A stretch of DNA of 64,000 bases. Origin: Methanobacteriota archaeon. Lineage in GTDB: Archaea > Thermoplasmatota > Poseidoniia > Poseidoniales > Poseidoniaceae. The stretch is taken from positions 5,724 through 69,723 of the forward strand of contig PBMS01000029.1 in the NCBI GenBank assembly GCA_002722695.1, in the 5' to 3' direction. The translations under genes were made by a program, and so were the position numbers. The notes beneath the pieces were generated by a model. The model was given only the letters and a program-made list of their open reading frames with translations. It was not told where the DNA came from and made no database searches. Each line of letters begins with the position of its first letter. Position 1 is the first letter of the stretch. Below, one piece after another: positions 1 through 64,000 of this stretch.

Positions 1-893
1 CTCCCAGAGAACGAACCCCGTTTCAGTCGTAGGAGCATGAAGCCGGCGGTGGATGTAAGGAACGCAATGACGGTCCACGCCAAGGATGAGTGAATCACAG
101 TGAGCCAGAGAACGGACTGTGAGTTCGCGGCACCCTCATCAAGTCCAAACGCTCGCCATCCTTCTGCGACGGCAAAAATAGCGCTGAAAAGGGTGGCCGT
201 CCAAAGCAGAGAGGAAAACATTGCAGCGTCGGCGTTTTCACGCATTTCCTGAATCACACGGTTGACGGTTGATTCAATGCCGGCACCTTTGCTGAAGATG
301 TAGAGGCCCAAGACCAACGGAAGAGCACCGATGACCACGCCCCCGATTTCATTGGGCAGCATGATACCCAGGCCAAGAATGGCCAACACGGCACCGAAGG
401 GGATCATGAATCGAGAACGCCACTTTGGGTCCTCCAAGGCTTTGACGATGTAGTAGTACGTCCCTTCAATGCCTTTGGATTGCTTGACAATGATTTTTTC
501 CGTGTGGTCGATGCGGACCTGGGAAGAGATGAGTGGGAGAACGCTCTCATCTTCGGCGCCATCGGTGATAAGAATGGCCTGATCGGGTTGGAACGCCGAC
601 ACGACTTCGTCCAGTTGGGCGGCGATGGCGCGATCCGAGCGAACGCCTACTTTTTCATCCCCGGTTAGAATGGCGATTTCGACATCGTCCTCCTCGGATT
701 TACCCTCTGCCAGGTTGTCGTGGGCCTTCAGGGCGCCGAGAATGGCGTTGGTGTCGCTCTCCTCGGGATCGGCGATACCGAGTTTAAGCGCCGCCGTCAA
801 CACCTGTCGGCGACCAACAACAGGGCCACGAATCGAGGTTTTCAAACCGAGGTCGTTGTCCCGGTCAACCGTTAGCACCAGCGTTCTGGTCAT
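1..893 (-). CDS. Partial (3' end beyond window start) membrane protein. The N-terminal soluble domain begins MTRTLVLTVDRDNDLGLKT and the C-terminal half is hydrophobic. Resembles the archaeal DUF373/COG2237 family.
   Basis: My own translation of the minus strand from ATG at 891-893. The open frame runs to the window edge. Not in the supplied ORF track because it is truncated. Confidence 0.4.
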   Translation of the reverse strand, partial: MTRTLVLTVDRDNDLGLKTSIRGPVVGRRQVLTAALKLGIADPEESDTNAILGALKAHDNLAEGKSEEDDVEIAILTGDEKVGVRSDRAIAAQLDEVVSAFQPDQAILITDGAEDESVLPLISSQVRIDHTEKIIVKQSKGIEGTYYYIVKALEDPKWRSRFMIPFGAVLAILGLGIMLPNEIGGVVIGALPLVLGLYIFSKGAGIESTVNRVIQEMRENADAAMFSSLLWTATLFSAIFAVAEGWRAFGLDEGAANSQSVLWLTVIHSSLAWTVIAFLTSTAGFMLLRLKRGSFSG

Positions 894-971
894 GAGCATC
901 CCCCGTTTGGTCAACCCACCGCGGTTCTATCTTTCAAACCCTTTTGCGAAACGCCCGTTTCGGGCCGAAGG

Positions 972-2573
972 TCAAACGGCGTTCTGAGATTGACGAAACC
1001 GCACGGAGGCGACGTCGTCATGACCCGAGGGAGGGTCCTTCCATTCCGGGTCACCGGGAAGCACCAACCCGGCCCCGAGGTTGACCAGTTCCACCGACAA
1101 ACGTCGTTGTTCCTCCACCAGCTCCGCCCAATCTTTGGATTCGTCCTTCCATATTTTCCACCGATTCAAATTCTGATAGCTCCGAACCAGATTCGCGTAG
1201 AGTTTCAAATGAAGTCGGGCAGAAATCGGCCACCAGAGGAGGAACACCACGAAGACGCCAAGAGCGGGCAATCTGGTGATTTCCAGCAGCAACCAATGGG
1301 AAAGGAGGAGTTCGTTCACCGGACTCTGAGCGCTCAACAACGACCACGTGACGAAGGCAGAAGCTGCCACCCACCACAACGGGAACATCACCACGGCTGA
1401 AACGACCTTCATCGTACCCACAGCCGAGGGTTCGATGCCTCGTCGTTTGAGGGCCCGGCTCACAAAGCCGTTGCCCTTGTAGGGAACGTAGTTGCCAGCG
1501 ACGGCGCTCCATGTGACCAGGCCAAACATCCAAGAAAAGGCCCAAATCCACTGTCCGAAATGCTTGATGTACCCCGGAAACGAAAGGCGCTCTGGCCGGG
1601 CGTCCACGTCGTACGGTGTGATGCCGCGCTGTTCAAGGGTGTCAAAATGAGACCCGCAACGCTCGGCGAGGGCTTTGGTCGAGGCTGGCTGGTGTTCCGC
1701 CATAAACTCCCAACCGGCCCGGAGACGGCGAGCAGCGAGGACCGAAGCTGCAAAGGAGGGTTTTCTGAGGTCCACGCCGGTCTGCCGTTGCTTCTCTGCG
1801 TAAACCAGACTGCGTCCACGCCAAATCATGGTGCGTTCCGACCAGGAGGTTTTCGAGTGGTTTGCTCGTTGAAGTTCAACCGCAAAAAGGTCCGTGACCT
1901 CGCCGACCCAGGCTCGATCGTTTCGATCCTGTTGGTTCGAATCGTCTGTGCGGTCCGGTAAAGGAGGAAGGTCCATGACGCGCTCCATGACCACGGCCGC
2001 ACGCTCTCGGAAACGTTGCGATTCGGAATAGTGCAAGCCCACCGGGACAACTTTTGGCGAAGGGAGACCGCGTTCATTCGCTTTACGGGTAGCGTTCAAA
2101 AGAATCCGAGCCGCTCCAGAACGGACCTTGCGAACGCTTGATTCAGCGTGCGACACGCCTTCGGGAAAAATCAACACGCTGCCCCCCGAGGCCAAGGTTG
2201 AGGAGACGTTGTTCAGCTGTGCCCGATTTCGTTCCTGAGACATGTCGGAATCTTCGGCGTCCTGCGGTCGCTCGATTGGAACCACGCCCGAAGCCTTGAG
2301 CATCCGTCCAAGCAGAGGAATCTGAAAGAGCGTGTGTTTCGCAACGGTGGTGAGTTTTCCCGGGACAATGGAGGTCATCAGCATCGGGTCAATGAGCCCG
2401 CTCGGGTGCCATGTGATGTACAAAACCCCGCCCTCTGGCGGAATGTTCTCCTCGTCAACGATGTTGATTTCTCTGAACCAAACATTGGTCAAAAATCGGT
2501 AAAATCGCCGAACCAAACGATACCCCAAAGACGGTGACGCGAAGCCTGTAGGACCGCCAACCGCCTGCTGCAT
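972..2573 (-). CDS. Lysophospholipid acyltransferase (PlsC/LPLAT family) with a C-terminal multi-TM domain
   Basis: Acyltransferase motif I H(x)4D appears as WHPSGLID and motif III as IFPEGVS. Hydrophobic C-terminal segments are present. The likely start is MQQAVGG, internal to the 541-aa ORF. Confidence 0.6.
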   Translation of the reverse strand: MQQAVGGPTGFASPSLGYRLVRRFYRFLTNVWFREINIVDEENIPPEGGVLYITWHPSGLIDPMLMTSIVPGKLTTVAKHTLFQIPLLGRMLKASGVVPIERPQDAEDSDMSQERNRAQLNNVSSTLASGGSVLIFPEGVSHAESSVRKVRSGAARILLNATRKANERGLPSPKVVPVGLHYSESQRFRERAAVVMERVMDLPPLPDRTDDSNQQDRNDRAWVGEVTDLFAVELQRANHSKTSWSERTMIWRGRSLVYAEKQRQTGVDLRKPSFAASVLAARRLRAGWEFMAEHQPASTKALAERCGSHFDTLEQRGITPYDVDARPERLSFPGYIKHFGQWIWAFSWMFGLVTWSAVAGNYVPYKGNGFVSRALKRRGIEPSAVGTMKVVSAVVMFPLWWVAASAFVTWSLLSAQSPVNELLLSHWLLLEITRLPALGVFVVFLLWWPISARLHLKLYANLVRSYQNLNRWKIWKDESKDWAELVEEQRRLSVELVNLGAGLVLPGDPEWKDPPSGHDDVASVRFRQSQNAV

Positions 2574-2623
2574 GGGAGGAAGTATGCATGCTCTCATTTA
2601 GAGAAGATGCCTGCGTTGGAAGG

Positions 2624-3838
2624 TTATTCGTCCGGTTTGGTGTCATCGTCATCGCTTTGAGTGCCGGTGCTTGAAGAGCGGTCCGTCAATCGTTTCCAGC
2701 GCTGCGTTGCGCGGATGTATTTCAAAGGGTGATCCATCCATGATTGGTCGCATGTTCGGTTGTCTCCGGGTAGAACAGGGCAGTTGTGATTCACCTTGAG
2801 TTTCCCACAGCCCGCCGGCGTGTATTCGTGCTGGTAGACGTGTTGAACCTGATACGATGTGGTGGACTCGCTGAAATCCGGTGCACCGCGGAAGAAATTC
2901 ACGCACGACTCCTCAGGCAACGCCAACGTTGCCGACATGGACGCCAAGAATAAACGGCCAAAGTGGTTGACGTTGACCCCCACTGAGAGGTCAGCAATGA
3001 CCTTCTGCATGCAGGGCGGCCAGTCCGTCTCCTCGGCACCGACCAGGGCGATGGCTTCGCTCGCCTTGTTGGCCATCAAATTTCGAACCATCCCGACGGG
3101 TTCTGCAAGACGCACAGCAAGGTCGGTCGTCACCTCGGCCATTTTGTCGAGAGCTTCCGCCTCAATGCCCGCTTTGATTCGTTCCCGCAACAAACGCGCC
3201 ACCTTGGCCGACGACGCGTATTGGCGTTCATTGTGGAGTTTGACCCATCCGTTGTCCACGTCAACGTTGGGGAGGCGCCAACGATGGCCGGTGATTTTAG
3301 GACAAATTTCGATGAAATCGGCAAGGCCAACGCGCCACTCATCCACCGCCGTGCGGCGCGAAGAGGTCAACGAACCCCCCAAACTGGGGAGAGGAACGTT
3401 CGACGTCGCAGCCGAGACCTCCACCTGAGAGAGATAGGTGTTGGCCACCGTGCGCAAATTGCTCTGGTCTTGAATCAACAGTTGCTCGGCGCGGGCTGCT
3501 TCGGCCTGCGCCCAACGAGCGATGAGTCGCTCATCCTCGCTCGCGCACATGACGAGTCGGGCATAGTAAAACGAGAACGCCTCTACCAGCCGCCCCTCCT
3601 CGGTGTGAATGTCACCTCCTGAAACCTGAACGCCTTCCTTCGATTGGACCGAATCGATCAAACGAATACGCGCCCGCTGACGAGCTTGCTCCATCCAGGT
3701 CCCCTCCAACAACTCGTTGAGATCGATGCTGTGGCGCACCGCCATCGACCGAATCCAACCCGACGCCTGAGGCAGGAACGGGTATCGAGCCAGCGTGACC
3801 TCGTCCGCAACGCTGGGCGGCGTGGTTGGAACGGGCAT
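2624..3838 (-). CDS. priL: DNA primase large (regulatory) subunit PriL
   Basis: The N-terminal LARYPFL motif is typical of archaeal PriL. The C-terminal domain has four Cys (PPCMQK, ESCVNFF, AGCGKLKVNHNCP), consistent with the Fe-S cluster domain. Size is ~400 aa. Confidence 0.55.
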   Translation of the reverse strand: MPVPTTPPSVADEVTLARYPFLPQASGWIRSMAVRHSIDLNELLEGTWMEQARQRARIRLIDSVQSKEGVQVSGGDIHTEEGRLVEAFSFYYARLVMCASEDERLIARWAQAEAARAEQLLIQDQSNLRTVANTYLSQVEVSAATSNVPLPSLGGSLTSSRRTAVDEWRVGLADFIEICPKITGHRWRLPNVDVDNGWVKLHNERQYASSAKVARLLRERIKAGIEAEALDKMAEVTTDLAVRLAEPVGMVRNLMANKASEAIALVGAEETDWPPCMQKVIADLSVGVNVNHFGRLFLASMSATLALPEESCVNFFRGAPDFSESTTSYQVQHVYQHEYTPAGCGKLKVNHNCPVLPGDNRTCDQSWMDHPLKYIRATQRWKRLTDRSSSTGTQSDDDDTKPDE

Positions 3839-3915
3839 GGCTACAGGACAAGGCCACGGATTATGAAGTCCTGCGTGGCGCGTTCTTCTTGACCTGCGCG
3901 CGTTTCCAAGGAAGC

Positions 3916-4656
3916 ATGAGGACCGACCCTCACCCGGCGCTGGTCAACATCCAACACGAAGTGAGAACGCATTTTGGGTGGAGTTATGAGCGGGATTTGA
4001 ACAGTGCTTTGGGCTTGCAAGAAGCGTGCGACAGCCACCCGTTCGGTGATCGGTTTGGATGGACCCCCCGTCATCGAGTCGCGACCCTTGAGGCCATTCA
4101 AACGACGTTGAATGAGGCCTCAACCATCGTTGTGGTTGGTGCCGCCATCAAAAAAGAAGCCCTCGACCAACCCTTTGACGCCGGGACCGTCTTTGTGGCT
4201 GCTGACGGCGCCGTCGGAGCGTGCCTGGGCCGGGTTGATGTGGCGTGTGTCGTCACGGATTTGGACGGCGAACCTCATCTTTCCAACGCCGTAGGACAAG
4301 GTATCCCGTTTGTTGTTCACGCACACGGGGACAACGACGAGGCATGGAAACGATGCCTGAGCAAGTGGGCTACGACGGGCGGAGTTCGTCTGGTGCTGAC
4401 TCATCAAACCGACGAAGCAATCGAGGGAATGCACAATCCAGGTGGATTCACCGATGGTGATCGTGCGGCGTGTTTCCTTTCCTGGCTGGGCGTGCCGGAC
4501 GACAAAATACGGTGGGCTGGCTTCGCCACCGATCGCGTCGGTCCTTGGTCAGGAACAACGCATGCCGAGCGAAAACTCGCGAAGTTGTCCTGGATGGCAC
4601 GGGTGTTGAGTCTCATCGACCCCGGATGGGCCAAGCGCTGCATCGATGACGATTGA
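3916..4656 (+). CDS. MptE-like / DUF115 protein (archaeal 6-hydroxymethyl-7,8-dihydropterin pyrophosphokinase family)
   Basis: Motifs IVVVGAAIKKEA, VFVAADGAVGA, VVTDLDG and VVHAHGDN match the DUF115/MptE Rossmann-like pattern. Start was chosen at an internal Met to avoid overlap with the divergent priL start. Confidence 0.45.
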   Translation: MRTDPHPALVNIQHEVRTHFGWSYERDLNSALGLQEACDSHPFGDRFGWTPRHRVATLEAIQTTLNEASTIVVVGAAIKKEALDQPFDAGTVFVAADGAVGACLGRVDVACVVTDLDGEPHLSNAVGQGIPFVVHAHGDNDEAWKRCLSKWATTGGVRLVLTHQTDEAIEGMHNPGGFTDGDRAACFLSWLGVPDDKIRWAGFATDRVGPWSGTTHAERKLAKLSWMARVLSLIDPGWAKRCIDDD

Positions 4657-4704
4657 CTCCCTCAGCGAACATAGGTAGAAGAACAAACAGGAGGGCCCAA
4701 AGGC

Positions 4705-5325
4705 ATGGAGCGTGGTGTCACCTGGCAAAGTGCCCTCATGTGGGTGATCGCTCTGGTGATCGTCAACGCCCTCTGGCTGAACGTTGCCGGACAAACGGCA
4801 CCCAACGAAATCAACACGGAAAATCAGTTCCAAACCCATCGAGAAATCGACATCTCCTCGGTGTTTGGGAACAACGCCCCCATCCCTGCTGAATTGACAA
4901 CAGCCTTTTCGAGCACTTCGCTGGACTCAGCCAACGTGAGTTACGCCATCAAAAAGGACAACAAAACGGTGGTCGCATCGTGGTCGGGAGACCTGAACAG
5001 CGACGTTCCAATTTGGACCGGGGAATTGGAGCCCGGGCAATACACCATTGAAACAGTGGTTGAGGACGGCGTTTTGGTGGAGCAGGACCTGCTTCTGCAG
5101 CCCTTTGCATCGGTTCAGCCGCACGGCCACGTTGTGCTGACGTTGTTGCTGGTCGCCCTTGCGTGGGGCGAACAAGGCGTCCGTGCGCTTCTTGCGAAGC
5201 GAAGTCCATCAACAAAGTCCATTCCGACCGAAAAGGTGCCGTTCAAATCCAAAGGGTTCCAGCAGGAACAGGACTCGCAGGACTGGGAGGAAGGCGACTC
5301 ACCTTGGCGTGACCCGATTCGGTGA
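4705..5325 (+). CDS. Hypothetical secreted/membrane protein with an N-terminal signal/TM and a C-terminal TM helix
   Basis: Hydrophobic N-terminus WVIALVIVNALWL and a second hydrophobic segment HVVLTLLLVALAW. No recognisable catalytic motif. Confidence 0.3.
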   Translation: MERGVTWQSALMWVIALVIVNALWLNVAGQTAPNEINTENQFQTHREIDISSVFGNNAPIPAELTTAFSSTSLDSANVSYAIKKDNKTVVASWSGDLNSDVPIWTGELEPGQYTIETVVEDGVLVEQDLLLQPFASVQPHGHVVLTLLLVALAWGEQGVRALLAKRSPSTKSIPTEKVPFKSKGFQQEQDSQDWEEGDSPWRDPIR

Positions 5326-8300
5326 TCAAAGGAAATCGGACAACGAGAGTTGCTTGGCTCGGTCGTTGTTGAACAAAGAGTCAGCGCTGGAAGCCAGCCA
5401 ATCGGCGTTCTGGCGCGTGTAGAGGTCAACCCCGTAGTGATCCATAACGAAACGCATGACCTCGATGTATTTTCGAACGGCGCCTTCCGAAACCGTCAGT
5501 GCCAAATTCCCGTTGCACAAACCACCCTCGGATTTCGCAACGCCCATGTTGGCCAGCCCGCGACCCGTTTCCTTCTTGGCTTGAATGCATTTTCCAGAGA
5601 GCGGCATTCGCCGATAGGAATGACCGCACTTGAGACACCGAACCTTCTGTCGGCCGTAGGCGTTGAGGTTACCTCGCAAATCCGGAAGGAAGTGAGAGCG
5701 GACGACGCTGGAAGCCACCTGACGCACGTTCACACCCCGCAGGCGCTGTCCAAGGGCCAGCTGCCCGTTCATTTTGTCGATCATCGTTTCCAGCGTTTTG
5801 TAGGCGGACAAGGCGGGGCCGTCGTCGAGGGAGCGGCAATCGTGCGTAAAACCGTACCCGCGAACGGCTGCGACACTCCCAAGGCGACGCTCCACGAAAT
5901 CCATCCGCCCTTGAATGTCCTTCGGGTGAGGTTGCTTGAGGGTCGCCTCGTAAAAATCGCGCTCGTAGAACCATCCCGCGTCAACGTTGAGGGCTTCCTT
6001 GTCGACCTCGGTCGGGTTGAGACGGGTGGTCAACACCAACGGAGCGTCCATCTGACCCCCTCGGTTGGCGGGTAAAATGTCGCGACTGAAGTTCAGCAAA
6101 CCGTCCATCAACAGCATGATGGCGTCCTCATCTCCGTCGCAGTTTCTTCGCTTGGCAGCGTGGAACAAGGGGTGAGCATAGCCGCCCGAACAGTCCGCCC
6201 AGCCAATGATTCGTGAGAGCACGCCACCGCTGGTGTGCGGTGCAAGTGCACAGATCAGCTGGCCAACCAAATCGTCCGCCTTGTCTGCGTTGTAATACGG
6301 TTCCATGCCGTAATATCGAACCAGCAGTTCATCGATGTACTTCGCCGTGCGCAACAAAAAGTCAGCCGCACCCTTGGCCACGATGAAATCCTGCGGAAAC
6401 AACTCCAAAATTTGCTCGTCGTGTTCCAAAACACGCCCACGATGGTCGTGTGTGTAGCCAAGGGCATGAAGGGTTTTCCACGGAACACCGACTTCACGAG
6501 GTCGAAAGTGTGTGGTCGGGACATCGCTCATGTCGAAGCGAACCGTTCCGTCTCTGAACACCGGCAATTCATGGCGTGCACGAAGAATACCTTTCTCGAT
6601 CGCCTCGGGGGTTTGGTTGCGGCTGTTCAGTTTTTTCATGCACTTGACCTGCGCAGGGAGCCGGTCGAGGCCGAGGCGGATTCGTGCGTCTTCGACCATT
6701 TCGTCCACCCGAACGGATTGGACTTCTCCGCGCCGGTAGGCGTTGGGTCTGGTCGGGTTGGCCTTCGTTCGCCCGTTGCAGGTTTCGCCCGCTTTCCCTT
6801 CCCCGTGGGCGTCCAAGCCACGGTGATGACATCGAAGATAGGGGGATTCCTTGCCGCACACCGTGCAGGTGCGACGACCGACTTGGACTCGTATGGTGCG
6901 CTTGTCGATGGCGTTGTTCAACAAACGCTGGTTACCGCCGTTGAGCTCGATGGGAAAGAGGGAGTGGGTCATGGGGTTCATCACTCGAGGGGCCGCTTTT
7001 TCCGGGCGCCCCATTCGGCAACCAACTCGAACCGGTGCGCTGTGTTCCCATCGCAGCTCGGACATTTGTCTCACCAACACCATGATGCCTTCAACGGCAT
7101 GCTCGTCCTCAATCCGTTGCGCTGCGAGGTAAGCGGCCGGGTCGCTTGGGCCATCATCGGGCACGGAAGCAGCCGCTTCCTGTCCAACCCGATCGGTTTC
7201 AGCAATGCCCAAGCCTCGTTGACGAGCCCCTGTTTCTGCGGCAATGCGCACGGTCGCGCGGTCTTTTTCCAGGGCGGAGTTCCGCTCGCGCTCTTGGTCC
7301 AAGACCCGTTTCGCTTGGCGCAAGGCCTCGATGCGCTTCTCAGCGATGGTCAGCGCATTTTTATGCCGCAGCGGAGCATCGCCGTCGCTCTTGAAACCGA
7401 GGCCTTCGAGAAGCGACTCCCACCCGGAAGTAACGACGAGGTCGTCGCCATCGTGATGGTGAGCGAGCCCGAGAACCATCATCGTCGCCTTTGCTAAACC
7501 GTGCTGTTGAAGGGCCCAACCTTCGGGAACTTCAGCGCCCATGAGCGGCGATTCGATCTCAACGTTGGGCCCGGGTAAGTGAACGTCACTCAACGGAGGC
7601 AACGACTCCGGTTCGAGCGCGTCCATCGCAGAAGCCTTCCACCCACGAACACCGCCCGACAACCGCAACCAGCGTGCGCCCGACTCTGGCCGACCCTCGA
7701 TCGGCACGTTGTCGCGCTCGATTCGTTCTTCGATGCTGCCCGCAGCCAACAGCTTGAGGAAGGCGGGTAGCCACTCCAGCGGGAGATCCTTGAACCAAGG
7801 ATTGTGCGGCGGTGGGAGGGACGTGCCAAAACGTCGGGAACAACCGACGGCTTCGAGCCAGGTCAATCGACACTGTCTCAGGCGCTCGTGCCAGTCACGA
7901 CGAACCCAAAACTGCGCGTCAGGATCTGCTGCCTCTCCGGAAGGAACCCCCGGGGTTCCGGCAGGCCAGTCGTCCCGAACCTCTCCTACGATGTCGAGGA
8001 AGGCTGAGACCTCATCGTCGTCAACGAGGTTATCCAGAACATCGCTGGCCCACCAATCCATGGTGTAGCCAGCTGGCACAAGTCGCTTGTTGTTCTCCAA
8101 AAATTCACCATAACCGATGACCAATTCACCGTTGTCCCAGACCTGCTTCACCCGGTGACGCAATTCCACGTAAGCGGACGGGTCGTCAACTCGGAGAAAC
8201 CGACCGTCGTCGAGAACGACCCACGGGCCCTCGGCTTCGTCACACGGTGTGATGGCGCAGGCCTTGCCCGGTCGCTCGATTTTCATCTGCGTTCCGATGG

Positions 8301-9429
8301 TGATGAAATCATCGAGAGCCAGCATGGACGTGGTGTTGGTTGAGGCTGCCGCCAGACCCGATGGACGGGAACGCCCGTATCGCAGCCTGAAACCACCGGG
8401 CTGAAGCGGACCTCCGAAGACGGGTCGGCCAGCGATGATGTCCTTCATGAACTTCGTAATGGGTGCAATTTGTTGGCTTTTGAACGACGTGTTGTCCTCG
8501 GGTTCGTCTTCTTTGCCTCGTGAAGCAAATTTTGCGATAAAATCCCAGCCGGGCATGTTCAAACGATCGGTGTGCTTCTGAATTTTGGGCGCTTTGAGGC
8601 ACATGCCCTCGCCGATGACCAACAGAACGCCTCCTCGGATGCGCGGCTCGTCGATGTTGCGGACGTTTCCGTAACCAGCGCACTCAATACGCTCGGTGGA
8701 CTCGCCGTTGATCATCACGGGACAGGCACGGACGATCTCATCAATCTCATGAGGGGATGGTCGGTACTGCAGGTTTCCGCGATACAGTCCGAATTCTTCC
8801 TTGACGCGTTCCACCTCAGGGTCGGTGGGTTGGTAGTGGCCGACGTTGAGCTCCCGCCGTATCATGTCAGCGATGAGCACAGCCAAGGCCTGAGCCGTTC
8901 CACCCGCTGCACGAATCGGTCCCGCAAAATGGACGGAAACAAACTGAGAGCCGTCAACGTTGTTGAGGAGCCGAACTTCACTGATTCCCTCCAGCGGTGC
9001 AACGAGAACCGCTTCAGTCAGCACGGCGAGGCCGACGCGAAGACCTACATCGATGGATTTCTCAAGGTCATACCCCAGCTCTCGGAAGCCCCGAGCAACG
9101 GATTGAGCTATGATGATCGATGTCGTTTCACGGTCGTGTTCGTCCAGCAAAGCACGGATGTCGTCGGCGACCGCATAGCCGTCAAGATGTTCGATCAGCA
9201 ATTTTTCTGTGCGTCCGGCCAAATCGGATGCTCGTGGAATCTCGACTCGGTTTTTGTGGTCAAGGCCCTGCCTTCGAGCCAGTTCTGCGATTCGATACGC
9301 ATCGTCTGTTCGCTCGTCCAACCACCGGTGATAAGCATCCATTTCCCGTTCCAGACGGTCGATGTCGAGGCCGATAAGGGGGTTGTGTTCCCCCAAATTC
9401 ACGGTCTGCTCGGCGTCGCTCATGTTCAC
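5326..9429 (-). CDS. DNA polymerase II (PolD) large catalytic subunit DP2
   Basis: 1367 aa with the conserved DP2 C-terminal region, including Cys clusters (CTVCGKESPYLRC, CLKCGH). No intein-sized insertion is apparent. Confidence 0.9.
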   Translation of the reverse strand: MNMSDAEQTVNLGEHNPLIGLDIDRLEREMDAYHRWLDERTDDAYRIAELARRQGLDHKNRVEIPRASDLAGRTEKLLIEHLDGYAVADDIRALLDEHDRETTSIIIAQSVARGFRELGYDLEKSIDVGLRVGLAVLTEAVLVAPLEGISEVRLLNNVDGSQFVSVHFAGPIRAAGGTAQALAVLIADMIRRELNVGHYQPTDPEVERVKEEFGLYRGNLQYRPSPHEIDEIVRACPVMINGESTERIECAGYGNVRNIDEPRIRGGVLLVIGEGMCLKAPKIQKHTDRLNMPGWDFIAKFASRGKEDEPEDNTSFKSQQIAPITKFMKDIIAGRPVFGGPLQPGGFRLRYGRSRPSGLAAASTNTTSMLALDDFITIGTQMKIERPGKACAITPCDEAEGPWVVLDDGRFLRVDDPSAYVELRHRVKQVWDNGELVIGYGEFLENNKRLVPAGYTMDWWASDVLDNLVDDDEVSAFLDIVGEVRDDWPAGTPGVPSGEAADPDAQFWVRRDWHERLRQCRLTWLEAVGCSRRFGTSLPPPHNPWFKDLPLEWLPAFLKLLAAGSIEERIERDNVPIEGRPESGARWLRLSGGVRGWKASAMDALEPESLPPLSDVHLPGPNVEIESPLMGAEVPEGWALQQHGLAKATMMVLGLAHHHDGDDLVVTSGWESLLEGLGFKSDGDAPLRHKNALTIAEKRIEALRQAKRVLDQERERNSALEKDRATVRIAAETGARQRGLGIAETDRVGQEAAASVPDDGPSDPAAYLAAQRIEDEHAVEGIMVLVRQMSELRWEHSAPVRVGCRMGRPEKAAPRVMNPMTHSLFPIELNGGNQRLLNNAIDKRTIRVQVGRRTCTVCGKESPYLRCHHRGLDAHGEGKAGETCNGRTKANPTRPNAYRRGEVQSVRVDEMVEDARIRLGLDRLPAQVKCMKKLNSRNQTPEAIEKGILRARHELPVFRDGTVRFDMSDVPTTHFRPREVGVPWKTLHALGYTHDHRGRVLEHDEQILELFPQDFIVAKGAADFLLRTAKYIDELLVRYYGMEPYYNADKADDLVGQLICALAPHTSGGVLSRIIGWADCSGGYAHPLFHAAKRRNCDGDEDAIMLLMDGLLNFSRDILPANRGGQMDAPLVLTTRLNPTEVDKEALNVDAGWFYERDFYEATLKQPHPKDIQGRMDFVERRLGSVAAVRGYGFTHDCRSLDDGPALSAYKTLETMIDKMNGQLALGQRLRGVNVRQVASSVVRSHFLPDLRGNLNAYGRQKVRCLKCGHSYRRMPLSGKCIQAKKETGRGLANMGVAKSEGGLCNGNLALTVSEGAVRKYIEVMRFVMDHYGVDLYTRQNADWLASSADSLFNNDRAKQLSLSDFL

Positions 9430-9540
9430 TCAAATACGGTTCATGCCGACCCTTTATCATCAACACGGTGGGAATGAATGGGGTTTTTTCAACGCTTCAC
9501 GGGAAGGAAAGTTCATGTCGTGACCGCCAAGGAACAACCC

Positions 9541-10140
9541 ATGGGCGTTCATGACACGGTTCGAAACCACCCCGAATGGCCGACGCTCGCCGAGCTGGTC
9601 CGCGAGTTGGCCTTCCTCGACGGCGGAAACGAGACCGCTTTTACCCTGGCCAGCGGGAAGCAATCCCGATGGTTCTTCGACACGAAGCCCGTCATGATGC
9701 ACCCCCGGGCTGCCACCATCATTGGCTCCCTGCTCAACCTCCGCATACAGGCCATGGGGGGCCAGCTGGTGGGGGGTCTGGAACTCGGTGCCGTTCCTTT
9801 GACGGCGATCGTCGTGACGTCCCCCGATGCCGACCCTGCTCTTCGGGGCTTCATGGTGCGAAAATCGCCCAAGGGACGCGGAGGGCGGAAAACAAACAAC
9901 CCACCTGGCATCGAGGGAACCTCGCTTGAAGGCGGAGGGGACGTGGTCATCGTGGAAGACGTGACCACGACCGGAGGGTCGTCCATTCTTGCCGTTGAAC
10001 GCATTCATCGAGACACGGACTGCAAGGTCATCGGGGTCATCAGCATTCTCGACCGAGAAGAAGGGGCTGAGAAAGCGTTCGCCGAGGCAGGTGTTCCCTT
10101 TGAATCGCTGTTGACGCGGTCCGACATTGCGGGCTTGTGA
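9541..10140 (+). CDS. pyrE: Orotate phosphoribosyltransferase
   Basis: PRPP-binding motif VIVEDVTTTGGS. Length is ~200 aa. The N-terminus LAELVRELAFLDGGNETAFTLASGK is typical of OPRTase. Confidence 0.75.
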   Translation: MGVHDTVRNHPEWPTLAELVRELAFLDGGNETAFTLASGKQSRWFFDTKPVMMHPRAATIIGSLLNLRIQAMGGQLVGGLELGAVPLTAIVVTSPDADPALRGFMVRKSPKGRGGRKTNNPPGIEGTSLEGGGDVVIVEDVTTTGGSSILAVERIHRDTDCKVIGVISILDREEGAEKAFAEAGVPFESLLTRSDIAGL

Positions 10141-10149
10141 GGAGAGCGC

Positions 10150-11430
10150 ATGCATCAAGCGGTTCGACCTGTGGACGCATCGGCCGTGGGTTTGGTCGAG
10201 CAGGCGCAAGACGCCACGGCACCACCGGGTTTGCTGTTCCACCACGCCAACGAAGGACGCCCACTCGCCACACCGTGGCAAATCGCCGCCCTCCGGGCCC
10301 AAGCTCTGCGAGAACACGACCTTGCGAACGGGTTCATTCTCGATTGCGCCTGCGGCAGTGGCATCCAACTCGCTGCATACGCAGCAACCCTCCAGCGACC
10401 CGTTCTGGGCGTTGAACTGGCACCAGAACGCGCCCAAGCAAGCGCTGTGAATGTGCGCTCGGTCGCCGCTCACACCAGGTCCATGGACGAGGCTTGGTTC
10501 CTGAACAGTTTCGTCGTTTGTGGGGACGGTACGGACGCAGAGGGCGTGCTTTCTTCCCTCGGAGAAGGAAGGTTCAGCGTATCGTTTCTCCACCTCGATC
10601 CCGCCCGTCCTCGAAACAGCAGAACACACGCGCTCGAGGAAATGCAACCGCCGTTGCATCGTGTTCTCGAGGGTTGGGCGCCGTACTTGGACGACCCGGC
10701 CCTTCTGTTGGATCTCTCGCCTCGGCTGACCTCCGACCAGCGAGACGAAGTTGAAACCATCGTCGATGCTGTTTGGCCAGGCGTTCAGCGCACGTGGGAA
10801 TGGACCTCTCGAGGAAGGGGGCGCGTTGACCGATTGGCGCTTTGGTTGGGGCGGGTTGCCGATCCCTCAGCTGCACGTCGGTTTGTTCGTGTACCGTCTT
10901 CGCTGGCCGACGCCCCGGTGGTGTTGACCAGCGCGGCCACTCCAGAAGCCATTGAGGCAAGGCATCACCCGCCTCAACGTGGGGAACACGTCAGCATCCT
11001 CGACGCAGCTCTGATGGAAAGCGGACTGATGACCGAGTGGCTGCGCATCGCCGCACCGGACGATGTCGGTCGCTGGGCGTGCGTGGAGGGGCGTCGCCCG
11101 CAGTTGCATCACGACCGACCGCTCCGATTGGATTCAGGCAGCCGCACGTTGGTGCAAGCCACTGGAAAAGTGGTGGAATTGCTGAAATTCCCGCTCGACG
11201 AATCCACCGTTGACCGTCTGGTGGAAACGGCGCTGGAACACCGACTCGGCTCGGTGAAATTGCGCTACGACCTCGCCCCGAACTTGCAACCGAAATTGCA
11301 GGGTTCCTTGGACCGACAACTTCGGCGGCGGCACGGTGACCGACAGGGCTTCGTGGCTCAGCATCCACACGGTGAGGTGTTGATGCTCTGTGTTTGTCCC
11401 AGTCCGGCCAGAGAAACCGATTCAATTTGA
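10150..11430 (+). CDS. Class I SAM-dependent methyltransferase, probably an RNA (N-amino) methyltransferase
   Basis: Motif I LDCACGSG and a motif IV-like LHLDPARP (degenerate D/NPPY). No THUMP domain is evident. Confidence 0.5.
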   Translation: MHQAVRPVDASAVGLVEQAQDATAPPGLLFHHANEGRPLATPWQIAALRAQALREHDLANGFILDCACGSGIQLAAYAATLQRPVLGVELAPERAQASAVNVRSVAAHTRSMDEAWFLNSFVVCGDGTDAEGVLSSLGEGRFSVSFLHLDPARPRNSRTHALEEMQPPLHRVLEGWAPYLDDPALLLDLSPRLTSDQRDEVETIVDAVWPGVQRTWEWTSRGRGRVDRLALWLGRVADPSAARRFVRVPSSLADAPVVLTSAATPEAIEARHHPPQRGEHVSILDAALMESGLMTEWLRIAAPDDVGRWACVEGRRPQLHHDRPLRLDSGSRTLVQATGKVVELLKFPLDESTVDRLVETALEHRLGSVKLRYDLAPNLQPKLQGSLDRQLRRRHGDRQGFVAQHPHGEVLMLCVCPSPARETDSI

Positions 11431-11474
11431 CAGGTTTTCAAGGCTCAGTGGCGCGAATCCATCCATCGCGGTCT

Positions 11475-11485
11475 TGATATATGGG
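11475..11485 (+). promoter_or_regulatory. Candidate archaeal TATA box (TTGATATATGG) ~55 nt upstream of the S13 start, with a GAGG Shine-Dalgarno-like element at ~11527
   Basis: An AT-rich element in an otherwise GC-rich intergenic region upstream of the r-protein operon. Confidence 0.3.
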
Positions 11486-11538
11486 AGGTTGGTCGGAGGG
11501 ATGCGTGACACTGTGGTGTTAACGTTGAGGTAGAGGAC

Positions 11539-12006
11539 ATGGCACGACCTAAGGATGCGGACCTTGGTGATGACTTTTCATACATTTTGCGAATGGCCGA
11601 TACCGACATGGACGGCCTGAAGCCCTTGGCAACGGCCTTGACCTCGGTCAAGGGTGTCGGCGCCCGCACCGCCGTTCAAATCTGCAAGAACACCGGATTT
11701 GACCCCTACGCTCTCGCCGGATTCCTCGACACCGAACAGCAAGAAAGTCTGCGTGTCGCGATTGAATCCTACGCCGAGAGCGTGCCCCTTTGGATGCTCA
11801 ACCGGCAGCGAGACCTCGAAACCGGCAACGAAGTTCACCTGACCGGTCAACAAGTCCGATTCACACTTCAAGACGACATCAACCGCCTTCGAACCATGAA
11901 GTGCTACCGCGGTGTCCGCCACGCCTCAGGCAACAAAGTTCGCGGCCAGCGCGGCCGCTCGAACGGCCGTGGTGGCTTGACCTTGGGTGTCAGCCGAAAG
12001 AAGTGA
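11539..12006 (+). CDS. rps13: 30S ribosomal protein S13 (uS13)
   Basis: Typical uS13 sequence (MARPKDADLGDDFSYILRMADTD... KGVGARTAVQIC...). The basic C-terminus is present. Confidence 0.9.
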   Translation: MARPKDADLGDDFSYILRMADTDMDGLKPLATALTSVKGVGARTAVQICKNTGFDPYALAGFLDTEQQESLRVAIESYAESVPLWMLNRQRDLETGNEVHLTGQQVRFTLQDDINRLRTMKCYRGVRHASGNKVRGQRGRSNGRGGLTLGVSRKK

Positions 12007-12021
12007 TGAGGGGGATTTGAC

Positions 12022-12672
12022 ATGGGAGAGCCAAAGTTTTCACGACCCAAGTACGACACGCCTTCTCACCCCTGGAAGGCCGACCGAATTGAGGAAGAGC
12101 ACGCTATTCAAGGCAATCACGGACTCAAAAACATGAAGGAGATCTGGAAGGCCAAGTCCCAACTTCGACGCCACCGACGACAAGCCATGCGACTCATCGG
12201 AAACATCGACACCACCGAAGGCCACGGCAAGCGAGAACGGGAAGATCTTCTCCGCTCGCTGCACCACAAAGGCCTCATCGAGTCCGATGCCGACCTCGGC
12301 GACATTCTCTCTCTGAACACCGAGGATGTCCTCAACCGTCGCCTGCAAGCGCAAGTGTACTACAAGGGACTGGCCTGCACCATGAAGCAAGCTCGCCAGT
12401 TGGTCACGCACGGCCAAATCTGCATCGGCGACCAGAAAATCACCATCCCATCCTACGCAGTTGGCCGAGACGAGGAAGCCGAGCTCCGGTACCACCCCGC
12501 CTCCCCACTCAACGACCCCAACCACCCCATCCGCAAGGCCATTGAAGGTGTGCGAGAAGCAGCCTCCTACGAAGACGAAGACGTCAGCCCTGACGCTACC
12601 GCTGAGTTCGCCGAAGAAGTTCGTGAAGCGGCTGAGGCCTCGACCGAGGCCATTGAAGGGAGCGATGAATGA
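12022..12672 (+). CDS. rps4: 30S ribosomal protein S4 (uS4)
   Basis: An archaeal uS4-like sequence with an S4 RNA-binding domain. The position after S13 is canonical. Confidence 0.9.
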
Positions 12673-13055
12673 TGTCCCGGAAAGCCATTGTGAACATTTT
12701 CAGTTCGTACAACAACATTCTCATGACGGCCACGGACTTGACCGGAGCCGAAACCATCACCACGTGCAACGGCGGCGAAGTTGTGAAGGCCGGCAAGGAC
12801 AAAGGCGGCCAATTTGCAGCCACCCGTGCAGCCGAACGCATGGCTGACGCACTCAAGGACAAAGAATTCAAGGAACTCATCATCAAATATCGCGCCCCCG
12901 GTGGGAACCTCTCCAACAACACCGGTCCAGGAGCCCAAGCTGCCATTCGAGCACTGACCCGTGCCGGCATGACCATCACTCGAATTGAAGACGTGACGCC
13001 CATCGCCCACGACGGAACGAAAAAGAAGGGCGGTCGACGTGGCCGACGTGTCTGA
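12669..13055 (+). CDS. rps11: 30S ribosomal protein S11 (uS11)
   Basis: [28 protein letters not shown]... is typical of uS11. The start overlaps the S4 stop by 4 nt. Confidence 0.9.
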
Positions 13056-13064
13056 AAAAAGAAG

Positions 13065-14006
13065 GTGAACTCCATGAAGACCGAGATCGTAGATGGCTGG
13101 CCACAAGGGAACGAAATTCGCATTTTGATCAGCGAAACCAACGCCTCCCAAGTGAACGCCATTCGTCGTGCACTCATCGCTGACGTGCCCAAGCTGGCCA
13201 TTACCCGAGTCGACTTCTCTCAGGGCGTTACGCAAGACAACAAGGGCGAAGTGGTTGAATCCGTGAACGTGCTTCCCGATGAAGTGCTGGCCCACCGACT
13301 TGCCATGATTCCCATCCCGACCAACCTTGAGGAGCCTCTCTATGAACCCAGCCAGTGCATCAACTGTAAAGACGTCATTGAGCGCGACAAGGGATGCCCC
13401 CTGTGCCAAGTGCTCTACACCCTCTCGGCTCGAGGCCCATCGGCGGATTCTGAAGAGGAATTCAAGACGGTGTATGCAGGAGACATCACCACCATTTCAG
13501 ACCCGTACTACGATATCCGGGATGAGCACAAGTCCATTCCGCTCACCGTTCTATCCAAGGGACAGTTTCTCGAGTTCTACGCCTTCGCTGTCGTTGGTCG
13601 AGGTCGCGACCACGCAAAGTGGTCCCCCGTCGCTGCGGTCGGCTTCCAACCTCACCGCATGGCCGTTCTGAACAAGCCCAAGAAGGCCAGCGTGCTGTTC
13701 GAACTTGGATTGACCACCTCTGACGGAACACCCATCAACGCCAAACTTTTCGGCAAGGACAAGAAATTGACCAACGTAAACCATGTCATGGACATCGAGC
13801 AAGCGCTCCATCAAGTGGGTGAAGGCACTGGACGAGACACGGCCTTTGACGATGCCATCACGCTTGAGACGATCGACGATTCGTTCGTGTTTTCGTACGA
13901 GACCGACGGAAGTCTGGACCCCGTGGTCGCCTTCAACGCCGCCCTCGGAGAACTCAAAAACCGATTTGACAATCTTGGCGAGGACTTGATGTCCGCACTC
14001 GCCTGA
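13065..14006 (+). CDS. rpoD: DNA-directed RNA polymerase subunit D (Rpo3)
   Basis: The canonical archaeal position after S11. Residues EIRILISETNASQVNAIRRALIADVPKLAI match the RpoD/Rpb3-like dimerisation domain. Cys motifs CINC...CPLC are present. Confidence 0.85.
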   Translation: MNSMKTEIVDGWPQGNEIRILISETNASQVNAIRRALIADVPKLAITRVDFSQGVTQDNKGEVVESVNVLPDEVLAHRLAMIPIPTNLEEPLYEPSQCINCKDVIERDKGCPLCQVLYTLSARGPSADSEEEFKTVYAGDITTISDPYYDIRDEHKSIPLTVLSKGQFLEFYAFAVVGRGRDHAKWSPVAAVGFQPHRMAVLNKPKKASVLFELGLTTSDGTPINAKLFGKDKKLTNVNHVMDIEQALHQVGEGTGRDTAFDDAITLETIDDSFVFSYETDGSLDPVVAFNAALGELKNRFDNLGEDLMSALA

Positions 14007-14053
14007 AACCTCCAGCGTGGAGTTCATCAGCCAACACCGCCTGGCGTGGAAGC

Positions 14054-15085
14054 ATGACGACCACCGTTCAGCGATGCGGCGGCCATATCACGTTGCTCTT
14101 CACCGTTGACAAGTCGAGTGCGTTGATGCGAAGTCAGGGCAGCAAAGGTGCCGGGTTTTCCATTCACCACGGCGTTGAGGTTACCGCCACCTTGCATCGC
14201 GTCCCCCCAACGTCAACCACGATCATGAACGGGGTTAAACCCGACAAACCTCAGGCACAACGGGAGATTGTCCCGTCCATCATCTCGGTTCAGACCGCTT
14301 CTGGAACGTACATGGAACGCATTGACCTCTATCTCGACTACATTCAGGCCTGCCGAGACGCAACCCTGCTGAAGGAAGACGAATGGCTCACGTTGGACAT
14401 CAGTCTCGAGTGCCCCCTCAGCCAGGGGTTTGGGATGTCGGCCGCAGGACTTGTGGCCGTCGGGCGTGCAGTCCACGCCCTCACTGGACGTGGACGAATC
14501 GTGCAATATCTCAAAATCGCTCACCGAGTTGAGCGAGCGCACGCCGGAGGCTTGGGCGATGTGCTGGGTGTGTCGGTGGGTGGGGTTGAACTTCGACTCG
14601 CACCGGGTGCACCGGGTTGGCCCGGACACGCTGTCGGTTTCGAGGCCGACGCCCCGGTGTTGTTGGCATGGGACCCGCTTGAGGAGCGACACACGTCCAC
14701 CTACATCGACGACCCGGATTGGCAGCGCTCGATCACCCTTGCGGGAGAAAAGGGTGTTGCGGCCCTTGCAGCAGGCCAGTGGACCGCACAACAGTGGCCC
14801 AGTCTTCTGCACGAGGCTCGCCTGTTTGCGACCGGTTCAGGGATGTTGGAGGAAGAGCAACGTGCCCGAATCCATCGAACCGTTCTAGAGGCCGTCCAGC
14901 AGGGAGGCTGGCAGGCCAGCATGGCGGTTCGTCTGTGCATGCTGGGAAGTTCGGTTGCGGTTCTACCTCGACGCTTTGGGAAAGAGCCTGCCCTTGAAGA
15001 GTTGGAAGCGCTGGAACAGCTCGTGCGGGAGCAGGGGTTTTCCTGTCTCATCTCCTCGTTGGCCCCGCTCAATCGTCAGGATTGA
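14054..15085 (+). CDS. GHMP-kinase family protein, pantoate kinase-like
   Basis: The GHMP motif II-like PLSQGFGMSAAGLVA and the N-terminal GGHITLLF resemble the archaeal pantoate kinase HITGFF motif. The assignment is tentative. Confidence 0.4.
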   Translation: MTTTVQRCGGHITLLFTVDKSSALMRSQGSKGAGFSIHHGVEVTATLHRVPPTSTTIMNGVKPDKPQAQREIVPSIISVQTASGTYMERIDLYLDYIQACRDATLLKEDEWLTLDISLECPLSQGFGMSAAGLVAVGRAVHALTGRGRIVQYLKIAHRVERAHAGGLGDVLGVSVGGVELRLAPGAPGWPGHAVGFEADAPVLLAWDPLEERHTSTYIDDPDWQRSITLAGEKGVAALAAGQWTAQQWPSLLHEARLFATGSGMLEEEQRARIHRTVLEAVQQGGWQASMAVRLCMLGSSVAVLPRRFGKEPALEELEALEQLVREQGFSCLISSLAPLNRQD

Positions 15086-16112
15086 GACGGCTGAGATCAA
15101 TGGGGCTGGCGTCGAGCATCAAGACACCCGGCAAAAACAGGTTTTCTGAGAACCCGTGGCGGAACATGATGGCCCCGCTCCCCCACTCCTCAATGTAGCG
15201 ATTCATCTGTTTCTTCATCTTCTTCCTCTGGAACTCCACGTCGGCCCCGTAGAAGTGTTTGGCGTCGATCCACGCAACCGGCTGGTCGTTGATGTAGACA
15301 TGGTCCAAAAACAGCAAGTCCGGTGTTCGAACCGGTCGGCCAAGAAGTTCGGATTGCTCTTTCACCATCTCGGGTTGGCGACGGAGGCGGATGCCTTGAG
15401 CCTCAAACCAATCCGCAAGGATGTCCTCAAACAAATCTGCCTTCACTTGAGTTTCCGATTGATCAACGCTCGAAACGCGATCGACGGCTTCCGCAGCCTC
15501 GAACTCATCCCGCTCCCTCTGCTTCATGGAGGAAGGGTTTCGCAGACTGTCCTTGATGCGTTTTTTTGACCACCCTATCGATTCCAGCACCACCCGGAAC
15601 ACGTTAACTGGAGGAAAATCGTACCGCTTTGACAATTCAACGATTGAGGCACCTGAACGATAGTGTCGAGCCAGTTCTTTGCTCTTGGACTTGAGTCGAT
15701 GGTGAGAATACACCGTTTTCTGCTGGAGCAACGCCGAGCGCAGGGACAAGGCTTGGTCGAGGGTCATGTCCTTCGCATCAAGGGCGTTGGCGATTTCATC
15801 CACGCGCTCGTCGCTCAGCCAGCCAAAATCGCCTCGCTTGACAACCATGCCAGCAACCCGTTCTTCGGCTTTTAGAGACACGGGTTCGGGCGTCCAGGAC
15901 AAATGAAACGTACGTGGTGCGTCCATGCCCTCGGGAAAGGCCATCGGGGAGGGGCGGCGTTCAAAACGCTGCTCTGCAACCTCGTTCATGCTGCGAATCT
16001 CTGAAGCAAAGCGTTCCATTTGGTGAACTCGTTTCGGTCCACCGTATCGCCGTTGCGAGGACGAACCGCGTCGCTGCTTTTGCCTTCGACGCTGGCCGTT
16101 TGAGTCACTCAT
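15069..16112 (-). CDS. PD-(D/E)XK nuclease-fold protein with N-terminal HTH-like region (CDIN1/C15orf41-like)
   Basis: The C-terminal PDLLFLD ... IDAKHFYG matches a D...(D/E)xK nuclease core, preceded by helical HTH-like segments. Start set at MSDSNGQ, internal to the 421-aa ORF whose N-terminal extension looks non-coding. Confidence 0.35.
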   Translation of the reverse strand: MSDSNGQRRRQKQRRGSSSQRRYGGPKRVHQMERFASEIRSMNEVAEQRFERRPSPMAFPEGMDAPRTFHLSWTPEPVSLKAEERVAGMVVKRGDFGWLSDERVDEIANALDAKDMTLDQALSLRSALLQQKTVYSHHRLKSKSKELARHYRSGASIVELSKRYDFPPVNVFRVVLESIGWSKKRIKDSLRNPSSMKQRERDEFEAAEAVDRVSSVDQSETQVKADLFEDILADWFEAQGIRLRRQPEMVKEQSELLGRPVRTPDLLFLDHVYINDQPVAWIDAKHFYGADVEFQRKKMKKQMNRYIEEWGSGAIMFRHGFSENLFLPGVLMLDASPIDLSRLNPDD

Positions 16113-16179
16113 GTTGGCCGCTTTGGCCGACACCCAATGAAGGCTCCCCTGCGCTTGGACGGTTACACGACGGGTTCTT

Positions 16180-18876
16180 ATGGCAGAGCAGGTTGGTGAA
16201 ATCATGAGATTCAGCGCCCTCTTTGCAGCGGTGGCTGTCTGCCTGCTGACCCTCGCTCCTCTCTCAACTTTTGAAACGGTGAGCGAGGAGAGGACGCTGG
16301 ACTCCAAACCTGTGATGCGGACCAATTCCGACAACCTAAGCGGTTGGCTGGCAAGCGCTGGCGGCTCAAGCTCAGAACGGGTTCAGGCCATGGTCCCCCT
16401 CCCAAACGGAAGCATGATCGTTGCGGGGATGTTTGAACAGAACATTGAATTCTACGGCGATGTTATCGGCTACTCGAGCAACGATTCCACGTTTGGCATC
16501 GACTTGTTCCTTGCATGGATCGACAGCAACGGCACGTGGACCGAGACCTTGTCCGCATCGAGCAGCGGACTGGACGGTATCGACGCCATGGGGCGTCTCA
16601 GCGATGGAAACGTGGTCGTCACCGGCACGTTTTGCGGCATGACGAAAGGGGATGCGTGCAACATGACGCTCGGTGGACTTGAACCGCTCAACAAATCGAA
16701 CGACGACGACGAGAACGCTGTTTTCGTGGCGGCCATGACGCCAACGGGTGGATGGATGTGGGCCACCTCCTTTTCCAACAACTACCAAATGTCGGTGATG
16801 GATTTACTCATCACGCCCAACGATGAGATCCACCTCGCGCTTCTCCACCGAGACACGTTGATGTCGGGTGATGATGTCGCCCCGGGAAGCCTCTCGGAGG
16901 ACACCGTTGCGGTCCTGATGCTCGACAGCAGTGGAAACCACATGCACATGAACACCGTGTTTTCAAGCGAGAGTCTCGAGGGGTTGGGCTCTCTGTGCAT
17001 GGATTACACCGGCCAAACCTACTTCGCAACCAGTTTCCTTGGCTCGATCAACTTTGGCGATCACGCCCTGACGAGCTTCGGAGGCTCCCACATCGCTGTT
17101 GGTCAATACAACTCAGGTGGCTGGCTTTGGGCCAGCGGGGCGGGCGGTACCAGCGATGCTTCCGTTGCGGATTGCGACGGTCGAAACAGCGGCGGTGTCG
17201 CCATTGTGGGCGATTTCATGCAAAATCTCACGTTTGGTGGGATTGAAATCAGCCCGTCGGTATGGGTTGATTTCTACGAAGCGCATGTTTCCTCAGACGG
17301 TACGTGGTTGCACGCCACCGGTTTTGGAGGCACGGGCGCAGACCATGCCACGGCCATCCACATCACCGAACAGGGCGATTCCATCGTTCTTGGGAAAACG
17401 ACCGGGACCATCGCCCTCGGAGAGTACACCCTGGCCGACATCGACGGGTTCAACGACGGAAACCATCACGATCTCTTCCTCGCCCGGCGCCAAGCCAACA
17501 GCACTTGGGATTGGGCGCTCTCGGCAGGAGGAGGGGGCGATGACCTGCCGGCCATGTTGAGCATGAGCGCCACCGGTTCTCCTGTGGTCGCCTTTGTTTC
17601 AAACGACGACGGAACCTACGGCGCCCACGACTTCACCCAGCGACAAGGCTACGATCTTGGTGTTTGGATGTACGAAACCGACCTTGACCTCGACGGTGTG
17701 CTGGACGGACTGGACAACTGTCCAAACACCGTCAACAGCGATCAAGCCAACCTTGACAACGATGCCTACGGGGATGCTTGCGACGACGATGACGACGGCG
17801 ACGGCGTGATGAACGACATGGACGATTGCCCAACCGGCGAGGTCGGGTGGGTGGCCAACGGGATTTCGGATCACGACAGCGATGGATGCAAAGACATCAC
17901 AGAAGACCTTGACGACGACGAAGACGGGGTCTTCGACGAGTACGATGCGTGCCCCAAAGGCCCGATTGGTTGGGTGTCAAACGAAGAGACCGACATTGAA
18001 TCGGACGGCTGTTCAGACCAAGACAACGATGAGGACGGCTTCGTTGATCAAGCCGACAACTGTCCGAGCGTGGCCAACCCCACCCAAGCCGATTTGGACA
18101 ACGATGGACTTGGCGATGCATGCGACGACGACAAAGACGGCGACGGCGTTTCTGTCCCCGACGACAACTGCCCCAACGACATTCAATCATGGGTTTCGTT
18201 TGAGTGGAACGACTACGACAGGGACGGGTGTCTTGATGAGACGTTAGACGAAGACGACGACGACGATTCGGTGTTGGACACCAACGACGCCTGCCCTCTT
18301 GGAGAAAAAAATTGGGGCGATGAGGCTGCGGCACTGGACAACGATGGCGACGGATGCCACGACGACCTTGAGGACAACGACGACGACCAAGACGGCGTAA
18401 AAGACCCCATCGATCGGTGCCCTCGCGGACTAATCGGCCCTGCGCAACCGGGACAAGACAACGACGGGGACGGCTGCATCGATGCTGTGGAAGACGATGA
18501 CGACGACCAAGACGGTGTGCTGGATCCGATGGATGACTGCCCCAACACGGACCTTTCCGAGTCGGTCTCACTCAATGGATGCAGCCAATACCAACTGGAC
18601 GGTGACAACGACGGCGTGGTCAACGCGTACGACTACTGCCTGAATTCGCCCGCGGGCAGCACGGTCAACGAACGCGGCTGCGAAACCAACCAGGTCGATG
18701 CCGCAAGTGATGCTCAAGGCGACGGGATAAGCCCGGCAACCGTCGTGTTCATCCTTGCCGCAGGCGTGGTGGTGTACGCCGTGTACAGCAACGCTCAACG
18801 ACCGGGGCCCCCGCTGCCGAAACCGGAAACATTTGCGATTCCACCGCGCCCCACGGTCATGGACGAAGAGGCCTGA
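16180..18876 (+). CDS. Large secreted/membrane-anchored surface protein with an N-terminal signal peptide, beta-rich repeats, many thrombospondin type-3 (Ca-binding) repeats and a C-terminal TM anchor
   Basis: Signal-like FSALFAAVAVCLLTLAP. There are more than 12 copies of DxDxDGxxDxxDxC-type motifs (DLDNDGLGDACDDDKDGDGV etc.). C-terminal TM segment VVFILAAGVVVYAV. Confidence 0.7.
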   Translation: MAEQVGEIMRFSALFAAVAVCLLTLAPLSTFETVSEERTLDSKPVMRTNSDNLSGWLASAGGSSSERVQAMVPLPNGSMIVAGMFEQNIEFYGDVIGYSSNDSTFGIDLFLAWIDSNGTWTETLSASSSGLDGIDAMGRLSDGNVVVTGTFCGMTKGDACNMTLGGLEPLNKSNDDDENAVFVAAMTPTGGWMWATSFSNNYQMSVMDLLITPNDEIHLALLHRDTLMSGDDVAPGSLSEDTVAVLMLDSSGNHMHMNTVFSSESLEGLGSLCMDYTGQTYFATSFLGSINFGDHALTSFGGSHIAVGQYNSGGWLWASGAGGTSDASVADCDGRNSGGVAIVGDFMQNLTFGGIEISPSVWVDFYEAHVSSDGTWLHATGFGGTGADHATAIHITEQGDSIVLGKTTGTIALGEYTLADIDGFNDGNHHDLFLARRQANSTWDWALSAGGGGDDLPAMLSMSATGSPVVAFVSNDDGTYGAHDFTQRQGYDLGVWMYETDLDLDGVLDGLDNCPNTVNSDQANLDNDAYGDACDDDDDGDGVMNDMDDCPTGEVGWVANGISDHDSDGCKDITEDLDDDEDGVFDEYDACPKGPIGWVSNEETDIESDGCSDQDNDEDGFVDQADNCPSVANPTQADLDNDGLGDACDDDKDGDGVSVPDDNCPNDIQSWVSFEWNDYDRDGCLDETLDEDDDDDSVLDTNDACPLGEKNWGDEAAALDNDGDGCHDDLEDNDDDQDGVKDPIDRCPRGLIGPAQPGQDNDGDGCIDAVEDDDDDQDGVLDPMDDCPNTDLSESVSLNGCSQYQLDGDNDGVVNAYDYCLNSPAGSTVNERGCETNQVDAASDAQGDGISPATVVFILAAGVVVYAVYSNAQRPGPPLPKPETFAIPPRPTVMDEEA

Positions 18877-21702
18877 TCACGAATAGACGACGGCTGGAGA
18901 AAGCGGCATGGCCGAGCCTGATCGACCGGTGTCGTCGTGGTCGCTTTCGCCGACCACCACCATCACCGCCTCAAGGCCGAGTTCGACGGCGATGAACGCA
19001 CTCGCAGCGTCGAGGACAGCCTGTTCCTCCATGGTTGACGCAACGACGGCTTTTGACGCATCGTCCCACTTGAACACCTGCGGAAGCATTTTTTTGCCCC
19101 AGAACCCAATCATCTCGCCTTTTCGCTCACCTTGGGTCATCGGCATTTCTTGAAGGATCGGTATGAATTTCTTCGGATGACCACCGTCGTGTATGAACGT
19201 CAGCGCTGCTCGAGCCATGGTGCGCTTCCACGACGGAGCCACAACAAACGTCGCCTGAGATGCGGACGTCCCGAGATGGCGTTCCGCAACCACACGAACC
19301 TTTCTGGCTTGTTCGAGGACGTCTCGGATGTATTGCTCCGCAGAGAGCACGAGGTTCTGTTCATCCGTGAGAGGAGCTGGCAGAGGCAACGTGCTGCCGG
19401 AAACGAAGGTCGAGGTGGAATCGAGGTTCGCCCACCACTCTTCGGCGAGATGCGGTGTTGAGACCGAGACCATTTGAGCCCAGATCGGCAACCAACGATG
19501 AGCGACCTCAAGATTTTCTCCGCCTCGGCGTGTGTACCAGTTGATGTCTTTGATGATGTCGTAATGCGATATCTCGACGGCTCGACGCAAATCGTATTCA
19601 TCCATCGCCGTGCAGAATTCATGCGTGCGCTGGGTCATTCGAGCGTCCAACCAAGCGTCCATCGGTGAAGGCTTGACCTTCCAGGCGGTGAGTTGGTGAG
19701 GCATGGACCGCATCTGCACCATCACGCGATGGTTCGCATCCAGTGCGGTGTCGGACCAGTCCATGCCGGCCGTGGGGTTGGCGGCGAAGAGAATGAACAG
19801 ACGCACGGTGTCTGCCCCGTACAGCGAGATCATCTCCTCGGGAGAAACGGTGTTGCCAAGCGATTTGCTCATCTTGGCCGATCGTGAACTCAACTCGCTG
19901 CCGCATTGAGGACAGGGGCTTCCTTCGTGCACGGTTGGGAGCGTGATGCCGCACGGTTGACAAAACGGTGCTGCCTTGTTGACCATCCCTTGACACAGAA
20001 GCTCGTTGAAGGGTTCGGCCACATCCGTCAACCCCAGATCTCGGAGCGCCTTGGTCATGAAGCGAGCGTAAATGAGGTGCATTTGGGCGTGCTCAATACC
20101 GCCGCAGTAGAAATCCACCTGCATCCAATGGTCGGCGATGTTCTTGGCGAACGCTTGGTCGTCGTTGAGCGGATCGGTGTAGCGTAGGAAGTACCAGCTC
20201 GAATCCATGAACGTGTCCATGGTGTCGGTCTCCCGCCGGGCTGGTTTGCCGCACTTTGGGCAATCCACGTTGACGAAGGTCTCAGAGGTTTCCAATGGGT
20301 TTCCGTGGCCGAACACCACGTCGCGCGGGAGTTCAACCGGGAGATCCTCTTCAGGGACCGGCACCGCCCCACAATCGTCGCAATGGATAACGGGTATAGG
20401 AGTCCCCCAATACCGTTGGCGAGACACGAGCCATGGACGTATTTTCCAGTTGATGGTTTGATGCCCTCTTGAGCGCTCTTCGAGGGCCTGGCATACGGCG
20501 TCCTTGGCAGCTTGACCGTACAGACCGTCGAAGCCCTCCACCGGGCTGTTCACCATCCAGCCAAGATCGATTTCCGCTTTGCTCATCGGTGCCGCTGGAT
20601 CTGCCCCCTCCTTCATGACAAGCACGCGCTGAATGGGAATGCCGTATTTTTTTGCAAAATCAAAATCGCGCTCATCGTGAGCAGGAACGGCCATGACGGC
20701 CCCGGTTCCGTAGGTTGCGATCACGAAATTTCCAAACCAGATGGGCACCCGTTCCTCGGTCAATGGATGAACAGCGTAGCGACCGGAGAAAATGCCCTTC
20801 TTTTTGTTCATGTTCTTGATTCTGTCAAATTCGGCAATGGTGGCCATCTCGTCATGAAATTCTCTCCATACGGGCTCATGTTCGGTGCCGGCCACGAGCG
20901 ATTCAGCGAGGGGATGTTCCGGCGCTAAGGTGACGAAGGTGGCGCCAAACAACGTGTCCGGGCGAGTGGTGAACACGTCGATGGTCTCCTCTCGTCCTTC
21001 GATGCTGAACTGGATGTTGGCGCCTTCAGAACGACCCAGCCAGTCCAACTGGAGGGATTTCACGTGCTCAGGAAATGCAATGCTGTCCAACCCGTCTTCG
21101 AGCTCTTGACAGTAAGCGGGGAGGTCGAGGAACCACTGACTCATTTCCTTCTGAGCCACCGGGCCGTTGCATCGCCAGCAACGCCCAGCCTTGACCTGTT
21201 CGTTGGCGAGGACGGTGCTGCAGGATTGACACCAATTAACGGGCGCAAATTCTCGACGAGCCAATCCATTTTCCATGAATTTTGTGAAAAACCACTGATT
21301 CCATTTGTAATATCGGGGGTCGTGGCTTTTGAGCGTCCGTCGCCAATCGTAAGAGAACCCCATCCGCTTGATTTGCTCGGTGATGGACGCCATGTTGCGC
21401 TCGGTGATGTCGTGAGGATGGCCGCCTTCGGAGATGGCTGCGTTTTCTGCAGGCATCCCGAAGGAATCAAAGCCCATTGGGTAGAGGACATCAAAGCCCA
21501 TCAGGCGCTTGAACCGGGCCACTGCATCGCCGATGGAGTAGTTTCTGACGTGCCCCATGTGCATTTTACCGGATGGGTACGGGTACATCTCAAGACAGTA
21601 GAACTTGGGTCGGTCCGGGTGAAGGTCGGCATGAAACAAACCGGCATCGTCCCATTGCCGCTGCCAACCGACTTCGTCAACCGGCGTCGTTTCCACTGAC
21701 AT
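18877..21702 (-). CDS. leuS: Leucyl-tRNA synthetase (archaeal type)
   Basis: 941 aa with the HIGH-region context YPYPSGKMHMGHVRNY and a KMSKS motif (SAKMSKSLGN). Confidence 0.9.
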   Translation of the reverse strand: MSVETTPVDEVGWQRQWDDAGLFHADLHPDRPKFYCLEMYPYPSGKMHMGHVRNYSIGDAVARFKRLMGFDVLYPMGFDSFGMPAENAAISEGGHPHDITERNMASITEQIKRMGFSYDWRRTLKSHDPRYYKWNQWFFTKFMENGLARREFAPVNWCQSCSTVLANEQVKAGRCWRCNGPVAQKEMSQWFLDLPAYCQELEDGLDSIAFPEHVKSLQLDWLGRSEGANIQFSIEGREETIDVFTTRPDTLFGATFVTLAPEHPLAESLVAGTEHEPVWREFHDEMATIAEFDRIKNMNKKKGIFSGRYAVHPLTEERVPIWFGNFVIATYGTGAVMAVPAHDERDFDFAKKYGIPIQRVLVMKEGADPAAPMSKAEIDLGWMVNSPVEGFDGLYGQAAKDAVCQALEERSRGHQTINWKIRPWLVSRQRYWGTPIPVIHCDDCGAVPVPEEDLPVELPRDVVFGHGNPLETSETFVNVDCPKCGKPARRETDTMDTFMDSSWYFLRYTDPLNDDQAFAKNIADHWMQVDFYCGGIEHAQMHLIYARFMTKALRDLGLTDVAEPFNELLCQGMVNKAAPFCQPCGITLPTVHEGSPCPQCGSELSSRSAKMSKSLGNTVSPEEMISLYGADTVRLFILFAANPTAGMDWSDTALDANHRVMVQMRSMPHQLTAWKVKPSPMDAWLDARMTQRTHEFCTAMDEYDLRRAVEISHYDIIKDINWYTRRGGENLEVAHRWLPIWAQMVSVSTPHLAEEWWANLDSTSTFVSGSTLPLPAPLTDEQNLVLSAEQYIRDVLEQARKVRVVAERHLGTSASQATFVVAPSWKRTMARAALTFIHDGGHPKKFIPILQEMPMTQGERKGEMIGFWGKKMLPQVFKWDDASKAVVASTMEEQAVLDAASAFIAVELGLEAVMVVVGESDHDDTGRSGSAMPLSPAVVYS

Positions 21703-21798
21703 GCTGCATCACCGCCCTGAGGACAGCCCGACCCACTCGCCAACACGCTATGAAATCCACGCTTCAAATCGTGCCACACGACGAAGAATCCAAGGGAT

Positions 21799-24357
21799 TC
21801 AAACGAAGTCGGTGTTGGTGAAGTCGTCGCTGGTCTCCAGCAAGAACACGGCTTCTCGAGTGAGTTTGTATCGGTTTTTGACGCCCATCTTTCTTCGTTC
21901 AACCAGGCCGAATTTTTGCAAGGTTCGCAGGTGATGAGAAATCAATTGCTGGCTCTTCTCAAGTCGCTTCGCAAGCTCGGCCTGCGTTGGGAATTGGCCG
22001 AGTCCACCTTCGCGATCGAGCAGGTTGAGGATCTTTCCCTGCAGACTGTTCGGATCGGGTGAAAGGGGTGGGACCGGCAGGTCTTCCTCGGGCATGTTGG
22101 GGTGAAGCTGATTGGTCAACGGGTAAAAGCGAACCAAGCGCCCGTCGGACTTCCGCCACACGTGCTCTTCCGCTTCCAGCACTCGAAGGTGGTGGGTGAT
22201 TTGCCCGTTGCTCATGTCGAGGGCGCTCATCAACGCACGGAAGTGGCAGCCGGGGTTGGCGGTTAGATACCCCATCAACCGACCGCGCTGATAGCGCCCG
22301 TCGGTGGTTTCGTGGGTCTTTCCGATGAGGCCGAGGAACCACAGGCCTGCGGCTGTGGCCGGAATCCGCAAGGCTTCATTGGTGGCGGTGGCCACCAGGA
22401 AAAGCGACAACACCGAAGTCGTGATGACGACCACGGCCACCGAAACCGCTGTGCTTGGCGAGGGTGCTTCTTGGACGGCTTCGACCGGTGCCGCCGCAGC
22501 ATCGGTGGAGTCGTCCTCCGCCTGCAGACTGGCTTCCATGCGGACCTCAAGGACTTCCACAGAGGGTGCGAGGTAGTCTGCACAAGCGGGTGAAGGCTCG
22601 GTCGGTGATACGACATAGAGCCCTTCGACGAGAGAACTGGGTTCCCAGGAGGGAAGGGTTCGTGCGTTGGACAGCAGATACGTGGATCCGTCTGTGTCCA
22701 TTGCATGACAGACGCCCCGGTCCGTGAGGAGGCCAAACCACGTGCCGAGCAGTTCGAACGTTTCGGGCTCAACCGTCGCTTCCTCCGCATCATCGGTTCC
22801 CGTAAAGTCAGCTGGCCAAGCAAAAGGCATGCTGGTGGAAGCGGCGGACGTGGAGAGGACGGTGAGACGAAGGGTGTAGAAGCCGTCGGGGAGAATGGGG
22901 GTGCCGTCCTGGATCAAACGAACATCAAGGTCGTCGAATTGGAGCGGTTCTGAGTCCCCAGGGATGAGAATCTTCCGTCCATCGTAAGCGTCGCAAAGGG
23001 TCTGGAACATGTGAATTGAGACTTGGTCTTCGTCAAGGAATTCAACCTCAAAGGAACACGGCTGAGCCATCCTCAAATGATGGGGTTCAGCGTTGGAAAC
23101 GGTCGGTACCACTCGCAACGTGTCCTCGCCTGACCATTCCAACGTGGCCTCGAGCAAAGCCGATTGAGTCGGGGCGCAGGGGTTGGTTTCTCCGGGGTGG
23201 AAATCTATGCGTTGCGTGGTGCTCATACCGAGCTCAGGAAGTTCAGCCACCACGGTGTACACACCGGGCTCGGCCTTGCAACCGTCGGCTGTGAAGAAGT
23301 TCCACTGAGGAAGCGTGAAGCGTTCGGTTTCGCCTGTGGAAAGCGCCATTTCCAATTCAATATCGACGCAGTTCGCTTCCTCCCGGCTGTCAAAGACAAC
23401 GTCGCCCAAATCGTTGACCACCCACATCTCTGCCTTGCACGAGGTGGTGAACTCCAAAACCACCTGCTCTTCCAGCGAGTTGCTGAGCAACACTTCGCTG
23501 ATCAGAACGTCGTTTGAGCCGAAGGCGGGAAGCTCGTTTCCGCTGAGCGCGAGCGTCATGTCCAGTGCCAGGATGTCTGGGCCCTCGCTCTGACTCAGCA
23601 GGGTGGTGAAGATGGACACACCACCGGACGAAGCGATGGACACGCTTGACGACGGGTCAGCGCTGAATTGTTCCACGAGGATCATCTCACCCGGCATGAG
23701 AAGGTCAACGCCCGCCGTGCACGGGGCACCCAATCTGTGAACGTCGTCGATTGTAAGTTCAAGCAAGCACGGTGTTGCTGATGGAAGAACGACGCTTTCC
23801 GGCAAGGGGTTGTGGAGATTGACCATGTGAACCACAGGACCGCTGGACGTCCGCTGAGCGGTTTCCACCGAGTACACGAGTCCCGTGGGGAGGGGCACCG
23901 GCGTCTGGATGGTGACGAGTTCAGTGGTCGAAATCCCCGATGAATGCATCAGTTCAACGCTGTATTCGCCGCTTTCAAGCCACAGGCCTTCGTTGTCTTT
24001 CATGGACCATGTCATCGCCTCGTACTCAACTCGCTCACCCGCAAACACGTCCATCCCCTGCTCACGGGAAGGGCATGCGTCCGCACCGTTGACGAGTTGG
24101 ACGCCGGTGGCGTTGTAGACGTTGATGTACAACGGACAGGAGGGGTTGACGGTGAGTGTGACGTCAGGGCCGCTGTTGGACAGCGTCGGGACCAACACAA
24201 GCGGCTGATCGGGTGAATACCACGGCTGGTCGGGAATGCTCTGTGGGACGGCCTCGAGAACAACGTTGCCTTCATCGGCCGACGCCATGCCGATGAACAG
24301 CGAGGTCAACAACAACCCCGCAAGGACCAACATACGGCCTGTCGGCTTCTCGCCCAT
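21799..24357 (-). CDS. Membrane-tethered transcriptional regulator-like protein, with a signal peptide, a ~650-aa extracellular beta-rich domain, TM helices and a C-terminal cytoplasmic winged-helix (ArsR/PadR-like) domain
   Basis: N-terminal LVLAGLLLTSLFIGMASA. Hydrophobic stretch AVVVITTSVLSLFLVATATN...GLWFLGLIG. C-terminal GCHFRALMSALDMSNGQITHHLRVLEAEEHVWRKSDGRLVRFYPLT is a wHTH. Start moved to the internal Met before the signal peptide. Confidence 0.5.
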   Translation of the reverse strand: MGEKPTGRMLVLAGLLLTSLFIGMASADEGNVVLEAVPQSIPDQPWYSPDQPLVLVPTLSNSGPDVTLTVNPSCPLYINVYNATGVQLVNGADACPSREQGMDVFAGERVEYEAMTWSMKDNEGLWLESGEYSVELMHSSGISTTELVTIQTPVPLPTGLVYSVETAQRTSSGPVVHMVNLHNPLPESVVLPSATPCLLELTIDDVHRLGAPCTAGVDLLMPGEMILVEQFSADPSSSVSIASSGGVSIFTTLLSQSEGPDILALDMTLALSGNELPAFGSNDVLISEVLLSNSLEEQVVLEFTTSCKAEMWVVNDLGDVVFDSREEANCVDIELEMALSTGETERFTLPQWNFFTADGCKAEPGVYTVVAELPELGMSTTQRIDFHPGETNPCAPTQSALLEATLEWSGEDTLRVVPTVSNAEPHHLRMAQPCSFEVEFLDEDQVSIHMFQTLCDAYDGRKILIPGDSEPLQFDDLDVRLIQDGTPILPDGFYTLRLTVLSTSAASTSMPFAWPADFTGTDDAEEATVEPETFELLGTWFGLLTDRGVCHAMDTDGSTYLLSNARTLPSWEPSSLVEGLYVVSPTEPSPACADYLAPSVEVLEVRMEASLQAEDDSTDAAAAPVEAVQEAPSPSTAVSVAVVVITTSVLSLFLVATATNEALRIPATAAGLWFLGLIGKTHETTDGRYQRGRLMGYLTANPGCHFRALMSALDMSNGQITHHLRVLEAEEHVWRKSDGRLVRFYPLTNQLHPNMPEEDLPVPPLSPDPNSLQGKILNLLDREGGLGQFPTQAELAKRLEKSQQLISHHLRTLQKFGLVERRKMGVKNRYKLTREAVFLLETSDDFTNTDFV

Positions 24358-24415
24358 GTGAAAACATGACCCGTTCTCCTTTGAAAGGGCAGCGGTGCAA
24401 AAGGTGTGTGAACCA

Positions 24416-27400
24416 TCACAGGTTTTCAAGGTCCATCATCGTTGGAATGGCAGCGTCTTGTGCGGCTTGCTGTTGCATTTCGTACTGCTTCCACTCCGGC
24501 AAGCCCTCGGACCCTTCCCAACCGAGTGCGCGGGCCTCTGTGTAATTCCCTTCGGCGAGGTAGTGTTGAATCCACGCTTGTCGACGTTCCTCTTCTTCAG
24601 CAACCGATGCTTGGGCAAGTTGGCCCTCTCGCTTGGCGGCCAGAGCCTTCCGCCTTCCAGCGGCACGAGCGACCTGAGCGACAACAATCAAGGCGAGCAG
24701 GAAGATGATCACGCCAGCCATGAGCTGCAGCGTTCCGTTTTCACCGCTAAGAAGTGAAGAGCCTCCGCCGTCGTTGGATTGAAGATTGGGATCCGAGGTG
24801 ATGCCGCAAACAGCCGTGGACCGGGAGCCCTGAGAGACATCGGGATCCCAAGGGCACGGATCTGCGTCGTCTGAAACACCGTCGTTGTCCGCATCGGGAC
24901 ATCCGAACTCTTCGTTCGCGGTTGACGTTCCGGGCACCTTCGGGCACGCATCGGGCTGATAGGAGCCTGTTACAGCGTTGTCGCCGTAGCCGTCCCCGTC
25001 AAAGTCGTTCCACTGCGTCACTCGAAGCGGGAAGTTATCGACGCGATTTGAACTGCTTTGGTTGTCGCCCCAGCCGTCTCCATCGATGTCGGACCACTGG
25101 CTGGCGATCTCCGGGAACGCATCGCCGCGCTGTTCTCGCAGCACCAGGAACATACCTTGGTTCTCCGTGTCAGCCTCGGTAACGTTCTCCCAGTAGTAGT
25201 TGTCACCCCAGCCATCGCCGTCGAAGTCTTCCCACTGCTCCTGGTCGGTTGGGAAGAGATCGTCAACGTCGGCATAGCCGTCCAAATCAGCATCGGGGCA
25301 CCCGTGGCGGCCTTCCTCAAACGACTTTCCAAAGACGTCAACGCAATCGTCGCCGCTGGGCACGTTGGTGTTGTCACCAAAGCCATCACCGTCGCTGTCG
25401 GCCCACTGGAACGGGTCGGAAGGGAACGCATCCAAGGGATCGGTTACACCGTCCAGGTCCGAGTCGGGGCACCCACGACTCAATTCTGCTTGCGATTCAC
25501 CGTAGTCAAGGGGACACACGTCGCCGTTTTGACCGTCGGTGTTGTCGCCGTACCCGTCGCCGTCCTCGTCACTCCACTGCGTTGAATCCGTTGGGAAGGC
25601 GTCGCCGTTGAATCCACCTGGATTGTCGCCGTAGCCGTCACCGTCACTGTCCTTCCATTGACTGGTGTCGTCGGGGAACGCATCGGGGTTGTTGCCACTG
25701 GCGTTGTCCCCACGGTTGTCGCCGTCTCGATCCGACCATTGAGTGCCGTCATCGGGGAAGGGGTCGCCAGCGTTTGAGTAGCCATCACCGTCTCGATCAG
25801 CGCATCCAATTCGGTCGATGGTGGACGAGCCCGGGTTGTTGGGGCACTCGTCGGGTTGATTCCCTTCGGGGTTGCTGCCAAATCCGTCGTTGTCTTCGTC
25901 GCACCACTGCGTGGGGTCGTCTGGGAACGCATCGGCACCAAAGCAATCGCTCGTGCTGGGCCAGCCCGCCGTTGGGTCGGAGTACCCGTCACTGTCGGTG
26001 TCAGGACACCCAAGACGATCGTATTGGGAGTCACCCCACGCGTTGGGGCAGGCGTCGGCTCGGTCGCTGTTGGGGTTGTCACCCACCCAGTCGCCGTCGC
26101 TGTCCATGTGTTGGGTTCGATCGAGCGGGAAGACGTCGGGTTGGTTCGCCGCAGGAAGGAGCAGGCCAGGCCACTCAAACGGTCGGTAGGCATTCCATGA
26201 TTCATTCTCGTAGTTGTCCCCAAAACCGTCACCGTCCGTGTCGTTCCACTGGGTGGGGTCGTTGGGGAAAGCATCACCCGACTGGTTCACGTGGTATTGG
26301 TACTCGTCCAGTTCAAAGAGGTAGTTGTCGCCGTAGCCGTCCTCATCGGCGTCCACCCACTGACTCGGGTCGAGCACCGCCCAGTCGCCTTCGTCGGACC
26401 AACCGTCGCCGTCGGCGTCGGGGCAACCGTAGCGGTCTTCGGTGGACGTCCCTGGCGTGCTGGGGCAGGCGTCGGGCTCGTTGGCTGGAGCGGGGTTGTC
26501 CCCGTACCCGTCGTTGTCCGTGTCGTCCCATTGGGTTCCGTCGGAGGGGAACGCATCGACAACACCGTCGCCTTGGTCGGTGGTGTTGTAGCCGTCGTTG
26601 TCCTCATCGATGTCAGCAAACCAGTAGTAAACGCCCTCGTCGTTGCGCCCGTGAGCCGTGACGATGTGGGTTGAGTCAGGGCTCCACGCCACGCCGTACA
26701 TGGTTCCGCACTGGTTGTTGCCTCCTGACGTGCAACCCCCCGGTCGTGGACCGCTGAACGAATCGATTTGATTGCCGGTGTAAGACTCGAAGACACGAGC
26801 GGTGGCACCGTCACTCTGGTACCAGTACATGCCCGCAACAACTTGCGAACCGTCCGATGAGAAGGTCGTGGATGCACACGATGTCGAGATCGTTGTTTGC
26901 CAAATGCGATTCCAAGAACCGCTTCCGTATTGATACATGTCAAAACTTGCCGATTGGCCTTCCCAGCCTCCGCACATGGAGATGTAATTGCCGTCCGGAG
27001 ACCACGCCACGGCGTTCACGGCAGCGGGGGGATTGGTGAACGTCCACGTCGTTGACCCGGAGGTGGTGTTCACGATGTAGATGTCACCATTACCGGCCAG
27101 CGCAATGTACTGACCGTCGGGAGAGAATGCAGTGTCGAAAAATCGATCTTCGCTGTTGGGGTTGAGGGTGTAAAGTTCCGCTCCCGTTTGCACGTCGTAG
27201 ATGGCCACTTCCCCGTTGGTGCCTTGATTGCCGTTTTCACGTCCAATCGCCACGGCTACCTTGGAGCTGTCGGGCGAGAATTCCACACTGTTCACGAGAT
27301 CGTTTCCGCCGACGTCGACGCTGCTCACGTCGTAAACCAACGACAGGTTGTTGCTGTAGAGGATGGCCAACGAATCGTTGTTGAGGCCGGCTGCGATGTA

Positions 27401-27841
27401 CATGCCGTCACCCGAGTAGTCGACGGTGGTCACTGCGGTGTTTGCGTTGAACGACCGCAGGTTGGTCCACGTGCTTGCGTTCCATATTCGAACGAATCCG
27501 TCTTCTGATCCGGTAACGATGAATTCCCCGCTGGGCGAATATTCAACAGCGTAGTAATCGTTGCTTGAACTTGTGGTGAACTCGTTCTGATAGTTGGGGT
27601 TGCTGATGACCCACGGGTCGCTGAAATCAGAGGTCCCGTCGCCGTCGCGATCCGGACAGCCGTCCTTGTCGACCGTTGAGGTGCCGGCAGCCCAAGGGCA
27701 GTCGTCGGCGCTGTCCTGAACCCCATCGCCATCGGAATCTGCGGCTTGGGTTGCAAGACTGGTCACGGAAACAAGAAACAGGAACACCAAGAGGACGGCG
27801 CCGTGTTTTCGATGCGAGCGGGTCTCGGCAGATTTTGCCAT
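24416..27841 (-). CDS. Surface protein with a signal peptide, WD40/beta-propeller repeats, extensive thrombospondin type-3 repeats and a C-terminal TM anchor with a cytoplasmic tail
   Basis: Signal LLVFLFLVSVTSLATQA. WD-like repeats (GSEDGFVRIWN). Many DxDxDGxGD repeats. C-terminal TM LMAGVIIFLLALIVVAQV. Confidence 0.65.
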   Translation of the reverse strand: MAKSAETRSHRKHGAVLLVFLFLVSVTSLATQAADSDGDGVQDSADDCPWAAGTSTVDKDGCPDRDGDGTSDFSDPWVISNPNYQNEFTTSSSNDYYAVEYSPSGEFIVTGSEDGFVRIWNASTWTNLRSFNANTAVTTVDYSGDGMYIAAGLNNDSLAILYSNNLSLVYDVSSVDVGGNDLVNSVEFSPDSSKVAVAIGRENGNQGTNGEVAIYDVQTGAELYTLNPNSEDRFFDTAFSPDGQYIALAGNGDIYIVNTTSGSTTWTFTNPPAAVNAVAWSPDGNYISMCGGWEGQSASFDMYQYGSGSWNRIWQTTISTSCASTTFSSDGSQVVAGMYWYQSDGATARVFESYTGNQIDSFSGPRPGGCTSGGNNQCGTMYGVAWSPDSTHIVTAHGRNDEGVYYWFADIDEDNDGYNTTDQGDGVVDAFPSDGTQWDDTDNDGYGDNPAPANEPDACPSTPGTSTEDRYGCPDADGDGWSDEGDWAVLDPSQWVDADEDGYGDNYLFELDEYQYHVNQSGDAFPNDPTQWNDTDGDGFGDNYENESWNAYRPFEWPGLLLPAANQPDVFPLDRTQHMDSDGDWVGDNPNSDRADACPNAWGDSQYDRLGCPDTDSDGYSDPTAGWPSTSDCFGADAFPDDPTQWCDEDNDGFGSNPEGNQPDECPNNPGSSTIDRIGCADRDGDGYSNAGDPFPDDGTQWSDRDGDNRGDNASGNNPDAFPDDTSQWKDSDGDGYGDNPGGFNGDAFPTDSTQWSDEDGDGYGDNTDGQNGDVCPLDYGESQAELSRGCPDSDLDGVTDPLDAFPSDPFQWADSDGDGFGDNTNVPSGDDCVDVFGKSFEEGRHGCPDADLDGYADVDDLFPTDQEQWEDFDGDGWGDNYYWENVTEADTENQGMFLVLREQRGDAFPEIASQWSDIDGDGWGDNQSSSNRVDNFPLRVTQWNDFDGDGYGDNAVTGSYQPDACPKVPGTSTANEEFGCPDADNDGVSDDADPCPWDPDVSQGSRSTAVCGITSDPNLQSNDGGGSSLLSGENGTLQLMAGVIIFLLALIVVAQVARAAGRRKALAAKREGQLAQASVAEEEERRQAWIQHYLAEGNYTEARALGWEGSEGLPEWKQYEMQQQAAQDAAIPTMMDLENL

Positions 27842-27930
27842 GCTTCGCCTACCTTTGTCCCTATAAAGGGCTTTTTGCCCAAATGCTCAGACAAGAAGAG
27901 CGACCAAGTCGGGCACAAAGTCTTGAACAC

Positions 27931-29502
27931 ATGAAGAGTTCAGCACGAACCATGGCGGGCGACATCCCCAAGGTGAACGTCGCCGCCAAAGACCGTGTGC
28001 TGCTTCACCTTTTGGCCCACGACGAATGGGCAGACCGATACATGGTGCCGCCCGCTCTGACACGGCCCGGTATCGCCGAAGCGTGTGCGCAGCACCCGCC
28101 CAACGTTAGCCGTTCGATGCGCGACCTGCTGAAAGAACTCCTGGTCGAAGAGCACACGCGGGCCGTTCAAGGCGATGAACGGCGGCAAAAGACCTGGCAG
28201 CTCACCGAAGAAGGGCGTCTGCGTGCCCGGCAGCGACACGTTGCGCTCGAGGACGCCAAAGTCCTGGTTCGAAACATGGACGGCGACCTGCTCGAAGTGA
28301 AGGCAGCGGAGGCCACTCAGCTGCTCGATACAAATCTCAGTTTACTGCAAATTTTGTTGCACGCGCAGCACGAAGGTGTGTTGACCTACGGTGATATTCG
28401 GTTTGGCAGCATCAAGAAAACCACCGAAGGCGAGATGCCTGAACCGGGTCGTTTGACCCCACTGGTCGGGGTGCACTCAACCTACGCCAACCAACCTCCG
28501 GTCACCCGACCCGTCTACGGGCGAGACGACGAGCTGAAAACCCTGCACGACTGGTTTGCGGAACGTCATCCGTGCATGGTCGTTCACGGCATCGCCGGCA
28601 TCGGGAAATCAACTCTGATCGCTCACTGGCTCCAGCAACACATGAACACCGACCCACACCTTTCGGTGTGCTGGTACACCTGCCAACCGTGGGACCGAGC
28701 GTTGGGCCTGGCCACCAGTCTTCTTCATCGGTTCGGCATCGATGAATCGCACGACCCCTACCGCATCATCGAAACGCTTCCTTTGACCCCGGGTGCTGAC
28801 ATGGACGTGGACGCTTGGCGACGAAGGCTTTCTGCGTACATGACCGACGCCAACACGATTCGTGAACGATTCAAGGACACCGCCGGGGGGCCGCCTCCCT
28901 ATTGGCTCATCGTCTTGGACGACGTCCATCACATCAGTGAAAAAGCACGACATCTGCTTGGCTCGCTGCTTCAACTTGCGCAAAATGGTCCGCTCCGAAT
29001 TCTGTTGGTTTCTCGAACGGAATTGAACGTGTACGACCGGCGCGATGTTCACATTCGCGACACGGTCAGAGAATTGCCCCTCAAGGGCCTCAGCCTCGAA
29101 GCCACCGAAGCGTGGCTCTCGAGCCTTGAAACCGACGACACCCCTCCGGCCAAAGAGGTTCACGCAGCGACCGGAGGACATCCGCTGGCCATGGAATTGC
29201 TGGAACTCTATGGCCAACCGACTCACAACGATTGGTTGCGATTCCTCGATGAGGAAATTCTGCTTCGTCTGCCCGAGCAAGAAAAGGAATTGCTCGCCAC
29301 CCTTGCCGTGGCGGAATCGCCGGTGGCGTGGAACGTTCTGGCCAACAGCGTGGGATGGAACGGAACGCCGCCGGACAACCTGTTGAAGCACGGACTCTTG
29401 CTTGAGTTGGAAGAGGGCATGTGGCTTCACGAAGCCTTGCGAGAGCGTTTGCTCCGGGACGTAGGCGACCGTTTGGAGGAGCGCAAGCTTCGACTCAATT
29501 GA
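27931..29502 (+). CDS. STAND-type P-loop NTPase with N-terminal winged-helix DNA-binding domain (putative signal-transducing transcription regulator)
   Basis: Walker A VVHGIAGIGKSTLIAHW and Walker B-like LIVLDDVHH. The N-terminus is predicted wHTH, with a C-terminal helical region. Start moved to the internal Met to avoid overlap with the divergent upstream gene. Confidence 0.5.
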   Translation: MKSSARTMAGDIPKVNVAAKDRVLLHLLAHDEWADRYMVPPALTRPGIAEACAQHPPNVSRSMRDLLKELLVEEHTRAVQGDERRQKTWQLTEEGRLRARQRHVALEDAKVLVRNMDGDLLEVKAAEATQLLDTNLSLLQILLHAQHEGVLTYGDIRFGSIKKTTEGEMPEPGRLTPLVGVHSTYANQPPVTRPVYGRDDELKTLHDWFAERHPCMVVHGIAGIGKSTLIAHWLQQHMNTDPHLSVCWYTCQPWDRALGLATSLLHRFGIDESHDPYRIIETLPLTPGADMDVDAWRRRLSAYMTDANTIRERFKDTAGGPPPYWLIVLDDVHHISEKARHLLGSLLQLAQNGPLRILLVSRTELNVYDRRDVHIRDTVRELPLKGLSLEATEAWLSSLETDDTPPAKEVHAATGGHPLAMELLELYGQPTHNDWLRFLDEEILLRLPEQEKELLATLAVAESPVAWNVLANSVGWNGTPPDNLLKHGLLLELEEGMWLHEALRERLLRDVGDRLEERKLRLN

Positions 29503-29504
29503 AA

Positions 29505-29909
29505 TCAGAAATCGTCGGCTGACATGACCTCGTCGATCCACGAGAGGAGTTTGGTTTTGGGCATGCTGCCCACCTTTTGAGCCACGATGGAGCCGTTTCG
29601 GTAGATGAACAGGGCGGGAATGCTGCGGACGCCGAGTTGCGCCGCCGTTCCAGAGTTTTGTTCGGTGTCGACTTTGGCGACCAGAATCTCTCGTTCCTGA
29701 GCCACGGATTCAAGCACGGGTCCTATGGCTTTGCACGGCGCACACCATGGTGCCCAGAAATCTACAATCACCCACTCGGAGTCGTTCACAGTGTCGTTGA
29801 ATTCACTGTCGCTTACGTTTCGTACCTCACCCATGGGTTCACCTAACCTCCGCTCAAGTTGAGATTTTATAGGCGTTTGGCCAACAGCAAATGGCGTGAA
29901 AAATGGCAA
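29505..29909 (-). CDS. trxA: Thioredoxin (with a WCAPC active-site variant)
   Basis: VIVDFWAPWCAPCKAIGPVLE shows the thioredoxin fold signature. ~130 aa. Confidence 0.8.
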   Translation of the reverse strand: MPFFTPFAVGQTPIKSQLERRLGEPMGEVRNVSDSEFNDTVNDSEWVIVDFWAPWCAPCKAIGPVLESVAQEREILVAKVDTEQNSGTAAQLGVRSIPALFIYRNGSIVAQKVGSMPKTKLLSWIDEVMSADDF

Positions 29910-29951
29910 GTCTCATCAATTGGCGACGATTGGCGACGGTTGAGGGATGAC

Positions 29952-30623
29952 ATGATAATCGCACCCAGCGTCCTCACGGCCAACCTTGCTGACCTCTCAA
30001 CCGACTGCAAGGAAGCCATGGCTGCCGGCCTGGATTGGCTCCACCTCGACGTGATGGACGGGAACTTTGTGCCGAACCTGACCTTCGGACCTCCAGTGAT
30101 TCGAAGCCTTCGTCAGGCGCTCGGGCCAGACGCCGTGTTTGACGCCCACCTGATGATTGAAAACGCCGAGGCTTGCTTTCAAGATTACATTGACGCGGGG
30201 TGCAATCACCTTTCGGTTCACGTCGAAGCCGTCAAGCACCTGCACCGACTGTTGAATGCCATCCGAGAGGGAGGCGCCACGGTTGGCATTGTGCTCAACC
30301 CGGCCACCCCCGTAGAGGCGGCGCTTGAAGTGTTGACCGAAGTGGACCTCGTGCTCATCATGAGCGTCAACCCCGGCTTTGGCGGGCAGTCGTTTATTCC
30401 CAACGTTGAGAGCAAGATTCGCCGCCTCGCTCAGGCCATTGAGCAACAAGTTGCGGAGGGCGGACGAGCGGTGCAAATTCAAGTCGATGGAGGCGTGAAA
30501 GCCCACAACATCGCCATGCTCCAAGACTGGGGCGTCACCAACTGCGTGGTCGGCTCGGGCCTGTTCAACGACCGGGCCAACGTTGCCGACAACCTCGCTG
30601 AAATCCACACTGCGCTTAGCTGA
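29952..30623 (+). CDS. rpe: Ribulose-phosphate 3-epimerase
   Basis: MIIAPSVLTANLADL, HLDVMDGNFVPN and the GG...VDGG C-terminal motifs are typical of Rpe. Start set at the internal Met (29952) rather than the longer ORF. Confidence 0.8.
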   Translation: MIIAPSVLTANLADLSTDCKEAMAAGLDWLHLDVMDGNFVPNLTFGPPVIRSLRQALGPDAVFDAHLMIENAEACFQDYIDAGCNHLSVHVEAVKHLHRLLNAIREGGATVGIVLNPATPVEAALEVLTEVDLVLIMSVNPGFGGQSFIPNVESKIRRLAQAIEQQVAEGGRAVQIQVDGGVKAHNIAMLQDWGVTNCVVGSGLFNDRANVADNLAEIHTALS

Positions 30624-31725
30624 TGGGGGACTGGACATTCAGATCCTCGTCGTTTCGCTGCTCTATCCGGTTCCGTTGAACCCAACGCGAGGGGTTTTTG
30701 TTGAAGATCACGTTGATCTCCTGAAAACTCAGGGTCACGACGTCAAGGTCGTGAACCCTTTGCCCCGGATGCCGCGCTACGCAGAAGCGCGACGTTCGAC
30801 CCTGATGGGCGTGGCCAAGGCGCCTCGTCGTTGGACGCACAACGGCACATCGATTCTCGCTCCCCGGTTTTTTGCGCTCCCCGATCACCCCTATCCGCGT
30901 CTTACGGCCTCCAGCGTAACCCGCCGTGCGAGGTGGGTTGAGAAACACCTGGGCTCGTGGAGACCGGATGTCATCGTGTGCCACACCCTCTGGCCCGTTG
31001 CCAATCTTGCGAAGGAACTCGCCCAGCGGTGGAAACGTCCGTGGGTGGGCGTGGTCCACGGCTACGATTTTGATGTGGGGCTGGACCTCGATGGCGTGAG
31101 CGAGCAGGTTCGATCTGCGGCCACGTCCTGCGACGTGTTGGTGTGCGCATCTCAGCGTCTTTCGGACGTGGCACAAGGTTGGTCGAACAAAAGCGCGGAA
31201 ACCATTCCGTGCGTGACCGAGATCGACCGAGACTGGCGTCGTCCGGTTCGTCCAATGAAAAAACCGTGGAAGAAAGAGCCCATTGACGTCCTCTTCCCTG
31301 CCGACCCTCGACGACCTGAAAAACGACACTTGCTCGCCTTGCAAACGGGCGAGGTGCTCGAAGAACGAGGATGGATGGTCGGCATCACCACTCTGCGCCA
31401 CCAGCCGAGGGACATCGTCTACGATCGCATGCTGACCGCAGACGTCACGCTCATCACCTCCCGCAGGGAAGCGGGGCCGTTGGTGGCGCGCGAATCTTTG
31501 CTGTGCGGAACGCCCGTGGTCAGCGTAAACGTGGGAGAAGTGGACCGGTATCTTCCGAAAGAGTGGGTCCACGGAGACGATCCGGAAGCCCTTGCCGATG
31601 GAATCGAAGACGCGCTTCGGAACGGATGGCAAGGCGAAGAAACGGTGGATGAACGGCTTGCATTCGCCTCATTTGATACGGTCAGTCAAGCGTGGACCGA
31701 GCTGCTTTCCAGCCTTGTTTCGTGA
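30583..31725 (+). CDS. Glycosyltransferase family 4 (GT-B, RfaB-like)
   Basis: N-terminal ILVVSLLYPVPLNPTRGVFV and the EX7E-type C-terminal region (TSRREAGPLVARESLLCGTPVV). There is no in-frame ATG, so the start is TTG or similar and uncertain. Confidence 0.6.
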   Translation: MPTTSLKSTLRLADGGLDIQILVVSLLYPVPLNPTRGVFVEDHVDLLKTQGHDVKVVNPLPRMPRYAEARRSTLMGVAKAPRRWTHNGTSILAPRFFALPDHPYPRLTASSVTRRARWVEKHLGSWRPDVIVCHTLWPVANLAKELAQRWKRPWVGVVHGYDFDVGLDLDGVSEQVRSAATSCDVLVCASQRLSDVAQGWSNKSAETIPCVTEIDRDWRRPVRPMKKPWKKEPIDVLFPADPRRPEKRHLLALQTGEVLEERGWMVGITTLRHQPRDIVYDRMLTADVTLITSRREAGPLVARESLLCGTPVVSVNVGEVDRYLPKEWVHGDDPEALADGIEDALRNGWQGEETVDERLAFASFDTVSQAWTELLSSLVS

Positions 31726-33136
31726 ACGCAAACAACGGCAACCCCATGACCCACCACAACGTGTTCGACACCAACCCCCCAACAACGAACAACGTGCACA
31801 CCATCACCAAGGTCCATTCGTCTCTGCGAGCCACAATCGTCGAAAATTCACCGCTCATCCACCACGATAGGCCCAACAACACGGCGGCAGAAAGGCTGCT
31901 TGCGGCCGCGCCGGCGTAGAGCTTCTGTCCCGGATTGCTCGGACCGTTCAGCACCAACACCGCCCCGAGCATGCCAGCAGCGAGAAGCACCAGAGCGATG
32001 AACAACGTGAATCGCCATGGTCGGTCCCCGGCCATCAATGCTGTGTAGGTTGGGGTCGCAAGAAGGGTCAAGCCCCAACCCGCCAAAAGAACGGTGAACA
32101 CGTCGATGGCCGATGCCCCGTATGTCCCGTCCAAATAGTCGGAGGGGAAGGCCATCGGAGCGAACAAGGTCACCACCAAATGGCCACCAAAGAGACCGTA
32201 CGGCAGTAGACCAAAACACATGTCCACTGCGTTGTTCAATTCCCTGCGATGCTTCTGAGGCTTGAATCGCGCATCGCCAAGGACGGGCAGTAGAGCGGAT
32301 CGAACCGCGGCGGGAACGACGAGCCCAGCCAACCAAGCCAGCTGTGCGACATGGAACACAGCACCCAATTCTGCGCCACCCGAGGCTGCGACCATGAATT
32401 TCTCAATCCGAACCACGTAGGGAAGAATGCCCAGCGTGATGGCAAAAGGGAGAGCCGAAGCCAAGAGTTGAGGTGTTGAAACCCAGCTCGGCCCCAACGC
32501 ATCCCAATCAACGGTTGCCTGGGTCGGTGGAGCTGTTCGCACCACCCAAAACAGTGCCAAGCCCCATCCGGCCGTGGCCCCGAACAAGAACGCACATGTG
32601 AATGCAGTGGCGGACGTGGAGCCCTGCCACGCCAGCAAGCTGTAGAGCACGACCGTACATCCGCGTTCCACCACTTTTGTAATGGCTTCCAATCGAGCTT
32701 CCCCCAACACCCGCAGACCCGACCGTGGAGCGTACGACGCAACGTGTGCAAGAGCGATGAGCCCCGCAGCGAGAAGAAGTTCAGACGGTGCCTGAACGTT
32801 CAGCCACGCCTCGGGTCGCAGCAAACCAGCGACGGCGACGAACGGCAGCACCGCCAATGCCTGCAAGCGGTACGTGCGCCACACAGCGGCGGGAACCAAC
32901 GATGGTGCTCGCGTCCCATCGCGTGCCAGCAGGGTGGGCAAACCAAGGTCAACCACGAGAAACAAGGAAGCGTACAAGTCGATGGCCAACACCATCCAAC
33001 CGTAATGCTCTGCCAACAATGCGTGCGTCAGTATGATTTGTCCGATGAAGGCCAGCGCAACTGCGAGCAAATCTGCGCCCACCAACCACGACGCGTCCCG
33101 CCCGGTGGAGGGGGTGCGATGGGTTGGCTCGGTCAT
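31682..33136 (-). CDS. Polysaccharide biosynthesis flippase-like polytopic membrane protein (Wzx/MOP superfamily)
   Basis: ~12 predicted TM helices over 484 aa. Located in the glycan locus. No soluble domain. Confidence 0.45.
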   Translation of the reverse strand: MTEPTHRTPSTGRDASWLVGADLLAVALAFIGQIILTHALLAEHYGWMVLAIDLYASLFLVVDLGLPTLLARDGTRAPSLVPAAVWRTYRLQALAVLPFVAVAGLLRPEAWLNVQAPSELLLAAGLIALAHVASYAPRSGLRVLGEARLEAITKVVERGCTVVLYSLLAWQGSTSATAFTCAFLFGATAGWGLALFWVVRTAPPTQATVDWDALGPSWVSTPQLLASALPFAITLGILPYVVRIEKFMVAASGGAELGAVFHVAQLAWLAGLVVPAAVRSALLPVLGDARFKPQKHRRELNNAVDMCFGLLPYGLFGGHLVVTLFAPMAFPSDYLDGTYGASAIDVFTVLLAGWGLTLLATPTYTALMAGDRPWRFTLFIALVLLAAGMLGAVLVLNGPSNPGQKLYAGAAASSLSAAVLLGLSWWMSGEFSTIVARRDEWTLVMVCTLFVVGGLVSNTLWWVMGLPLFAFTKQGWKAARSTLD

Positions 33137-33179
33137 GAAACAGCTAGGGTGAACGGGCTTTCAATGGATTCCACCGTTC

Positions 33180-33446
33180 TCAACCGAGGTCGTCCTCTTC
33201 CAGACCCCAAGCCCATCGACTGACGGCGCCGCGTTTGCCCTCGGACGACCCAATGCGGTGAACGAAGGGTGACTTTCGGAGGGCTCGTTGCAAAATGTGT
33301 GCGCGAACCGCCCGGCCCTCGGCTTCCAAGGCCTGAACGATTTCGGGTGTGGTGGCCGGGCCGTTGGTTCGAAGCCAGCCGACGATCCACTCGGCTTGCT
33401 CTCGAGTGGCTTTTCGTTCTTCGCTCCATCGAGACGGGCGTGCCAT
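33180..33446 (-). CDS. Small putative winged-helix protein
   Basis: 88 aa. TTPEIVQALEAEGRAVRAHILQRALRKSPFVHRIG resembles HTH-wing. Weak. Confidence 0.2.
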   Translation of the reverse strand: MARPSRWSEERKATREQAEWIVGWLRTNGPATTPEIVQALEAEGRAVRAHILQRALRKSPFVHRIGSSEGKRGAVSRWAWGLEEDDLG

Positions 33447-33481
33447 GCGGTGAGGTTGGGCACCCGAATCAAGAAGATTTG

Positions 33482-34102
33482 TCAGTCCTCGTCGTCGAAC
33501 TTCAAGTCTCGAGCACGCTGCATGGCGGCGTCATCGGTGAACCAAAACGTCGGCGTGGGCCCGAGGTCTTTGTCCCACCGTTGGACCGCTCGTGCGAACA
33601 TTTCCCCATCGGCGTATTTTTCACACCAGCGAAGGAACCATTCGGCCTGTTCCTGCATCGCCTCGTCGCCCTCGGACTGTCGACGAAGCATTTCAGCTTG
33701 GAGAGCGGTTATCATCATCCAGTTTGGTGTCAAGGCGTAAGTGACGTAGGGGTTTCGTTCCATGTCCACGCTGCGCCATTCCGTCCACAAGGAGAAGACC
33801 TGGTCGTAGAGGTAGCCGATGGTGAGGACACCCAGCATGACGGTCAGGAAAATTGACAGCAAACCAAAGTACGTTGCAGGTACACCGGCGATGGTGTCGT
33901 TGAAGCAAAGAGCGTCCGCGCAAGAGGCTTCGAATCGCCACCGAACGTAGGGCCAAACAAGCAGGGTGATGGTGGTGCCCCACAACAAGAGGCCAACCAC
34001 GGCCTGGGATTGTTGCATGCGCCAATACTGACGCATCACCCACTTTCGGAACAGCGAAGGAGAACCGTCTTCCGTCATAACAGCAACCTTCCCAAGCGAC
34101 AT
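33482..34102 (-). CDS. Hypothetical membrane protein
   Basis: Two or three hydrophobic helices (VVGLLLWGTTITLLVW; FGLLSIFLTVMLGVLTIGYL) and a C-terminal acidic soluble region. Confidence 0.3.
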   Translation of the reverse strand: MSLGKVAVMTEDGSPSLFRKWVMRQYWRMQQSQAVVGLLLWGTTITLLVWPYVRWRFEASCADALCFNDTIAGVPATYFGLLSIFLTVMLGVLTIGYLYDQVFSLWTEWRSVDMERNPYVTYALTPNWMMITALQAEMLRRQSEGDEAMQEQAEWFLRWCEKYADGEMFARAVQRWDKDLGPTPTFWFTDDAAMQRARDLKFDDED

Positions 34103-34154
34103 TCACTTAACAAACAAACCCATGGATGGGAGGTTGCAAAAGACATTTTGAGTT

Positions 34155-35129
34155 TTACACCCCGTCCTTCAACCACAATCTTCCGGCGAGGCTCTCCCAC
34201 TCAATGGATTGCGGGTGGCATGAATTGTGGTAGTTGGTGAATTCACCAAAGTACCACCTCCCATCGGCCCGGAACAAGTCCACTCGCGTGTAATCGATGT
34301 CTTCGGCCAAGCGTTCGACGATGTTGACAAGTTCGGTCAACCCATCCTTGCCGAGAAGGGACACGATTTCAGCGGGCGTGTTCTCTTCGCTCCATCGAGG
34401 GTTGGTTTGGTGAATGCGCTGCCCGCCGGGCGTGTAGATGGACTGGGAATGATTGGTCATGCGCCCTGTGTCGTATTGGATGAACCCCACCTTTCCGTGG
34501 AACACATGGACCTTCCAGTCGTTGGGCAATCGATTGTTGTCGGTGAGCAACTCTTCGATCATCACGCCGCGAGGCTGAATGTTCGCAGCTCCCCATTCAA
34601 GCGGAGCGGGGAAGTCCTGCCGTAAACACCATCGCAAGGATCGCTCGATCCGCCATTTTGGCCACGGTTTACCGTCTTGGTCCCGCCCGTTGCGAATGAC
34701 GCGGTATCGGTGCGCCCTGCGCGAAAACAAACGAAGTTTTCGAGAAACGTTGGCGAGCGGTACGGGCCCGTTGTCCATGATGAACAGAGCGTCTCCCGAC
34801 CAGTGGTTGGTTTTGATGACACATCGATCGGGCAGATTGTCCCAATCAATGCTCACGTCCTCCGACCAGTGGTGAAGTTCGGTGAGGTGGCAGACGTTTT
34901 TGGATTCGACCAGAGCCCGAGAGCGGTGTTTGTCCTCCATGAGCGGAAGGAGAGGATTGCGGTCTTCCACGCACCGTTTGAGAAGAAGTTGGCTGTAATG
35001 GCCCGCCTTGGATTCGTCGAGAGCGTGCCACGGGTGGACACCGCCTGGAAGTAACTCGGCCATCGATTGCGCGTGCGAGCGCGCCCGTTTTAGGCTTGGC
35101 ACCGTTCGTCCGGCGGACGGACAAATCAA
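34155..35129 (-). CDS. TupA-like ATP-grasp enzyme (PF14305 family; carboxylate-amine ligase associated with teichuronopeptide-type glycans)
   Basis: QLLLKRCVEDRNPLLPLMEDKHRSRALVE ... LPDRCVIKTNHWSGD matches the characteristic TupA-like N-terminal and KxxHGSG segments. The real start may be the internal Met near 35063. Confidence 0.65.
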   Translation of the reverse strand: MICPSAGRTVPSLKRARSHAQSMAELLPGGVHPWHALDESKAGHYSQLLLKRCVEDRNPLLPLMEDKHRSRALVESKNVCHLTELHHWSEDVSIDWDNLPDRCVIKTNHWSGDALFIMDNGPVPLANVSRKLRLFSRRAHRYRVIRNGRDQDGKPWPKWRIERSLRWCLRQDFPAPLEWGAANIQPRGVMIEELLTDNNRLPNDWKVHVFHGKVGFIQYDTGRMTNHSQSIYTPGGQRIHQTNPRWSEENTPAEIVSLLGKDGLTELVNIVERLAEDIDYTRVDLFRADGRWYFGEFTNYHNSCHPQSIEWESLAGRLWLKDGV

Positions 35130-35455
35130 GCTTGACGGCCAGCGTCAAACATTTCTCGAAGACTTCCGTCTTGCAACATCTCAAGCGCGATGTCGGACCC
35201 GCCGATGAGTTCGCCGTGAACGAAGACTTGAGGCATGGTTGGGAAATCCGACCAGGCGCAAATGGAAGGGATGGCTCGGGCATCGGAGAGGACGTTCACC
35301 GAGGCAAATTCCTCGCCGAGGCTCTGCAAGACCTGAGCGGCGCGGTTGGAAAACCCGCACTGAGGCTGATTCGGGCTGCCCTTCATGAACAGCACGATGG
35401 GGTGGTCGTCAACGAGGCTTTGCAATTCTTCTGGGCTCCAATTCATGGTGTTCAC
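35126..35455 (-). CDS. Monothiol glutaredoxin (CGFS type, Grx4/GrxD family)
   Basis: QPQCGFSNRAAQ active-site motif. ~109 aa. Confidence 0.8.
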   Translation of the reverse strand: MNTMNWSPEELQSLVDDHPIVLFMKGSPNQPQCGFSNRAAQVLQSLGEEFASVNVLSDARAIPSICAWSDFPTMPQVFVHGELIGGSDIALEMLQDGSLREMFDAGRQA

Positions 35456-35775
35456 TCCTTGTTTTTCATGATGCGGCGGATGTGGACGCCTTGACCCCCG
35501 CCGTGCGGGTCAAAGGCCGTGTTGCCCGCCGTTTCGGCTTGGGAGGGCGTCATGCACTTGAGATCGAGTGCGTGAATGGGATGGGGGATGTGCTGGCCCA
35601 TGACGGCGAGCACCTGCTTTTGGCGCTGAAGAGGGCGGACGCCCTCGAAGGTCTCGGAGATGATGCGCACGTGGAAGTGGTCGCCAGACCCGTGAAGATC
35701 GATGACCTCGACGGTGGCTTCGGGCACGGCCTTCAACACCTCTGCCTCAATCCACGCCGCTTCAACCATGTGCAC
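35452..35775 (-). CDS. BolA-family protein
   Basis: ~107 aa. The HFHVRIISETFEGVRPLQRQKQV pattern is typical of BolA. Overlaps the Grx start by 4 nt, so the two are translationally coupled. Confidence 0.65.
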   Translation of the reverse strand: MHMVEAAWIEAEVLKAVPEATVEVIDLHGSGDHFHVRIISETFEGVRPLQRQKQVLAVMGQHIPHPIHALDLKCMTPSQAETAGNTAFDPHGGGQGVHIRRIMKNKE

Positions 35776-35831
35776 GCCTCATGAGTTCCTGTGTGAGCAC
35801 CTTCTTTGAACCTGCGCCCGAATCTCTTGCG

Positions 35832-37079
35832 CTATTCGGACGCCAATCGTTCCAAAATAGCGTCAACTGCGGTGGCCTTCTTGACACGTATCCATGGATT
35901 CACGGTCCGTGTTTCAATGTCCATTTTGAGCCGTTCAACACCTCCGCCGCTGATGTTGAGAAGAATGCAGTCGTCCTTGTCCACCTCACCGGATTCCACC
36001 GCTTGGAGAATACTTGCTGCTGCCACCGCTCCGGGCGTCATGATGTCGATGCCCTCGATGGTTTCGATCATGGTGCGCGCCTCCATGGCAGATTCACGCT
36101 CAACGATGTGGGTTTGGCCGTTCGAGGCTTTGAGAATGTCGTGCACAGCACCAGCTTGGCCGTACGCAGGGCCTTTGTTGAGCAGATAGTCGGAGTACAC
36201 CTTGACCTCTTCAGCGGGATAATCTCCGGGAACGAGGTGGTCGCGCCCCGCTTGCCAGGCGCTGTGTATGGGATGATGTTCGACGTTTTGTGAGACGTGT
36301 TGGCGAGGAGCGGGTCCTTCGAACAAACCGGCTTCGATCAACCGCTCAGCCATCTCGTGAATGCCGATGGGGCCCGGGCCGCCACCGATGCCTTGGAAGT
36401 AATGGTCGGGCAAACGCCCAATCGTGAAGGCTGCATCGATCATCAAGGTCCCAATGCCGTCTCGGCGAGCAACGTTGTGGACGCTGCCTTCCATCTGCCA
36501 GCCTGGAAGTTGAGCAGCGATGCTCTTGGCGACGGTCTTTGCGTCGTAATAGTCACCGTCCTCAATCACGACAAGGCGAACGCTTTCTGCGTTGTTTTCT
36601 GGGCGAGCCCAGATGCGTTTGGCGTGGTCCCTGCCCACCACGACGATGAGTGGGGTGCCGTCCAGCCCACAGAAGTGCGTGAAGGCTCGGGCGGTGTTGC
36701 CAGCGCTCGCGCAAATCAGCCCCTTGCAGCCGTGATCGTGCATGCGTTGGATGGTCGGAACGGCCTCCATGTCCTTGAAACTCCCTGTTGGACAAAGACC
36801 ACCTTTCTCAGGCCAATACCCATGGTAGGTGACCCAGAGGTTGCTCAAGCCCATCGCTTCACCGAGGGCCTCGGCCCGGTAGGTCACCGTACCGGCAACG
36901 TACTCGTTGGCCTTCGAGGTAGGAATCCATGAGAGGTACTTCCACACGCCTTTTGCGCTGTCTTGAAGCTGAAACGGTTCGCTGTAGACCGCACGCAGCA
37001 ACGCGTTGTCCGTGTAGTGGAGCGTGTAGGCGTCGTCGATGAGATCGCCTGTCTTCAGGCATTTGAGTTGATACTTCAT
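35832..37079 (-). CDS. Threonine synthase-like PLP enzyme (ThrC / cysteate synthase family)
   Basis: N-terminal MKYQLKCLKTGD. PLP-lysine motif TGSFKD. ASAGNTARAF. Start set at the internal Met with a good match to ThrC N-termini. Confidence 0.6.
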   Translation of the reverse strand: MKYQLKCLKTGDLIDDAYTLHYTDNALLRAVYSEPFQLQDSAKGVWKYLSWIPTSKANEYVAGTVTYRAEALGEAMGLSNLWVTYHGYWPEKGGLCPTGSFKDMEAVPTIQRMHDHGCKGLICASAGNTARAFTHFCGLDGTPLIVVVGRDHAKRIWARPENNAESVRLVVIEDGDYYDAKTVAKSIAAQLPGWQMEGSVHNVARRDGIGTLMIDAAFTIGRLPDHYFQGIGGGPGPIGIHEMAERLIEAGLFEGPAPRQHVSQNVEHHPIHSAWQAGRDHLVPGDYPAEEVKVYSDYLLNKGPAYGQAGAVHDILKASNGQTHIVERESAMEARTMIETIEGIDIMTPGAVAAASILQAVESGEVDKDDCILLNISGGGVERLKMDIETRTVNPWIRVKKATAVDAILERLASE

Positions 37080-37171
37080 CCTTTCACCATGCCCATGGTT
37101 GGCTACGCCCTCTCGTCTGGAAGCCGTGGTATAACAGTTCGGAACATAGTGAACACCGGGAGGCCGTTCTC

Positions 37172-38479
37172 TCACGACAGGGGGCGGCCAACAGCGAAAC
37201 ACTGCCAACCCAACTTTTGCAACCCGTCCAAGTCCAACACACGACGACCGTCATAGACTCGAGGTGCGTTCATCTGTTGGCCGAGCGCTTCCCAATCAAG
37301 GTCAACACACGCTTTGTGTGCTGTCACCAATACAGCGAGATCGTGATTTTTTGCCATGGTAAGGTCCTCGACCACCTCGATCGAGGCAGGAAAAGTTTCA
37401 GGATCAATATGAGGGTCGTAAACGCTGACGGCGATGCCACGTTGGTGCAAGGCTTCAGCCAACGGTTCAGCCGGTGTTTCCCGAGGGTCGCCCACTTCGG
37501 CTTTGTACGACCAACCAAGGAAGAGCACCTTCGTAGATTCCGCCGACAGCCCAGCCTTCCACAGGATGTCGACCAGGACCTGCGCGACATGGTTGGGCAT
37601 GGAGCGGTTGACCGCCCGAGCAGCGGTGATGAGCCCTGCAGGCACACCAACGTCGCTGGCTCGCTGAATCATGTAGTACGGGTCAACGGGAATGCAGTGG
37701 CCGCCCACCCCGACGCCAGGCGTGTAGCGATGGAAGTTCCACTTTGTTGCAGCAGCAGACAACACGTCCTCGACGTCCACGTCCATGGCGGGGAAAATAC
37801 GAGCCAGTTCATTGACGAGCGCGATGTTGATGTCGCGTTGCACGTTCTCAATGACCTTCGCTGCCTCAGCAACTTCAAGTTTTCCAACGTAGCGAACGTC
37901 CTCGCTCGTGAGTTGGCTGTAAAGTTGCACAAGGGCGTCGCCCACTTCAGGGTTGGAACAACCGACGACGCGAGCCACTGAACGCACGCCGTGGGCGGCG
38001 TCGCCGGGGTTGAATCGTTCGGGACAATACGCGATTTCAACATCGACGCCGATCTCTAGACCCAAATCCTCAATGAGAGGCAACCAAGTCTGAGCCGTTA
38101 CGCCGGGGTAGACCGTGGATTCGAGCACAACGATGGTGTTGGAACCTCGGGGTATTGACTCAAACACCGCTTTACCGGCCGCCTTGACATACGATAAATC
38201 AGGCTTGAGGTCGTGTGTTATGGGTGTTGGAACAGTCACAAGCACGATGTCGCATTGTGGAACGGCTTCCGCTGTGGAGGTGGTGATGTGCCAGCGTTCG
38301 CTGGCCGGCTGTGGGACGATGTCGTCGACATCAGGATCGCCCGTCGGGTTCTTTCCCGCTTTGACCGTGTCAACGGTGCGCTGCGAGACGTCAACGCCCC
38401 ACACGGTGAACCCGGCATCGTGAAACCCAATGGCCGTAGGCAAACCGACGTATCCAAGTCCGATGACGCCGATGGTCAT
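37172..38479 (-). CDS. Nucleotide-sugar 6-dehydrogenase (UDP-glucose/UDP-ManNAc dehydrogenase family)
   Basis: N-terminal Rossmann IGVIGLGYVGLPTA. Family-typical central and C-terminal domains. Confidence 0.8.
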   Translation of the reverse strand: MTIGVIGLGYVGLPTAIGFHDAGFTVWGVDVSQRTVDTVKAGKNPTGDPDVDDIVPQPASERWHITTSTAEAVPQCDIVLVTVPTPITHDLKPDLSYVKAAGKAVFESIPRGSNTIVVLESTVYPGVTAQTWLPLIEDLGLEIGVDVEIAYCPERFNPGDAAHGVRSVARVVGCSNPEVGDALVQLYSQLTSEDVRYVGKLEVAEAAKVIENVQRDINIALVNELARIFPAMDVDVEDVLSAAATKWNFHRYTPGVGVGGHCIPVDPYYMIQRASDVGVPAGLITAARAVNRSMPNHVAQVLVDILWKAGLSAESTKVLFLGWSYKAEVGDPRETPAEPLAEALHQRGIAVSVYDPHIDPETFPASIEVVEDLTMAKNHDLAVLVTAHKACVDLDWEALGQQMNAPRVYDGRRVLDLDGLQKLGWQCFAVGRPLS

Positions 38480-38653
38480 GTCGGCGTTTGAGTCCAGCGA
38501 AGCAAAGCGCTGACTCCATCCCATGTGCTATCCGAATCGGTTCATGTTATCAACTCAACCTATCAATGGACGGTGGAATATGCAAAACACCGAACGAATC
38601 CCCTCTCCGTTGAGGAACGGTCCGGTTTAGTCATATAGGAACGAAACGAGGCT

Positions 38654-39514
38654 ATGTCGATGGGGCAGAATGGTCCAACCACCCCCGTGCTCCGCCAAAT
38701 TGGGGTAAAATCAAATCCACTTCTTGCGCCCATAAACACGCTGAAAGAAGTCCGTTCGAATCGATTCCTGGTGCGGAATCTCATTCGACGTGATGTGCGA
38801 GGTCGCTATCGAAACGCTGCTCTCGGATACGCTTGGACGGTGATTGAACCTGCCTTGCTGGCCTCTGTTTACTGGTTTCTGTTCATCATGCTCAGTGGGA
38901 ATCCTGACGAAATGTACGCCGTTTGGGTGCTGTTGGGAGTGATTGTTTGGGGCTCTTTTTCAAAATCCTTGAACGCCGCAACGAATTCCCTGACCGGCAA
39001 TGTACGTACGATGCATCTTGTTTTCTTCCCGAGATCGATATTCCCCGTTTCTGGTGTTGGTGCTAACATCGTCGTCACAATGATGAGTTGTTTGATCATC
39101 CTCCCTCTTCTCTACATCTACGAATTACCAATCACAATCCACCTGGTCTGGATCCCCATCGGCGTGTTGTTGGCCGGGTTTATGGCGCTCGGTTTTGGCA
39201 TGATGATGGCGCCTCTGAATTGTGTTCAAAGGGATGTCCAGCATCTGATTCGTTTCATCACGCGTGCTGGCTTTTTCGTGTCCCCTGTGATGTGGACAGC
39301 AGAAATGGCAATGGAGCGCGGGGCTTGGGGCGAAGCTGCCCTATGGAACCCGATGGTACTACCAATCACGATGGTTCGTCATGCCCTCGAAGGGAAGAGC
39401 GTTGAATTACCGGATTCGATTGTAATTTCAAGTCTCGTGGTTTCGTTTCTGATCTACGTCGTCGGGACGATGATTTTCTCAAAATACGAGCGTGGGGCGG
39501 TGAAGTATCTATGA
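38654..39514 (+). CDS. ABC-2 type polysaccharide/teichoic-acid exporter permease (Wzm/TagG-like)
   Basis: Six predicted TM helices. The N-terminal RFLVRNLIRRDVRGRYRNAALGYAWTVIEP matches the ABC-2 signature. Confidence 0.7.
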   Translation: MSMGQNGPTTPVLRQIGVKSNPLLAPINTLKEVRSNRFLVRNLIRRDVRGRYRNAALGYAWTVIEPALLASVYWFLFIMLSGNPDEMYAVWVLLGVIVWGSFSKSLNAATNSLTGNVRTMHLVFFPRSIFPVSGVGANIVVTMMSCLIILPLLYIYELPITIHLVWIPIGVLLAGFMALGFGMMMAPLNCVQRDVQHLIRFITRAGFFVSPVMWTAEMAMERGAWGEAALWNPMVLPITMVRHALEGKSVELPDSIVISSLVVSFLIYVVGTMIFSKYERGAVKYL

Positions 39515-40230
39515 CAGAAACGAGCATCAGCCTTCAGGACATCGTCCTTCATTTCCCAAAGCAGCGGAATATTTTCGGGATTATCTCGGACTTTTTCCGT
39601 AAAAAAATACGGCGGTTCACTGCACTAAGCGGTGTAAATTTGCACATTAAGCAGGGCGAAGTGGTTGGAATAATCGGACGAAACGGTTCCGGAAAATCCA
39701 CACTCCTTAGAGTGATATCGGGTATTTACCCTCCTGACGAAGGCATGGTTCATGCTGCGGGAGACATCTCCTTGCTTGCAGGTCTAGGAACAGGGTTCTC
39801 TCCGCATCAAACGGGACGAGAAAACGCTTTGCTGTACGGCTCAATACTCGGCCACAGTGAAGAAGAAATGTTGTCCAAGCTGGATGAAATTATTGAATTT
39901 AGTGAACTGGGTTCGTTTATTGATGAGCCGCTGAGAACGTACTCAGCAGGAATGAAAGCCCGTTTGGGCCTGGCCGTCGCTTCTGCGATTAAACCGAACA
40001 TCCTTCTCATCGACGAGGTCTTGGGTGTGGGAGATCCAAATTTTCGAGAGAAATCCAAAAATAAAATTCTCGCAATGGTGAAGGGAGCCAGTACCGTTGT
40101 TATCGTATCCCACAGCTTTGGTTTGATGACCGACGTGTGCGATCGCGTCGTCCTTTTGGACCGAGGAAAAATCATTGCTGAGGGTGACCCGCAAACATCG
40201 ATCAAAGCGTATTACGATTTGGAGGAATGA
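39511..40230 (+). CDS. ABC transporter ATP-binding protein (Wzt/TagH-like)
   Basis: Walker A GRNGSGKST, ABC signature YSAGMKARL and Walker B ILLIDE. Confidence 0.8.
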   Translation: MTETSISLQDIVLHFPKQRNIFGIISDFFRKKIRRFTALSGVNLHIKQGEVVGIIGRNGSGKSTLLRVISGIYPPDEGMVHAAGDISLLAGLGTGFSPHQTGRENALLYGSILGHSEEEMLSKLDEIIEFSELGSFIDEPLRTYSAGMKARLGLAVASAIKPNILLIDEVLGVGDPNFREKSKNKILAMVKGASTVVIVSHSFGLMTDVCDRVVLLDRGKIIAEGDPQTSIKAYYDLEE

Positions 40231-41420
40231 ACGCAATGCCAACGCCGCGTAATGCAATGACGGCGAGAGAACGTCAACTGAGCGATGAACTAAACAGAAT
40301 CCGGTCAACATACTCTTTCAACCTCGGACTTCTGTTGACCGAGGCTCTCTTCAGAAAACCTTGGAAAATTCCTCTGCTCCCACTGTCGTTCGTCTTGTTC
40401 AACATCCGATACATCAAGCAAGGAAGAGTAAAAAAACTGCACATCGAAGAAAACTCAATCGAACTTGATGAAAACGTATTGATGCTCATCTCCACAACTG
40501 AAGAGGGCACGGCATCATTGGAACGGTGTGCGATTCTTGCAACAGAGTGGCTGAATGAACCTGAACGTAAGGTCGTGATCGTCAGTCCTCACGAAGACTA
40601 CCCGGGATTCTTACCGAAAAAAGCGGTGATGTATCCCATAAAAGATCCAAAGCTCTTGCACAAACAAAAACGGTCAGAGTGGAACGCATTGTGCGAGAAT
40701 CTGATCTCAAATATTCTTGAGTCGCATCGCCCGCAGCACGCAATTTTTGATGGGCCTTACCCCTATCGAGGAGTCTTAAACTCAATCAAGTCATTTCCGT
40801 CGGCCACATGGGTTTGGTTTCGACCCGAGGGGATCGACAACAGCACCCTCTTGACGCAATCCGAACATTTTACAAAAACGGAACGTTTCTCCATCTCAGA
40901 CAGACCCGGTGTGGCAATGCACGAATCGAGGAGATTACCTGTCAAAAAAGAATGGAAACGAATCTTACTCGACGCCCGAACGTATGGATCACACACGATG
41001 AAGCACGATGTGAAAATGCACAACATCTACAACGAGTTGGGGAACGACATCACTGTCGTTCACCCCTACGATGCAAATGCAATGGGTGGAGAAATCACAT
41101 CGGTGCTTTCTGAACAATCTCTTGAACACTTGATGGGGGCCGTCGTTCCTGCAAATCTAGAGATTGTTGCTGCCATGATGGCCGCAAATCTACCAACCCT
41201 GTGCATCCACACCGACGATACAAATCCCGCCACTTTAGCTGACCTGCGAAAGGGCTCGGCCCGTTGTCCGGTGATGTTTTGTCATGAACGGGACACGGTT
41301 CAGATTTTGCATTGTTTGACGACGCTGGTGAGAGACAACAACGCTATGAGAGAATGTTCCAACAGCGTGAAAAAAAGAAATTGGGTTTCTCAAATCATTC
41401 CGTCGCTTCATAAAGATTGA
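40227..41420 (+). CDS. GT-B-fold glycosyl/glycerophospho-transferase-like protein, paralog of 45208..46557
   Basis: It shares the N-terminal R..S..F.LG.LLT.A..RPW.I..LP motif with the 45208..46557 protein. Overall family is unclear. Confidence 0.35.
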   Translation: MNAMPTPRNAMTARERQLSDELNRIRSTYSFNLGLLLTEALFRKPWKIPLLPLSFVLFNIRYIKQGRVKKLHIEENSIELDENVLMLISTTEEGTASLERCAILATEWLNEPERKVVIVSPHEDYPGFLPKKAVMYPIKDPKLLHKQKRSEWNALCENLISNILESHRPQHAIFDGPYPYRGVLNSIKSFPSATWVWFRPEGIDNSTLLTQSEHFTKTERFSISDRPGVAMHESRRLPVKKEWKRILLDARTYGSHTMKHDVKMHNIYNELGNDITVVHPYDANAMGGEITSVLSEQSLEHLMGAVVPANLEIVAAMMAANLPTLCIHTDDTNPATLADLRKGSARCPVMFCHERDTVQILHCLTTLVRDNNAMRECSNSVKKRNWVSQIIPSLHKD

Positions 41421-44400
41421 CCGATGAAAGCAAACCGACGTCCCTTTCTGTCATCGGCAGTGCGAAATTGGAAAGTCGGTTTTTTGTGAAGGCCCTGTAC
41501 TTCTCCGGAATCATCTCAAGAGAAACGGGCAGGTAATGCTCAAGGAAGGTCCAATCCCTGTCAAGGTGGCGGTTTAAGTGTGGAAATTCATCAACCACCT
41601 TCAGTCCATCTTTTGATACCCCTCCATGTTTAATTGAATAGAGCGTACTTGCTGCTTGTTTCAATGGCTCTTTTTGCAAGAAGGTGGTTATTTCATTGCT
41701 CATTGCAAACGGCAACCCTTGCAAAGTGTTTTTTCTGAAACATTTCCAACAGGTTCCGCAAACCTGACCGGGACGGGAGGAACGAAGGCACGACTGTGCC
41801 CATCCGTCCCACCCCGAAGCCGTAACAATGTTGAGATTGACCACTTCCGAACAACCTGCAACCGGCTGGTACAGCGAAAGTCCGACGGCGTCAAACATTG
41901 GCGCATAGTGCTTCCAAAACCAAGATTGTTGGAAATCGCGATATTTGTACCCGTGAAAAAGGTATGAGTTTTCCAGCGGCATCCCTGTGCCTATGCTGTC
42001 CAATCCAAAATAATCAGCAAGGAGAATGGCCTGCACAGCGCATGCATAATCTGTTGAGAATCCTGCAGACTTTCCTTGATGTCGCCTTAATTCTTCATGG
42101 TTTGAAGGGATGCAATGAACGATTCTGCCAGTATCTGTTCTGATTTTATCAAAGAATCGAAAAGCGTTGGTGTGATCCAGCTGACCTGAAATGCCGGTTC
42201 GTTCATTGTAGAGCAGCACCGTATCCTCCGGCATAAGTGCCATAGCGGCAGCAGAATCTATCCCGCCAGAAAATGCCAGTCCAGGCCTCCATCCTGGTTC
42301 TCGTGTTGGGTTCCAATGTTCCATTGCTGACTTGTCCCAAGGCTCAACAAGAAGATGGTGGGCGAGTTGAAACAAGTCAGGGTGTGTATCATCAATGGAC
42401 CAGTCCATTGGCATTTGGAAGTACACTTCATGTTCTTTCCATTTCAAAACAAGCAAGTCTCCAGCGGTGGACCAGTGATCACCAACGATGTATCGATCTT
42501 GATCTCCTTTCGTGCCCGAACCACGACCGTCAAGATACTTCGCAAGCTCCTGTTGAGTCGATTTGCTCGTCCGAGTTAAATCGGGCAATTCATGTGACGG
42601 CATGAGTTCGGTTGACCATTTGCTTTCGTCTCGAAAACGAGCGCTGAGTTTGATTGCCTCGCTGTTGTTTTGGGAGGCCATCTGAACAACAACATAGTAT
42701 CCTATTTTCCCAGAGGATATCTTGGATTGAAGAGTCCCATCCAACTCAAATTCATTCCTGAGTTTCAGATGAACGTTTGAGGCAACTCGAGAGGAACCAT
42801 AGGGGCCAAGCACAAGGGACTTGATGGGACCGTTGAGCACAAGACGGCTGAGTTGGAGGGTTGAATCGCAAGCCAATGCATCCAATTCCCAACGTAGCAT
42901 GGGTGGAAATACGTCGTTTGAGATTCCTAATCGCCCAAACACATGGTCCAAACGCACGGAGTAATCCGTTGGATTTTCTCGCAGAACCGTTGCGAAACGC
43001 CGTGCGTCGGTTTCATCCACTATGATATCGACGCGTTCATCGAGTCCCGAGCGCCGGATCGATCGATTGACGCAATAAATCGTGTTGTTGTCTTGTTGAT
43101 CCTTGTTGACCGTGGACGTGTTGCTCTTGTGCTGCCTGTAGAGATACAGTGGTGTTTGCAGATGATACCCAGCGGTAATTTCAGACAGTTTCAGAAAAAA
43201 GTCATAATCCACAGCGTTGGTTATTGACTCGTCAAAGCCGCCTGAACGATTGAAATCACGCCTTCTAAACATTCGAGGATGATGAATCATCATGCCCTTC
43301 ATGAGGCGCTTTCGGCTGTATATCGCCCACGAATATGCCGGCCCCATCGAAGCTCCATGCTCATCAATAAGAAAAGAATCTCCGTACACAAATCCAACAT
43401 TCGAATTGTTCTGCAGAAACACCGAGAGCAATTTGTCTGCTGCCGATGGAAGAAGGACATCATCGCCGTCAAGCTGCAGTATGAACTCACCACGACCAGC
43501 ACGAATCGCTGCGTTTGATGCACTGGAGATTCCTTTGTTCTCCTGATGCAGGATGATGACTCGTTCGTTCCCTGAATACAATCGGTCGATCAACTCGCCC
43601 GTACCATCTGTCGATCCATCGTTGCATACAATTACTTCAAGGTCCGTCATGGTTTGGTTCAGAGCACTATCGACCGCCTCCTGAATAAAGTCCACACAGT
43701 TGTAAGCTGGGATGTATACGGTTAATCGAGGGACTTCATAGACTCGTCCTGGTTCAAATTTTCTGTACATTGCGGGACATTTTTCGACGAGTTGGTTTCG
43801 TGTGATCTCCTTCCCTGACTCACGGTCTGTCTCGTTTGATCCACCCGGTGGCTCTTGATGGAGGGCTTCAGCCCCCTCGACAGGTATGAACCACGCCCCG
43901 TGCCGATAAAGTCGATAGCCGTATTCCTGGTCCTCTGCTCCCCATGCAGTGAAGGTTTCGTCAAATCCACCGACGGATTCATGCAACTGGCGATCGATGC
44001 AAAGATTGCCACCACAGAGCCATCGAAACGCGTATTGAGCACTCTTTGCTTGCTCGGTTTCATGGTAGAATTTGTATCTCCAGTCTTCGCTCGGAGCTTC
44101 ATCGCCCACGGGTCCGCGTCCGGTGTCAACGCGTTGAGTGGGTAAATCGAGGACAGTTTCAATGTTCTCCAGAACGTCTTGAATCGAAAGGTCGTCGGTG
44201 TTTACATATCTTCGGCCGCCGATCAATACTGCCTTTTTTGACACATGCATGTACTTCATGAACGATTCAACCAGAGTTGGTTCGGGCAACATGTCGCAGT
44301 CAAGGATAATAATGCAGTCGTTGCTTGCTTCACGTACGCCCAAATTTCTGATTTCGCTCAATCGATAACCTAAATCTTCCTGAAAAACATGTTTGATGGG

Positions 44401-44685
44401 AAAAAAGTCCTTGAAAAGAGGAATGAGCGACTCCGGTGAATCGGATGAGCCGTCGTCCGCTATAACAATCTCAATCAGAGAAAGTGGATAACTGGAATGG
44501 GTGAGTGCTGCAATTGTCTTTCCCAGCTTCTCACGACGGTTGTAAACCGGTATAACAACCGAAACCGGTAGTGTGTATTCTGGCCTGCTTCGTGCAGGAA
44601 AGCGCAATTTGACCGCTCGTTGGAACAGAGTCCAATCATTTCCCTGCCCGAGGAGAGGAGGAAGTAATTCGTCGAATTCAAGCAT
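41395..44685 (-). CDS. Multidomain fusion of two tandem GT2 (GT-A) glycosyltransferase domains and a C-terminal PP-loop ATP pyrophosphatase domain (QueC/N-acetyl-sugar amidotransferase-like)
   Basis: GT2 #1 is VSVVIPVYNRREKL...DDGSSD...ILDCD. GT2 #2 is LTVYIPAYNCVDFI...NDGSTDGT...LDGDD. The C-terminal domain carries LAFSGGIDSAAA (SGGxDS) and a QueC-like zinc motif C-x9-CGTCWKC. Confidence 0.6.
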   Translation of the reverse strand: MLEFDELLPPLLGQGNDWTLFQRAVKLRFPARSRPEYTLPVSVVIPVYNRREKLGKTIAALTHSSYPLSLIEIVIADDGSSDSPESLIPLFKDFFPIKHVFQEDLGYRLSEIRNLGVREASNDCIIILDCDMLPEPTLVESFMKYMHVSKKAVLIGGRRYVNTDDLSIQDVLENIETVLDLPTQRVDTGRGPVGDEAPSEDWRYKFYHETEQAKSAQYAFRWLCGGNLCIDRQLHESVGGFDETFTAWGAEDQEYGYRLYRHGAWFIPVEGAEALHQEPPGGSNETDRESGKEITRNQLVEKCPAMYRKFEPGRVYEVPRLTVYIPAYNCVDFIQEAVDSALNQTMTDLEVIVCNDGSTDGTGELIDRLYSGNERVIILHQENKGISSASNAAIRAGRGEFILQLDGDDVLLPSAADKLLSVFLQNNSNVGFVYGDSFLIDEHGASMGPAYSWAIYSRKRLMKGMMIHHPRMFRRRDFNRSGGFDESITNAVDYDFFLKLSEITAGYHLQTPLYLYRQHKSNTSTVNKDQQDNNTIYCVNRSIRRSGLDERVDIIVDETDARRFATVLRENPTDYSVRLDHVFGRLGISNDVFPPMLRWELDALACDSTLQLSRLVLNGPIKSLVLGPYGSSRVASNVHLKLRNEFELDGTLQSKISSGKIGYYVVVQMASQNNSEAIKLSARFRDESKWSTELMPSHELPDLTRTSKSTQQELAKYLDGRGSGTKGDQDRYIVGDHWSTAGDLLVLKWKEHEVYFQMPMDWSIDDTHPDLFQLAHHLLVEPWDKSAMEHWNPTREPGWRPGLAFSGGIDSAAAMALMPEDTVLLYNERTGISGQLDHTNAFRFFDKIRTDTGRIVHCIPSNHEELRRHQGKSAGFSTDYACAVQAILLADYFGLDSIGTGMPLENSYLFHGYKYRDFQQSWFWKHYAPMFDAVGLSLYQPVAGCSEVVNLNIVTASGWDGWAQSCLRSSRPGQVCGTCWKCFRKNTLQGLPFAMSNEITTFLQKEPLKQAASTLYSIKHGGVSKDGLKVVDEFPHLNRHLDRDWTFLEHYLPVSLEMIPEKYRAFTKNRLSNFALPMTERDVGLLSSVNLYEATE

Positions 44686-45223
44686 GGTGGGGGGCTCCTA
44701 AATGCACGTCCAGCGCCGCAAATTTCCTTGGTTCCCCGTTGGATTTGAATTGCTCGCTGATGAAGATTTGAGCCTCGCAATTAAAATGTGCTTCCAAATC
44801 AATCATCAGGGAATGCTCAGCTTCCCGGTCGACATCGTCAACAAGGATGTGTTGTAACTTTGGTAAACGGGTGAGATGATTTAGTATTCCGCTGCGACCG
44901 ATTGAACCCGGCGGACCGTCGATGATGAGTAGGTGTGCTTCCATGGGGAGTTCATCAAAACACGATTCATCGTACCATCCCTCTTCTTTTCGGCTGATGG
45001 ACACAGAATTCGTCACGATCGGGGCAAAGACATAGGTCGACTTGGATTTGTGAAGCCAATCCTCGTTGTGTTCAACGGAATAGAGTTCAAATCGTTCGCT
45101 CAAACGCACGCTGCCGTCTCCACTACCGAATTCAATCACCACTGCTCCTGAGGGTATGCGTTCCTCAATCCATAAAAACGCCTCATTAGGAAGCATCCAT
45201 CCTGCGTTCATGTGTCCACCCAT
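44678..45223 (-). CDS. Putative class I SAM-dependent methyltransferase-like protein
   Basis: VIEFGSGDGS is a glycine-rich motif I-like segment and LLIIDG a motif II/IV-like segment. Weak. Confidence 0.3.
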   Translation of the reverse strand: MGGHMNAGWMLPNEAFLWIEERIPSGAVVIEFGSGDGSVRLSERFELYSVEHNEDWLHKSKSTYVFAPIVTNSVSISRKEEGWYDESCFDELPMEAHLLIIDGPPGSIGRSGILNHLTRLPKLQHILVDDVDREAEHSLMIDLEAHFNCEAQIFISEQFKSNGEPRKFAALDVHLGAPHHA

Positions 45224-46557
45224 TCTGAAAGCACCACCTGCAGAATGCTGGCACCGTTTTCCTGTTCAGAAACTGGGTTGCGTGGCCTTGACAGCAATTC
45301 AGCGACAGCGGTTTCTATTGCGGATTTGGTGCGCTCTCTAACCACCAACCCCCATCCTTCCGCTTCCGCTTGGCGACATCGAGCAAGCTGGTCGTCCATT
45401 CCAGTCGCCATGTTAGGGTAAAACACGGTAGGAATACCGAACTTCCTCATTTCGTGGTACGAGTTGTACCCTCCAGCTTGTACGCTGGCATCAAAGGCAT
45501 TGAAGTACACCGAATTAGGGTAATCTCGAAGCAAGACAACCCGATCAAGGTTCACAGAAAGACGTTCCCCCAGCATGCTTTCACCCAGCACCACGCTGAC
45601 ATTCTCATGAGCGAGAAGGGCGTCGATGGTAAGTCGCACCTCAGAACCAATTTCGTTGATTTGGCCAGCACCCAACTGAACGTACACGACTCTCTCTTCC
45701 AGCCCAAGTCCGAGGCGTTTTCTTGCATCGTTTCGTTGAATCAATTCTCCATGGTCAAGAAGCACCATTGGCGGAACTGATATTGTCTTTACACTGTGTC
45801 CAATTTCTGTTGGTTTCAGAGGAACACTGTCCTCGGGTCGCACGATTAGATCGAAGTGCTCAATTGAGTCTACGGGTATATTGCTCCCTTTCTTGAACAT
45901 CCCTCGTCGAAGCCACACTTTCTTGAGGGAGCGCTGCCCATTGAGCGCGTTTAACATACCACGATATGGAAAGGCTCCATCGTAAACAAACATCGTTGGG
46001 CGATGCTGGGTAAAAACGAGTGAAAGTTGCTCTTCCACCATCGCATTCCATTCGGATGTGGTCATGTTCTTGTGTTTTTTTCTACCCGCAAGGTGGTAGG
46101 TCGGAAATCCATCGTTGTACAACAGATGCAAGGTCGGCATTGTTGTAAAGAACACCACCTCAGATGATGGAAATCGCTTTTTCCACCTCTTGGCAAGAGC
46201 GTACATTCGAGTAAAATGGCCAAACCCGACGCCGTTTGTTGGAAACAGGACAATCGAATCCTTTCGAGGTTGATGCGCTTCTTCATGTTCCCCATCACCG
46301 TAGGGGATTGGGCGTTTACCAATTCGCTCCATGCCGATGCAAAACACAAGATAGGGAACCGTGAATGGAAGGAAAATAATCCTCCAAGGTCTCTGAACAG
46401 CGTTTGTCAGAAGAACACCCAGTCTGAATGGAGCAGAATTCCGAAGTCGCCTGTTCTCACGTTGGTAAAATCCATCCCGCTGAGTTGGCGTGTGAGATTC
46501 GTGTTCGTGGGCTTGATGATCTCCATCCATCACGTCATCAGAGTCGTAATCAATCAT
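45208..46557 (-). CDS. GT-B-fold glycosyltransferase-like protein (MurG/UGT-like G-x-G-H-x-x-R N-terminal motif)
   Basis: FPTNGVGFGHFTRMYALAKRW. The C-terminal YFNAFDASVQAGGYNSYHEMRKFGIPTVFYP resembles the GT28/GT1 C-domain. Confidence 0.45.
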   Translation of the reverse strand: MIDYDSDDVMDGDHQAHEHESHTPTQRDGFYQRENRRLRNSAPFRLGVLLTNAVQRPWRIIFLPFTVPYLVFCIGMERIGKRPIPYGDGEHEEAHQPRKDSIVLFPTNGVGFGHFTRMYALAKRWKKRFPSSEVVFFTTMPTLHLLYNDGFPTYHLAGRKKHKNMTTSEWNAMVEEQLSLVFTQHRPTMFVYDGAFPYRGMLNALNGQRSLKKVWLRRGMFKKGSNIPVDSIEHFDLIVRPEDSVPLKPTEIGHSVKTISVPPMVLLDHGELIQRNDARKRLGLGLEERVVYVQLGAGQINEIGSEVRLTIDALLAHENVSVVLGESMLGERLSVNLDRVVLLRDYPNSVYFNAFDASVQAGGYNSYHEMRKFGIPTVFYPNMATGMDDQLARCRQAEAEGWGLVVRERTKSAIETAVAELLSRPRNPVSEQENGASILQVVLSEWVDT

Positions 46558-49500
46558 TGAACCCCCTCCTCACCATTCCAAAATGAACCCAGGTATTTGT
46601 CGGCGTATTCAGTGTACCCGTTTCCTCCATGAGGCGTGGGGGTAAACTCTCCGAAAACCGCCCCTCTGCTGGTGGCGAACATGTCGATTCGCATGTACAT
46701 TCCTAGAGCGGCTCCTATGGTCCGCACGGATTCAATCATTTCTTGCCAACAATCTGGCCTCTGAATTGGATCTTGACCTTGATCCCTTTTTTCCATGATC
46801 TTCCCTGGCATCAACTTGAAATTTTCATCGTAATATTGATGTTCATTGAGGCTTTTGTTAACTTCAGATTTTCTCAAAGCCACATGCACCATCGCAATTT
46901 CTTCACCAAAGCAATAGAATTTGAAGTCCCGGGGTAAACCGTCGCTGAGTTGTTTAGGTTCTGGTTCAAGCAGTTCTTCAATCATGATTATTGGTTGATT
47001 TTGACGAATAAACTCATCCTCTGATAGTGCACGAACCAAATGCTCTCTTGTATACGCTTGGTGAGTCAAAATATCCATACCGTCCTTCATGCAATAGACA
47101 TTGTTTGAGTTCCACCCCTTTTCCGGCTTAATGACAAAGTTACGGGGCAATTGTGCCAGTTCAGGTATGTCTTGGCATTCCTTGCCCTCCCAATACAAGA
47201 CTGGGACCTTCAACCCCAAATCCTCCACGAAACTTCGCCCGGCAAGTTTCGGGGATAGTTTCTTTTGCCAAACTGGTTTTTTTGCCTTCCACCAATCGTG
47301 GTTTCGTTTCCTTATCATCTCTGAAAAAAGGGGCATGCCCGTTTCCCAAACATGATGTTTAGATTTCATCGCATCCGGAACCTCGAAAGGACGAATAGAC
47401 AACCTTCGAGGTAGGTAAGGTGAGGCGATTCCGGATTTGATTTTTTTGTGCCATAATCGGAACGAGCAGTGATGATTCAATCTGTGTCCGGACACAGAAC
47501 GCCAAGAAATGTGGAACGGCCCTCCACCTGTCAACGAACTGTTATGCAGCATCATGAACATTGAAGGTACGCTCATTCGTAATCGTCGCTCGTTTCCATA
47601 ATACGCCTCTATACGCTCAATGTACTCCGTATCTGCACCAACCCGAAGAGAATCAAAATATCCGATTTCGTCCACAACCTCCCTCCGTATGAGTAGGGAA
47701 ATACACGCCATTCTCAGAGCCCCAATTCCCCTGAATTCGACATCAGAGTTTTCGTCGATTCTGAAATAATCGTGAGTAATTCCTACCGCCTCAGGGTTTG
47801 AGCTCAGTGAATCAACCTGCATCTCAATACGTTGTGCATGACAGTAATCGTCGCTGTCCATGAAACCTATGAACGTCCCATTTGCTTGTGATATTCCGAA
47901 ATTTTTTGCGAGATATGTCCCCCCGTTTTCATTCATTTGAAACACGCGAATTCGGTCATCGGTTTGCTTCAATGTTTGAAGATACGTAAAATTATCATCA
48001 GGTGAACAGTCATCGACAATCAACAGCTCAACATTTCGGTATGTTTGATTGAGAATCGAAGCTATCGCTGAATCCAACAATGGATCTCGTTTGTACGTAG
48101 TCATGATAATGGACACAAGACGGTCATCGTCCACGAACTTGCTCACATCTGTGGAAAGATATCGCGGCGTTATGGCGTTGACTGGTGATGTGGATGTCAC
48201 CGGAGCGAGGCCATGTAATTCCAGCATGTTGTTGATGTGCTTAATTTGCATTTGGGCTTGTCCTGCATTTTTTTCGATTTGAGAGGCAGTGATGTACACA
48301 TCGTTGGATTCTGGCCAGCGGACCAAGCATTTTGATATGGTATTGCGTGCTGTTTGATGATTTCCCAGCCAGGAGTTCACCAAGGCAAAATAGAGTTGAC
48401 TTCGCTGATTGTTTGGGTGATGGTTTAAGCAGGTTTGAACAATTTCCAATGCCAAATCAAAGTCCTTCAAAACGCTCAAAACAAAATTTAATCGGGCAAA
48501 TTGATGATTTAGGTTATTTGGAAATTCTTTAGTTGCCTTCGTAATTTCAAACGAATACTTTTCTTCGGACCATATTTTAATTCCACATTTCAGCCTTCGC
48601 TGCAATGCCGATTGATGATTTTTGTTGATTTCCAACACCCGCTCAAACATGCGGATTGCGTCTTCCAACTTCCCCATGGACTCGAGAGCTATGCCTTTAC
48701 GCATCAAAAAAGAGATGCTCTCCGAATGTGAGGCTAAAGCGCCATCAAGTATGTCAAGCGCACTCGCCGCATCCCCTTCCTCCAGCATTCTCGCTGCCAT
48801 TAAATCGGTTTCAAGCAAAGTGCCTTCGATGAGTCCCAGGAGGTGTTCCGCTTCCTCCTTTTGACCTAATTCACATAACTTTAGATACGAATTACGTATT
48901 GTTGCCTTTGCGTCGACACCAAGCTCAACCAACCGTTTGCTTGCAAGTAAGATGTCCTGGACTGAACCATGGTTGATTGCAGCGTTAGCAAATCTCCGCA
49001 GGTGATACAATTTTACCTCGCCCAATTCATTGAGTCGATGGTAAGCGTCCAAAGCAAGCTGAGGCGTTTTCGTTCGATACCCAATTTCAGTCAAAATCTC
49101 CAACATCTGTAGGTCGTTTGGATCTTCCTGAAGGACCACAGAGGCAATTTGTGCTGATTCATCAAATCGTTTTGCGTGTTTCAGCCGCTTTGCCAGCGAA
49201 CGTTTTTTGGAAAGTTCACCGTCGATTTTTCCAAGATAATTCACCCATAAATTATGAGCCATTTCTATCTGCCCGAGGGATTCACACACCTGTCGCGCAA
49301 ACATCAACGTCGACTCGTTCACAACCTCTCGAGACATTAGCGAGTTGAGGAGTTCAATTCCTCCCTCAACATCTCCAGATTCAAAATGTTCTTTTGCTTG
49401 GACAAAGATAGGAAAGGGGATGTCCATGTCCCAGTTCGATTGGAGAAAAAAAGCCCTGCATGATTGCTCATGCCAAAATGTCTCAAACATCCTCGAGAGC

Positions 49501-49850
49501 AATTCTTCATCGGTGGATGTCCAAGTGATTCGGGAGGCAGCGCGCATCACGATTGAGCAATCGCCGCTTATGCATCCTGCGTGTATCAGACGTCGAAGAT
49601 ATTCTGGCTTTGGGTTAGAGGCGATGGCTCGTTGCATGAGGACGACGGCTTCTCCATGGCGAGCTGTGTTCATGAACAACCTCGAAAGGACATCTAACGC
49701 CCACAAATCGTTCGCATTATCACTGAGCATTGCCTCGAGGAAAGGCTCTGCCTCGTCGTAATTTTTGCTGTTGTAGTGGCGTCGTGCCTCGTCCTTGTTT
49801 GAGGTGGTGTTTTTCTTGAACGGCCACCTCATGAACAAATGGTCCTGCAT
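46554..49850 (-). CDS. Fusion of an N-terminal TPR-repeat region, a central GT2 glycosyltransferase and a C-terminal TupA-like ATP-grasp domain
   Basis: TPR-like helical repeats over ~550 aa. GT2 is LVSIIMTTYKRDPLL...VDDCSPD...MDSDD. The C-terminal KLAGRSFVEDLGLKVPVLYW...NFVIKPEKGWNSNNVYCM...FGEFTPTPHGG matches the TupA-like ATP-grasp. Confidence 0.6.
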   Translation of the reverse strand: MQDHLFMRWPFKKNTTSNKDEARRHYNSKNYDEAEPFLEAMLSDNANDLWALDVLSRLFMNTARHGEAVVLMQRAIASNPKPEYLRRLIHAGCISGDCSIVMRAASRITWTSTDEELLSRMFETFWHEQSCRAFFLQSNWDMDIPFPIFVQAKEHFESGDVEGGIELLNSLMSREVVNESTLMFARQVCESLGQIEMAHNLWVNYLGKIDGELSKKRSLAKRLKHAKRFDESAQIASVVLQEDPNDLQMLEILTEIGYRTKTPQLALDAYHRLNELGEVKLYHLRRFANAAINHGSVQDILLASKRLVELGVDAKATIRNSYLKLCELGQKEEAEHLLGLIEGTLLETDLMAARMLEEGDAASALDILDGALASHSESISFLMRKGIALESMGKLEDAIRMFERVLEINKNHQSALQRRLKCGIKIWSEEKYSFEITKATKEFPNNLNHQFARLNFVLSVLKDFDLALEIVQTCLNHHPNNQRSQLYFALVNSWLGNHQTARNTISKCLVRWPESNDVYITASQIEKNAGQAQMQIKHINNMLELHGLAPVTSTSPVNAITPRYLSTDVSKFVDDDRLVSIIMTTYKRDPLLDSAIASILNQTYRNVELLIVDDCSPDDNFTYLQTLKQTDDRIRVFQMNENGGTYLAKNFGISQANGTFIGFMDSDDYCHAQRIEMQVDSLSSNPEAVGITHDYFRIDENSDVEFRGIGALRMACISLLIRREVVDEIGYFDSLRVGADTEYIERIEAYYGNERRLRMSVPSMFMMLHNSSLTGGGPFHISWRSVSGHRLNHHCSFRLWHKKIKSGIASPYLPRRLSIRPFEVPDAMKSKHHVWETGMPLFSEMIRKRNHDWWKAKKPVWQKKLSPKLAGRSFVEDLGLKVPVLYWEGKECQDIPELAQLPRNFVIKPEKGWNSNNVYCMKDGMDILTHQAYTREHLVRALSEDEFIRQNQPIIMIEELLEPEPKQLSDGLPRDFKFYCFGEEIAMVHVALRKSEVNKSLNEHQYYDENFKLMPGKIMEKRDQGQDPIQRPDCWQEMIESVRTIGAALGMYMRIDMFATSRGAVFGEFTPTPHGGNGYTEYADKYLGSFWNGEEGVQ

Positions 49851-50053
49851 TGGGGTTATGGAGATGTTGTATTAATTTCAATCTGAAGGTCGTTTCCAAA
49901 GCCATCAGACCGGTCCCGAATCTTCTGCAATGATATGCGGAATTATGAACACGAACCCCTGTATATCTGCGGATTTCGATAGCACCATGCAATGGGTAGG
50001 AACTCTGGCATGGACAAGCGAAAAATGATGAACAGGTTGCGATTACGGATAGC

Positions 50054-51013
50054 ATGCCAACTCTCTTGATCACTGGGGGTGCAGGTTTCATAGGTGGGCG
50101 CACCGCTTCACTGGCAATTGAACAGGGGTGGAGAGTGAGGGTTCTGGACAACCTTTCCACTGGTTTGCAATCCACTTGCACGAGGTTGAAAAATCAAGGT
50201 GCAGATGTGTTGGTCGGTGATATACGAGACCCAAAAATGGTTGATTCTGCCGTGAGAGGCTGTGACGCTGTGGTTCACCTTGCAGCACAGGTTTCTGTTC
50301 CGTATTCGGTCGACCACTCAGACGAAAATTACGCAATCAATGTGGGAGGTACCGCTTGCCTTCTGAAAGCATGTCGAGACAACGATGTCTCACGCTTTAT
50401 CATGGCGTCAAGTGCTGCGGTTTATGGATCGTGCGAGACTCTCCCGCTCAGAGAAGAAGATGCTGGGGCCTTTCAATCCCCCTACGCAGAATCGAAACAC
50501 ATCAATGAAGACATGATGAAAGAAGCGAGGCAGAAAGGTATGGAAACAATAGCCCTGCGTTTTTTCAACGTGTATGGGACAGGGCAAAGAACGGACGGGG
50601 CCTATGCGGCAGTTGTTCCGAAATTCATTGAACTAGCAACACAAGGAAACGCGCCAATGATTTATGGGGACGGCCATCAAACACGAGATTTCATCCATGT
50701 TGATGACGTTGTTAACGCCGTTTTGATGTTGGCAAGAGAGAAATGGAATCCTGCTTACGCTCCTGTATACAACCTATCAACAGGTATTGAGGTCTCCCTC
50801 CTGCAGCTCATCAAAAAAATCCAAGGTGTGTTAAGTGAAATCTCACCAACCACAAATCGACCTGCTCCGGTACACACCGACGGCCGCACTGGCGATATCC
50901 TTCGGTCGGTAGGTTCGAGTGCTCGAATTCAAAAGGACACCGCATGGAGACCTAGTATCTCCCTGGAGAGTGGAATACGGCGTCAAATAGAGGACGCTCT
51001 CAACCGAACGTGA
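50054..51013 (+). CDS. NAD-dependent nucleotide-sugar epimerase (UDP-Glc/GlcNAc(A) 4-epimerase-like, extended SDR)
   Basis: TGGAGFIGG Rossmann motif, YxxxK context (YAESKHINE) and the usual length. Confidence 0.85.
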   Translation: MPTLLITGGAGFIGGRTASLAIEQGWRVRVLDNLSTGLQSTCTRLKNQGADVLVGDIRDPKMVDSAVRGCDAVVHLAAQVSVPYSVDHSDENYAINVGGTACLLKACRDNDVSRFIMASSAAVYGSCETLPLREEDAGAFQSPYAESKHINEDMMKEARQKGMETIALRFFNVYGTGQRTDGAYAAVVPKFIELATQGNAPMIYGDGHQTRDFIHVDDVVNAVLMLAREKWNPAYAPVYNLSTGIEVSLLQLIKKIQGVLSEISPTTNRPAPVHTDGRTGDILRSVGSSARIQKDTAWRPSISLESGIRRQIEDALNRT

Positions 51014-52116
51014 GCGTCATGGAATTGCTCTGGTTCACTGGACGCTCAATGAGCGATCTATGCTCATGCACTCAACGCGCTTTAATCGCTGGATTGTTGA
51101 AAAATGATGTGCTGATCACCTACGTCAATTCAGACGCAAGCGTGAACATTGAAAATCAAGCGTTCACCCACGTCGGCTTAACTCACCGTGCACGTCTCGG
51201 TTTCAAGGCACGCACGCTCGGGAAAATGATGGCGTTTTGGCTGTCGTCAACCGATGTAAGCGACCGCGCTGTGGCGTTGGTTGAGTGGCGCATTGCTCAG
51301 CACATTGTTCCTGTCCTCTCGGACAAAGGTATCCCATGGGCCTTGATGGACCGCAGCCCACCGGCAGATCCTGGTTTGTTGGGTCGTTTGCAGTGGAGGT
51401 CGTGGTCGCAAGCGTGGAAACTGGCCAAACGTGTGGATGCTCCTGGATTGGTTGTTTCTGCCGCACATCAGGCCTTTGTTGCGCAGAAAACCGGACATCA
51501 GCGAGCCACGGTGATTCAGGCCGGTGTGGATCTGAACCGATTCGAACCTGCGGAAAAGCAATCCACGTTCACGATGGTCTACCACGGGAGATTGGACCGG
51601 CACCGTGGATTGTTGGCGTGCGCAATGTTGGCCCAAAAAGCACGGAGTGAAGGTCTTGAGGTGGACATGATGTTCATCGGTGAGGGGGATCTTCTCCCTG
51701 CTTTGGAACGATTGGCGGACGCGAACGATTTCATTCATGTTCACAAACCGATGAAGCAAGAAGAGTTGGCACCGCTGCTCGGATCGTGTCATCTCGGCTT
51801 GTTGCCCATGCCAAAACGGACGGCCTGGATGCTGGCCAGTCCGCTCAAACGCAGTGAATTCCTTGCGTCAGGACTGCCTGTGTTTGGCATCGATCATCAA
51901 GGTCACAGGCTCGCCGGTGTGGAAAGCGATTGGTTTACGTTGGCTCCCCAGGAGGATTTTCATGCAGACGGTCTGGAGGTTTTGCGCCGCCACATGGGCA
52001 CGGAACGCCAACACTCTGCCGCGGCACGAACGTACGCAGAGAGCAACCTTGGCTGGTCGATTTCGGTCGAGGCGTTGATGGGCGTGTTGGACGATTTGCA
52101 TCACAGCGAATCGTAA
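51010..52116 (+). CDS. Glycosyltransferase family 4 (GT-B)
   Basis: The C-terminal FIGEGDLLPALERLAD ... LLPMPKRTAWMLASPLKRSEFLASGLPVFG has a GT4 nucleotide-binding-domain pattern. Confidence 0.55.
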   Translation: MSVMELLWFTGRSMSDLCSCTQRALIAGLLKNDVLITYVNSDASVNIENQAFTHVGLTHRARLGFKARTLGKMMAFWLSSTDVSDRAVALVEWRIAQHIVPVLSDKGIPWALMDRSPPADPGLLGRLQWRSWSQAWKLAKRVDAPGLVVSAAHQAFVAQKTGHQRATVIQAGVDLNRFEPAEKQSTFTMVYHGRLDRHRGLLACAMLAQKARSEGLEVDMMFIGEGDLLPALERLADANDFIHVHKPMKQEELAPLLGSCHLGLLPMPKRTAWMLASPLKRSEFLASGLPVFGIDHQGHRLAGVESDWFTLAPQEDFHADGLEVLRRHMGTERQHSAAARTYAESNLGWSISVEALMGVLDDLHHSES

Positions 52117-53084
52117 ACCAGTGCCCACTGTTTTTGCACCTCATCAACGGCGTGAGACGCCACAGAATCAGCAAGTTCACCGGTCGAACCTGGTCGTTCA
52201 AGCAGAGCGGCCAAGGTTGAAACCCATGCTTCGACGTCATCGTGAGGTGCATAAGCCACCGCATCGGGCAGACCCGCCACCCGGTCGCTCACGCAAACGG
52301 GTAGATCAGCGGAAAGGGCTTCAAGCGCCACCATGGGTTGGCCTTCGTAGGCAGACGGGACGAGGAGAACGCTCGCACGTGCGAGCAGTGAGGCTTTTTG
52401 TTCGTTTGAAACCCAACCAGGAGAATTGATCCAAGGGCGGTTCTCCTCGCCCCAACCCGTCATCGTGAGGCGAAGGGATGGATGGGACTGACGCAATCGT
52501 TCTGCCACTTCGATCGCAAAGGCATGACCCTTGACAGGGTCGTTGCGTCCCAAGAGGAGAAGATGGTGTTCGTCTCGTGCATGCGCTGGATGAGCCGATG
52601 ACGGCGGGAGTGGGTTGACGATGGCGGTCAACGGGCCAATGCGAGGTTCAAGTCGCTGCCGCCACACCTCAGAAAGGACAACCGGTTGAATGCCAGCAGA
52701 GGTCAGGATTGTCCTCACGGTCTCGACCCGACGTGCACCCCCTGCATCGAGCCACGCATCGAACCGACCCGAGTGAAGGTGAACGACCACGGCGACACCC
52801 TCCCGTCTGGCTACCGCAATCAGACGCGCTTTGCGACGCCATGACCAATCGGCAGCGACGTGAACATGCACCACATCGGGTCGTTGTGGTGCATCTGTGC
52901 AGCGGCGGTTCAGTTCGCGGCGCGCGCGCCGATAAGCGCACCATTTTGCCCACAGGCCACCGTCGCTGTGCGAGGACAAGAGCGTGGCTTCCCACCCTTC
53001 TGGAGGGTGGTCGGCGAGGGTTCGCATGACGGTGGCCATGCCCCCAGGGCTGTCGCATGGTCCGACGTGAAGCACCCTGCGCAT
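52101..53084 (-). CDS. Glycosyltransferase family 4 (GT-B)
   Basis: The N-terminal VLHVGPCDSPGGMATVMRTL and C-terminal SAYEGQPMVALEALSADLPV are GT4 (EX7E-like) motifs. Confidence 0.6.
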   Translation of the reverse strand: MRRVLHVGPCDSPGGMATVMRTLADHPPEGWEATLLSSHSDGGLWAKWCAYRRARRELNRRCTDAPQRPDVVHVHVAADWSWRRKARLIAVARREGVAVVVHLHSGRFDAWLDAGGARRVETVRTILTSAGIQPVVLSEVWRQRLEPRIGPLTAIVNPLPPSSAHPAHARDEHHLLLLGRNDPVKGHAFAIEVAERLRQSHPSLRLTMTGWGEENRPWINSPGWVSNEQKASLLARASVLLVPSAYEGQPMVALEALSADLPVCVSDRVAGLPDAVAYAPHDDVEAWVSTLAALLERPGSTGELADSVASHAVDEVQKQWALVYDSL

Positions 53085-53130
53085 GGCTCATCCACCACCT
53101 TCGCCGTCATGAAGTGGTTGGCAAAACCGC

Positions 53131-54414
53131 TTGGTCGCACCTCTGAATGGAGGAGAACCTAAGGGGAAGCGATGTCGGATGGAGGCCATGGTCGTGGTCC
53201 CTGCCGCCATCGAGGGGGTCGCTCTTGCTGTCGCCGCCGTACCGTTCCTGCAACACCGATGGGACATGCATCGCTGGGAACGCGATCATCAAACCGGATA
53301 CGGACCGAAAGGAGAAGGTCATGTTGAACCGCTGACGGTGCTGCTGCCCGTGTGGAACGAAGCCGTGGTGATCGATGAGAAACTGGCCAACCTCGCCGCT
53401 CAAAACCTCAGTTTCAACCTCCTCATCGTCGACTCGGCATCCACCGACCAAACGGTCGGTCGAGCGCAAGTCTGGCTTGAAAAGCATCCGGATGCGTTTG
53501 CGTCTGCGGAATTCATTGAGATGTCGGAACGAAAAGGGAAAACAGCAGCGGTGATTCAGGCCCTCAAACACATCGGGACGACCGCTAAGGGTCTGGTGTG
53601 CATGACCGATGCCGATGCCATGATGGAACCGGGTGTTCTCCAGCGGATGATGCAGTGGTTTGCCGACCCCATCGTCGGGGCCGTTGGCGCGGTCCCCAAG
53701 CGCTTGGAAGCACGGCGGGAGGAGCGCCTTCACCGTTCAGCTTGGGAAGCCATGCGGGTGGCTGAGTCCTGTGTGGACAGCACCCCGTTTTTGGAAGGTT
53801 CCTGCATGATGTGGCGCCCGTCATGTCTGGCGATTGAAGATCTCCACCCAACGGCCAACGCTGACGATGCACAAATTGCGACGTCCATCCGCTGCCGTGG
53901 ATGGCGAACACTGACCGACCCTCTGGCCACCTTCACCGACGCTGCACCCACATCCGGGAAAAGTCAACGTCGGCAGAAAGTGCGACGTGCACAGGGGCTC
54001 CAACGGTTGCTTGTCCGTGAACGAAAACGAGCAACAGCGAAAGGGCAAGGCGTATTTGGACGCATTTTTTGGCGTCAGCATCACTTTCACATCACGGCGC
54101 CTTTGGCGTTGACCGTCGCCCTCATCAGCGCCGTTCTTCGATGGGGGTTCATTGCACTGTACGGATGGCCGGCAACGTTCACGCTTGCCAACAGTGTTCA
54201 TCTCGGGTTCTGCATGTTGGAGGCTGCCTGCACGATGCTGTGGTGGCGGGGCCGTCAAGGCAAATCAAACGGCCCGCTGTCTCTGCCCGGCCAGTGGCTG
54301 GCCAGCATGGAGATACTCGGGCGCTCGTTGATCACGACTGCAACCGGACGTTCCCTTCACATGTGGGAACAGCACACCGACGTGCGTGAACGGTTGATGA
54401 GTTTAGAAGATTGA
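53131..54414 (+). CDS. Membrane-embedded GT2 glycosyltransferase (processive synthase-like; NodC/cellulose-synthase-like)
   Basis: DxD context LLIVDSASTD and CMTDADAM, a Q(x)xRW-like region, and several C-terminal TM helices. The start may be the internal Met near 53179. Confidence 0.6.
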   Translation: MVAPLNGGEPKGKRCRMEAMVVVPAAIEGVALAVAAVPFLQHRWDMHRWERDHQTGYGPKGEGHVEPLTVLLPVWNEAVVIDEKLANLAAQNLSFNLLIVDSASTDQTVGRAQVWLEKHPDAFASAEFIEMSERKGKTAAVIQALKHIGTTAKGLVCMTDADAMMEPGVLQRMMQWFADPIVGAVGAVPKRLEARREERLHRSAWEAMRVAESCVDSTPFLEGSCMMWRPSCLAIEDLHPTANADDAQIATSIRCRGWRTLTDPLATFTDAAPTSGKSQRRQKVRRAQGLQRLLVRERKRATAKGQGVFGRIFWRQHHFHITAPLALTVALISAVLRWGFIALYGWPATFTLANSVHLGFCMLEAACTMLWWRGRQGKSNGPLSLPGQWLASMEILGRSLITTATGRSLHMWEQHTDVRERLMSLED

Positions 54415-54424
54415 AGAAAAGGCC

Positions 54425-54450
54425 CCTCCGGCGGCCTTGGCCGCCGGAGG
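54425..54450 (-). terminator. Perfect GC-rich hairpin (12-bp stem CCTCCGGCGGCC/GGCCGCCGGAGG with a 2-nt loop), followed on the minus-strand RNA by UUUUCUUC. Probable terminator of the pilin gene.
   Basis: Read directly from the sequence between the convergent GT2 and pilin gene ends. Confidence 0.45.
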
Positions 54451-54501
54451 CGCGTTGTACAGGTGTGAAACCTGGATGGTGTGGCTACTCAGCGATCGAG
54501 A

Positions 54502-55005
54502 TCACTCAGCAACGACGTCGTTGGTGGTGTCGATGACCTTGCCTTCACGGGTGTCCGTGATGGTGACGTCGATGAGACAGCTGCCTCCGCAGAGATTCTG
54601 TCCGTTCTCGACGACGGTCACGCCGTCACCAACTGACCAAACTTGGTCGTCCGTGTTACCAAACTCGACGAGGCTGCACACACCGGTGCCTTCAACGCCT
54701 GGGTTGTCGCAGGTGACTGGAGCTGCGTCGTCAATCGCGAGCTTCACTGAGACAGCAGCCCAGTTGATGTCGCCGCCTTGGTCCATGGTCAACATGATGA
54801 GGTTGTCAGCGGTGCCTGTACCTGGGGAACCTTGGGCGTCCTGTCCGCTCACGGCGTACAGGGCAAGGTTTCCGTCGGTGTTGCCTTCTGCGAGGGAGCT
54901 AGCCCACACGTACAGCACACCAGCCAGCACAACAGTGATCGCAACCATCAAGATGGTAGCGATAACAGGGCTGACAGCCTCTTCGTTTCGGTTTTCTTTT
55001 TGCAT
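54502..55005 (-). CDS. Archaeal type IV pilin-like protein with class III (FlaFind-type) signal peptide
   Basis: The N-terminal ...EEAVSPVIATILMVAITVVLAGVLYVW is the canonical archaeal pilin/archaellin N-terminal domain. GGAGG lies 8 nt upstream of the ATG. Confidence 0.75.
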   Translation of the reverse strand: MQKENRNEEAVSPVIATILMVAITVVLAGVLYVWASSLAEGNTDGNLALYAVSGQDAQGSPGTGTADNLIMLTMDQGGDINWAAVSVKLAIDDAAPVTCDNPGVEGTGVCSLVEFGNTDDQVWSVGDGVTVVENGQNLCGGSCLIDVTITDTREGKVIDTTNDVVAE

Positions 55006-55049
55006 ATTTTTGTCCTCCTTTCCCCGTTGGGGGTAGGCCTGCCTATGTC

Positions 55050-55068
55050 CATCCTCATATTAAACCCA
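55050..55068 (-). promoter_or_regulatory. Candidate TATA box (TTTAATATG on minus strand) ~45-50 nt upstream of the pilin start codon
   Basis: An AT-rich element in the 350-bp AT-rich intergenic region 55006..55356. Confidence 0.3.
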
Positions 55069-55356
55069 TCTGCCTTTTTTCTTCGCCTCCGCGCGAGAAA
55101 CAGCGGTTTTTGGGAAAAAATGCCACTGTTACAAATCGGTGTTGAACGCGCCAGCGAGTGGTGCGAACGGTTTGTAAATACCAAAATACACCTGAAAATA
55201 TCTTGGCGTTGCTCACGCTGGTGTGAAGAAGATGGGTGAACAGGGTGAGAGAAAACGAGAGGGGATGGGATGCACTCAACGAGAACTTCAACAGCCCTGT
55301 TCAAGATTACGTAGATGAATCAAGTTTATAGGCGTTTTTGAGGAGAAAATCAACGA

Positions 55357-56370
55357 TTATTCCACGGTCAAAATTTCGGGGCCGCCCGATGTCACGTGAA
55401 CGGTGTGCTCAAACTGAGCAATGTTGCCGCCGTCTCTGCAGCGAAGGACGTGGTATGTTTCAAGGAATCGAATGCTGATGAGCTTCTTCACAAGGGCGTT
55501 CCATTTGCTTTGCAAACTGGCCTCATCGGCGTCAGGGAAGGGTTTCTTCAGCATGGGGAACGCCCATCGTTCTGCAAACGGCAAGGTGGAGTAGCGTTCC
55601 TCGAGATTTCGAGCCATCTGTGCGCCCAGTGGTTTGAGCTGGTTTTTTGCGCGCGCTTTTCGTGACGTGGTAAGGCCCGTCACGCGGTAAATGTTGGAGG
55701 AATTGGAACGGCCGATGTTTTCGATAAGCCCTGATTTCCCGGTGGTGTTGAAGGGTTCGATGGCGTACACGCCGCCTTCTTCGACCACTCCAGAAAACCC
55801 TCGGTTGTCTTTTCCGCATGCAAAGGACGGCACGGACACGCCGGCGTGAAGTTCCCAAGGCTTGAGTTGATGACCGCACAGATTCCGGATCGGTTGGAAG
55901 CCGGCGTCGAGAGAGGGTTGAGCCGCAGCCTGGCCGACTTTGTGCCAGGGCGTTCCGGGGTGGAGCATTTCAACAGCGGCGTCGCGAGCCTCTTTTGCGG
56001 CCTTGATCTGTTCCGTGTGCTGATTGCTGTTGCCGATTTCAATCGTCAGGGCGTTGTCGCCAATGTGGCCCTTGATGTGTACGCCAAAATCGATCTTCAC
56101 GCAATCGCCTTTCTCAAGCACCATGTCGCCCTCCCACCCCTCAACGCCCAGCACTTGGTGGTTGGTGGTGAAGTGAGCAGCGAGGTCGTTGACAGCAATG
56201 GTTCCGGGAAACGCTGGCTTTCCACCGTGTCGGTGAATAAATCGTTCAGCGGATTCAATGATCTCGTGGAAGGTCTTACCGGGCTGAAGTTCGTCTTTCA
56301 TGGCTTCGAGGGTTCGTCGTGCGACGTGGCCCGCATCTCGCCAATACTTCAGGTTGGATTCTTCCACCAT
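55357..56370 (-). CDS. map: Methionine aminopeptidase, type 2 (archaeal)
   Basis: A pita-bread fold with metal ligands in conserved contexts (DFGVHIKGHIGD; GHQL; IEPF; EHTV). Start set at MVEESNLKYW, internal to the longer ORF. Confidence 0.8.
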   Translation of the reverse strand: MVEESNLKYWRDAGHVARRTLEAMKDELQPGKTFHEIIESAERFIHRHGGKPAFPGTIAVNDLAAHFTTNHQVLGVEGWEGDMVLEKGDCVKIDFGVHIKGHIGDNALTIEIGNSNQHTEQIKAAKEARDAAVEMLHPGTPWHKVGQAAAQPSLDAGFQPIRNLCGHQLKPWELHAGVSVPSFACGKDNRGFSGVVEEGGVYAIEPFNTTGKSGLIENIGRSNSSNIYRVTGLTTSRKARAKNQLKPLGAQMARNLEERYSTLPFAERWAFPMLKKPFPDADEASLQSKWNALVKKLISIRFLETYHVLRCRDGGNIAQFEHTVHVTSGGPEILTVE

Positions 56371-56942
56371 TGAACCACGCTGTGCGCAGGTACGATGCCC
56401 TCTCTCATAACAGTTACCTCCTCCCCATCGGTGCCGTTTTTGACGCTTAGGATGGTGCTCCCGACGCCTCCCGGGCATGTGCCTTCCAAAACAGCGTGTG
56501 CAGGGAGACCAAGATCGGCACCGGCCGCTTCAGAGGTTGCTGCGGGCGATTCACCGGATTCGTTGGCGCTGGTGGCCGTGATGGGTCCAAAGGCTTCCAC
56601 GAGCGACCGAGCCGCGGGATGGGCAAGGCACCGCACCGCAACACGACGCCCTCCCAATCGCTCGTCGAGCGGCTTGAGAGCATCAAGGATGAAGGTAAAG
56701 ACACCTGTCGGGAAAGCCGCCTCCAGACGACGAACCTTGCTGGACACGTGGACCAAGTCTGTGGCCTGATCGAGGGAGAGCACGCCCAAGCTGACCGGCT
56801 TGTCGGAAGGGCGACGCTTCAGTTCAAACAGGTTGTCCAGCGATTCAGAGGTTGGCAAGCAGGCCAGTCCGGGCAAGGTGCTGGTGGGGTAAGCAACGAC
56901 GCCGCCTTGCCGAACGTGTTGAACAAGCGCTTCGGGAAGCAT
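56349..56942 (-). CDS. L-threonylcarbamoyladenylate synthase (Sua5/YrdC/TsaC family)
   Basis: N-terminal VRQGGVVAYPTSTLPGLA, KRRPSDKPVSLGV and ATSANESG are typical YrdC-domain motifs. Start set at the internal MLPEAL. Confidence 0.75.
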   Translation of the reverse strand: MLPEALVQHVRQGGVVAYPTSTLPGLACLPTSESLDNLFELKRRPSDKPVSLGVLSLDQATDLVHVSSKVRRLEAAFPTGVFTFILDALKPLDERLGGRRVAVRCLAHPAARSLVEAFGPITATSANESGESPAATSEAAGADLGLPAHAVLEGTCPGGVGSTILSVKNGTDGEEVTVMREGIVPAHSVVQWWKNPT

Positions 56943-56947
56943 GACGC

Positions 56948-57229
56948 TCAACCCTTGACCCATTCTGTGACGTGCTTCTGTGCAACCTCGGCTGCGAGGA
57001 TTTTGTCTTCGGTCCGAACCATGAGCTTCCCGCTCGGATACAACGTCATGTCGCAGGCGCCTGAGAACGTCCAGCAAAGGCGCGAACGGACACCGACTTC
57101 GTAACCCGCCGCCTCGATGGCGCCACCGACCGCTTCGAGGTCAATGGATTCCACTTGATCGGGCACGATTTGATAGGAGCCTTGCGTACCGCACAGTTCC
57201 ATTGCAAATCCGTCGGACATGATCAGCAC
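56948..57229 (-). CDS. Small conserved-looking hypothetical protein (93 aa)
   Basis: An ORF with coding-like composition, co-directional and adjacent to the Sua5 gene. No recognisable motif. Confidence 0.3.
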   Translation of the reverse strand: MLIMSDGFAMELCGTQGSYQIVPDQVESIDLEAVGGAIEAAGYEVGVRSRLCWTFSGACDMTLYPSGKLMVRTEDKILAAEVAQKHVTEWVKG

Positions 57230-58273
57230 TCACAGTTCAGGGGGTCGGGAAGGCGGCCCGGAGGGTGGACCGCTCGGCGGGCCAGATGGGGGGCCGGAGG
57301 GTGGACCGCTCGGCGGGCCGGAGGGTGGACCGCTTGGAGGACCGGATGGGGGGCCCGACGGTGGGCCGCTCGGCGGGCCTGATGGTGGGCCGCTGGGAGG
57401 ACCGGATGGGGGGCCCGAGGGTGGACCGGAGGGTGGATCGCTCGGCGGGCCTGACGGCGGACCGCTGGGAGGACCGGATGGGGGGCCGCTCGGCGGTCCT
57501 GAAGGTGGTGGTGACGATGGGGGTGAGGGGGGGACGGGCGGTGGGGTTGGAGCCGTCTCAGGCGTGGTTTCAGGTTCGGGCTCGGGCATGGAGGTGCTCA
57601 CGGGCGTCAATGGAGCGAGAAGAGGGTCGGCCGCTGGGGGTGCGGGCGCTGGTTCAGAAGCAGGTTGCGGGGTGAGCGGCGTGAGCGGCGTTGGGTCAGC
57701 AGAGGCCGTTGCCCAGGGGGGTGTTCGTGGACCGTCTTCTTCCTCGTCGCTTGCCTCACCGGGCGTCATCATGGTTCCACCGCCCTGGATGTTTTCACCG
57801 ACGTAGGCGGTCATGACCACCGTGGATGAATCGATGATGCCGCGTTCTTCGGTGTTTCCAAAATCACCGAGGTGATTGTCAAAGGCGCCGCTGAACAAAT
57901 TGGAGCCGATGGCGTTACCGAGGACGCGCCCTTTTTGAGCTTGAAATTCAAAATCCGCATCGTAGGGGCCCAGCTTCATCGACTGCCCGCCACCGTTGAA
58001 TTCGAACGACCACGTACCGCTTTGAATGCGCGCCTCGAACTTGAATTGGCGCGTCAGGCCGGGGCCGATTGAACTGATGCCCTCCTTGGCCTCGTACCGC
58101 TTGCCTTTAGCGTCTAAAAGAGCAGCATCGAGACCCCCGATGGGGATCGACGATTCGTTCACCACGTCCACAACAACTTGGATGACGTCCTCATCGTCGT
58201 CGTCGATTTCCATGACCACCGACGTCAAGTGGGCGTTGAGGGAGCCGGCCCGGGCGCTGTGGTCATCGGTCAT
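57230..58273 (-). CDS. Protein with a ~230-aa N-terminal globular region followed by a Pro/Thr/Ala-rich linker and ~25 tandem PSGP repeats reaching the C-terminus
   Basis: The translation shows (PPSGPPSG)n ending SRPPEL. The N-terminal region is non-repetitive. The opposite-strand frame (Gly-rich) lacks a credible domain. Confidence 0.5.
   Translation of the reverse strand: MTDDHSARAGSLNAHLTSVVMEIDDDDEDVIQVVVDVVNESSIPIGGLDAALLDAKGKRYEAKEGISSIGPGLTRQFKFEARIQSGTWSFEFNGGGQSMKLGPYDADFEFQAQKGRVLGNAIGSNLFSGAFDNHLGDFGNTEERGIIDSSTVVMTAYVGENIQGGGTMMTPGEASDEEEDGPRTPPWATASADPTPLTPLTPQPASEPAPAPPAADPLLAPLTPVSTSMPEPEPETTPETAPTPPPVPPSPPSSPPPSGPPSGPPSGPPSGPPSGPPSDPPSGPPSGPPSGPPSGPPSGPPSGPPSGPPSGPPSGPPSGPPSGPPSGPPSGPPSGPPSGPPSRPPEL
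57240..57535. repeat. Imperfect 12/24-nt tandem repeat array (unit ~GGGCCGGAGGGTGGACCGCTCGGC), ~12 copies of the 24-nt unit, encoding the PSGP repeats
   Basis: Direct reading of the sequence. The repeats are contiguous with no spacers. Confidence 0.75.
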
Positions 58274-58337
58274 GCTGGCTCACCTGTTCCGACTGAGGAG
58301 TGGCTCTACTTCAATGGCTTGCTCCAACGGTCTGACA

Positions 58338-58901
58338 TCAGCGCAGTCGCAGACGTGTCTCCGAAGGCAGCGACCAGTCCACCGCCGCAACGGTGTGATG
58401 CTTCCGGTCAACAGCCGTGCGATATTCGGCGTCCGTGGAGCCGGCACTGAAGGTGTCGCGCAAACCAAACCACAGCGGACCGAGCACGGGTACGAGGTAC
58501 ACCATCTTGGCCACGGCTCGTGGACCCCAATGGTGGTGCTCGAGCATGGTACCGTTGTCGTGGACGATGGCGATGCGAAAACCTCGTTGAGCCAATGAGC
58601 GACCCATCGTTTGGCCGGTGTACTTGAAGTAGAGGTAAAACGCGGCAGCAAAAACAAACCAATTCATCACGAATGCGGCAGAGTATCGGCCGCCTTCGGT
58701 CATCATCTCGATGTTGAACAGGTTCGCCATCAATTGGCCACCGGTGAAGAAACTCAGAACGATGCTGATGAGCATAACGTCCAGCATGAACGCCAACACG
58801 CGCTTCCACGACGGGGCGATGAGCATGCCTTCGGGCGCAGAACCGATGATGTTCTGAGCCAGCGTTCCACCCTTGACGATGGTCACCGGGTCTTCGGCCA
58901 T
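58338..58901 (-). CDS. RDD-family membrane protein
   Basis: SWKRVLAFMLDVMLISIVL and GQTMGRSLAQRGFRIAIV match the RDD-domain pattern. Three TM segments. The true start may be the internal Met near 58826. Confidence 0.55.
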   Translation of the reverse strand: MAEDPVTIVKGGTLAQNIIGSAPEGMLIAPSWKRVLAFMLDVMLISIVLSFFTGGQLMANLFNIEMMTEGGRYSAAFVMNWFVFAAAFYLYFKYTGQTMGRSLAQRGFRIAIVHDNGTMLEHHHWGPRAVAKMVYLVPVLGPLWFGLRDTFSAGSTDAEYRTAVDRKHHTVAAVDWSLPSETRLRLR

Positions 58902-58946
58902 GCCGTGGCTACGACTTCTCCTTTGTCAAATGACGCGTTGGCCCCA

Positions 58947-60962
58947 TCATGCGCTGTGGGTCACGTGCCACGCAAACAACTGGTGCTCGTCCACCCAATC
59001 AAGGTAGGATTTCCACGTGCCGTCGTGTCGTAACGTGGTGGGGTGGCCGAGCAGAACGAGACCGCGTTTGGCCCGTGTGATGGCCACGTTCAAACGACGG
59101 TGGTCGGCAAGGAAACCAACTTCGCCGCGCTCGTTGGCGCGCACCGTGGAGAACACGATGACCTCTTTCTCCCGGCCCTGATACCCGTCCACGCTCTTGA
59201 CCTCCAACCCAGCGTACGGCTGCCCTGGTTCACGCCCGCCGGCCAGTTCAAACAGACGAACCAGCTCACGGACTTGGCCGTTGTACGGTGAAATAACGCC
59301 GATGTCCTCGGGCTGAAGGTCTCCCGGTGCAAGCAAGTCGTTGACCACGCTGAGCACTTTGGCTGCCTCGTCTCGATTGTATCGGCTTTTTCCCTCTTCG
59401 TCGCTCTCCTCCACCCCCTCCACGGGAACAAACGCCATCGGTCGGTCCCAATCGGGCCAGAGAAAACCTGCTGGTGGTGGGCGCTGATCGGCTGTGCAAC
59501 CGTCTTCGAGCCGATTTTCATAGAAACGGGCGCTTGGAAATTCTCGAAGAATCGGATGCATTCGATACTGGGTGGTCAGCATGTTGGAGTCGAGCCCGCA
59601 AGCGATGAGGCGGTCAAAGAGGGATCGGTTGAGCCCCCCTCGTTCGGCTCGTCGACTGAGCACGGTAGGTGGAAGCTGCTGGTGATCCCCCACGAGAATG
59701 AGTTGCCTGCAACCCTTGACGATGGGCACCAGCGCGCTGGGCTCGGTGGCTTGGGTCGCTTCGTCCATCAGCACGATGGGGAATTTACGGGATTCCAGAA
59801 GACGATGTCCGCATCCTATGGTGGTGGCACAAATGACCTCGGCTTCGTCAAGAACGCTCGCTGTCATGACGTCTTCCATCCTGCGAATTTCTTTGTGATT
59901 GATGTTGATGTCTCGGTGCATCAATCCTTTTTCTTTCCCTCTAAGGGACGGTAGGGCTTTCCTCAATTCTCGTTGTTCGTCTCGCAGGAACGCCAATTCT
60001 TCCTGCATGGGGTGGTCTTCCAAGACCGCATCAAGTGTTGCTGAACGCAGATGCTCTCGAACCTTGACGGGGCGACCGATGCGCAACGCTTTGACTCCCA
60101 AATCAAGGAGTCCCTCAAGCAGATTGTCAACCGCAACGTTGGATTCTGCGGTCGCAAGCAGTGGCCCGCTTCCCTCGAGTGAAAATTGATGCAAGAGGTG
60201 CGTTGCTGTGGTGGTTTTTCCGGTGCCAGGTGGGCCTTGAATCAGCGTGAGGCGGCGAGTCATGGCGGAGGCGATGGCGGCGTGTTGCGAGGCGTTTAGA
60301 TGGGCATGAGAGGGGTTTGGACCGCGTCGTTGTCGCTTTCCCCGAATATCAGGGGGAAGTTCTGCGCTTTGGTTCATGTTCAAAACGTTCCCGAGGAGGA
60401 GTTCTCGGAGAACGGTCCCCCCGTCCCCTTCTGTGGAGTGAAATGCGATGAGCGCCTCGTGCATGCGATCGTGAGCGACGCGATTTGCGCCTCGATCAAG
60501 CCGCCATCCACCCTTCCGAACATCCCTCGGTCGTTCGCTGACCACCACTCGCAACCGCGTGGGGCCTCGGTCGAGCACCACGCCTTCAACCACTTTTTCA
60601 CCCCAAGGGCGAGAACGGGATATGAGAACGATGTCTCCGTGGGAAAATCGGTGTTCGGGTAAGCGCCCCCCGTCCTGCGCTTCAAAGACAACGATGTCAT
60701 CGCCGAAAAACCGCCCCTGAGTTCGGCCACGAAGATCGAACAGGGAGACGCCTGACATCACAAGCCGTTGCTTTGACCAGGTCTTCCAGCGCTCCTCAAC
60801 GTGCTGTGTCTCATCGTCGAGTTCCTGTTTGATCAGCTCGGTCATCGTCGAGAAGTGATCTTGGCTTCGACGCCAGCGGTCGGGGGCAGGTTCGCCTTTG
60901 AGCCGAGGGGGTTCCGGGTCGCTGACGCTCTTCATGCGCTTGACCGACCCCTTTCGCGCCAT
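58947..60962 (-). CDS. Upf1-like superfamily 1 helicase (DNA2/NAM7 family; AAA_11/AAA_12)
   Basis: Walker A GPPGTGKTTT. Motif II is DEATQ, motif III VLVGDHQQLPPTV. Motif VI is VAITRAKRGLVLLG. An N-terminal beta-barrel-like region is present. Start chosen at MARKGSV; an upstream extension is possible. Confidence 0.75.
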   Translation of the reverse strand: MARKGSVKRMKSVSDPEPPRLKGEPAPDRWRRSQDHFSTMTELIKQELDDETQHVEERWKTWSKQRLVMSGVSLFDLRGRTQGRFFGDDIVVFEAQDGGRLPEHRFSHGDIVLISRSRPWGEKVVEGVVLDRGPTRLRVVVSERPRDVRKGGWRLDRGANRVAHDRMHEALIAFHSTEGDGGTVLRELLLGNVLNMNQSAELPPDIRGKRQRRGPNPSHAHLNASQHAAIASAMTRRLTLIQGPPGTGKTTTATHLLHQFSLEGSGPLLATAESNVAVDNLLEGLLDLGVKALRIGRPVKVREHLRSATLDAVLEDHPMQEELAFLRDEQRELRKALPSLRGKEKGLMHRDININHKEIRRMEDVMTASVLDEAEVICATTIGCGHRLLESRKFPIVLMDEATQATEPSALVPIVKGCRQLILVGDHQQLPPTVLSRRAERGGLNRSLFDRLIACGLDSNMLTTQYRMHPILREFPSARFYENRLEDGCTADQRPPPAGFLWPDWDRPMAFVPVEGVEESDEEGKSRYNRDEAAKVLSVVNDLLAPGDLQPEDIGVISPYNGQVRELVRLFELAGGREPGQPYAGLEVKSVDGYQGREKEVIVFSTVRANERGEVGFLADHRRLNVAITRAKRGLVLLGHPTTLRHDGTWKSYLDWVDEHQLFAWHVTHSA

Positions 60963-61076
60963 GCTTTCACCACCGCACGGCCCTTCATCATCGTATGCAT
61001 AAGGATTGAAGCGTTTGGCGAGCGACAAACCCTCAGTCTTAAACCGAGAATGCACCGCCCACGACTGGGTGGCTTG

Positions 61077-62201
61077 ATGTTTGGTCGCAGGAAAAAGGTA
61101 CAAGACGTCGATGGCGTTTCTTGTCCCTATTGCGGCCATCTGAACCCCGTTGGGTCTGAAAATTGCGAGCAATGCTATTACTCGCTCAACAAATCCGCTC
61201 GCGACCAGCCAACGGCCGAGCCCACGACCTCAGAAGACGAAATCATGAGTTTGCTGCTTGGCGAAAACGAAGAAGAGGAGGAGGCAGGCCCGGTGGTTGA
61301 AGCCGTTCTTTCCCTCGACGACGTGACCGTGGAGGTCGATCAGTACGCTGTGTCCGAACCGAAACACGACGAAGATGGCCAGCCCGTGCCGGATTCGTTT
61401 GATTTTATTGACGGTGAAGGCCCAACGCTGAGTTCCACCGTGGCTTCTCAGGAGCCCAACGAAGTCGAACTAACCGCCGAAGACGCACCCAAGAAGTACA
61501 TCGAATTTGAATTGAGCAATGCGGACCCGCTGGACGAAGTGGCCGAACCCGTGCACACGGGCCGAGGCGGGCTTTACTCGCCGACGGTCAGCATGCCCAC
61601 CGACGATGATTTGCTTGGCGAGGTGGGGCCGGCAACCAACACCGTGCCCGATTTGCCCGACCTACCTCCCGACGAGGTACCGCCCAGCGGCACGCTAGCG
61701 CAGGCCGCAGCAAGTGAAACCCCCGCACTTCCCGACCTGACGGACCTTGATGTGGGGCCGATTCCCGAGAAACCGCCCGCTTCTCAACCCCTTGCGGCGC
61801 AATACAAAACGCCCGATCTGCCGGATGTTGGAGAGGATGCACCCAACCAGGCGATGGCCACAACGCAATCGGTGGAAGCGGAACCGCTGCCCACTGAATC
61901 ACCAGCCCAACCTCGAATATGGCCGTGGCCGAAAGGCGAATCATGGGCACCGACTCAAATCTACCAAGAGGTGGTTGCGGCAATGGACCACATCAAGCAT
62001 CGTCGGATGGAGGAAGCCGCCGCCACCCTTGACGGTCTTGGTCCACACCTCGACCATCATCTTGACATGCTGCTTCACGTTTCGGTGTTGATGCAACATT
62101 TGGGCCGTCAAGAGCACATGAAGTGGACTCTTGATATGGCGGCGTACGTGCATCCGAACGACCCACATGTTCAACAAGCACGAGCCCAACTTTTGGCTTG
62201 A
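61077..62201 (+). CDS. Zinc-ribbon protein with a long acidic, proline-rich disordered region and a C-terminal helical domain
   Basis: SCPYCGHLNPVGSENCEQCYY is a C4 zinc ribbon. The middle region is strongly D/E/P-rich. Start set at MFGRRKK, internal to the longer ORF that would overlap the helicase. Confidence 0.45.
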   Translation: MFGRRKKVQDVDGVSCPYCGHLNPVGSENCEQCYYSLNKSARDQPTAEPTTSEDEIMSLLLGENEEEEEAGPVVEAVLSLDDVTVEVDQYAVSEPKHDEDGQPVPDSFDFIDGEGPTLSSTVASQEPNEVELTAEDAPKKYIEFELSNADPLDEVAEPVHTGRGGLYSPTVSMPTDDDLLGEVGPATNTVPDLPDLPPDEVPPSGTLAQAAASETPALPDLTDLDVGPIPEKPPASQPLAAQYKTPDLPDVGEDAPNQAMATTQSVEAEPLPTESPAQPRIWPWPKGESWAPTQIYQEVVAAMDHIKHRRMEEAAATLDGLGPHLDHHLDMLLHVSVLMQHLGRQEHMKWTLDMAAYVHPNDPHVQQARAQLLA

Positions 62202-62211
62202 GGTGAGGAAG

Positions 62212-62781
62212 ATGGTTGAGACGCCTGAACTTCGCGTCAGCGAACATCTGGTCCTCCAACCCGCGAACAACGGTGTTCTTGTGGCGATGTTTGAGGCTTA
62301 CAATGAGGACCCTGAAGCGGCGCAATCAGCCCTCCCGTGGCTGGATCCTAACGACGATGTGCGGCGGCAACTGCGGGACATGCTTTACGATATCGAAACG
62401 CAAAATGGAAACGACCAGCTTCATTTTTGGTCAATCCATCGAGTCGACACGGCGGAATTTGTTGGCTTGGTGGGCTTGGGGGACGAACTCCAATCGCTTC
62501 ATGCCAAGTTTAACCTCGGCTACTGGGTCAGAAGAGCCCATCGACGCCAAAACATCGCTTCAGCATGCGTTGATACGATTTTTGAATGGTTGACCTCACG
62601 AGCATCAACCACCACCGTTGAAATCGCCGTCCACCCTCACAACGATGCCGGATTGGCCACTGCGGACGCCATCTGCGACCGATGGGGTGGAGAACGACTT
62701 CCGGAGTTCATCGGCATTGAATTCAACGAACGCACCGTGCCTCACCATCTGCACCTGGTTGACCTTGGGCCGGAGGCCTGA
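62212..62781 (+). CDS. GNAT-family N-acetyltransferase (RimL/Acetyltransf_3-like)
   Basis: LRVSEHLVLQP...FWSIHRVDTAEFVGLVGLGDE...GYWVRRAHRRQNIASACV fits the GNAT core. Start at the internal Met. Confidence 0.6.
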   Translation: MVETPELRVSEHLVLQPANNGVLVAMFEAYNEDPEAAQSALPWLDPNDDVRRQLRDMLYDIETQNGNDQLHFWSIHRVDTAEFVGLVGLGDELQSLHAKFNLGYWVRRAHRRQNIASACVDTIFEWLTSRASTTTVEIAVHPHNDAGLATADAICDRWGGERLPEFIGIEFNERTVPHHLHLVDLGPEA

Positions 62782-62782
62782 C

Positions 62783-63580
62783 ATGCCAACATGGATGACG
62801 GTCGATGCGGACGACCTGAGGCACTTGCCCAAGCATCAAGGCCACCCCACACGCAGCACGACCGATTACACCGGAACGTCTGAAAAAGCCTCACCTTCGT
62901 TTCGTTTGGGATGGAGTGGCTTTCTGCGCTGGATGGGCACGCACGACGGAATTGTGACCCTGTTTGTCATCACCGATGCTCTCGAAGACACGACGTTTTG
63001 TGAGATGTTGGCTGAGGCAATCGACGCCTTTTCCGACCGACTGACCGTGGGCTGTCACGGCCACAGCCACCGCTCCTGGTCGGCGTGGGGCGAGGACGTG
63101 GACGGTTTTCGAACCATGCTTATCCGTTCGACGGAGCTTCTTCGCCGGCATGCTGGGACGGCGTTCCGACCTTATTTCCGCGCTCCAAACGGGTACGTGG
63201 CCCCTTGGATGGCCGCCGTTCTGTTCGAGCAGGGCTACAAAGTTGATACCTCGGTCAACCCTTCGTGGCTGGTCAAAGCCAAGGCGAATGGTGCAGCGTG
63301 GTCGGACGTGATTAAGGCCATGTCCGAAGCCGGTGTGGTGGAACGTGCCTGGTTGACGCAACTGACGCTCCCGGTGAACGGGCCTGCGTTGTTTCGATTT
63401 CCTCTGTCGCTCATCGCTCGTGGAGCGTGGAGGAAAACACCGCCGTTGCTCAAAGCAGGGCACCTGGGTGAGGTGGAAAACCCGCACGCACCGATCACGA
63501 CCGTGTACTGCCACGTGTTGGATTTCGCCCGAGACAACGGCACCTGGACACCGCCCCTTCCGAGGCATAGAGCCAAGTAA
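62783..63580 (+). CDS. Polysaccharide deacetylase family protein (NodB homology / CE4)
   Basis: FVITDALED (Asp motif), the His motif in GCHGHSH, and FRAPNGY. The start overlaps the GNAT stop (TGACATG). Confidence 0.6.
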   Translation: MPTWMTVDADDLRHLPKHQGHPTRSTTDYTGTSEKASPSFRLGWSGFLRWMGTHDGIVTLFVITDALEDTTFCEMLAEAIDAFSDRLTVGCHGHSHRSWSAWGEDVDGFRTMLIRSTELLRRHAGTAFRPYFRAPNGYVAPWMAAVLFEQGYKVDTSVNPSWLVKAKANGAAWSDVIKAMSEAGVVERAWLTQLTLPVNGPALFRFPLSLIARGAWRKTPPLLKAGHLGEVENPHAPITTVYCHVLDFARDNGTWTPPLPRHRAK

Positions 63581-63601
63581 AACCGACGCTCTGGCTGGCC
63601 C

Positions 63602-63961
63602 ATGACCGTGATCAACTTCGCTGAAAAATTCAGTCTCTTCTCCGACCTCTGGTCGCCCAAAGTCGTGGCTGAGATGAACGATTACCAATTCAAGCTCGTC
63701 AAACTGCAAGGTGAATTCGTATGGCACGATCACGGGCACACCGACGAGGTGTTCATCGTTATTGAGGGCAGCATGAACATCAAATTTGAGGACCGTACCA
63801 TTTCACTCAGCGCTGGAGAAATGCACGTCGTTCCCAAAGGAACACCCCACAAGCCCTACGCCGAGAAGGAATGCAAAGTGATGCTCGTCGAGCCACGGGG
63901 CGTGGTCAACACCGGGAACGCTGGCAGCGAGTTGACCGCTGAAAACGACGCCTGGATTTGA
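63602..63961 (+). CDS. Cupin-domain protein
   Basis: [16 protein letters not shown]...[14 protein letters not shown] shows the two cupin His-containing motifs. Confidence 0.6.
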
Positions 63962-64000
63962 GCGGTTCAGTGCTCGTTCACGATGCGGCGATACACCTCG

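Follow-up and report, generated by a model that had tools for sequence, protein, structure and literature searches.

Replacement-type flexible genomic islands ('glycosylation islands') of marine and halophilic prokaryotes have been described, for example, as GI4 of Prochlorococcus and as the O-chain islands of Alteromonas (PMC8430335). The locus reported here resembles them in that it is a chromosomal slot between conserved genes filled with glycosyltransferase arrays for an outer glycan, its content is replaced between related lineages when conserved or semi-conserved genes at its edges recombine, it interrupts short-read assemblies, its GC content is below that of the genome, and it carries no integrase. 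It differs in that replacement occurs between species-level lineages rather than co-occurring strains, near-identical contigs sharing one version.

With bacterial loci for ABC transporter-dependent O-antigens and group-2-like capsules (Wzm/Wzt or KpsMT) the locus has in common a Wzm/Wzt pair, a low GC content, large multi-module glycosyltransferases, the absence of a Wzy polymerase from the island, transporter genes that are conserved beside a variable, serotype-specific type of region, and contents swapped between related lineages. In contrast to the bacterial systems, the Wzt (239 aa) lacks the C-terminal carbohydrate-binding domain, and no chain terminator, primer glycosyltransferase (priming phosphoglycosyltransferase) or ligase was recognised in the window (see below). 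Since the host is an archaeon, the carrier is presumably dolichol-based, and an outer membrane, Wza, KpsD and KpsE are absent.

In Campylobacter jejuni HS:2 the protein Cj1438 is a single polypeptide in which a linker connects a GT2 domain to a TupA-like ATP-grasp domain, the latter amidating the C6 carboxylate of GlcA on the growing chain of an ABC-exported capsule (PMC11800379). By its domain order we liken to Cj1438 a 1,098-aa enzyme of the locus, which also combines GT2 with TupA-like ATP-grasp within a locus for a uronic-acid-using, ABC-exported polysaccharide; it differs by an additional 545-aa N-terminal TPR region, and genes for serinol-phosphate or ethanolamine-phosphate were not recognised in its surroundings.

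The window, by which we mean the whole stretch of 64,000 nucleotides analysed, contains the archaeal markers PolD, PriL, an archaeal pilin and HVO_0163-type HTH domains, and the loci closest to the island locus are those of Poseidonia and Poseidoniaceae MAGs. The host is a Poseidoniaceae archaeon (MGIIa; Marine Group II, Poseidoniales) and the island is chromosomal. A keyword search found no description of the locus in the main text of MGII genomics papers and of an MGII review. We consider it probable that the locus is a replacement-type flexible genomic island for an ABC transporter-dependent surface-glycan pathway, in which the cassettes distal to wzt are exchanged between lineages. As such, it is a good example of an already known kind of island, not a new kind. 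Its features are collected in Table 1.

Table 1. Features of the surface-glycan locus and its surroundings (positions in the window)
Feature	Position	Strand	Basis and remarks
GT4 (firm)	30583-31725	+	Pfam; left arm, native GC
Wzx-like membrane protein, 484 aa	31682-33136	-	sub-threshold Pfam match and hydrophobic segments; left arm
206-aa membrane protein	33482-34102	-	left arm, native GC
Stand-alone TupA-like ATP-grasp	34155-35129	-	Pfam; left arm (30583..35129)
Glutaredoxin, BolA, cysteate synthase	35126..37208	-	Pfam Glutaredoxin, BolA, PALP; not known glycan genes
Nucleotide-sugar 6-dehydrogenase	37172..38524	-	three UDPG_MGDP_dh domains
Compositional island (low-GC core)	38551..51050	.	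12.5 kb, 8 genes
Wzm-type ABC-2 permease	38654..39514	+	Pfam ABC2_membrane 5.5e-14
Wzt-type ABC ATPase, 239 aa	39511..40230	+	Pfam ABC_tran 4.5e-24
GT-B paralog 1, 397 aa	40227..41420	+	similarity to 449-aa GT-B
1,096-aa GT2-GT2-PP-loop enzyme	41395..44685	-	
PP-loop motif SGGIDS, aa 806-811	42253..42270	-	
181-aa protein	44678..45223	-	GxGxG-like 'VIEFGSGDGS' stretch
GT-B glycosyltransferase, 449 aa	45208..46557	-	N-terminal amphipathic or hydrophobic segment
1,098-aa TPR-GT2-ATP-grasp enzyme	46554..49850	-	Pfam
SDR nucleotide-sugar 4-epimerase-like enzyme	50054..51013	+	Pfam Epimerase 1.4e-53
GT4-like (weak)	51010-52116	+	Pfam/NCBIfam; right arm, near-native GC
GT4 (firm)	52101-53084	-	Pfam/NCBIfam; right arm, near-native GC
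Membrane GT2	53131-54414	+	Pfam/NCBIfam; right arm (51010..54414)
Archaeal pilin gene	54502-55005		

The preliminary description had seen here a contiguous 24-kb supercluster with four GT4 genes and at least five GT2 domains. The block is interrupted at 33.2-37.2 kb by the genes for glutaredoxin, BolA and cysteate synthase (TIGR03844, 410 bits, over the cutoff of 324.9) and by two small membrane or unknown ORFs, and the counts come down to two firm GT4 genes plus a weak GT4-like one and to four GT2 domains. In the left arm the genes for GT4 and the Wzx-like protein are syntenic in most relatives, the stand-alone TupA gene and the 206-aa gene being found in some. That the Wzx-like protein is a flippase, as first assumed, agrees with its at least eight hydrophobic segments, but the Pfam match is below threshold (E = 1.6e-3). 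The right arm has kept its position but is fast-evolving (36-45% identity versus ~75% for the neighbouring MetAP).

The Wzm/Wzt exporter was correctly recognised from the start: besides the Pfam matches, the permease matches the NCBIfam model for the galactan export permease Wzm/RfbD (5.7e-16, under the equivalog cutoff) and the ATPase those for Wzt/RfbE (2.6e-56) and TagH (4.4e-45). With 74-83% identity in the nearest species having the same transporter type, Wzm forms a conserved edge of the island. Both predicted GT-B paralogs are also there; the 397-aa protein, with no match in Pfam or NCBIfam, shares 31% identity with the 449-aa one in its N-terminal 206 aa (E = 8e-22), is diverged in its C-terminal half and reaches 27-44% identity in relatives. 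The 181-aa protein has no match in Pfam, NCBIfam or PDB; its gene comes after the GT-B gene also in L005, L019, L062 and L066, and one reading of its sequence would be a methyltransferase-like role.

The largest proteins of the island are two multi-domain enzymes. The 1,098-aa enzyme is composed of TPR (aa ~20-545), GT2 (aa ~576-800) and TupA-like ATP-grasp (aa 868-1088) modules, the last of which, together with the stand-alone gene of the left arm, makes up the two TupA-like domains announced earlier. Its GT2 module matches heparosan synthase PmHS2 (8.6e-39) and also chondroitin synthase, in domains that we take to be the uronate-transferring ones. One relative encodes a single 1,632-aa Wzt-TPR-GT4 fusion. 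The 1,096-aa enzyme contains two GT2 modules (aa ~41-290 and ~319-530), a ferredoxin/SPOR-like module (aa ~621-696) and, as expected, a PP-loop ATPase (aa ~731-1096), which is QueC-like, includes DUF6395 and has a predicted amidating role.

This PP-loop module shares the SGGxDS motif with QueC (7-cyano-7-deazaguanine synthase) and the Cap9 PP-loop ATPases, a family that uses ATP to activate a carboxylate, which ammonia or an amine then attacks. Across 50 homologs S, G, D and S of SGGIDS never vary, and at least 90% have the middle G. Four C-terminal cysteines (C427, C437, C440 and C443 in segment numbering; C-x9-C-x2-C-x2-C) are spaced as in QueC. Overall similarity to QueC is marginal (Pfam QueC E = 0.34). 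The module is larger (~365 aa), shares its polypeptide with two GT2 domains and a ferredoxin-like one, has no deazapurine context, and its C-terminal half is classed by Pfam as DUF6395.

The nucleotide-sugar dehydrogenase and the 4-epimerase, both named in the preliminary description, were confirmed by their domains (Table 1). The dehydrogenase (TIGR03026, 386 bits) has native GC, is 66-93% identical in 160 loci and is the conserved left anchor of the island. Models for UDP-HexNAc 6-dehydrogenases outscore those for UDP-glucose dehydrogenases, UDP-ManNAc dehydrogenase giving 265 bits and TviB 251 versus 187 for AglM and 157 for TuaD. The epimerase, whose gene is the last of low GC, scores 182 bits with GalE (under the cutoff) and 144 with TviC; it adjoins the dehydrogenase in seven genome loci (L023, L043, L046, L047, L051, L053, L056) and in further metagenome loci. 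The pair, adjacent in many relatives, resembles TviB/TviC of the Vi antigen and WbpO/WbpP of Pseudomonas (UDP-GalNAcA route). The scores are, however, far under the equivalog cutoffs (TviB 251 versus 592, TviC 144 versus 760), the dehydrogenase is equally good as a UDP-ManNAc dehydrogenase, and some relatives hold a UDP-GlcNAc 2-epimerase instead. The identity of the sugar is uncertain because neither enzyme reaches the NCBIfam equivalog cutoff of any specific family. The enzyme set fits the earlier proposal of a uronic-acid polymer with ABC transporter-dependent export, the dehydrogenase favouring UDP-HexNAc models.

The genes could alternatively belong to an archaeal N-glycosylation (Agl-type) machinery attaching a short oligosaccharide to S-layer or pilin proteins rather than making a polymer or capsule. 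The conserved left arm holds a Wzx/AglR-like membrane protein and a GT4, there are weak NCBIfam matches to AglG, AglJ, AglM and Agl16, an archaeal pilin gene lies in the window, and haloarchaeal Agl clusters are also variable. We nevertheless regard this as unlikely for the locus as a whole, since the ~1,100-aa multi-module TPR-GT fusions resemble the enzymes that polymerise the glycan in ABC-dependent O-antigen and capsule systems, the GT2 is closest to heparosan and chondroitin synthases and AglB is absent from the window. To our knowledge the lipid-linked glycan of Agl pathways is flipped by a Wzx-type flippase and not by Wzm/Wzt. The two readings are compatible: the conserved arms may serve N-glycosylation and the island the polymer.

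That the core is AT-rich had been noted by eye for ~38.6-50 kb. Windows of 1 kb agree: GC is 0.478 (47.8%) for 38,551-51,050 and 0.582 (58.2%) for the remaining window, the island maximum (0.504) lying below the outside minimum (0.528) without overlap. This drop is far beyond chance. With change points near 38,540 and 51,130 the left limit stands, but on the right low GC extends to ~51.05 kb and includes the epimerase gene; the AT-rich string quoted earlier is located at 39,601. GC3 also differs, being 0.46-0.57 in the 8 island genes versus 0.58-0.80 in 29 others (Mann-Whitney p = 5e-8), and the tetranucleotide distance of the island is z = 5-10 above background. After correction for GC, tetranucleotide usage is mildly off that of the host (r = 0.85-0.91 versus 0.93-0.96), a difference that fits exchange within the clade, short of proof.

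Comparison of about 160 related genome and metagenome loci showed that across Poseidoniales the left flank (STAND-Rpe-GT4-Wzx...Grx-BolA-dehydrogenase) and the right flank (epimerase-GT4-like-GT4-GT2-MetAP-Sua5) are syntenic, whereas what lies past Wzm/Wzt has been replaced or is lacking, depending on the species, so that block synteny is not conserved in all relatives. Flank proteins are 75-95% identical, island proteins 27-73% or missing. The variable regions of 14 relatives carry different glycan genes, namely those for GT4, GT2, UDP-GlcNAc 2-epimerase, DegT, MBOAT, hexapeptide acetyltransferase and 4,6-dehydratase. Nucleotide homology to the nearest species is continuous across wzt as far as about 40.15-40.37 kb, and patchy beyond. 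In L098/L109 the interior of the island is 90-98.6% identical and the flanks are 70-78% identical, with a recombination breakpoint within wzt and an internal replaced patch of 1 kb, which is direct evidence of cassette transfer. Ends of MAG contigs within 300 bp of the dehydrogenase were found in 18/80 cases on the island side and 7/80 on the other, a modest excess, part of which could stem from low coverage. The earlier reading as a variable glycan island is thus upheld. The replacement is seen between species-level lineages. Hypervariability among strains, by which classical 'metagenomic islands' are recognised, did not show in the contigs recovered for this species, all of which, from many samples, are 99.6-99.9% identical with the same island (they were retrieved by way of island-linked proteins, which biases the sample).

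The AT-richness had suggested a horizontal acquisition as one possibility. A recent acquisition from a foreign donor of lower GC, by an integrative element or as a bacterial capsule locus, would explain the sharp 10-point GC drop and the tetranucleotide distance, and the best named matches are bacterial families (Wzm/Wzt, TuaG, EpsD, heparosan synthase). Yet in 41/41 relatives (core GC 0.42-0.64) the same locus is found with wzm/wzt in the same position; a deficit of 7-9 points is present in 41/41 and 28/28 relatives, and the GC of the island follows that of the host (r = 0.87, slope 0.8). The low GC can therefore not be read as a mark of recent foreign acquisition. Also against it are sister-species Wzm/Wzt that are 74-88% identical where the transporter type is the same, near the flank values, and the near-host oligonucleotide usage after correction for GC. 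Homologs of the island proteins come overwhelmingly from marine Thermoplasmatota metagenomes, the lists being consistent with a position of the genes within clades of Poseidoniales that lack a bacterial sister group. No tRNA, flanking or att-like repeat, integrase or transposase was found in any scan; the island is not a mobile element. We hold such an acquisition to be improbable.

Still less credible is the idea that relaxed selection has left a non-functional, decaying remnant, as the shift of GC3 to AT and the diverged half of the 397-aa paralog might suggest: 8/8 ORFs are intact, two of them ~3.3 kb long, neighbouring genes share 4-16 nt at their ends, a pattern known from translationally coupled operons, the catalytic motifs do not vary among 50 homologs, the models are confident, and copies of the locus from different oceans are 99.6-99.9% conserved and free of frameshifts. 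An assembly or binning chimera of two organisms, conceivable for metagenome-type data in which several related contigs are assigned to bacterial MAGs and contig ends cluster at 41.06-41.10 kb, has a negligible chance, the question being settled in practice by independent assemblies from different samples that span the left junction (L001-L004) and by L085-L094, including a 99.6-kb contig, that span the right one (each 99.6-99.9% identical), and by dozens of other species with the same arrangement.

For the replacement-type island we propose the following pathway, in which the nature of the product, the acceptor (a lipid, an S-layer protein or a free capsule) and what the amidating modules act on are inferred. 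The conserved 6-dehydrogenase and the island 4-epimerase would supply UDP-hexosaminuronic acid, from which the two ~1,100-aa enzymes (with the island's GT2 modules, of the four established here) and the GT-B paralogs, whose fold is likewise established, would assemble a polymer, carried by a lipid, on the cytoplasmic side. As the chain grows, its uronate carboxylates would be ATP-activated and then amidated by two unrelated GT-fused modules of established fold and motif, the TupA-like ATP-grasp as in Cj1438 and the QueC-like PP-loop (DUF6395). Wzm/Wzt would export the finished chain, the TPR domain probably docking the synthase to the exporter. The product is probably an amidated hexosaminuronic-acid polymer exported by the ABC transporter. 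The comparison of relatives shows that wzm/wzt and the flanking dehydrogenase are conserved and serve as anchors for recombination, that lineages swap the genes past wzt as cassettes, and that low GC is a long-standing property of the locus across the whole order.

The window has a background of about 58% GC, and its composition profile shows one trough only, the low-GC core of the table (47.8% GC versus 58.2% in the rest of the window). In 1-kb overlapping windows all 23 inside the core (maximum 0.504) lie below all 100 outside it (minimum 0.528), and the change is steepest near 38,540 and 51,130. The left edge falls inside the 129-nt spacer separating the divergent dehydrogenase and wzm genes, the right edge directly past the epimerase gene. 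The eight genes in between, here called the island, have a GC3 of 0.46-0.57, as compared with 0.58-0.80 in 29 others examined, with no overlap (p = 5e-8). The tetranucleotide distance of the island to the remaining window is 5-10 standard deviations above background; when corrected for base composition, its oligonucleotide signature is fairly near that of the host (r = 0.85-0.91 versus 0.93-0.96). The AT-rich core that the preliminary description had noticed by eye is thus borne out by sliding-window GC and tetranucleotide analysis, and the AT-rich string quoted there is located at 39,601.

Features of the glycan region and its surroundings, in window positions
Feature	Position	Strand	Remarks
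Run of large putative surface/signalling proteins	16180-29502		Upstream of the glycan region; a thrombospondin type 3 repeat protein (898 aa), a protein with BsuPI and HTH domains (876 aa), a WD40 protein hydrophobic at its ends (1,141 aa) and a STAND NTPase
Cysteate synthase	35832-37208	-	NCBIfam equivalog, 410 bits (cutoff 325)
Nucleotide-sugar 6-dehydrogenase	37172-38524	-	
Low-GC core (island)	38,551-51,050		
Wzm		first	ABC-2 permease
Wzt		first	ATPase, 239 aa, without carbohydrate-binding extension
397-aa protein		first	Follows wzt
1,098-aa protein		opposite	TPR-GT2-TupA-like ATP-grasp; first gene of an operon with overlapping gene ends
449-aa protein		opposite	Second gene of the operon
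181-aa protein	44678-45223	-	Third gene of the operon
1,096-aa protein		opposite	GT2-GT2-DUF6395; fourth gene of the operon
SDR epimerase			Last island gene
End of unbroken nucleotide homology	~40.15-40.37 kb		Comparison with nearest species
Recurrent contig ends	41,061-41,097		37-nt span inside the 397-aa gene
Inverted match to paralog	45210-45224		15 nt, imperfect
GT4-like protein	51010-52116		Weak match
Ten contig ends	51.4-54.9 kb		Near-identical assemblies
Spurious ORF	54437-55036	+	199 aa
Archaeal type IV pilin	54502-55005	-	Pilin_N, 2.6e-10
IGHMBP2-type SF1 helicase	58947-61172	-	TIGR00376, 401 bits

The glycan locus contains an ABC exporter pair, Wzm and Wzt, whose genes overlap by 4 nt, and two multi-glycosyltransferase proteins of about 1,100 residues that are soluble, without predicted transmembrane segments. 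The 449-aa protein has two Rossmann-like domains structurally similar to GT-B enzymes (GT1/GT28-like). Over its N-terminal 206 residues the 397-aa protein is 31% identical to it (E = 8e-22) and is a paralog of it in that part. The 181-aa protein accompanies the GT-B gene in relatives and is without a family match; 'VIEFGSGDGS' and 'LLIIDGPP' in it recall, on our own reading of the sequence, SAM-methyltransferase motifs I and IV. PDB and Pfam sequence searches gave nothing significant for the 397-aa, the 181-aa and the Wzx-like proteins. A Wzy-like multi-TM protein was not found within 38.5-51 kb, nor did Pfam, applied to most, not all, window ORFs of at least 100 aa, reveal a phosphoglycosyltransferase (PF00953/PF02397), AglB or a ligase; the priming enzyme or ligase may be encoded elsewhere.

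The TupA-like ATP-grasp domain (PF14305, cutoff 25) scores 74.4 bits in the 1,098-aa protein (residues 868-1088) and 77.3 bits in a 324-aa protein. In the former the architecture is GT2-linker-ATP-grasp, and the GT2 domain is most similar to the solved heparosan and chondroitin synthases. In Cj1438 of C. jejuni a GT2 is joined to a TupA-like ATP-grasp; the latter amidates glucuronate at its C6 carboxylate while the capsule chain, which is ABC-exported, is growing (PMC11800379). The island protein is alike in that a GT2 is fused to an ATP-grasp, in a locus predicted to make a uronic-acid polysaccharide.

SGGIDS (residues 806-811) and C-x9-C-x2-C-x2-C both lie in the C-terminal 365 residues of the 1,096-aa enzyme; across 50 homologs the majority of the motif positions, among them S, G, D and S of the former, do not vary, and the others are at least 90% conserved. 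Sequence searches were insufficient to identify this PP-loop domain, the best E value with PDB sequences being about 1 and the Pfam QueC match (E = 0.34, 17 residues only) not being significant. Identification required structure prediction, in which the fold resembles that of solved family members and SGGIDS falls at strand 261-265/helix 270-278, the first strand-helix turn of the Rossmann-like domain. The module belongs to the superfamily only distantly and is no QueC orthologue, and Pfam DUF6395 corresponds, as modelled, to the C-terminal half of a PP-loop ATPase of QueC-like type. With 524 cluster representatives out of 1.84 billion, DUF6395 is a small family, whose members either stand alone or are fused to GT2. 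In enzymes of the QueC family a carboxylate is adenylated and then attacked by ammonia or an amine. As a glycosyltransferase-fused QueC-like module DUF6395 is a modestly novel enzymological lead.

The dehydrogenase next to wzm is, by model scores, better described as a UDP-ManNAc/UDP-GlcNAc 6-dehydrogenase than as a UDP-glucose dehydrogenase: the scores for UDP-ManNAc dehydrogenase (265) and TviB (251) exceed those for AglM (187, cutoff 670) and TuaD (157, cutoff 700). It passes the subfamily model TIGR03026 only and does not reach the equivalog match for UDP-glucose 6-dehydrogenase (Ugd/AglM). Between it and BolA/Grx, three genes from the stand-alone TupA-like ATP-grasp, lies the gene for cysteate synthase, which is present in many relatives, not in all. 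In methanogens cysteate synthase serves the synthesis of coenzyme M, yet the present host is not a methanogen, and no literature linking the enzyme to MGII was found. Cysteate could be a candidate amine donor for uronate amidation.

In the preliminary description the whole region was a contiguous 24-kb glycan biosynthesis and export supercluster with four GT4 genes and five or more GT2 domains. The surface-glycan island with its ABC exporter holds. The contiguity and the counts had to be given up: glutaredoxin, BolA and cysteate synthase separate the left-arm glycan genes from the dehydrogenase, two GT4 genes are firm and a third is weak, and four GT2 domains were detected. The Wzx-like protein (484 aa), with at least eight hydrophobic segments in a crude hydropathy scan, reaches 18.4 bits in Pfam, as against a cutoff of 28.2, and has no NCBIfam or PDB sequence match. 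Adjoining the right arm is the archaeal type IV pilin gene, the true gene at the place of the spurious ORF. The helicase further downstream gives partial matches, far under the cutoffs, to the helicase parts of the antiphage PLuB and ProA models.

The proteins of the window were mapped onto 80 genome and 80 metagenome loci around dehydrogenase homologs. The island occupies a fixed chromosomal slot, the same anchor genes recurring on both sides in Poseidoniales genome and metagenome loci. On the left, Poseidonia relatives have the order STAND NTPase, Rpe, GT4, Wzx-like, Grx, BolA and dehydrogenase, at 75-95% protein identity; on the right the order epimerase, GT4-like, GT4, GT2, MetAP and Sua5 is kept, with the glycan genes 36-45% identical versus about 75% for MetAP. 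In most MGIIa relatives wzm and wzt adjoin the dehydrogenase (74-88% identity in the nearest species with this transporter type). The genes past them vary: the nearest species either lacks a given island protein or has it at 27-73% identity, as compared with 75-95% for the flanks. In 14 relatives the variable regions contain GT4 arrays or GT2, UDP-GlcNAc 2-epimerase, DegT aminotransferase, MBOAT, acetyltransferase and 4,6-dehydratase. A third group (L023, L043, L046, L047, L051, L053, L056 and others) has the epimerase beside the dehydrogenase and the transporter on the opposite side. Synteny comparison thus showed conserved flanks and a block that is not itself conserved. Nucleotide homology to the nearest species runs unbroken through wzt, and beyond its end only conserved domain cores are shared; the boundary of sequence replacement, at ~40.3 kb, thus differs from that of GC, at 38.55 kb. 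A second variable slot, on the other side of the dehydrogenase, was seen in relatives (L005:9691-12265 and L020:5544-13464). Its genes are for MBOAT, GDSL-like and DegT aminotransferase proteins and for others of no known kind; loci of MGIIb type have the ABC transporter in that slot.

Direct evidence that such content is transferred comes from two metagenome loci, L098 and L109. They differ by 22-30% in dehydrogenase, cysteate synthase and wzm (flanks 70-78% identical), and are 90-98.6% identical over 8 kb of the island interior, with the switch point inside wzt and an internal 1-kb patch replaced again. This is the pattern of serotype-cassette exchange via recombination in conserved edge genes.

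The preliminary description had taken the AT-richness to suggest an acquired or hypervariable island. Variable content between lineages is what we found; low GC as a mark of recent acquisition is not. In 41/41 relatives the GC content of wzm/wzt is below that of neighbouring core genes (mean -6.9 points), and in 28/28 the following 6 kb are also lower (mean -8.8 points). Over hosts of 42-64% GC, the GC content of the island rises with that of the host (r = 0.87, slope 0.8). A deficit that keeps pace with the host is thus a long-standing property of the locus, and not a sign of recent import of foreign DNA into this genome. Low GC is usual at bacterial O-antigen and capsule loci. MGII genomes range from 34.5 to 62.7% GC (PMC6461757). 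Insertion by a mobile element or prophage was rejected: there is no tRNA, direct and inverted repeats at the edges are of chance length only (14-33 nt), and all Pfam/NCBIfam scans were negative for integrase, transposase and viral domains. An assembly chimera was ruled out because independent contigs cross both junctions.

The host is evident from genes in the window for the PolD large subunit, the primase large subunit, archaeal ribosomal proteins and RNA polymerase, HVO_0163-type HTH domains and the archaeal type IV pilin. In a species-dereplicated genome collection the nearest loci are from MAGs named Poseidonia or Poseidoniaceae, i.e., MGIIa. Contigs 99.6-99.9% identical come from many marine metagenomes including Tara Oceans and from MAG GCA_003672845.1, and by exact-protein look-up every near-identical contig recovered has the same island. 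Look-up of the dehydrogenase, the epimerase and a 347-aa flank protein led to the same island only; three other proteins were unrecorded, probably due to start codons called differently. A metagenome scan with the dehydrogenase, which yielded the L098/L109 case, found no locus above 89% identity and hence no alternatives from the same species.

Four independent assemblies from this population have contig ends in one 37-nt stretch inside the 397-aa gene, where no repeat accounts for the breaks; the sole nearby feature is the inverted match to the paralog. Ten ends of near-identical assemblies fall in the right arm and just past it (see table). In species-level MAGs, contig ends at most 300 bp from the dehydrogenase number 18/80 on the island side versus 7/80 on the other. 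The fragmentation fits microdiversity; low coverage could contribute. Seven loci with MGII-type synteny and a 73-75% identical dehydrogenase (L031, L045, L050, L055, L065, L069, L077) are placed in MAGs named Opitutia, Rhodospirillaceae, Rhodobiaceae, Salinimicrobium or Gammaproteobacteria, probably because the island region, atypical in composition, was mis-binned.

The analysis itself shows the exporter pair, the operon-like overlaps of gene ends and the folds and motifs of the domains. From these we infer that a hexosaminuronic-acid-containing chain would be assembled in the cytoplasm by the glycosyltransferase modules, its carboxylates would be amidated by the ATP-grasp and PP-loop modules, and Wzm/Wzt would export it. 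At L077:4138-9036 (-) a single 1,632-aa ORF of a relative combines a Wzt-type ABC ATPase domain, TPR repeats and GT4, which argues that TPR-bearing synthases dock on the exporter; by this Rosetta-stone reasoning the fusion is a hint that the TPR-glycosyltransferases may do so.

The finding of the preliminary description is real and its interpretation largely right. A wider proposal, which we hold to be tentative and rather doubtful, is that Poseidoniales export via the ABC transporter a surface polymer made by glycosyltransferases fused to two unrelated carboxylate activators. One of these, the hitherto uncharacterised QueC-like DUF6395 module, would turn uronates of the chain into uronamides or other amides and would be, in the QueC/Cap9 lineage, the first member directed at a polysaccharide and independent of deazapurine; the neighbouring cysteate synthase might provide the stand-alone ATP-grasp with a sulfonated amine, giving a sulfonate-bearing archaeal glycan, and cassette swapping would set recognition by viruses and grazers.

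Replaceable islands for surface glycans that include an ABC exporter are a category well known from marine bacteria and haloarchaea (PMC8430335) and as such expected, not surprising. For this MGII locus no description was found in the main text of the MGII genomics literature, the 2015 Thalassoarchaea paper being outside the search. That paper reportedly discusses genomic islands. Marine Group II archaea are among the most abundant microbes of the surface ocean; they are uncultured, and we know of no experimental knowledge of their cell surface. The locus provides a comparably placed marker of surface-glycan types across the order and offers an explanation for a recurrent assembly break in MGII MAGs. 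It cautions that low GC at glycan loci is a standing property and no signal of recent transfer, and it makes the testable predictions that the GT2 + ATP-grasp and GT2 + QueC-like fusions are uronate amidases.

Follow-up and report, generated by a model that had tools for sequence, protein, structure and literature searches.

The window analysed here, a 64,000-nucleotide stretch of DNA from an archaeon of the Poseidoniaceae (MGIIa), carries on its minus strand (35832-37079) a gene that, judged by its sequence, encodes a full-length member of the cysteate synthase (CS) family (EC 2.5.1.76 family), and a housekeeping role as threonine synthase (ThrC) is excluded on the same grounds. The CS gene is an accessory gene in non-methanogenic marine MGIIa. 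It has no role in coenzyme M synthesis, and its position at the edge of a hypervariable surface-glycan island is conserved. The best explanation is that the gene belongs functionally to this island. The reading that we prefer, tentatively, is that cysteate would be made to decorate a uronic-acid glycan. More doubtful is its specific form, in which the uronic-acid polysaccharide that MGIIa would export carries cysteate in amide linkage, attached by a TupA-like ATP-grasp enzyme or a related enzyme of the island.

The locus and the identity of its PLP enzyme

Translations and profile searches recovered all the genes described in the initial annotation, all on the minus strand. The CS gene (415 aa, first in-frame ATG at 37079) lies, as had been described, between a sugar dehydrogenase gene and a BolA-glutaredoxin pair, with gaps of 92 nt and 56 nt, respectively. 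The former encodes an NDP-sugar 6-dehydrogenase (37172-38524, minus strand; TIGR03026, 386 bits, and three UDPG_MGDP_dh Pfam domains), a family whose role suggests a nucleotide uronic acid as the product. Beyond the pair, also on the minus strand, follow a stand-alone TupA-like ATP-grasp gene (34155-35129; PF14305, 77.3 bits), which is a candidate amide ligase, the lineage-specific gene u206 (33482-34102; 206 aa with hydrophobic stretches), and a conserved flanking gene for a multi-pass membrane protein of 484 aa (31682-33136). The u206 protein has no Pfam or NCBIfam match, and its matches in the ESM Atlas are Thermoplasmatota hypothetical proteins only. The membrane protein, flippase-like by position and with no Pfam match, adjoins the BolA-glutaredoxin pair in nearly all related loci.

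On the other side of the dehydrogenase, the low-GC island begins at the plus-strand genes for an ABC transporter permease and ATPase (38654-40230; Walker A motif GRNGSGKST in the translation), homologues of which flank the dehydrogenase in relatives. GC content falls here from 0.58 to 0.46-0.51, while the CS gene is core-like (0.57-0.58). Two further minus-strand genes of the island encode candidate modifying enzymes: a TPR-GT2-TupA fusion (46554-49850; PF14305 within the fusion), the second candidate ligase, and a GT2-GT2 protein with a C-terminal QueC-like (DUF6395-related) domain (41395-44685), the third candidate.

The PLP enzyme reached 410.8 bits against the TIGR03844 equivalog model (cut-off 324.9), covering model positions 1-398 of 398, and 253 bits against PDB entry 9k3c ('Cysteate synthase'), whereas threonine synthases gave 49 bits at most. 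All ThrC models stayed far under their cut-offs (38.5 bits for TIGR00260, cut-off 167.1). The initial annotation had hesitated between the CS and ThrC types and had proposed phylogenetic placement and active-site residues as checks, both of which decide for CS. In a quick IQ-TREE run without bootstrap, with five ThrC sequences from the sister family, a split with 100% SH-aLRT support separated the MGIIa sequences and the CSs from ThrC, and the MGIIa sequences fell within the radiation of methanogen and bacterial CSs. The PLP lysine K102 is kept, 70 of the 92 columns conserved among other CSs are identical, and the CS-specific residues E105, R131, E197, R206, D207, Y227, Q229 and R246 are retained together with the insertion P304-D314. 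At CS-conserved columns there are also 13 non-conservative changes, including that of the glycine-rich loop from GSGTG to GGGPG, and a long branch with good support (0.68, 100% SH-aLRT) leads to the MGIIa/Rhodothermales clade. Outside MGIIa, the nearest relatives come from Rhodothermales and Bacteroidetes MAGs and share 50-52% identity with it, against about 42% for the Methanosarcina orthologue. Some homologues in the family are fused to PAPS reductase and others to a SerA-like dehydrogenase, which ties the CS family to sulfite and phosphoserine. By family membership, the MGIIa enzyme would probably catalyse the CS reaction (O-phospho-L-serine + sulfite -> L-cysteate).

The pair downstream consists of a BolA-like protein (35452-35775, minus strand; PF01722, 52.5 bits) and a CGFS monothiol glutaredoxin of the Grx4 type (35126-35455, minus strand; TIGR00365, 118.3 bits, cut-off 117.1; CGFS motif in the translation), hereafter Grx. 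The tight coupling attributed to these genes was found: they overlap or lie 5 nt apart, in that a GTG overlaps the TGA that ends BolA at 35452, and the likely Grx start, its first ATG (35446), comes 5 nt later behind AAGGAG. The earliest possible start codon of the TupA-like ligase, a TTG, overlaps the stop of Grx. The description of CGFS Grx as patchy in archaea also held in the sample searched, where it was present in 25 of 27 Poseidoniales genomes versus 2 of about 123 other Thermoplasmatota genomes. However, a functional tie of the pair to the glycan genes, as implied by its description as embedded in their locus, was not borne out. The sister family keeps the order rpe-BolA-Grx even where it has no island, so the two genes are at this locus by position only. 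BolA and Grx4 are order-wide backbone genes, and the island grew around them.

Distribution of the CS gene and its link to candidate ligases

About half of the related genomes have the CS gene and several carry pseudogenes or remnants of it; in a sample of 61 Poseidoniaceae genomes, 18 were CS-positive. Across six genera the CS gene is without exception placed at the border of this hypervariable island. Its most constant neighbour is the dehydrogenase, which was found directly upstream (10-313 bp) in 24 of 67 distinct loci. In most scorable loci the CS gene is co-directional with the dehydrogenase and 10-120 bp downstream of it, and the gaps are as short as 10-22 bp in genus g2 and several metagenome contigs. 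The orientation of BolA-Grx, by contrast, flips between genera. Genus g1 is polyphyletic in the CS tree, which together with the repeated pseudogenes and remnants is as expected for a variable surface-decoration gene. Since a single archaeal family supplied all CS loci, inheritance and not function may account for the conserved position. In the Rhodothermales, the nearest outside relatives, no glycan context was found for the CS gene, and the gene of the Rhodothermales sister clade adjoins an amino-acid permease.

The initial annotation had proposed, as a speculation, that the PLP enzyme supplies a non-standard amino acid to the TupA-like ligase. Such a functional link is plausible, and the CS gene adjoins a TupA-like ATP-grasp gene in three different arrangements. 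In the first, that of the window, the two are parted only by BolA-Grx, and the order CS-BolA-Grx-TupA-u206 recurs in loci L061, L065-L068 and L075. In the second, on metagenome contig L200, the order is DegT-TupA-CS-u206 and the CS stop overlaps the u206 start. The third, GT2-TupA-CS-DUF6395 (genome G124, locus L195), places the CS gene within an island operon. We also observed that u206 travels with the ligase and the CS gene. The other two candidates of the window resemble neighbours of the CS gene in relatives: the GT2 and TupA parts of the fusion are 42-44% identical to two genes directly upstream of the CS gene (G124/L173), and the C-terminal domain of the GT2-GT2 protein is 34% identical to the gene directly downstream of it in G124, a match to PF19932 (153.8 bits).

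Most loci show no such proximity: a TupA-like gene lies within 0.8 kb of the CS gene in only 13 of the 67 distinct loci (about one fifth). Among the 18 CS-positive genomes of the 61-genome sample, PF14305 genes were absent from 13, and neither a TupA-like nor a QueC-like gene was found in 7. Genome-wide co-occurrence failed to appear, the frequency of TupA-like and QueC-like genes among the 61 genomes being no higher with a CS gene than without one. This comparison is a weak one, because MAG islands are fragmented or unbinned and many CS genes stand at contig ends. The stand-alone ligase also occurs without a CS gene in two genomes (G050 and G092).

Under the preferred glycan reading, the adjacent dehydrogenase would supply a nucleotide uronic acid, which would be built into a polymer exported by the ABC transporter. 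An ATP-dependent enzyme of the island would then link cysteate, or a sulfonate derived from it, to this polymer through an amide bond; the most likely candidate is a TupA-like ATP-grasp enzyme, as in the Cj1438 system of Campylobacter jejuni. Features of the Cj1438 type are found in the locus, namely the nucleotide-sugar 6-dehydrogenase and the PF14305 domains of the stand-alone gene (34155-35129) and the fusion (46554-49850). The literature searched contained no cysteate-bearing polysaccharide or cysteic acid on polysaccharides, and no cysteate or sulfonates in Marine Group II (MGII).

Substrate supply and other fates of the product

A short SerA-like dehydrogenase is present in 5/5 genomes, so a supply of phosphoserine is plausible. 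For sulfite, a search for PAPS/APS reductase, ATP sulfurylase, sulfite reductase, TauD, cysteine dioxygenase and Xsc found no source in four near-complete CS-positive genomes and the genome of the window. Sulfate assimilation was rejected, with ATP sulfurylase and sulfite reductase absent and PAPS reductase in genera g3, g23 and g24 only. Taurine, cysteine and sulfoacetaldehyde were likewise rejected as origins of sulfite, since the searches for TauD, cysteine dioxygenase and Xsc gave nothing. This lack of a sulfite source is the chief difficulty and a concrete puzzle in MGII sulfur metabolism. It counts against the glycan reading, as does the majority of CS loci without a nearby ligase. Coenzyme M synthesis is excluded, since the searches for ComE and ComDE came out negative: TIGR03846 matched nothing in 5 genomes, and tblastn gave no hit in the genome of the window. 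Replacement of cysteine synthase by CS was also rejected, given that CysK-like genes show no complementary pattern.

The enzyme might be a true CS whose product is soluble or at least not bound for a glycan, serving in sulfite trapping, as an osmolyte or excreted sulfonate, or as a taurine precursor, with the island edge an accident of an integration hot-spot. We consider this somewhat unlikely. The loci without a nearby ligase, the amino-acid permease in place of glycan genes in the Rhodothermales sister clade and the core-like GC content of the CS gene agree with it, as do the TauE/SafE-type anion permeases found in 5/5 genomes and a GAD/CSAD-like decarboxylase in the genome (contig C46; best model diaminobutyrate decarboxylase, far under its cut-off). 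However, 54 of 61 genomes have this decarboxylase, which makes it a core gene; it does not covary with the CS gene, and taurine synthesis by it was rejected. The tight gaps to the dehydrogenase in g2 and the metagenome contigs, and the CS genes embedded in glycan operons in G124 and L200, argue against an accident of position, and a soluble sulfonate would lack a sulfite source equally.

The missing sulfite would be accommodated if the MGIIa/Rhodothermales clade had shifted its specificity to a beta-replacement of phosphoserine with another nucleophile, or to another beta-substituted alanine, so that the product is not cysteate. The long branch of this clade and its 13 non-conservative changes, the glycine-rich loop among them, point the same way. 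Nevertheless we regard such a shift as quite unlikely in view of the score well over the equivalog cut-off, the 70 conserved columns with the CS-specific charged residues, and the CysK-like genes that are not complementary to the CS gene. Moreover, sulfonolipid makers are known among the Rhodothermales.

Conversion of cysteate to a capnine-like sulfonolipid by an acyltransferase of the BioF/Kbl family, as in Bacteroidota, appears very unlikely. The bacterial pathway has been described (PMC11211663), the closest outside relatives are from Rhodothermales and Bacteroidetes MAGs, a Spirochaetia homologue adjoins a BioF/Kbl-type aminotransferase, and the genome has a PLP acyltransferase of the BioF/Kbl family (TIGR01825, 476 bits). 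Against the route, 59 of 61 genomes have this acyltransferase, a core gene in single copy that occurs with or without the CS gene, never lies near it, and falls under the cut-offs of the Kbl, BioF and serine palmitoyltransferase models.

Finally, the fallback of the initial annotation, that the gene is a divergent form of the organism's threonine synthase, can hardly be right and is refuted as far as sequences can tell: it is the sole ThrC-superfamily gene in the genome, but besides the ThrC scores and the tree, in which a long branch divides it from the sister-family ThrCs, no canonical thrC was found in the genome, no thrB scored above cut-off in any of 61 Poseidoniaceae genomes, and the gene is missing, broken or a remnant in about half of the related genomes, which have no other ThrC.

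Significance and comparison with known systems

To our knowledge, CS has two known uses, in coenzyme M synthesis in methanogens and in sulfonolipids in Bacteroidota. Here it occurs in MGIIa, which lack the coenzyme M route and have no supported sulfonolipid route, and is tied by position to variable cell-coat genes. If the preferred reading is true, decoration of a glycan would be a third biological fate of cysteate, and a new sulfonate decoration of archaeal surfaces would bear on recognition by viruses and grazers and on MGII strain diversity. MGIIa are very abundant in the surface ocean; MGII would join the marine organosulfonate producers and might contribute bound sulfonate to the organic matter of the sea. 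Independently of its truth, two easy misreadings are corrected, that of the CS gene as a housekeeping thrC and that of BolA-Grx as part of the glycan system.

The BolA-Grx pair resembles the BolA-Grx4 Fe-S trafficking pair of bacteria and eukaryotes in its BolA domain, its CGFS Grx and its tightly coupled genes. Nothing about it is unusual in this comparison; here it is part of the Poseidoniales backbone and nearly absent elsewhere in the phylum as sampled. With ThrC (TIGR00260), the PLP enzyme shares the superfamily and the PLP fold (PF00291), but it scores far below the cut-off, belongs to a separate clade, and occurs in a family in which no homoserine kinase was found in 61 genomes.

Among CSs, MA3297 of Methanosarcina acetivorans is cited as acting in the coenzyme M pathway (Graham et al. 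2009, as cited in PMC12713407). The MGIIa enzyme agrees with it in family (TIGR03844), length, PLP lysine and signature residues. It differs in its setting, without ComDE or methanogenesis, with glycan genes and not comDE or MA3299 as neighbours, and with no sulfite supply found. Bacterial CS acts in sulfonolipid (capnine/sulfobacin) synthesis in Bacteroidota (PMC11211663). Those enzymes (structures 9k3c and 9k3o) are of the same family and presumably catalyse the same reaction, whereas here the host is archaeal, no acyltransferase covaries, and the gene context is glycan and not lipid.

The closest parallel to the proposed pathway is the HS:2 glucuronamide system of Campylobacter jejuni, which comprises the dehydrogenase Cj1441, the PLP enzymes Cj1436 and Cj1437, the GT2 + TupA-like ATP-grasp protein Cj1438 and the phosphatase Cj1435 (PMC11800397). 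There, Cj1438C joins serinol phosphate or ethanolamine phosphate to in-chain glucuronate, one of the two amines being the product of a PLP enzyme that starts from L-serine phosphate (PMC11800397). The PLP enzyme of MGIIa is of another fold type and reaction, and the ligase is absent from most CS loci. In both, however, one locus combines genes for a dehydrogenase, for a PLP enzyme with a precursor at the level of phosphoserine (in MGIIa a predicted one), for GT2 and TupA-like ATP-grasp proteins and for ABC export, and the amine substrates of the C. jejuni system are anionic, like cysteate.

Identity of the PLP enzyme

The gene run described in the initial annotation is present as written, all on the minus strand, from 38524 to 33482. 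It comprises a nucleotide-sugar 6-dehydrogenase (37172-38524; TIGR03026, 386 bits), the PLP enzyme of 415 aa (35832-37079), BolA (35452-35775), a CGFS glutaredoxin (Grx, 35126-35455), a TupA-like ATP-grasp ligase (34155-35129) and u206, a lineage-specific protein of 206 aa (33482-34102). The PLP gene starts 92 nt after the dehydrogenase gene and ends 56 nt before BolA. Junction sequences revealed that the BolA and Grx genes are tightly coupled, and that the earliest start available to the ligase gene overlaps the Grx stop. GC content is 0.57-0.58 in the run; beyond it, starting with the ABC transporter genes at 38654, it drops to 0.46-0.51. The glycan island (window 38000-51000) has a GC content of 0.46-0.51 against 0.57-0.60 in its flanks, which the dehydrogenase and the PLP gene match.

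Sequence comparisons make it highly probable that the PLP enzyme belongs to the cysteate synthase family. It matched the NCBIfam cysteate synthase equivalog model full-length (410.8 bits, cut-off 324.9), while threonine synthase models stayed far below their cut-offs (best 91.5 bits against 303; TIGR00260, 38.5 against 167). The top solved-structure match was 9k3c/9k3o, an entry named cysteate synthase (253 bits, residues 3-393), compared with at most 49 bits for threonine synthase structures. In a quick tree search without bootstrap, a branch with 100% SH-aLRT separated 42 cysteate synthase-like sequences from five ThrCs of the sister family (47 sequences in all). The MGIIa sequences formed a 100%-supported clade with three Rhodothermales/Bacteroidetes MAG sequences (50-52% identity), nested among cysteate synthases of methanogens, Nitrospirota and Bacteroidota, a radiation whose branching is poorly resolved. 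Of the 92 columns with at least 90% conservation across 22 other cysteate synthases, the window protein shares 70, among them residues distinguishing the family from ThrC (E105, R131, E197, R206-D207, Y227, Q229, R246 and the insertion 304-314). Thirteen non-conservative differences are common to the Rhodothermales sister group and thus reflect a feature of the clade, not decay of the window gene. Public annotation pipelines have already named MGII proteins cysteate synthase, and no published discussion of an MGII cysteate synthase was found in the literature searched.

The alternative that the gene is a housekeeping threonine synthase is rejected on model scores, the separate clade, its patchy presence and the lack of homoserine kinase, for which 0/61 family genomes reached the cut-off. 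It is the sole ThrC-superfamily gene in the source genome (1.63 Mb, 50 contigs, 70.7% complete), and where a family member lacks it, no other ThrC-like gene is present either. The sister family carries ordinary ThrC-like genes; in the Poseidoniaceae genomes searched, neither threonine synthase nor homoserine kinase was found, which points to possible threonine auxotrophy in MGIIa.

Neighbourhood, distribution and decay of the gene

In a context survey of 20 species representatives, then of 67 distinct MGIIa loci, the cysteate synthase gene lay at the edge of the variable glycan island in every locus, beside a conserved flank of STAND-like ATPase, thioredoxin, rpe, GT4, a 484-aa membrane protein, BolA and Grx. 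Its most constant neighbour is the dehydrogenase, which in 24 of the 67 loci directly precedes it on the same strand (10-313 bp); distances of 9-11 bp occur in three genomes of genus g2, and several metagenome contigs have about 20 bp. Six further loci have the dehydrogenase 2.7-3.1 kb away with an MBOAT and a GDSL-like gene inserted, and many of the others do not extend far enough to be scored. The insert, found in several relatives, is an alginate-type O-acetylation pair in which the GDSL similarity is weak (L039:10621-13195; L048:1370-3944; L041:7125-9691). Two contigs with MGIIa loci, L087 (PBZM01000023.1) and L094 (NZEQ01000060.1), belong to MAGs named as Gammaproteobacteria and Verrucomicrobiales, most likely through binning errors.

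Among 121 genomes of the order, 28 have the gene above cut-off, and each of these belongs to the same family as the window. Absence can be genuine: in G008, BolA-Grx comes straight after the dehydrogenase, and the G050 locus has no such gene. Decay was also detected, as an internal TAG with a frame change (G022:C20:23-1260), a gene split into two frames (G044:C1:226617-227805) and C-terminal remnants of 36-51 residues beside BolA-Grx (G006:C21:42664-42771; G026:C75:17204-17356). The genes of the window's genus are scattered in the tree, with the window's group sister to another genus, which suggests that the island edge may have been exchanged between genera.

CGFS glutaredoxin is indeed patchy in the archaea sampled, being present in 25/27 Poseidoniales and 2/~123 other Thermoplasmatota genomes. 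The sister family has the order STAND-like ATPase, thioredoxin, rpe, BolA, Grx, followed either directly by homologues of genes beyond the window's island (55357-61172) or by a small island. BolA and Grx are, as this arrangement shows, backbone genes of the order; with no or only a small island in the sister family, the pair was already in place when the island grew to either side of it. There is no sign of a tie of this pair to the glycan genes or the PLP enzyme. Its orientation relative to the cysteate synthase gene flips between genera.

Fates of cysteate and supply of substrates

Outside MGII, the gene is paired with a ComDE-like TPP enzyme in Nitrospirota and with a class I/II aminotransferase in a Spirochaetia genome, and the Rhodothermales sister genes adjoin ABC genes or one for an amino-acid permease. 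In a sediment euryarchaeote it forms a row with the genes for PAPS reductase and a phosphatidylserine-decarboxylase-like pyruvoyl enzyme (L085:6245-9006), a trio that may be a sulfite-to-taurine cassette. These contexts support the predicted chemistry and show different fates of cysteate in different lineages. Natural fusions with a PAPS reductase domain (670 aa; P0156) and with a SerA-like 2-hydroxyacid dehydrogenase (756 aa; P0181) link the family to sulfite and phosphoserine.

The best single reading, held tentatively, is that the enzyme has a role in decorating a uronic-acid glycan; a soluble role for cysteate is a rival. Another rival is that the MGIIa/Rhodothermales clade has shifted its nucleophile. 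Phosphoserine supply is plausible, as a short SerA-like dehydrogenase is present. No sulfite source was found among the enzymes searched, in line with a shifted nucleophile: within the family, PAPS/APS reductase was detected in genera g3, g23 and g24 alone and was not found in g1, g2, g4 and g7, the carriers of most cysteate synthase genes; searches of five genomes did not find ATP sulfurylase, sulfite reductase, TauD, cysteine dioxygenase or Xsc, and only generic TauE/SafE permeases turned up. However, CysK-like genes show no pattern complementary to the cysteate synthase gene. The options are a sulfite route beyond those searched or the use of another nucleophile by the clade. A sulfonolipid route, the third rival, requires a cysteate acyltransferase (PMC11211663); the one BioF/Kbl-family gene of the source genome says nothing either way, because it is core (59/61 genomes) and below every equivalog cut-off. 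A role in coenzyme M synthesis, where cysteate synthase acts with an aminotransferase and ComDE (PMC12713407; PMC4153887), is rejected, since ComE was found in none of the same five genomes (four of them 92-97% complete) and a ComDE query had no match in the window's own genome, 70.7% complete.

A GAD/CSAD-like decarboxylase was also rejected as partner, being core in 54/61 genomes and not covarying with cysteate synthase. One genus of the family has this group II decarboxylase back to back with a QueC-like/DUF6395 gene (G127:C62:4601-7333; G121:C27:7662-10387; G140:C21:3709-6437), which hints that its amine product may feed the adjoining enzyme.

Association with TupA-like ligases

The proposal that the TupA-like ligase attaches the product to the glycan is upheld in part: the two genes adjoin in three gene arrangements, but the association is far from general. 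The window's arrangement, cysteate synthase-BolA-Grx-TupA-u206, is common to six close relatives; in three others the TupA-like gene is a different one (45% identity), encoded on the opposite strand. In the second, on metagenome contig L200, DegT, TupA, cysteate synthase and u206 are co-directional, and the cysteate synthase stop is overlapped by the u206 start. The cysteate synthase, u206 and cyclophilin-domain genes there (L200:1949-4918) overlap stop-to-start and so look translationally coupled. In the third, found in G124 of another genus and on the identical contig L195, cysteate synthase follows by 40 bp a TPR-GT2 gene and a TupA gene, which share 42-44% identity with the window's fusion, and is itself followed after 83 bp by a DUF6395 gene, then an epimerase and an ABC transporter.

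Against the link, a TupA-like gene lies within 0.8 kb in only 13 of the 67 loci, and the stand-alone ligase also occurs without cysteate synthase. In a 61-genome sample, PF14305 is missing from 13 of the 18 genomes with cysteate synthase, both TupA-like and QueC-like genes are missing from 7/18, and neither is enriched among the 18; this test is weak, because the islands have a deviating GC content, interrupt assemblies and commonly stay out of the bins, and for many cysteate synthase genes the contig stops no more than 1-2 kb away. Where the adjacent island is fully assembled (the window, G003, G052, G056, G044 and G124), QueC-like genes are present; in genome G080, neither a TupA-like nor a QueC-like gene was detected. 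A TupA-like ligase is a plausible, if rather doubtful, coupling enzyme.

In Campylobacter jejuni HS:2, Cj1438, a fusion of GT2 and a TupA-like ATP-grasp domain, amidates in-chain glucuronate with serinol phosphate or ethanolamine phosphate; a PLP enzyme makes ethanolamine phosphate from L-serine phosphate, and an ABC transporter exports the polymer (PMC11800397). The window has the same kinds of parts, namely a stand-alone ligase, a TPR-GT2-TupA fusion and a GT2-GT2-QueC-like enzyme.

What the first reader, a model, noticed from the sequence alone, without database searches (positions are those of the whole stretch)
41395..44685. Novel GT2-GT2-PP-loop (QueC/amidotransferase-like) tri-domain enzyme
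A single 1096-aa ORF carries two complete GT-A (GT2) glycosyltransferase domains, each with a DxD context. These are followed by a ~450-aa domain with the PP-loop SGGIDS motif and a QueC-like zinc motif (C-x9-C-G-T-C-W-K-C). PP-loop enzymes of the QueC and N-acetyl-sugar amidotransferase (PseA/WbuX-like) families adenylate a carboxylate or acetamido group and form amides or amidines. Fusing one to two glycosyltransferases implies coupled sugar polymerisation and ATP-dependent amidation (or acetamidino formation) of the sugar. I do not recognise this architecture as described.
Basis: partly seen in the sequence, partly recalled or inferred. Interest (0 to 1): 0.85.

Follow-up and report, generated by a model that had tools for sequence, protein, structure and literature searches.

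The report
Archaeal chondroitin-type polymerase fused to QueC-like ATPase
A marine archaeon (Marine Group II) encodes one 1096-residue protein that joins a chondroitin-polymerase-like sugar-chain builder to an uncharacterised ATP-using domain shaped like QueC; this domain most likely converts the acid groups of the growing sugar chain into amides, a chemistry not yet described for this enzyme class.

Summary
ORF 41395..44685 (-) is intact and encodes 1096 aa. Three independent public assemblies carry it with one amino-acid difference.

- **N-terminal part (aa 5-549).** This is more specific than "two GT2 domains". It aligns end to end with E. coli K4 chondroitin polymerase K4CP/KfoC (E 3e-128, 41.5% identity). 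Both DXD motifs are in place.
- **C-terminal part (aa 735-1096).** Pfam covers only its second half, as DUF6395. No PP-loop or QueC profile reaches significance.
  - SxGxDS and four Cys are invariant in 35 homologues.
  - The QueC substrate motifs are absent.
- **Middle part (aa 550-734).** Unassigned.
- **Host and context.** The window is archaeal (PolD, primase) and most related loci are Poseidoniales. The gene lies in a low-GC, ABC-transporter-type polysaccharide island. That island also holds an NDP-sugar dehydrogenase, an epimerase, GT-B transferases and a heparosan-synthase-like GT2 fused to a TupA-type ATP-grasp.
- **Distribution.** The domain recurs fused to one to three GT2 domains or to GT-B domains, or encoded next to them, including in Firmicutes.

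Best reading: a glycosaminoglycan-type polymerase coupled to an acyl-adenylate-forming amidoligase that acts on uronate carboxylates. This is inferred, not shown. I rate it a new variant of known kinds, interest about 0.6.

The parts
41395..44685 (-). Whole 1096-aa ORF (stop codon included): K4CP-like bifunctional polymerase, then an unassigned segment, then a QueC-like PP-loop domain
   Evidence: The identical ORF, with one amino-acid difference, is present in three independent assemblies.
43756..44673 (-). GT-A domain 1 (aa 5-310), equivalent to the K4CP A1 (GalNAc-transferase) domain
   Evidence: It aligns with PDB 2z86/2z87 and is 39% identical over this half. Pfam finds Glycos_transf_2 plus Glyco_transf_7C.
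44293..44301 (-). DXD motif 1, DCD (aa 129-131)
   Evidence: It aligns with the DCD of K4CP. Coordinates were checked.
43039..43755 (-). GT-A domain 2 (aa 311-549), equivalent to the K4CP A2 (GlcA-transferase) domain
   Evidence: It is 45% identical to K4CP over this half. Pfam finds Glycos_transf_2 at aa 322-446.
43462..43470 (-). DXD motif 2, DGD (aa 406-408, followed by D409)
   Evidence: It aligns with the DSD(D) of K4CP. Coordinates were checked.
42484..43038 (-). Unassigned 185-aa segment (aa 550-734) between the polymerase and the PP-loop domain
   Evidence: Pfam and NCBIfam give no match at permissive thresholds. It is found only in the closest relatives (L001-L003, 27-29% identity) and is absent from the 912-aa forms.
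41398..42483 (-). QueC-like PP-loop ATP pyrophosphatase domain (aa 735-1096). Its C-terminal half is Pfam DUF6395.
42253..42270 (-). PP-loop SGGIDS (aa 806-811)
   Evidence: S, G, D and S are invariant in 35 of 35 homologues. In the model the motif lies in the loop after the first core strand and before a helix.
41740..41790 (-). Cys4 motif C-x9-C-x2-C-x2-C (aa 966-982), a QueC-type presumed Zn site
   Evidence: All four Cys are invariant. In the 35-sequence alignment 20 members have x9 spacing and 11 have x8. The Firmicute and standalone homologues in the related loci have the canonical QueC spacing x8. The QueC hallmark motif is defined in PMC13329287.
46554..49850 (-). First gene of the same four-gene operon: TPR repeats, GT2 and TupA-like ATP-grasp (1098 aa)
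   Evidence: Pfam domains are. The GT2 part best matches the Pasteurella heparosan synthase B GT2 domain (E 8e-39). The architecture parallels C. jejuni Cj1438, a GT2 plus ATP-grasp amidoligase acting on GlcA (PMC11800379).
45208..46557 (-). GT-B (GT1/GT28-like) glycosyltransferase with an N-terminal helical extension (449 aa). It is the most constant partner of the QueC-like domain.
44678..45223 (-). 181-aa ORF whose stop overlaps the start of the finding's ORF. It has a methyltransferase-like glycine-rich motif.
   Evidence: The sequence contains VIEFGSGDGS. No family match was found. A homologue is present in 20 of 59 loci.
40227..41420 (+). 397-aa paralogue (24-26% identity) of the GT-B protein, convergent with the finding's ORF
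   Evidence: (alignment).
38654..40230 (+). Wzm-like ABC-2 permease and Wzt-like ATPase (polysaccharide exporter)
   Evidence: Pfam ABC2_membrane and ABC_tran; NCBIfam Wzm and Wzt models.
37172..38524 (-). NDP-sugar 6-dehydrogenase (source of uronic acid)
   Evidence: TIGR03026 scores 386 bits against a cut-off of 190. A homologue is present in 20 of 27 related loci that have at least 5 kb on both sides.
50054..51013 (+). NAD-dependent sugar epimerase (GalE/TviC-like)
   Evidence: A homologue is present in 17 of 27 well-flanked loci.

Best explanation
The ORF encodes a cytoplasmic, bifunctional glycosaminoglycan-type polymerase of the K4CP/KfoC class. Two GT-A active sites alternately add a hexosamine and a uronic acid from UDP-sugars.

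This polymerase is fused to a QueC-like PP-loop ATP pyrophosphatase domain, probably stabilised by a Cys4 zinc site. I propose the following reaction for that domain:
1. It uses ATP to adenylate the C6 carboxylate of uronic acid residues that the polymerase has just installed, releasing PPi.
2. Ammonia, or another amine, attacks the acyl-adenylate. This gives a uronamide and AMP.

The modified chain is then exported by the neighbouring Wzm/Wzt ABC transporter to the surface of a Marine Group II archaeon.

Shown here:
- the domain identities, motif conservation, fold and gene context;
- the recurrence of the fusion.

Inferred, not shown:
- ATP use and zinc binding;
- the substrate (a uronate carboxylate) and the nucleophile;
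- whether the domain acts on the chain end, on internal residues or on the UDP-sugar.
For: **N-terminal half**
- Aa 5-549 are homologous end to end to chondroitin polymerase K4CP (E 3e-128, 432 bits, 41.5% identity over 542 columns). DCD and DGD sit at the K4CP DXD positions.

**C-terminal domain**
- SxGxDS and Cys4 are invariant.
- QueC-family enzymes adenylate a carboxylate and form an amide. QueC converts CDG to ADG with NH3, and Cap9 and QatC link CDG to a protein N-terminus (PMC13329287).

**Fusions tie the domain to glycan assembly**
- It is fused to one, two or three GT2 domains, or to a GT-B domain.
- In L001 and L005 it is a separate gene directly after a K4CP-like gene.

**Context points to uronic acids**
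- An NDP-sugar dehydrogenase is present in 20 of 27 well-flanked loci.
- The bacterial Halobacillus cluster L048 has a dehydrogenase. None of the ten neighbouring ORFs scanned there is an ATP-grasp.

**Precedents**
- Cj1438 fuses a GT2 to an ATP-dependent amidoligase that amidates GlcA on the growing chain before the next transfer (PMC11800379).
- The AsnB-like PP-loop enzymes WbpS and WbqG convert uronic acids to uronamides (PMC7468200).
Against: - There are no biochemical data for any member of the family, and no paper mentions DUF6395.
- No sequence profile links the domain significantly to PP-loop families.
- About half of the domain (an N-terminal three-stranded sheet and a C-terminal helical bundle) has no counterpart in QueC. 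Only about 165 of 362 residues align.
- The QueC substrate motifs YxQxHxxE, VPxRN and YPDC are absent, so the substrate cannot be read from homology.
- The same operon already encodes a TupA-like ATP-grasp fused to a uronosyl-transferase-like GT2. That enzyme could be the uronate amidoligase, leaving a different job for the PP-loop domain.
- The dehydrogenase resembles UDP-N-acetylhexosamine dehydrogenases more than UDP-glucose dehydrogenase, so the polymer may not be chondroitin itself.
- No ammonia-generating glutaminase is present in the cluster.
Confidence: 0.5

Rival explanations
1. The PP-loop domain is an N-acetyl-sugar amidotransferase, as in PseA, WbpG, WbuX and LpNASAT. It would activate the acetamido oxygen of GalNAc or GlcNAc residues and convert it to an acetamidino group.
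For: - It has a PP-loop fold and sits in a polysaccharide cluster whose polymerase is expected to add N-acetylhexosamines.
- Acetamidino sugars occur in archaeal N-glycans (my own knowledge of Methanococcus AglXYZ).
Against: - There is no TIGR03573 or other NCBIfam match.
- The Cys4 motif has the QueC pattern and position.
- No HisH/HisF-like glutaminase or cyclase partner is found among the neighbours scanned.
- The strongest non-GT co-occurrence is with an NDP-sugar dehydrogenase.
Confidence: 0.1
2. Uronate amidation is done by the neighbouring TupA-like ATP-grasp domains. The QueC-like domain would have another ATP-dependent role. Possible roles are adenylylating or capping the non-reducing end to set chain length, activating a non-sugar carboxylate (an amino acid or a small acid) for attachment to the chain, or attaching the chain to an acceptor amine on a protein or lipid, as Cap9 and QatC do with protein N-termini.
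For: - Two TupA-like ATP-grasp ORFs are present. One is fused to a heparosan-synthase-like GT2 in the same operon.
- This domain type is a proven GlcA amidoligase in C. jejuni.
- The closest structural relatives, Cap9 and QatC, ligate a carboxylate to a protein amine.
- ABC-transporter pathways often use terminal capping (my own knowledge of the WbdD systems).
Against: - Most related loci have the QueC-like domain but no ATP-grasp. The ATP-grasp was found in 2 of 27 well-flanked loci. None of the ten neighbouring ORFs scanned in Halobacillus L048 is an ATP-grasp. The domain's role therefore cannot depend on an ATP-grasp.
- Wzt here is short (239 aa) and has no carbohydrate-binding module that would read a terminal cap.
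Confidence: 0.2
3. The four cysteines hold an Fe-S cluster, and the domain is a sulfur transferase of the TtuA, NcsA or LarE type that makes a thiocarboxylate or thio-sugar.
Against: - The Cys pattern C-x8/9-C-x2-C-x2-C and its position after the core sheet match the QueC zinc site, not the three-Cys [4Fe-4S] site of TtuA or LarE (PMC13329287).
- QueC and Cap9 score higher.
- No sulfur-carrier or cysteine desulfurase gene is in the cluster.
Confidence: 0.04

Closest known systems
E. coli K4 chondroitin polymerase K4CP/KfoC (PDB 2z86/2z87), a Pasteurella-type (class II) GAG synthase
   Same: Homologous over both GT-A domains (aa 5-549; E 3e-128; 41.5% identity), with both DXD motifs conserved. 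Like the K4 capsule locus, this cluster has a sugar dehydrogenase, a 4-epimerase-like gene and an ABC exporter.
   Different: The host is archaeal. The protein carries about 550 extra C-terminal residues, including the PP-loop domain. Donor specificities are untested, and the local dehydrogenase looks more like a UDP-HexNAc dehydrogenase.
QueC (7-cyano-7-deazaguanine synthase, PF06508; PDB 3bl5)
   Different: There is no PF06508 match. The QueC substrate motifs YxQxHxxE, VPxRN and YPDC are absent in all 35 family members. The domain has extra N-terminal sheet and C-terminal helical modules, no queD or queE in its context, and is fused to glycosyltransferases.
Cap9 (type IV CBASS) and QatC (QatABCD), QueC-family ligases
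   Different: Those enzymes act in anti-phage defence on a protein N-terminus using 7-deazaguanine. No defence genes or partner proteins are present here, and sequence identity is only 13-17%.
Campylobacter jejuni Cj1438 (GT2 + linker domain + TupA-like ATP-grasp amidoligase)
   Same: It follows the same logic: a polymerising GT2 fused through a domain of unknown function to an ATP-dependent enzyme that amidates the GlcA C6 carboxylate of the growing, ABC-exported chain (PMC11800379). A true architectural counterpart (GT2 + TupA ATP-grasp) lies three genes upstream in the same operon.
   Different: The amidoligase here has a PP-loop fold (acyl-adenylate, AMP + PPi) rather than an ATP-grasp fold (acyl-phosphate, ADP + Pi). 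The polymerase has two GT-A domains, and the amine is unknown.
WbpS/WbqG (AsnB-like uronamide-forming amidotransferases)
   Same: These are PP-loop-type synthetase domains that convert uronic acids of surface glycans to uronamides (PMC7468200).
N-acetyl sugar amidotransferases (PseA, WbpG, WbuX; LpNASAT 8wex)
   Same: They belong to the PP-loop superfamily and act in surface-polysaccharide biosynthesis.

Membership tests
PP-loop ATP pyrophosphatase superfamily (adenine nucleotide alpha-hydrolase fold) | SGGxDS phosphate-binding loop after the first core strand | tested here: met
   SGGIDS lies at aa 806-811. S, G, D and S are invariant in 35 of 35 homologues. In the model it is the loop between strand 66-70 and helix 75-83.
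PP-loop ATP pyrophosphatase superfamily (adenine nucleotide alpha-hydrolase fold) | Rossmann-like alpha/beta core superimposable on solved members | tested here: met
PP-loop ATP pyrophosphatase superfamily (adenine nucleotide alpha-hydrolase fold) | Significant sequence-profile match to a member family | tested here: not met
   Pfam and NCBIfam give nothing even at permissive thresholds. The family profile against PDB gives only E 0.009-0.05 to argininosuccinate synthase and NAD synthetase, around the P-loop.
PP-loop ATP pyrophosphatase superfamily (adenine nucleotide alpha-hydrolase fold) | ATP cleaved to AMP + PPi with an adenylated intermediate | not testable with these tools
   This needs an enzyme assay.
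QueC family (PF06508) | Match to the PF06508 model | tested here: not met
   No hit at E<=10.
QueC family (PF06508) | C(x)8CxxCxxC zinc motif near the C-terminus of the core | tested here: met
   The window has C-x9-C-x2-C-x2-C. In the 35-sequence alignment 11 members have x8 and 20 have x9, and all four Cys are invariant. The motif definition comes from PMC13329287. Zinc binding itself was not tested.
QueC family (PF06508) | Substrate-pocket motifs YxQxHxxE, VPxRN and YPDC | tested here: not met
   Absent from the window protein and from all 35 aligned homologues.
QueC family (PF06508) | 7-deazaguanine pathway context (queD, queE) | tested here: not met
   The neighbours are glycosyltransferases, an ABC exporter and sugar-nucleotide enzymes.
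K4CP/KfoC-type bifunctional GAG polymerase (GT2) | Two tandem GT-A domains homologous to K4CP A1 and A2 over their full length | tested here: met
   Aa 5-549 align with chain residues 59-603 of 2z87 (E 3e-128). Identity is 39% over the A1 half and 45% over the A2 half.
K4CP/KfoC-type bifunctional GAG polymerase (GT2) | A DXD motif in each domain at the K4CP positions | tested here: met
   DCD aligns with DCD, and DGDD aligns with DSDD.
K4CP/KfoC-type bifunctional GAG polymerase (GT2) | Alternating transfer of GalNAc and GlcA to form chondroitin | not testable with these tools
   Donor specificity cannot be read from the sequence. The local dehydrogenase scores best against UDP-HexNAc dehydrogenase models.
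N-acetyl sugar amidotransferase (TIGR03573; PseA, WbpG, WbuX) | Match to TIGR03573 | tested here: not met
   The NCBIfam scan of aa 735-1096 at E<=1 gave only two insignificant, unrelated hits.
N-acetyl sugar amidotransferase (TIGR03573; PseA, WbpG, WbuX) | Closest structural relative is a NASAT | tested here: not met
Cj1438-type GT-amidoligase fusion | Polymerising GT2 fused to an ATP-dependent carboxylate-amine ligase domain | tested here: inconclusive
   The fusion of a polymerase with a carboxylate-activating fold is present. The ligase activity is inferred.
Cj1438-type GT-amidoligase fusion | The ligase domain is a TupA-like ATP-grasp (PF14305) | tested here: not met
   There is no PF14305 in this ORF. 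It is present in the neighbouring ORF 46554..49850 and in ORF 34155..35129.
AsnB/WbpS-type amidotransferase | N-terminal Ntn glutaminase domain plus an asparagine-synthetase-type synthetase domain | tested here: not met

The most novel reading that the evidence does not exclude
Marine Group II archaea may build a chondroitin-like polymer whose uronate carboxylates are amide-linked to an amino-sulfonate. The donor would be L-cysteate, supplied by the cysteate synthase gene that is translationally coupled to the cluster's sugar dehydrogenase. The coupling enzyme would be a previously unrecognised, glycan-specific branch of the QueC fold. This would be a non-sulfotransferase route to a 'sulfated-GAG-like' surface in very abundant ocean archaea, and the first PP-loop amidoligase that works on a growing polysaccharide.
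Probability: 0.07. Interest if true: 0.85.

Novelty: new variant of a known kind. Interest (0 to 1): 0.6.

Why it matters
- **A function for DUF6395.** If the proposal holds, DUF6395 proteins would gain a function. The family has about 340-860 clusters at 50% identity in 1.84 billion representatives.
- **A second way to amidate uronic acids on a chain.** Uronic acids would be amidated on a nascent polysaccharide through an acyl-adenylate on a QueC scaffold. The known route uses an acyl-phosphate on an ATP-grasp.
- **Another use of the QueC fold.** The fold is already known from nucleobase biosynthesis and from protein deazaguanylation in phage defence. Glycan tailoring would be a third use.
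- **Glycosaminoglycan-type polymers in uncultured archaea.** Marine Group II archaea are among the most abundant planktonic archaea. These results suggest that they make glycosaminoglycan-type surface polymers with a close homologue of bacterial chondroitin polymerase, encoded in a low-GC variable island typical of surface and phage-receptor diversity.
- **A route to experiments.** Homologues exist in culturable Firmicutes (Halobacillus, Paenibacillus, Lentibacillus, Cohnella), so the hypothesis can be tested directly.
- **Possible use.** A polymerase fused to an amidating domain could help in making charge-modified chondroitin or heparosan analogues.

Tried and rejected
**Searches that found nothing useful**
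- Pfam and NCBIfam scans of the C-terminal half at E<=10 and E<=1 returned only DUF6395.
- phmmer of the C-terminal half against PDB gave only E>1 hits.
- The family profile against PDB gave marginal P-loop hits only.
- A single-protein scan of genome contigs found no relative.
- The exact-sequence look-up of the 1096-aa protein failed. The public copies differ by F101S.
- ARAGORN and Rfam found no RNA genes in the window.
- Literature searches for 'DUF6395' and for taurine- or amide-linked uronic acids found nothing. The search on archaeal chondroitin synthase and methanochondroitin found no paper on archaeal chondroitin-synthase homologues among those listed.
- Pfam and NCBIfam gave nothing for the aa 550-734 segment. 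The 181-aa ORF gave nothing in either library. The 397-aa paralogue gave nothing at E<=0.01, nor in Pfam at E<=5.

**Ideas rejected**
- A bacterial O-antigen context: the window encodes archaeal PolD DP2 and the primase large subunit.
- A frameshift chimera.
- A canonical QueC function: the substrate motifs are absent.

**Not done**
- I did not model the full-length protein or the middle segment. I used the two structure jobs on the QueC-like domain and on its most constant partner.
- I ran no further search on the K4CP-like half.

Full report
**1. The observation**

- ORF 41395..44685 lies on the minus strand, starts with ATG and encodes 1096 aa.
- Pfam reports two Glycos_transf_2 stretches. 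The first (aa about 41-280) ends with a Glyco_transf_7C-like tail. The second is aa 319-523.
- Pfam also reports one more family, DUF6395 (PF19932), at aa 928-1084 with E 1.6e-23.
  - DCD at aa 129-131 and DGDD at aa 406-409;
  - SGGIDS at aa 806-811;
  - C966-x9-C976-G-T-C979-W-K-C982.
- The ORF is not an assembly or frameshift artefact.
  - A 99.6-kb ENA contig, a Logan contig and a Tara Oceans scaffold carry the same 3291-nt ORF in the same gene order.
  - They differ from the window by 3-10 nucleotides, mostly synonymous, and by one residue, F101S. That single difference explains why the exact-sequence look-up failed.

**2. The host is an archaeon**

- The window encodes the archaeal DNA polymerase D large subunit (5326..9429), the eukaryotic/archaeal primase large subunit (2624..3838) and an HVO_0163-type HTH protein.
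- The identical neighbour protein P0121 is named 'Euryarchaeota archaeon' in NCBI.
- Of the 59 related loci recovered from species-representative genomes, most are Candidatus Poseidoniales (Marine Group II) MAGs.
- The ORF sits in a low-GC stretch: 0.48 across 38.6-50 kb, against 0.58 elsewhere.

**3. The N-terminal half is a chondroitin-polymerase homologue**

- Aa 5-549 align without large gaps to residues 59-603 of the crystallised E. coli K4 chondroitin polymerase (PDB 2z86/2z87). The match has E 3e-128 and 432 bits.
- Identity is 41.5% over 542 columns, 39% in the A1-like half and 45% in the A2-like half.
- The two DXD motifs align with the K4CP DCD and DSD(D). From my own knowledge of the K4CP structure papers, these belong to the GalNAc-transferase and GlcA-transferase sites respectively.
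- This part is therefore a class II (Pasteurella/K4-type) bifunctional glycosaminoglycan polymerase, not just two generic GT2 domains.
- Donor specificity cannot be read from the sequence.

**4. The C-terminal domain**

- *Sequence profiles.*
  - None assigns a fold. Pfam at E<=10 gives only DUF6395, and NCBIfam gives nothing.
  - phmmer against PDB gives nothing.
  - A family profile against PDB gives marginal hits around the P-loop to argininosuccinate synthase (E 0.009) and NAD synthetase (E 0.036).
- *Homologues.*
  - A search found 125 homologues.
  - In a 35-sequence alignment (32-69% identity), S806, G808, D810, S811, C966, C976, C979, K981, C982 and K985 are invariant (add 734 to the alignment numbering).
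- *Structure.*
  - AlphaFold2 on this alignment gave a confident model (mean pLDDT 94.7, pTM 0.93).
  - Foldseek ranks the QueC-family protein QatC first (E 2.4e-5), followed by TilS, GMP synthase and TtuA.
- *The cysteine motif.*
  - A recent survey of the QueC family names SGGxDS and C(x)8CxxCxxC as the two QueC hallmarks (PMC13329287).
  - The window protein has x9 spacing. In the alignment 20 members have x9 and 11 have x8.
  - The Firmicute and standalone archaeal homologues in the related loci have the canonical x8.
- *Differences from QueC.*
  - The three QueC substrate-pocket motifs from that paper (YxQxHxxE, VPxRN, YPDC) are absent from all 35 sequences.
  - Only about 165 of 362 residues superpose on QueC.
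  - The family adds an N-terminal three-stranded sheet plus helix, and a C-terminal helical module of about 110 residues.
- *Conclusion.* The domain is a distinct, uncharacterised branch of the PP-loop superfamily. It is closest to QueC in fold and metal motif but has a different substrate site.
- *The middle segment.* Aa 550-734 match no family and occur only in the nearest relatives.

**5. Recurrence and fusion partners**

- A full HMMER scan of 1.84 billion cluster representatives finds 856 proteins at E<=1e-3 and 341 at E<=1e-30, so the family is small.
- The architectures seen are:
  - GT2-GT2-domain proteins of 912-919 aa and about 1100 aa;
  - three GT2 domains plus the domain (L011, L020);
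  - one GT2 plus the domain (L007, L012);
  - the domain followed by a GT-B domain (Lentibacillus L042), and a GT28_C fusion (P0109);
  - standalone proteins of 340-500 aa.
- In L005 (the MG-II chromosome CM001443.1) and L001, a K4CP-like gene and the domain's gene are separate and adjacent. Fusion and fission have therefore both occurred naturally, which supports a functional link.
- Several loci carry two paralogues of the domain.

**6. Gene context**

- The ORF is the last gene of a four-gene minus-strand operon in which stop and start codons overlap:
  1. TPR, GT2 and TupA-like ATP-grasp (46554..49850). Its GT2 part best matches the GT2 domain of Pasteurella heparosan synthase B, E 8e-39.
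  3. A 181-aa ORF with a methyltransferase-like VIEFGSGDGS motif and no family match.
  4. The finding's ORF.
- The flanking genes are:
  - a 397-aa paralogue of the GT-B protein;
  - a Wzm/Wzt ABC exporter;
  - an NDP-sugar dehydrogenase (TIGR03026, 386 bits), which scores best against the UDP-ManNAc and TviB-type models;
  - a GalE/TviC-like epimerase;
  - further GT4 and GT2 genes.
- Across the 59 loci, a GT-B homologue lies within 4.5 kb of the domain in 51.
- Among the 27 loci with at least 5 kb on both sides, the counts are:

| Neighbouring gene | Loci with it (of 27) |
|---|---|
| GT-B homologue | 25 |
| NDP-sugar dehydrogenase | 20 |
| Wzt | 18 |
| Epimerase | 17 |
| TupA-like ATP-grasp | 2 |

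- The Halobacillus litoralis cluster (L048) contains a dehydrogenase, Wzm, Wzt, two GT4 genes, a methyltransferase-GT28 fusion, the DUF6395 protein, another GT4 and a priming transferase. None of the ten neighbouring ORFs scanned there is an ATP-grasp.

**7. Mechanism proposed**

- The steps I infer are these:
  1. The polymerase alternately adds a hexosamine and a uronic acid in the cytoplasm.
  2. The QueC-like domain adenylates the uronate C6 carboxylate, giving AMP and PPi.
  3. Ammonia or another amine displaces AMP to give the amide.
  4. Wzm/Wzt export the chain.
- The inference rests on four points:
  - QueC-family chemistry is carboxylate adenylation followed by amide formation. QueC does this with NH3, and Cap9 and QatC with a protein N-terminus.
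  - The domain is constantly associated with glycosyltransferases and frequently with a sugar 6-dehydrogenase.
  - In Cj1438, a GT2 is fused to an ATP-dependent amidoligase, and GlcA must be amidated on the chain before the next transfer (PMC11800379).
  - The AsnB-like PP-loop enzymes WbpS and WbqG make uronamides (PMC7468200).
- Not shown: ATP use, zinc binding, the substrate, the nucleophile and the timing.
- The main complication is the ATP-grasp in the same operon, which may be the uronate amidoligase here. However, most related clusters lack an ATP-grasp, so the PP-loop domain must have a role of its own.
- I give the proposal a confidence of 0.5. The rivals are:

| Rival explanation | Confidence |
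|---|---|
| Acetamidino formation | 0.1 |
| Another ATP-dependent ligation or capping role | 0.2 |
| Sulfur transfer | 0.04 |

**8. Novelty and score**

- All the component kinds are known: the K4CP-type polymerase, the PP-loop/QueC fold and the GT-amidoligase fusion.
- Pfam already lists part of the domain as a DUF, and the fused architecture is present, unstudied, in public metagenomes.
- What is new:
  - the recognition that DUF6395 proteins are QueC-like PP-loop enzymes dedicated to glycan clusters;
  - the fusion of this domain to a genuine chondroitin-polymerase homologue;
  - the archaeal setting.
- No paper mentions the family.
- I rate it a new variant of a known kind, with interest 0.6.

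Noticed in passing
window 35832..37208 (-): This ORF is a cysteate synthase: TIGR03844 scores 410 bits against a cut-off of 325. Its start overlaps the end of the NDP-sugar dehydrogenase gene (37172..38524), so the two look translationally coupled. A homologue lies near the dehydrogenase in 9 MGII loci. To my knowledge MGII archaea are not known to make coenzyme M, so the use of cysteate here is unexplained. It could be an amine or sulfonate donor for the glycan, or simply conserved flank synteny, because BolA and glutaredoxin genes follow it.
   Followed up: partly
window 46554..49850 (-): This 1098-aa protein has TPR repeats, a GT2 domain that best matches the GT2 domain of Pasteurella heparosan synthase B (E 8e-39), and a TupA-like ATP-grasp. 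Its architecture parallels the C. jejuni GlcA amidoligase Cj1438. The operon therefore holds two GAG-synthase-like transferases, each fused to a different ATP-dependent ligase fold.
   Followed up: partly
window 34155..35129 (-): A second, free-standing TupA-like ATP-grasp ORF of 324 aa (E 1.8e-21) lies outside the low-GC island. It is 84% identical to a homologue in locus L011.
   Followed up: no
window 44678..45223 (-): A 181-aa ORF is translationally coupled to the finding's ORF. It has a SAM-methyltransferase-like VIEFGSGDGS motif and an IIDGPP motif but matches no family. In Halobacillus (L048 7568..9907) a methyltransferase domain is fused to the GT28-like protein next to the DUF6395 gene. 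This may point to a recurring methylation or chain-capping step.
   Followed up: partly
window 45208..46557 (-) and 40227..41420 (+): These are two paralogous proteins (24-26% identity) with no significant family match. The first folds as a GT1/GT28-like GT-B glycosyltransferase with an N-terminal helical extension of about 80 aa. In other metagenomic proteins this family is fused to a TupA ATP-grasp (741-757 aa forms).
   Followed up: yes
window 38000..51000: This is a low-GC island (0.46-0.52, against 0.57-0.60 in the flanks) that coincides with the polysaccharide genes. Its genes are much less conserved between MGII genomes (often only about 30-65% identity) than the flanking dehydrogenase and cysteate synthase (about 60-93%). 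This is what one expects of a variable surface-glycan island.
   Followed up: partly
L005 (about nt 4446-5852), L029-L032, L036, L050 (minus strand), L001: Several MGII clusters carry a second paralogue of the QueC-like domain with the canonical C-x8-C-x2-C-x2-C spacing. This suggests more than one modification or substrate per cluster. The window has only one copy.
   Followed up: no
window 16180..18876 (+): An 898-aa protein with thrombospondin type 3 repeats (E 2.3e-22), probably a secreted or surface protein. The public annotation of the same contig also lists a Pilin_N protein just beyond the glycan genes (L060 1553-2056).
   Followed up: no
L008, L013 (labelled Gammaproteobacteria bacterium NP1472) and L020 (labelled Enterobacteriaceae): These MAG contigs are labelled bacterial, yet they carry gene sets 46-85% identical to the MGII cluster. 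They are probably mis-binned archaeal contigs rather than evidence of transfer.
   Followed up: no
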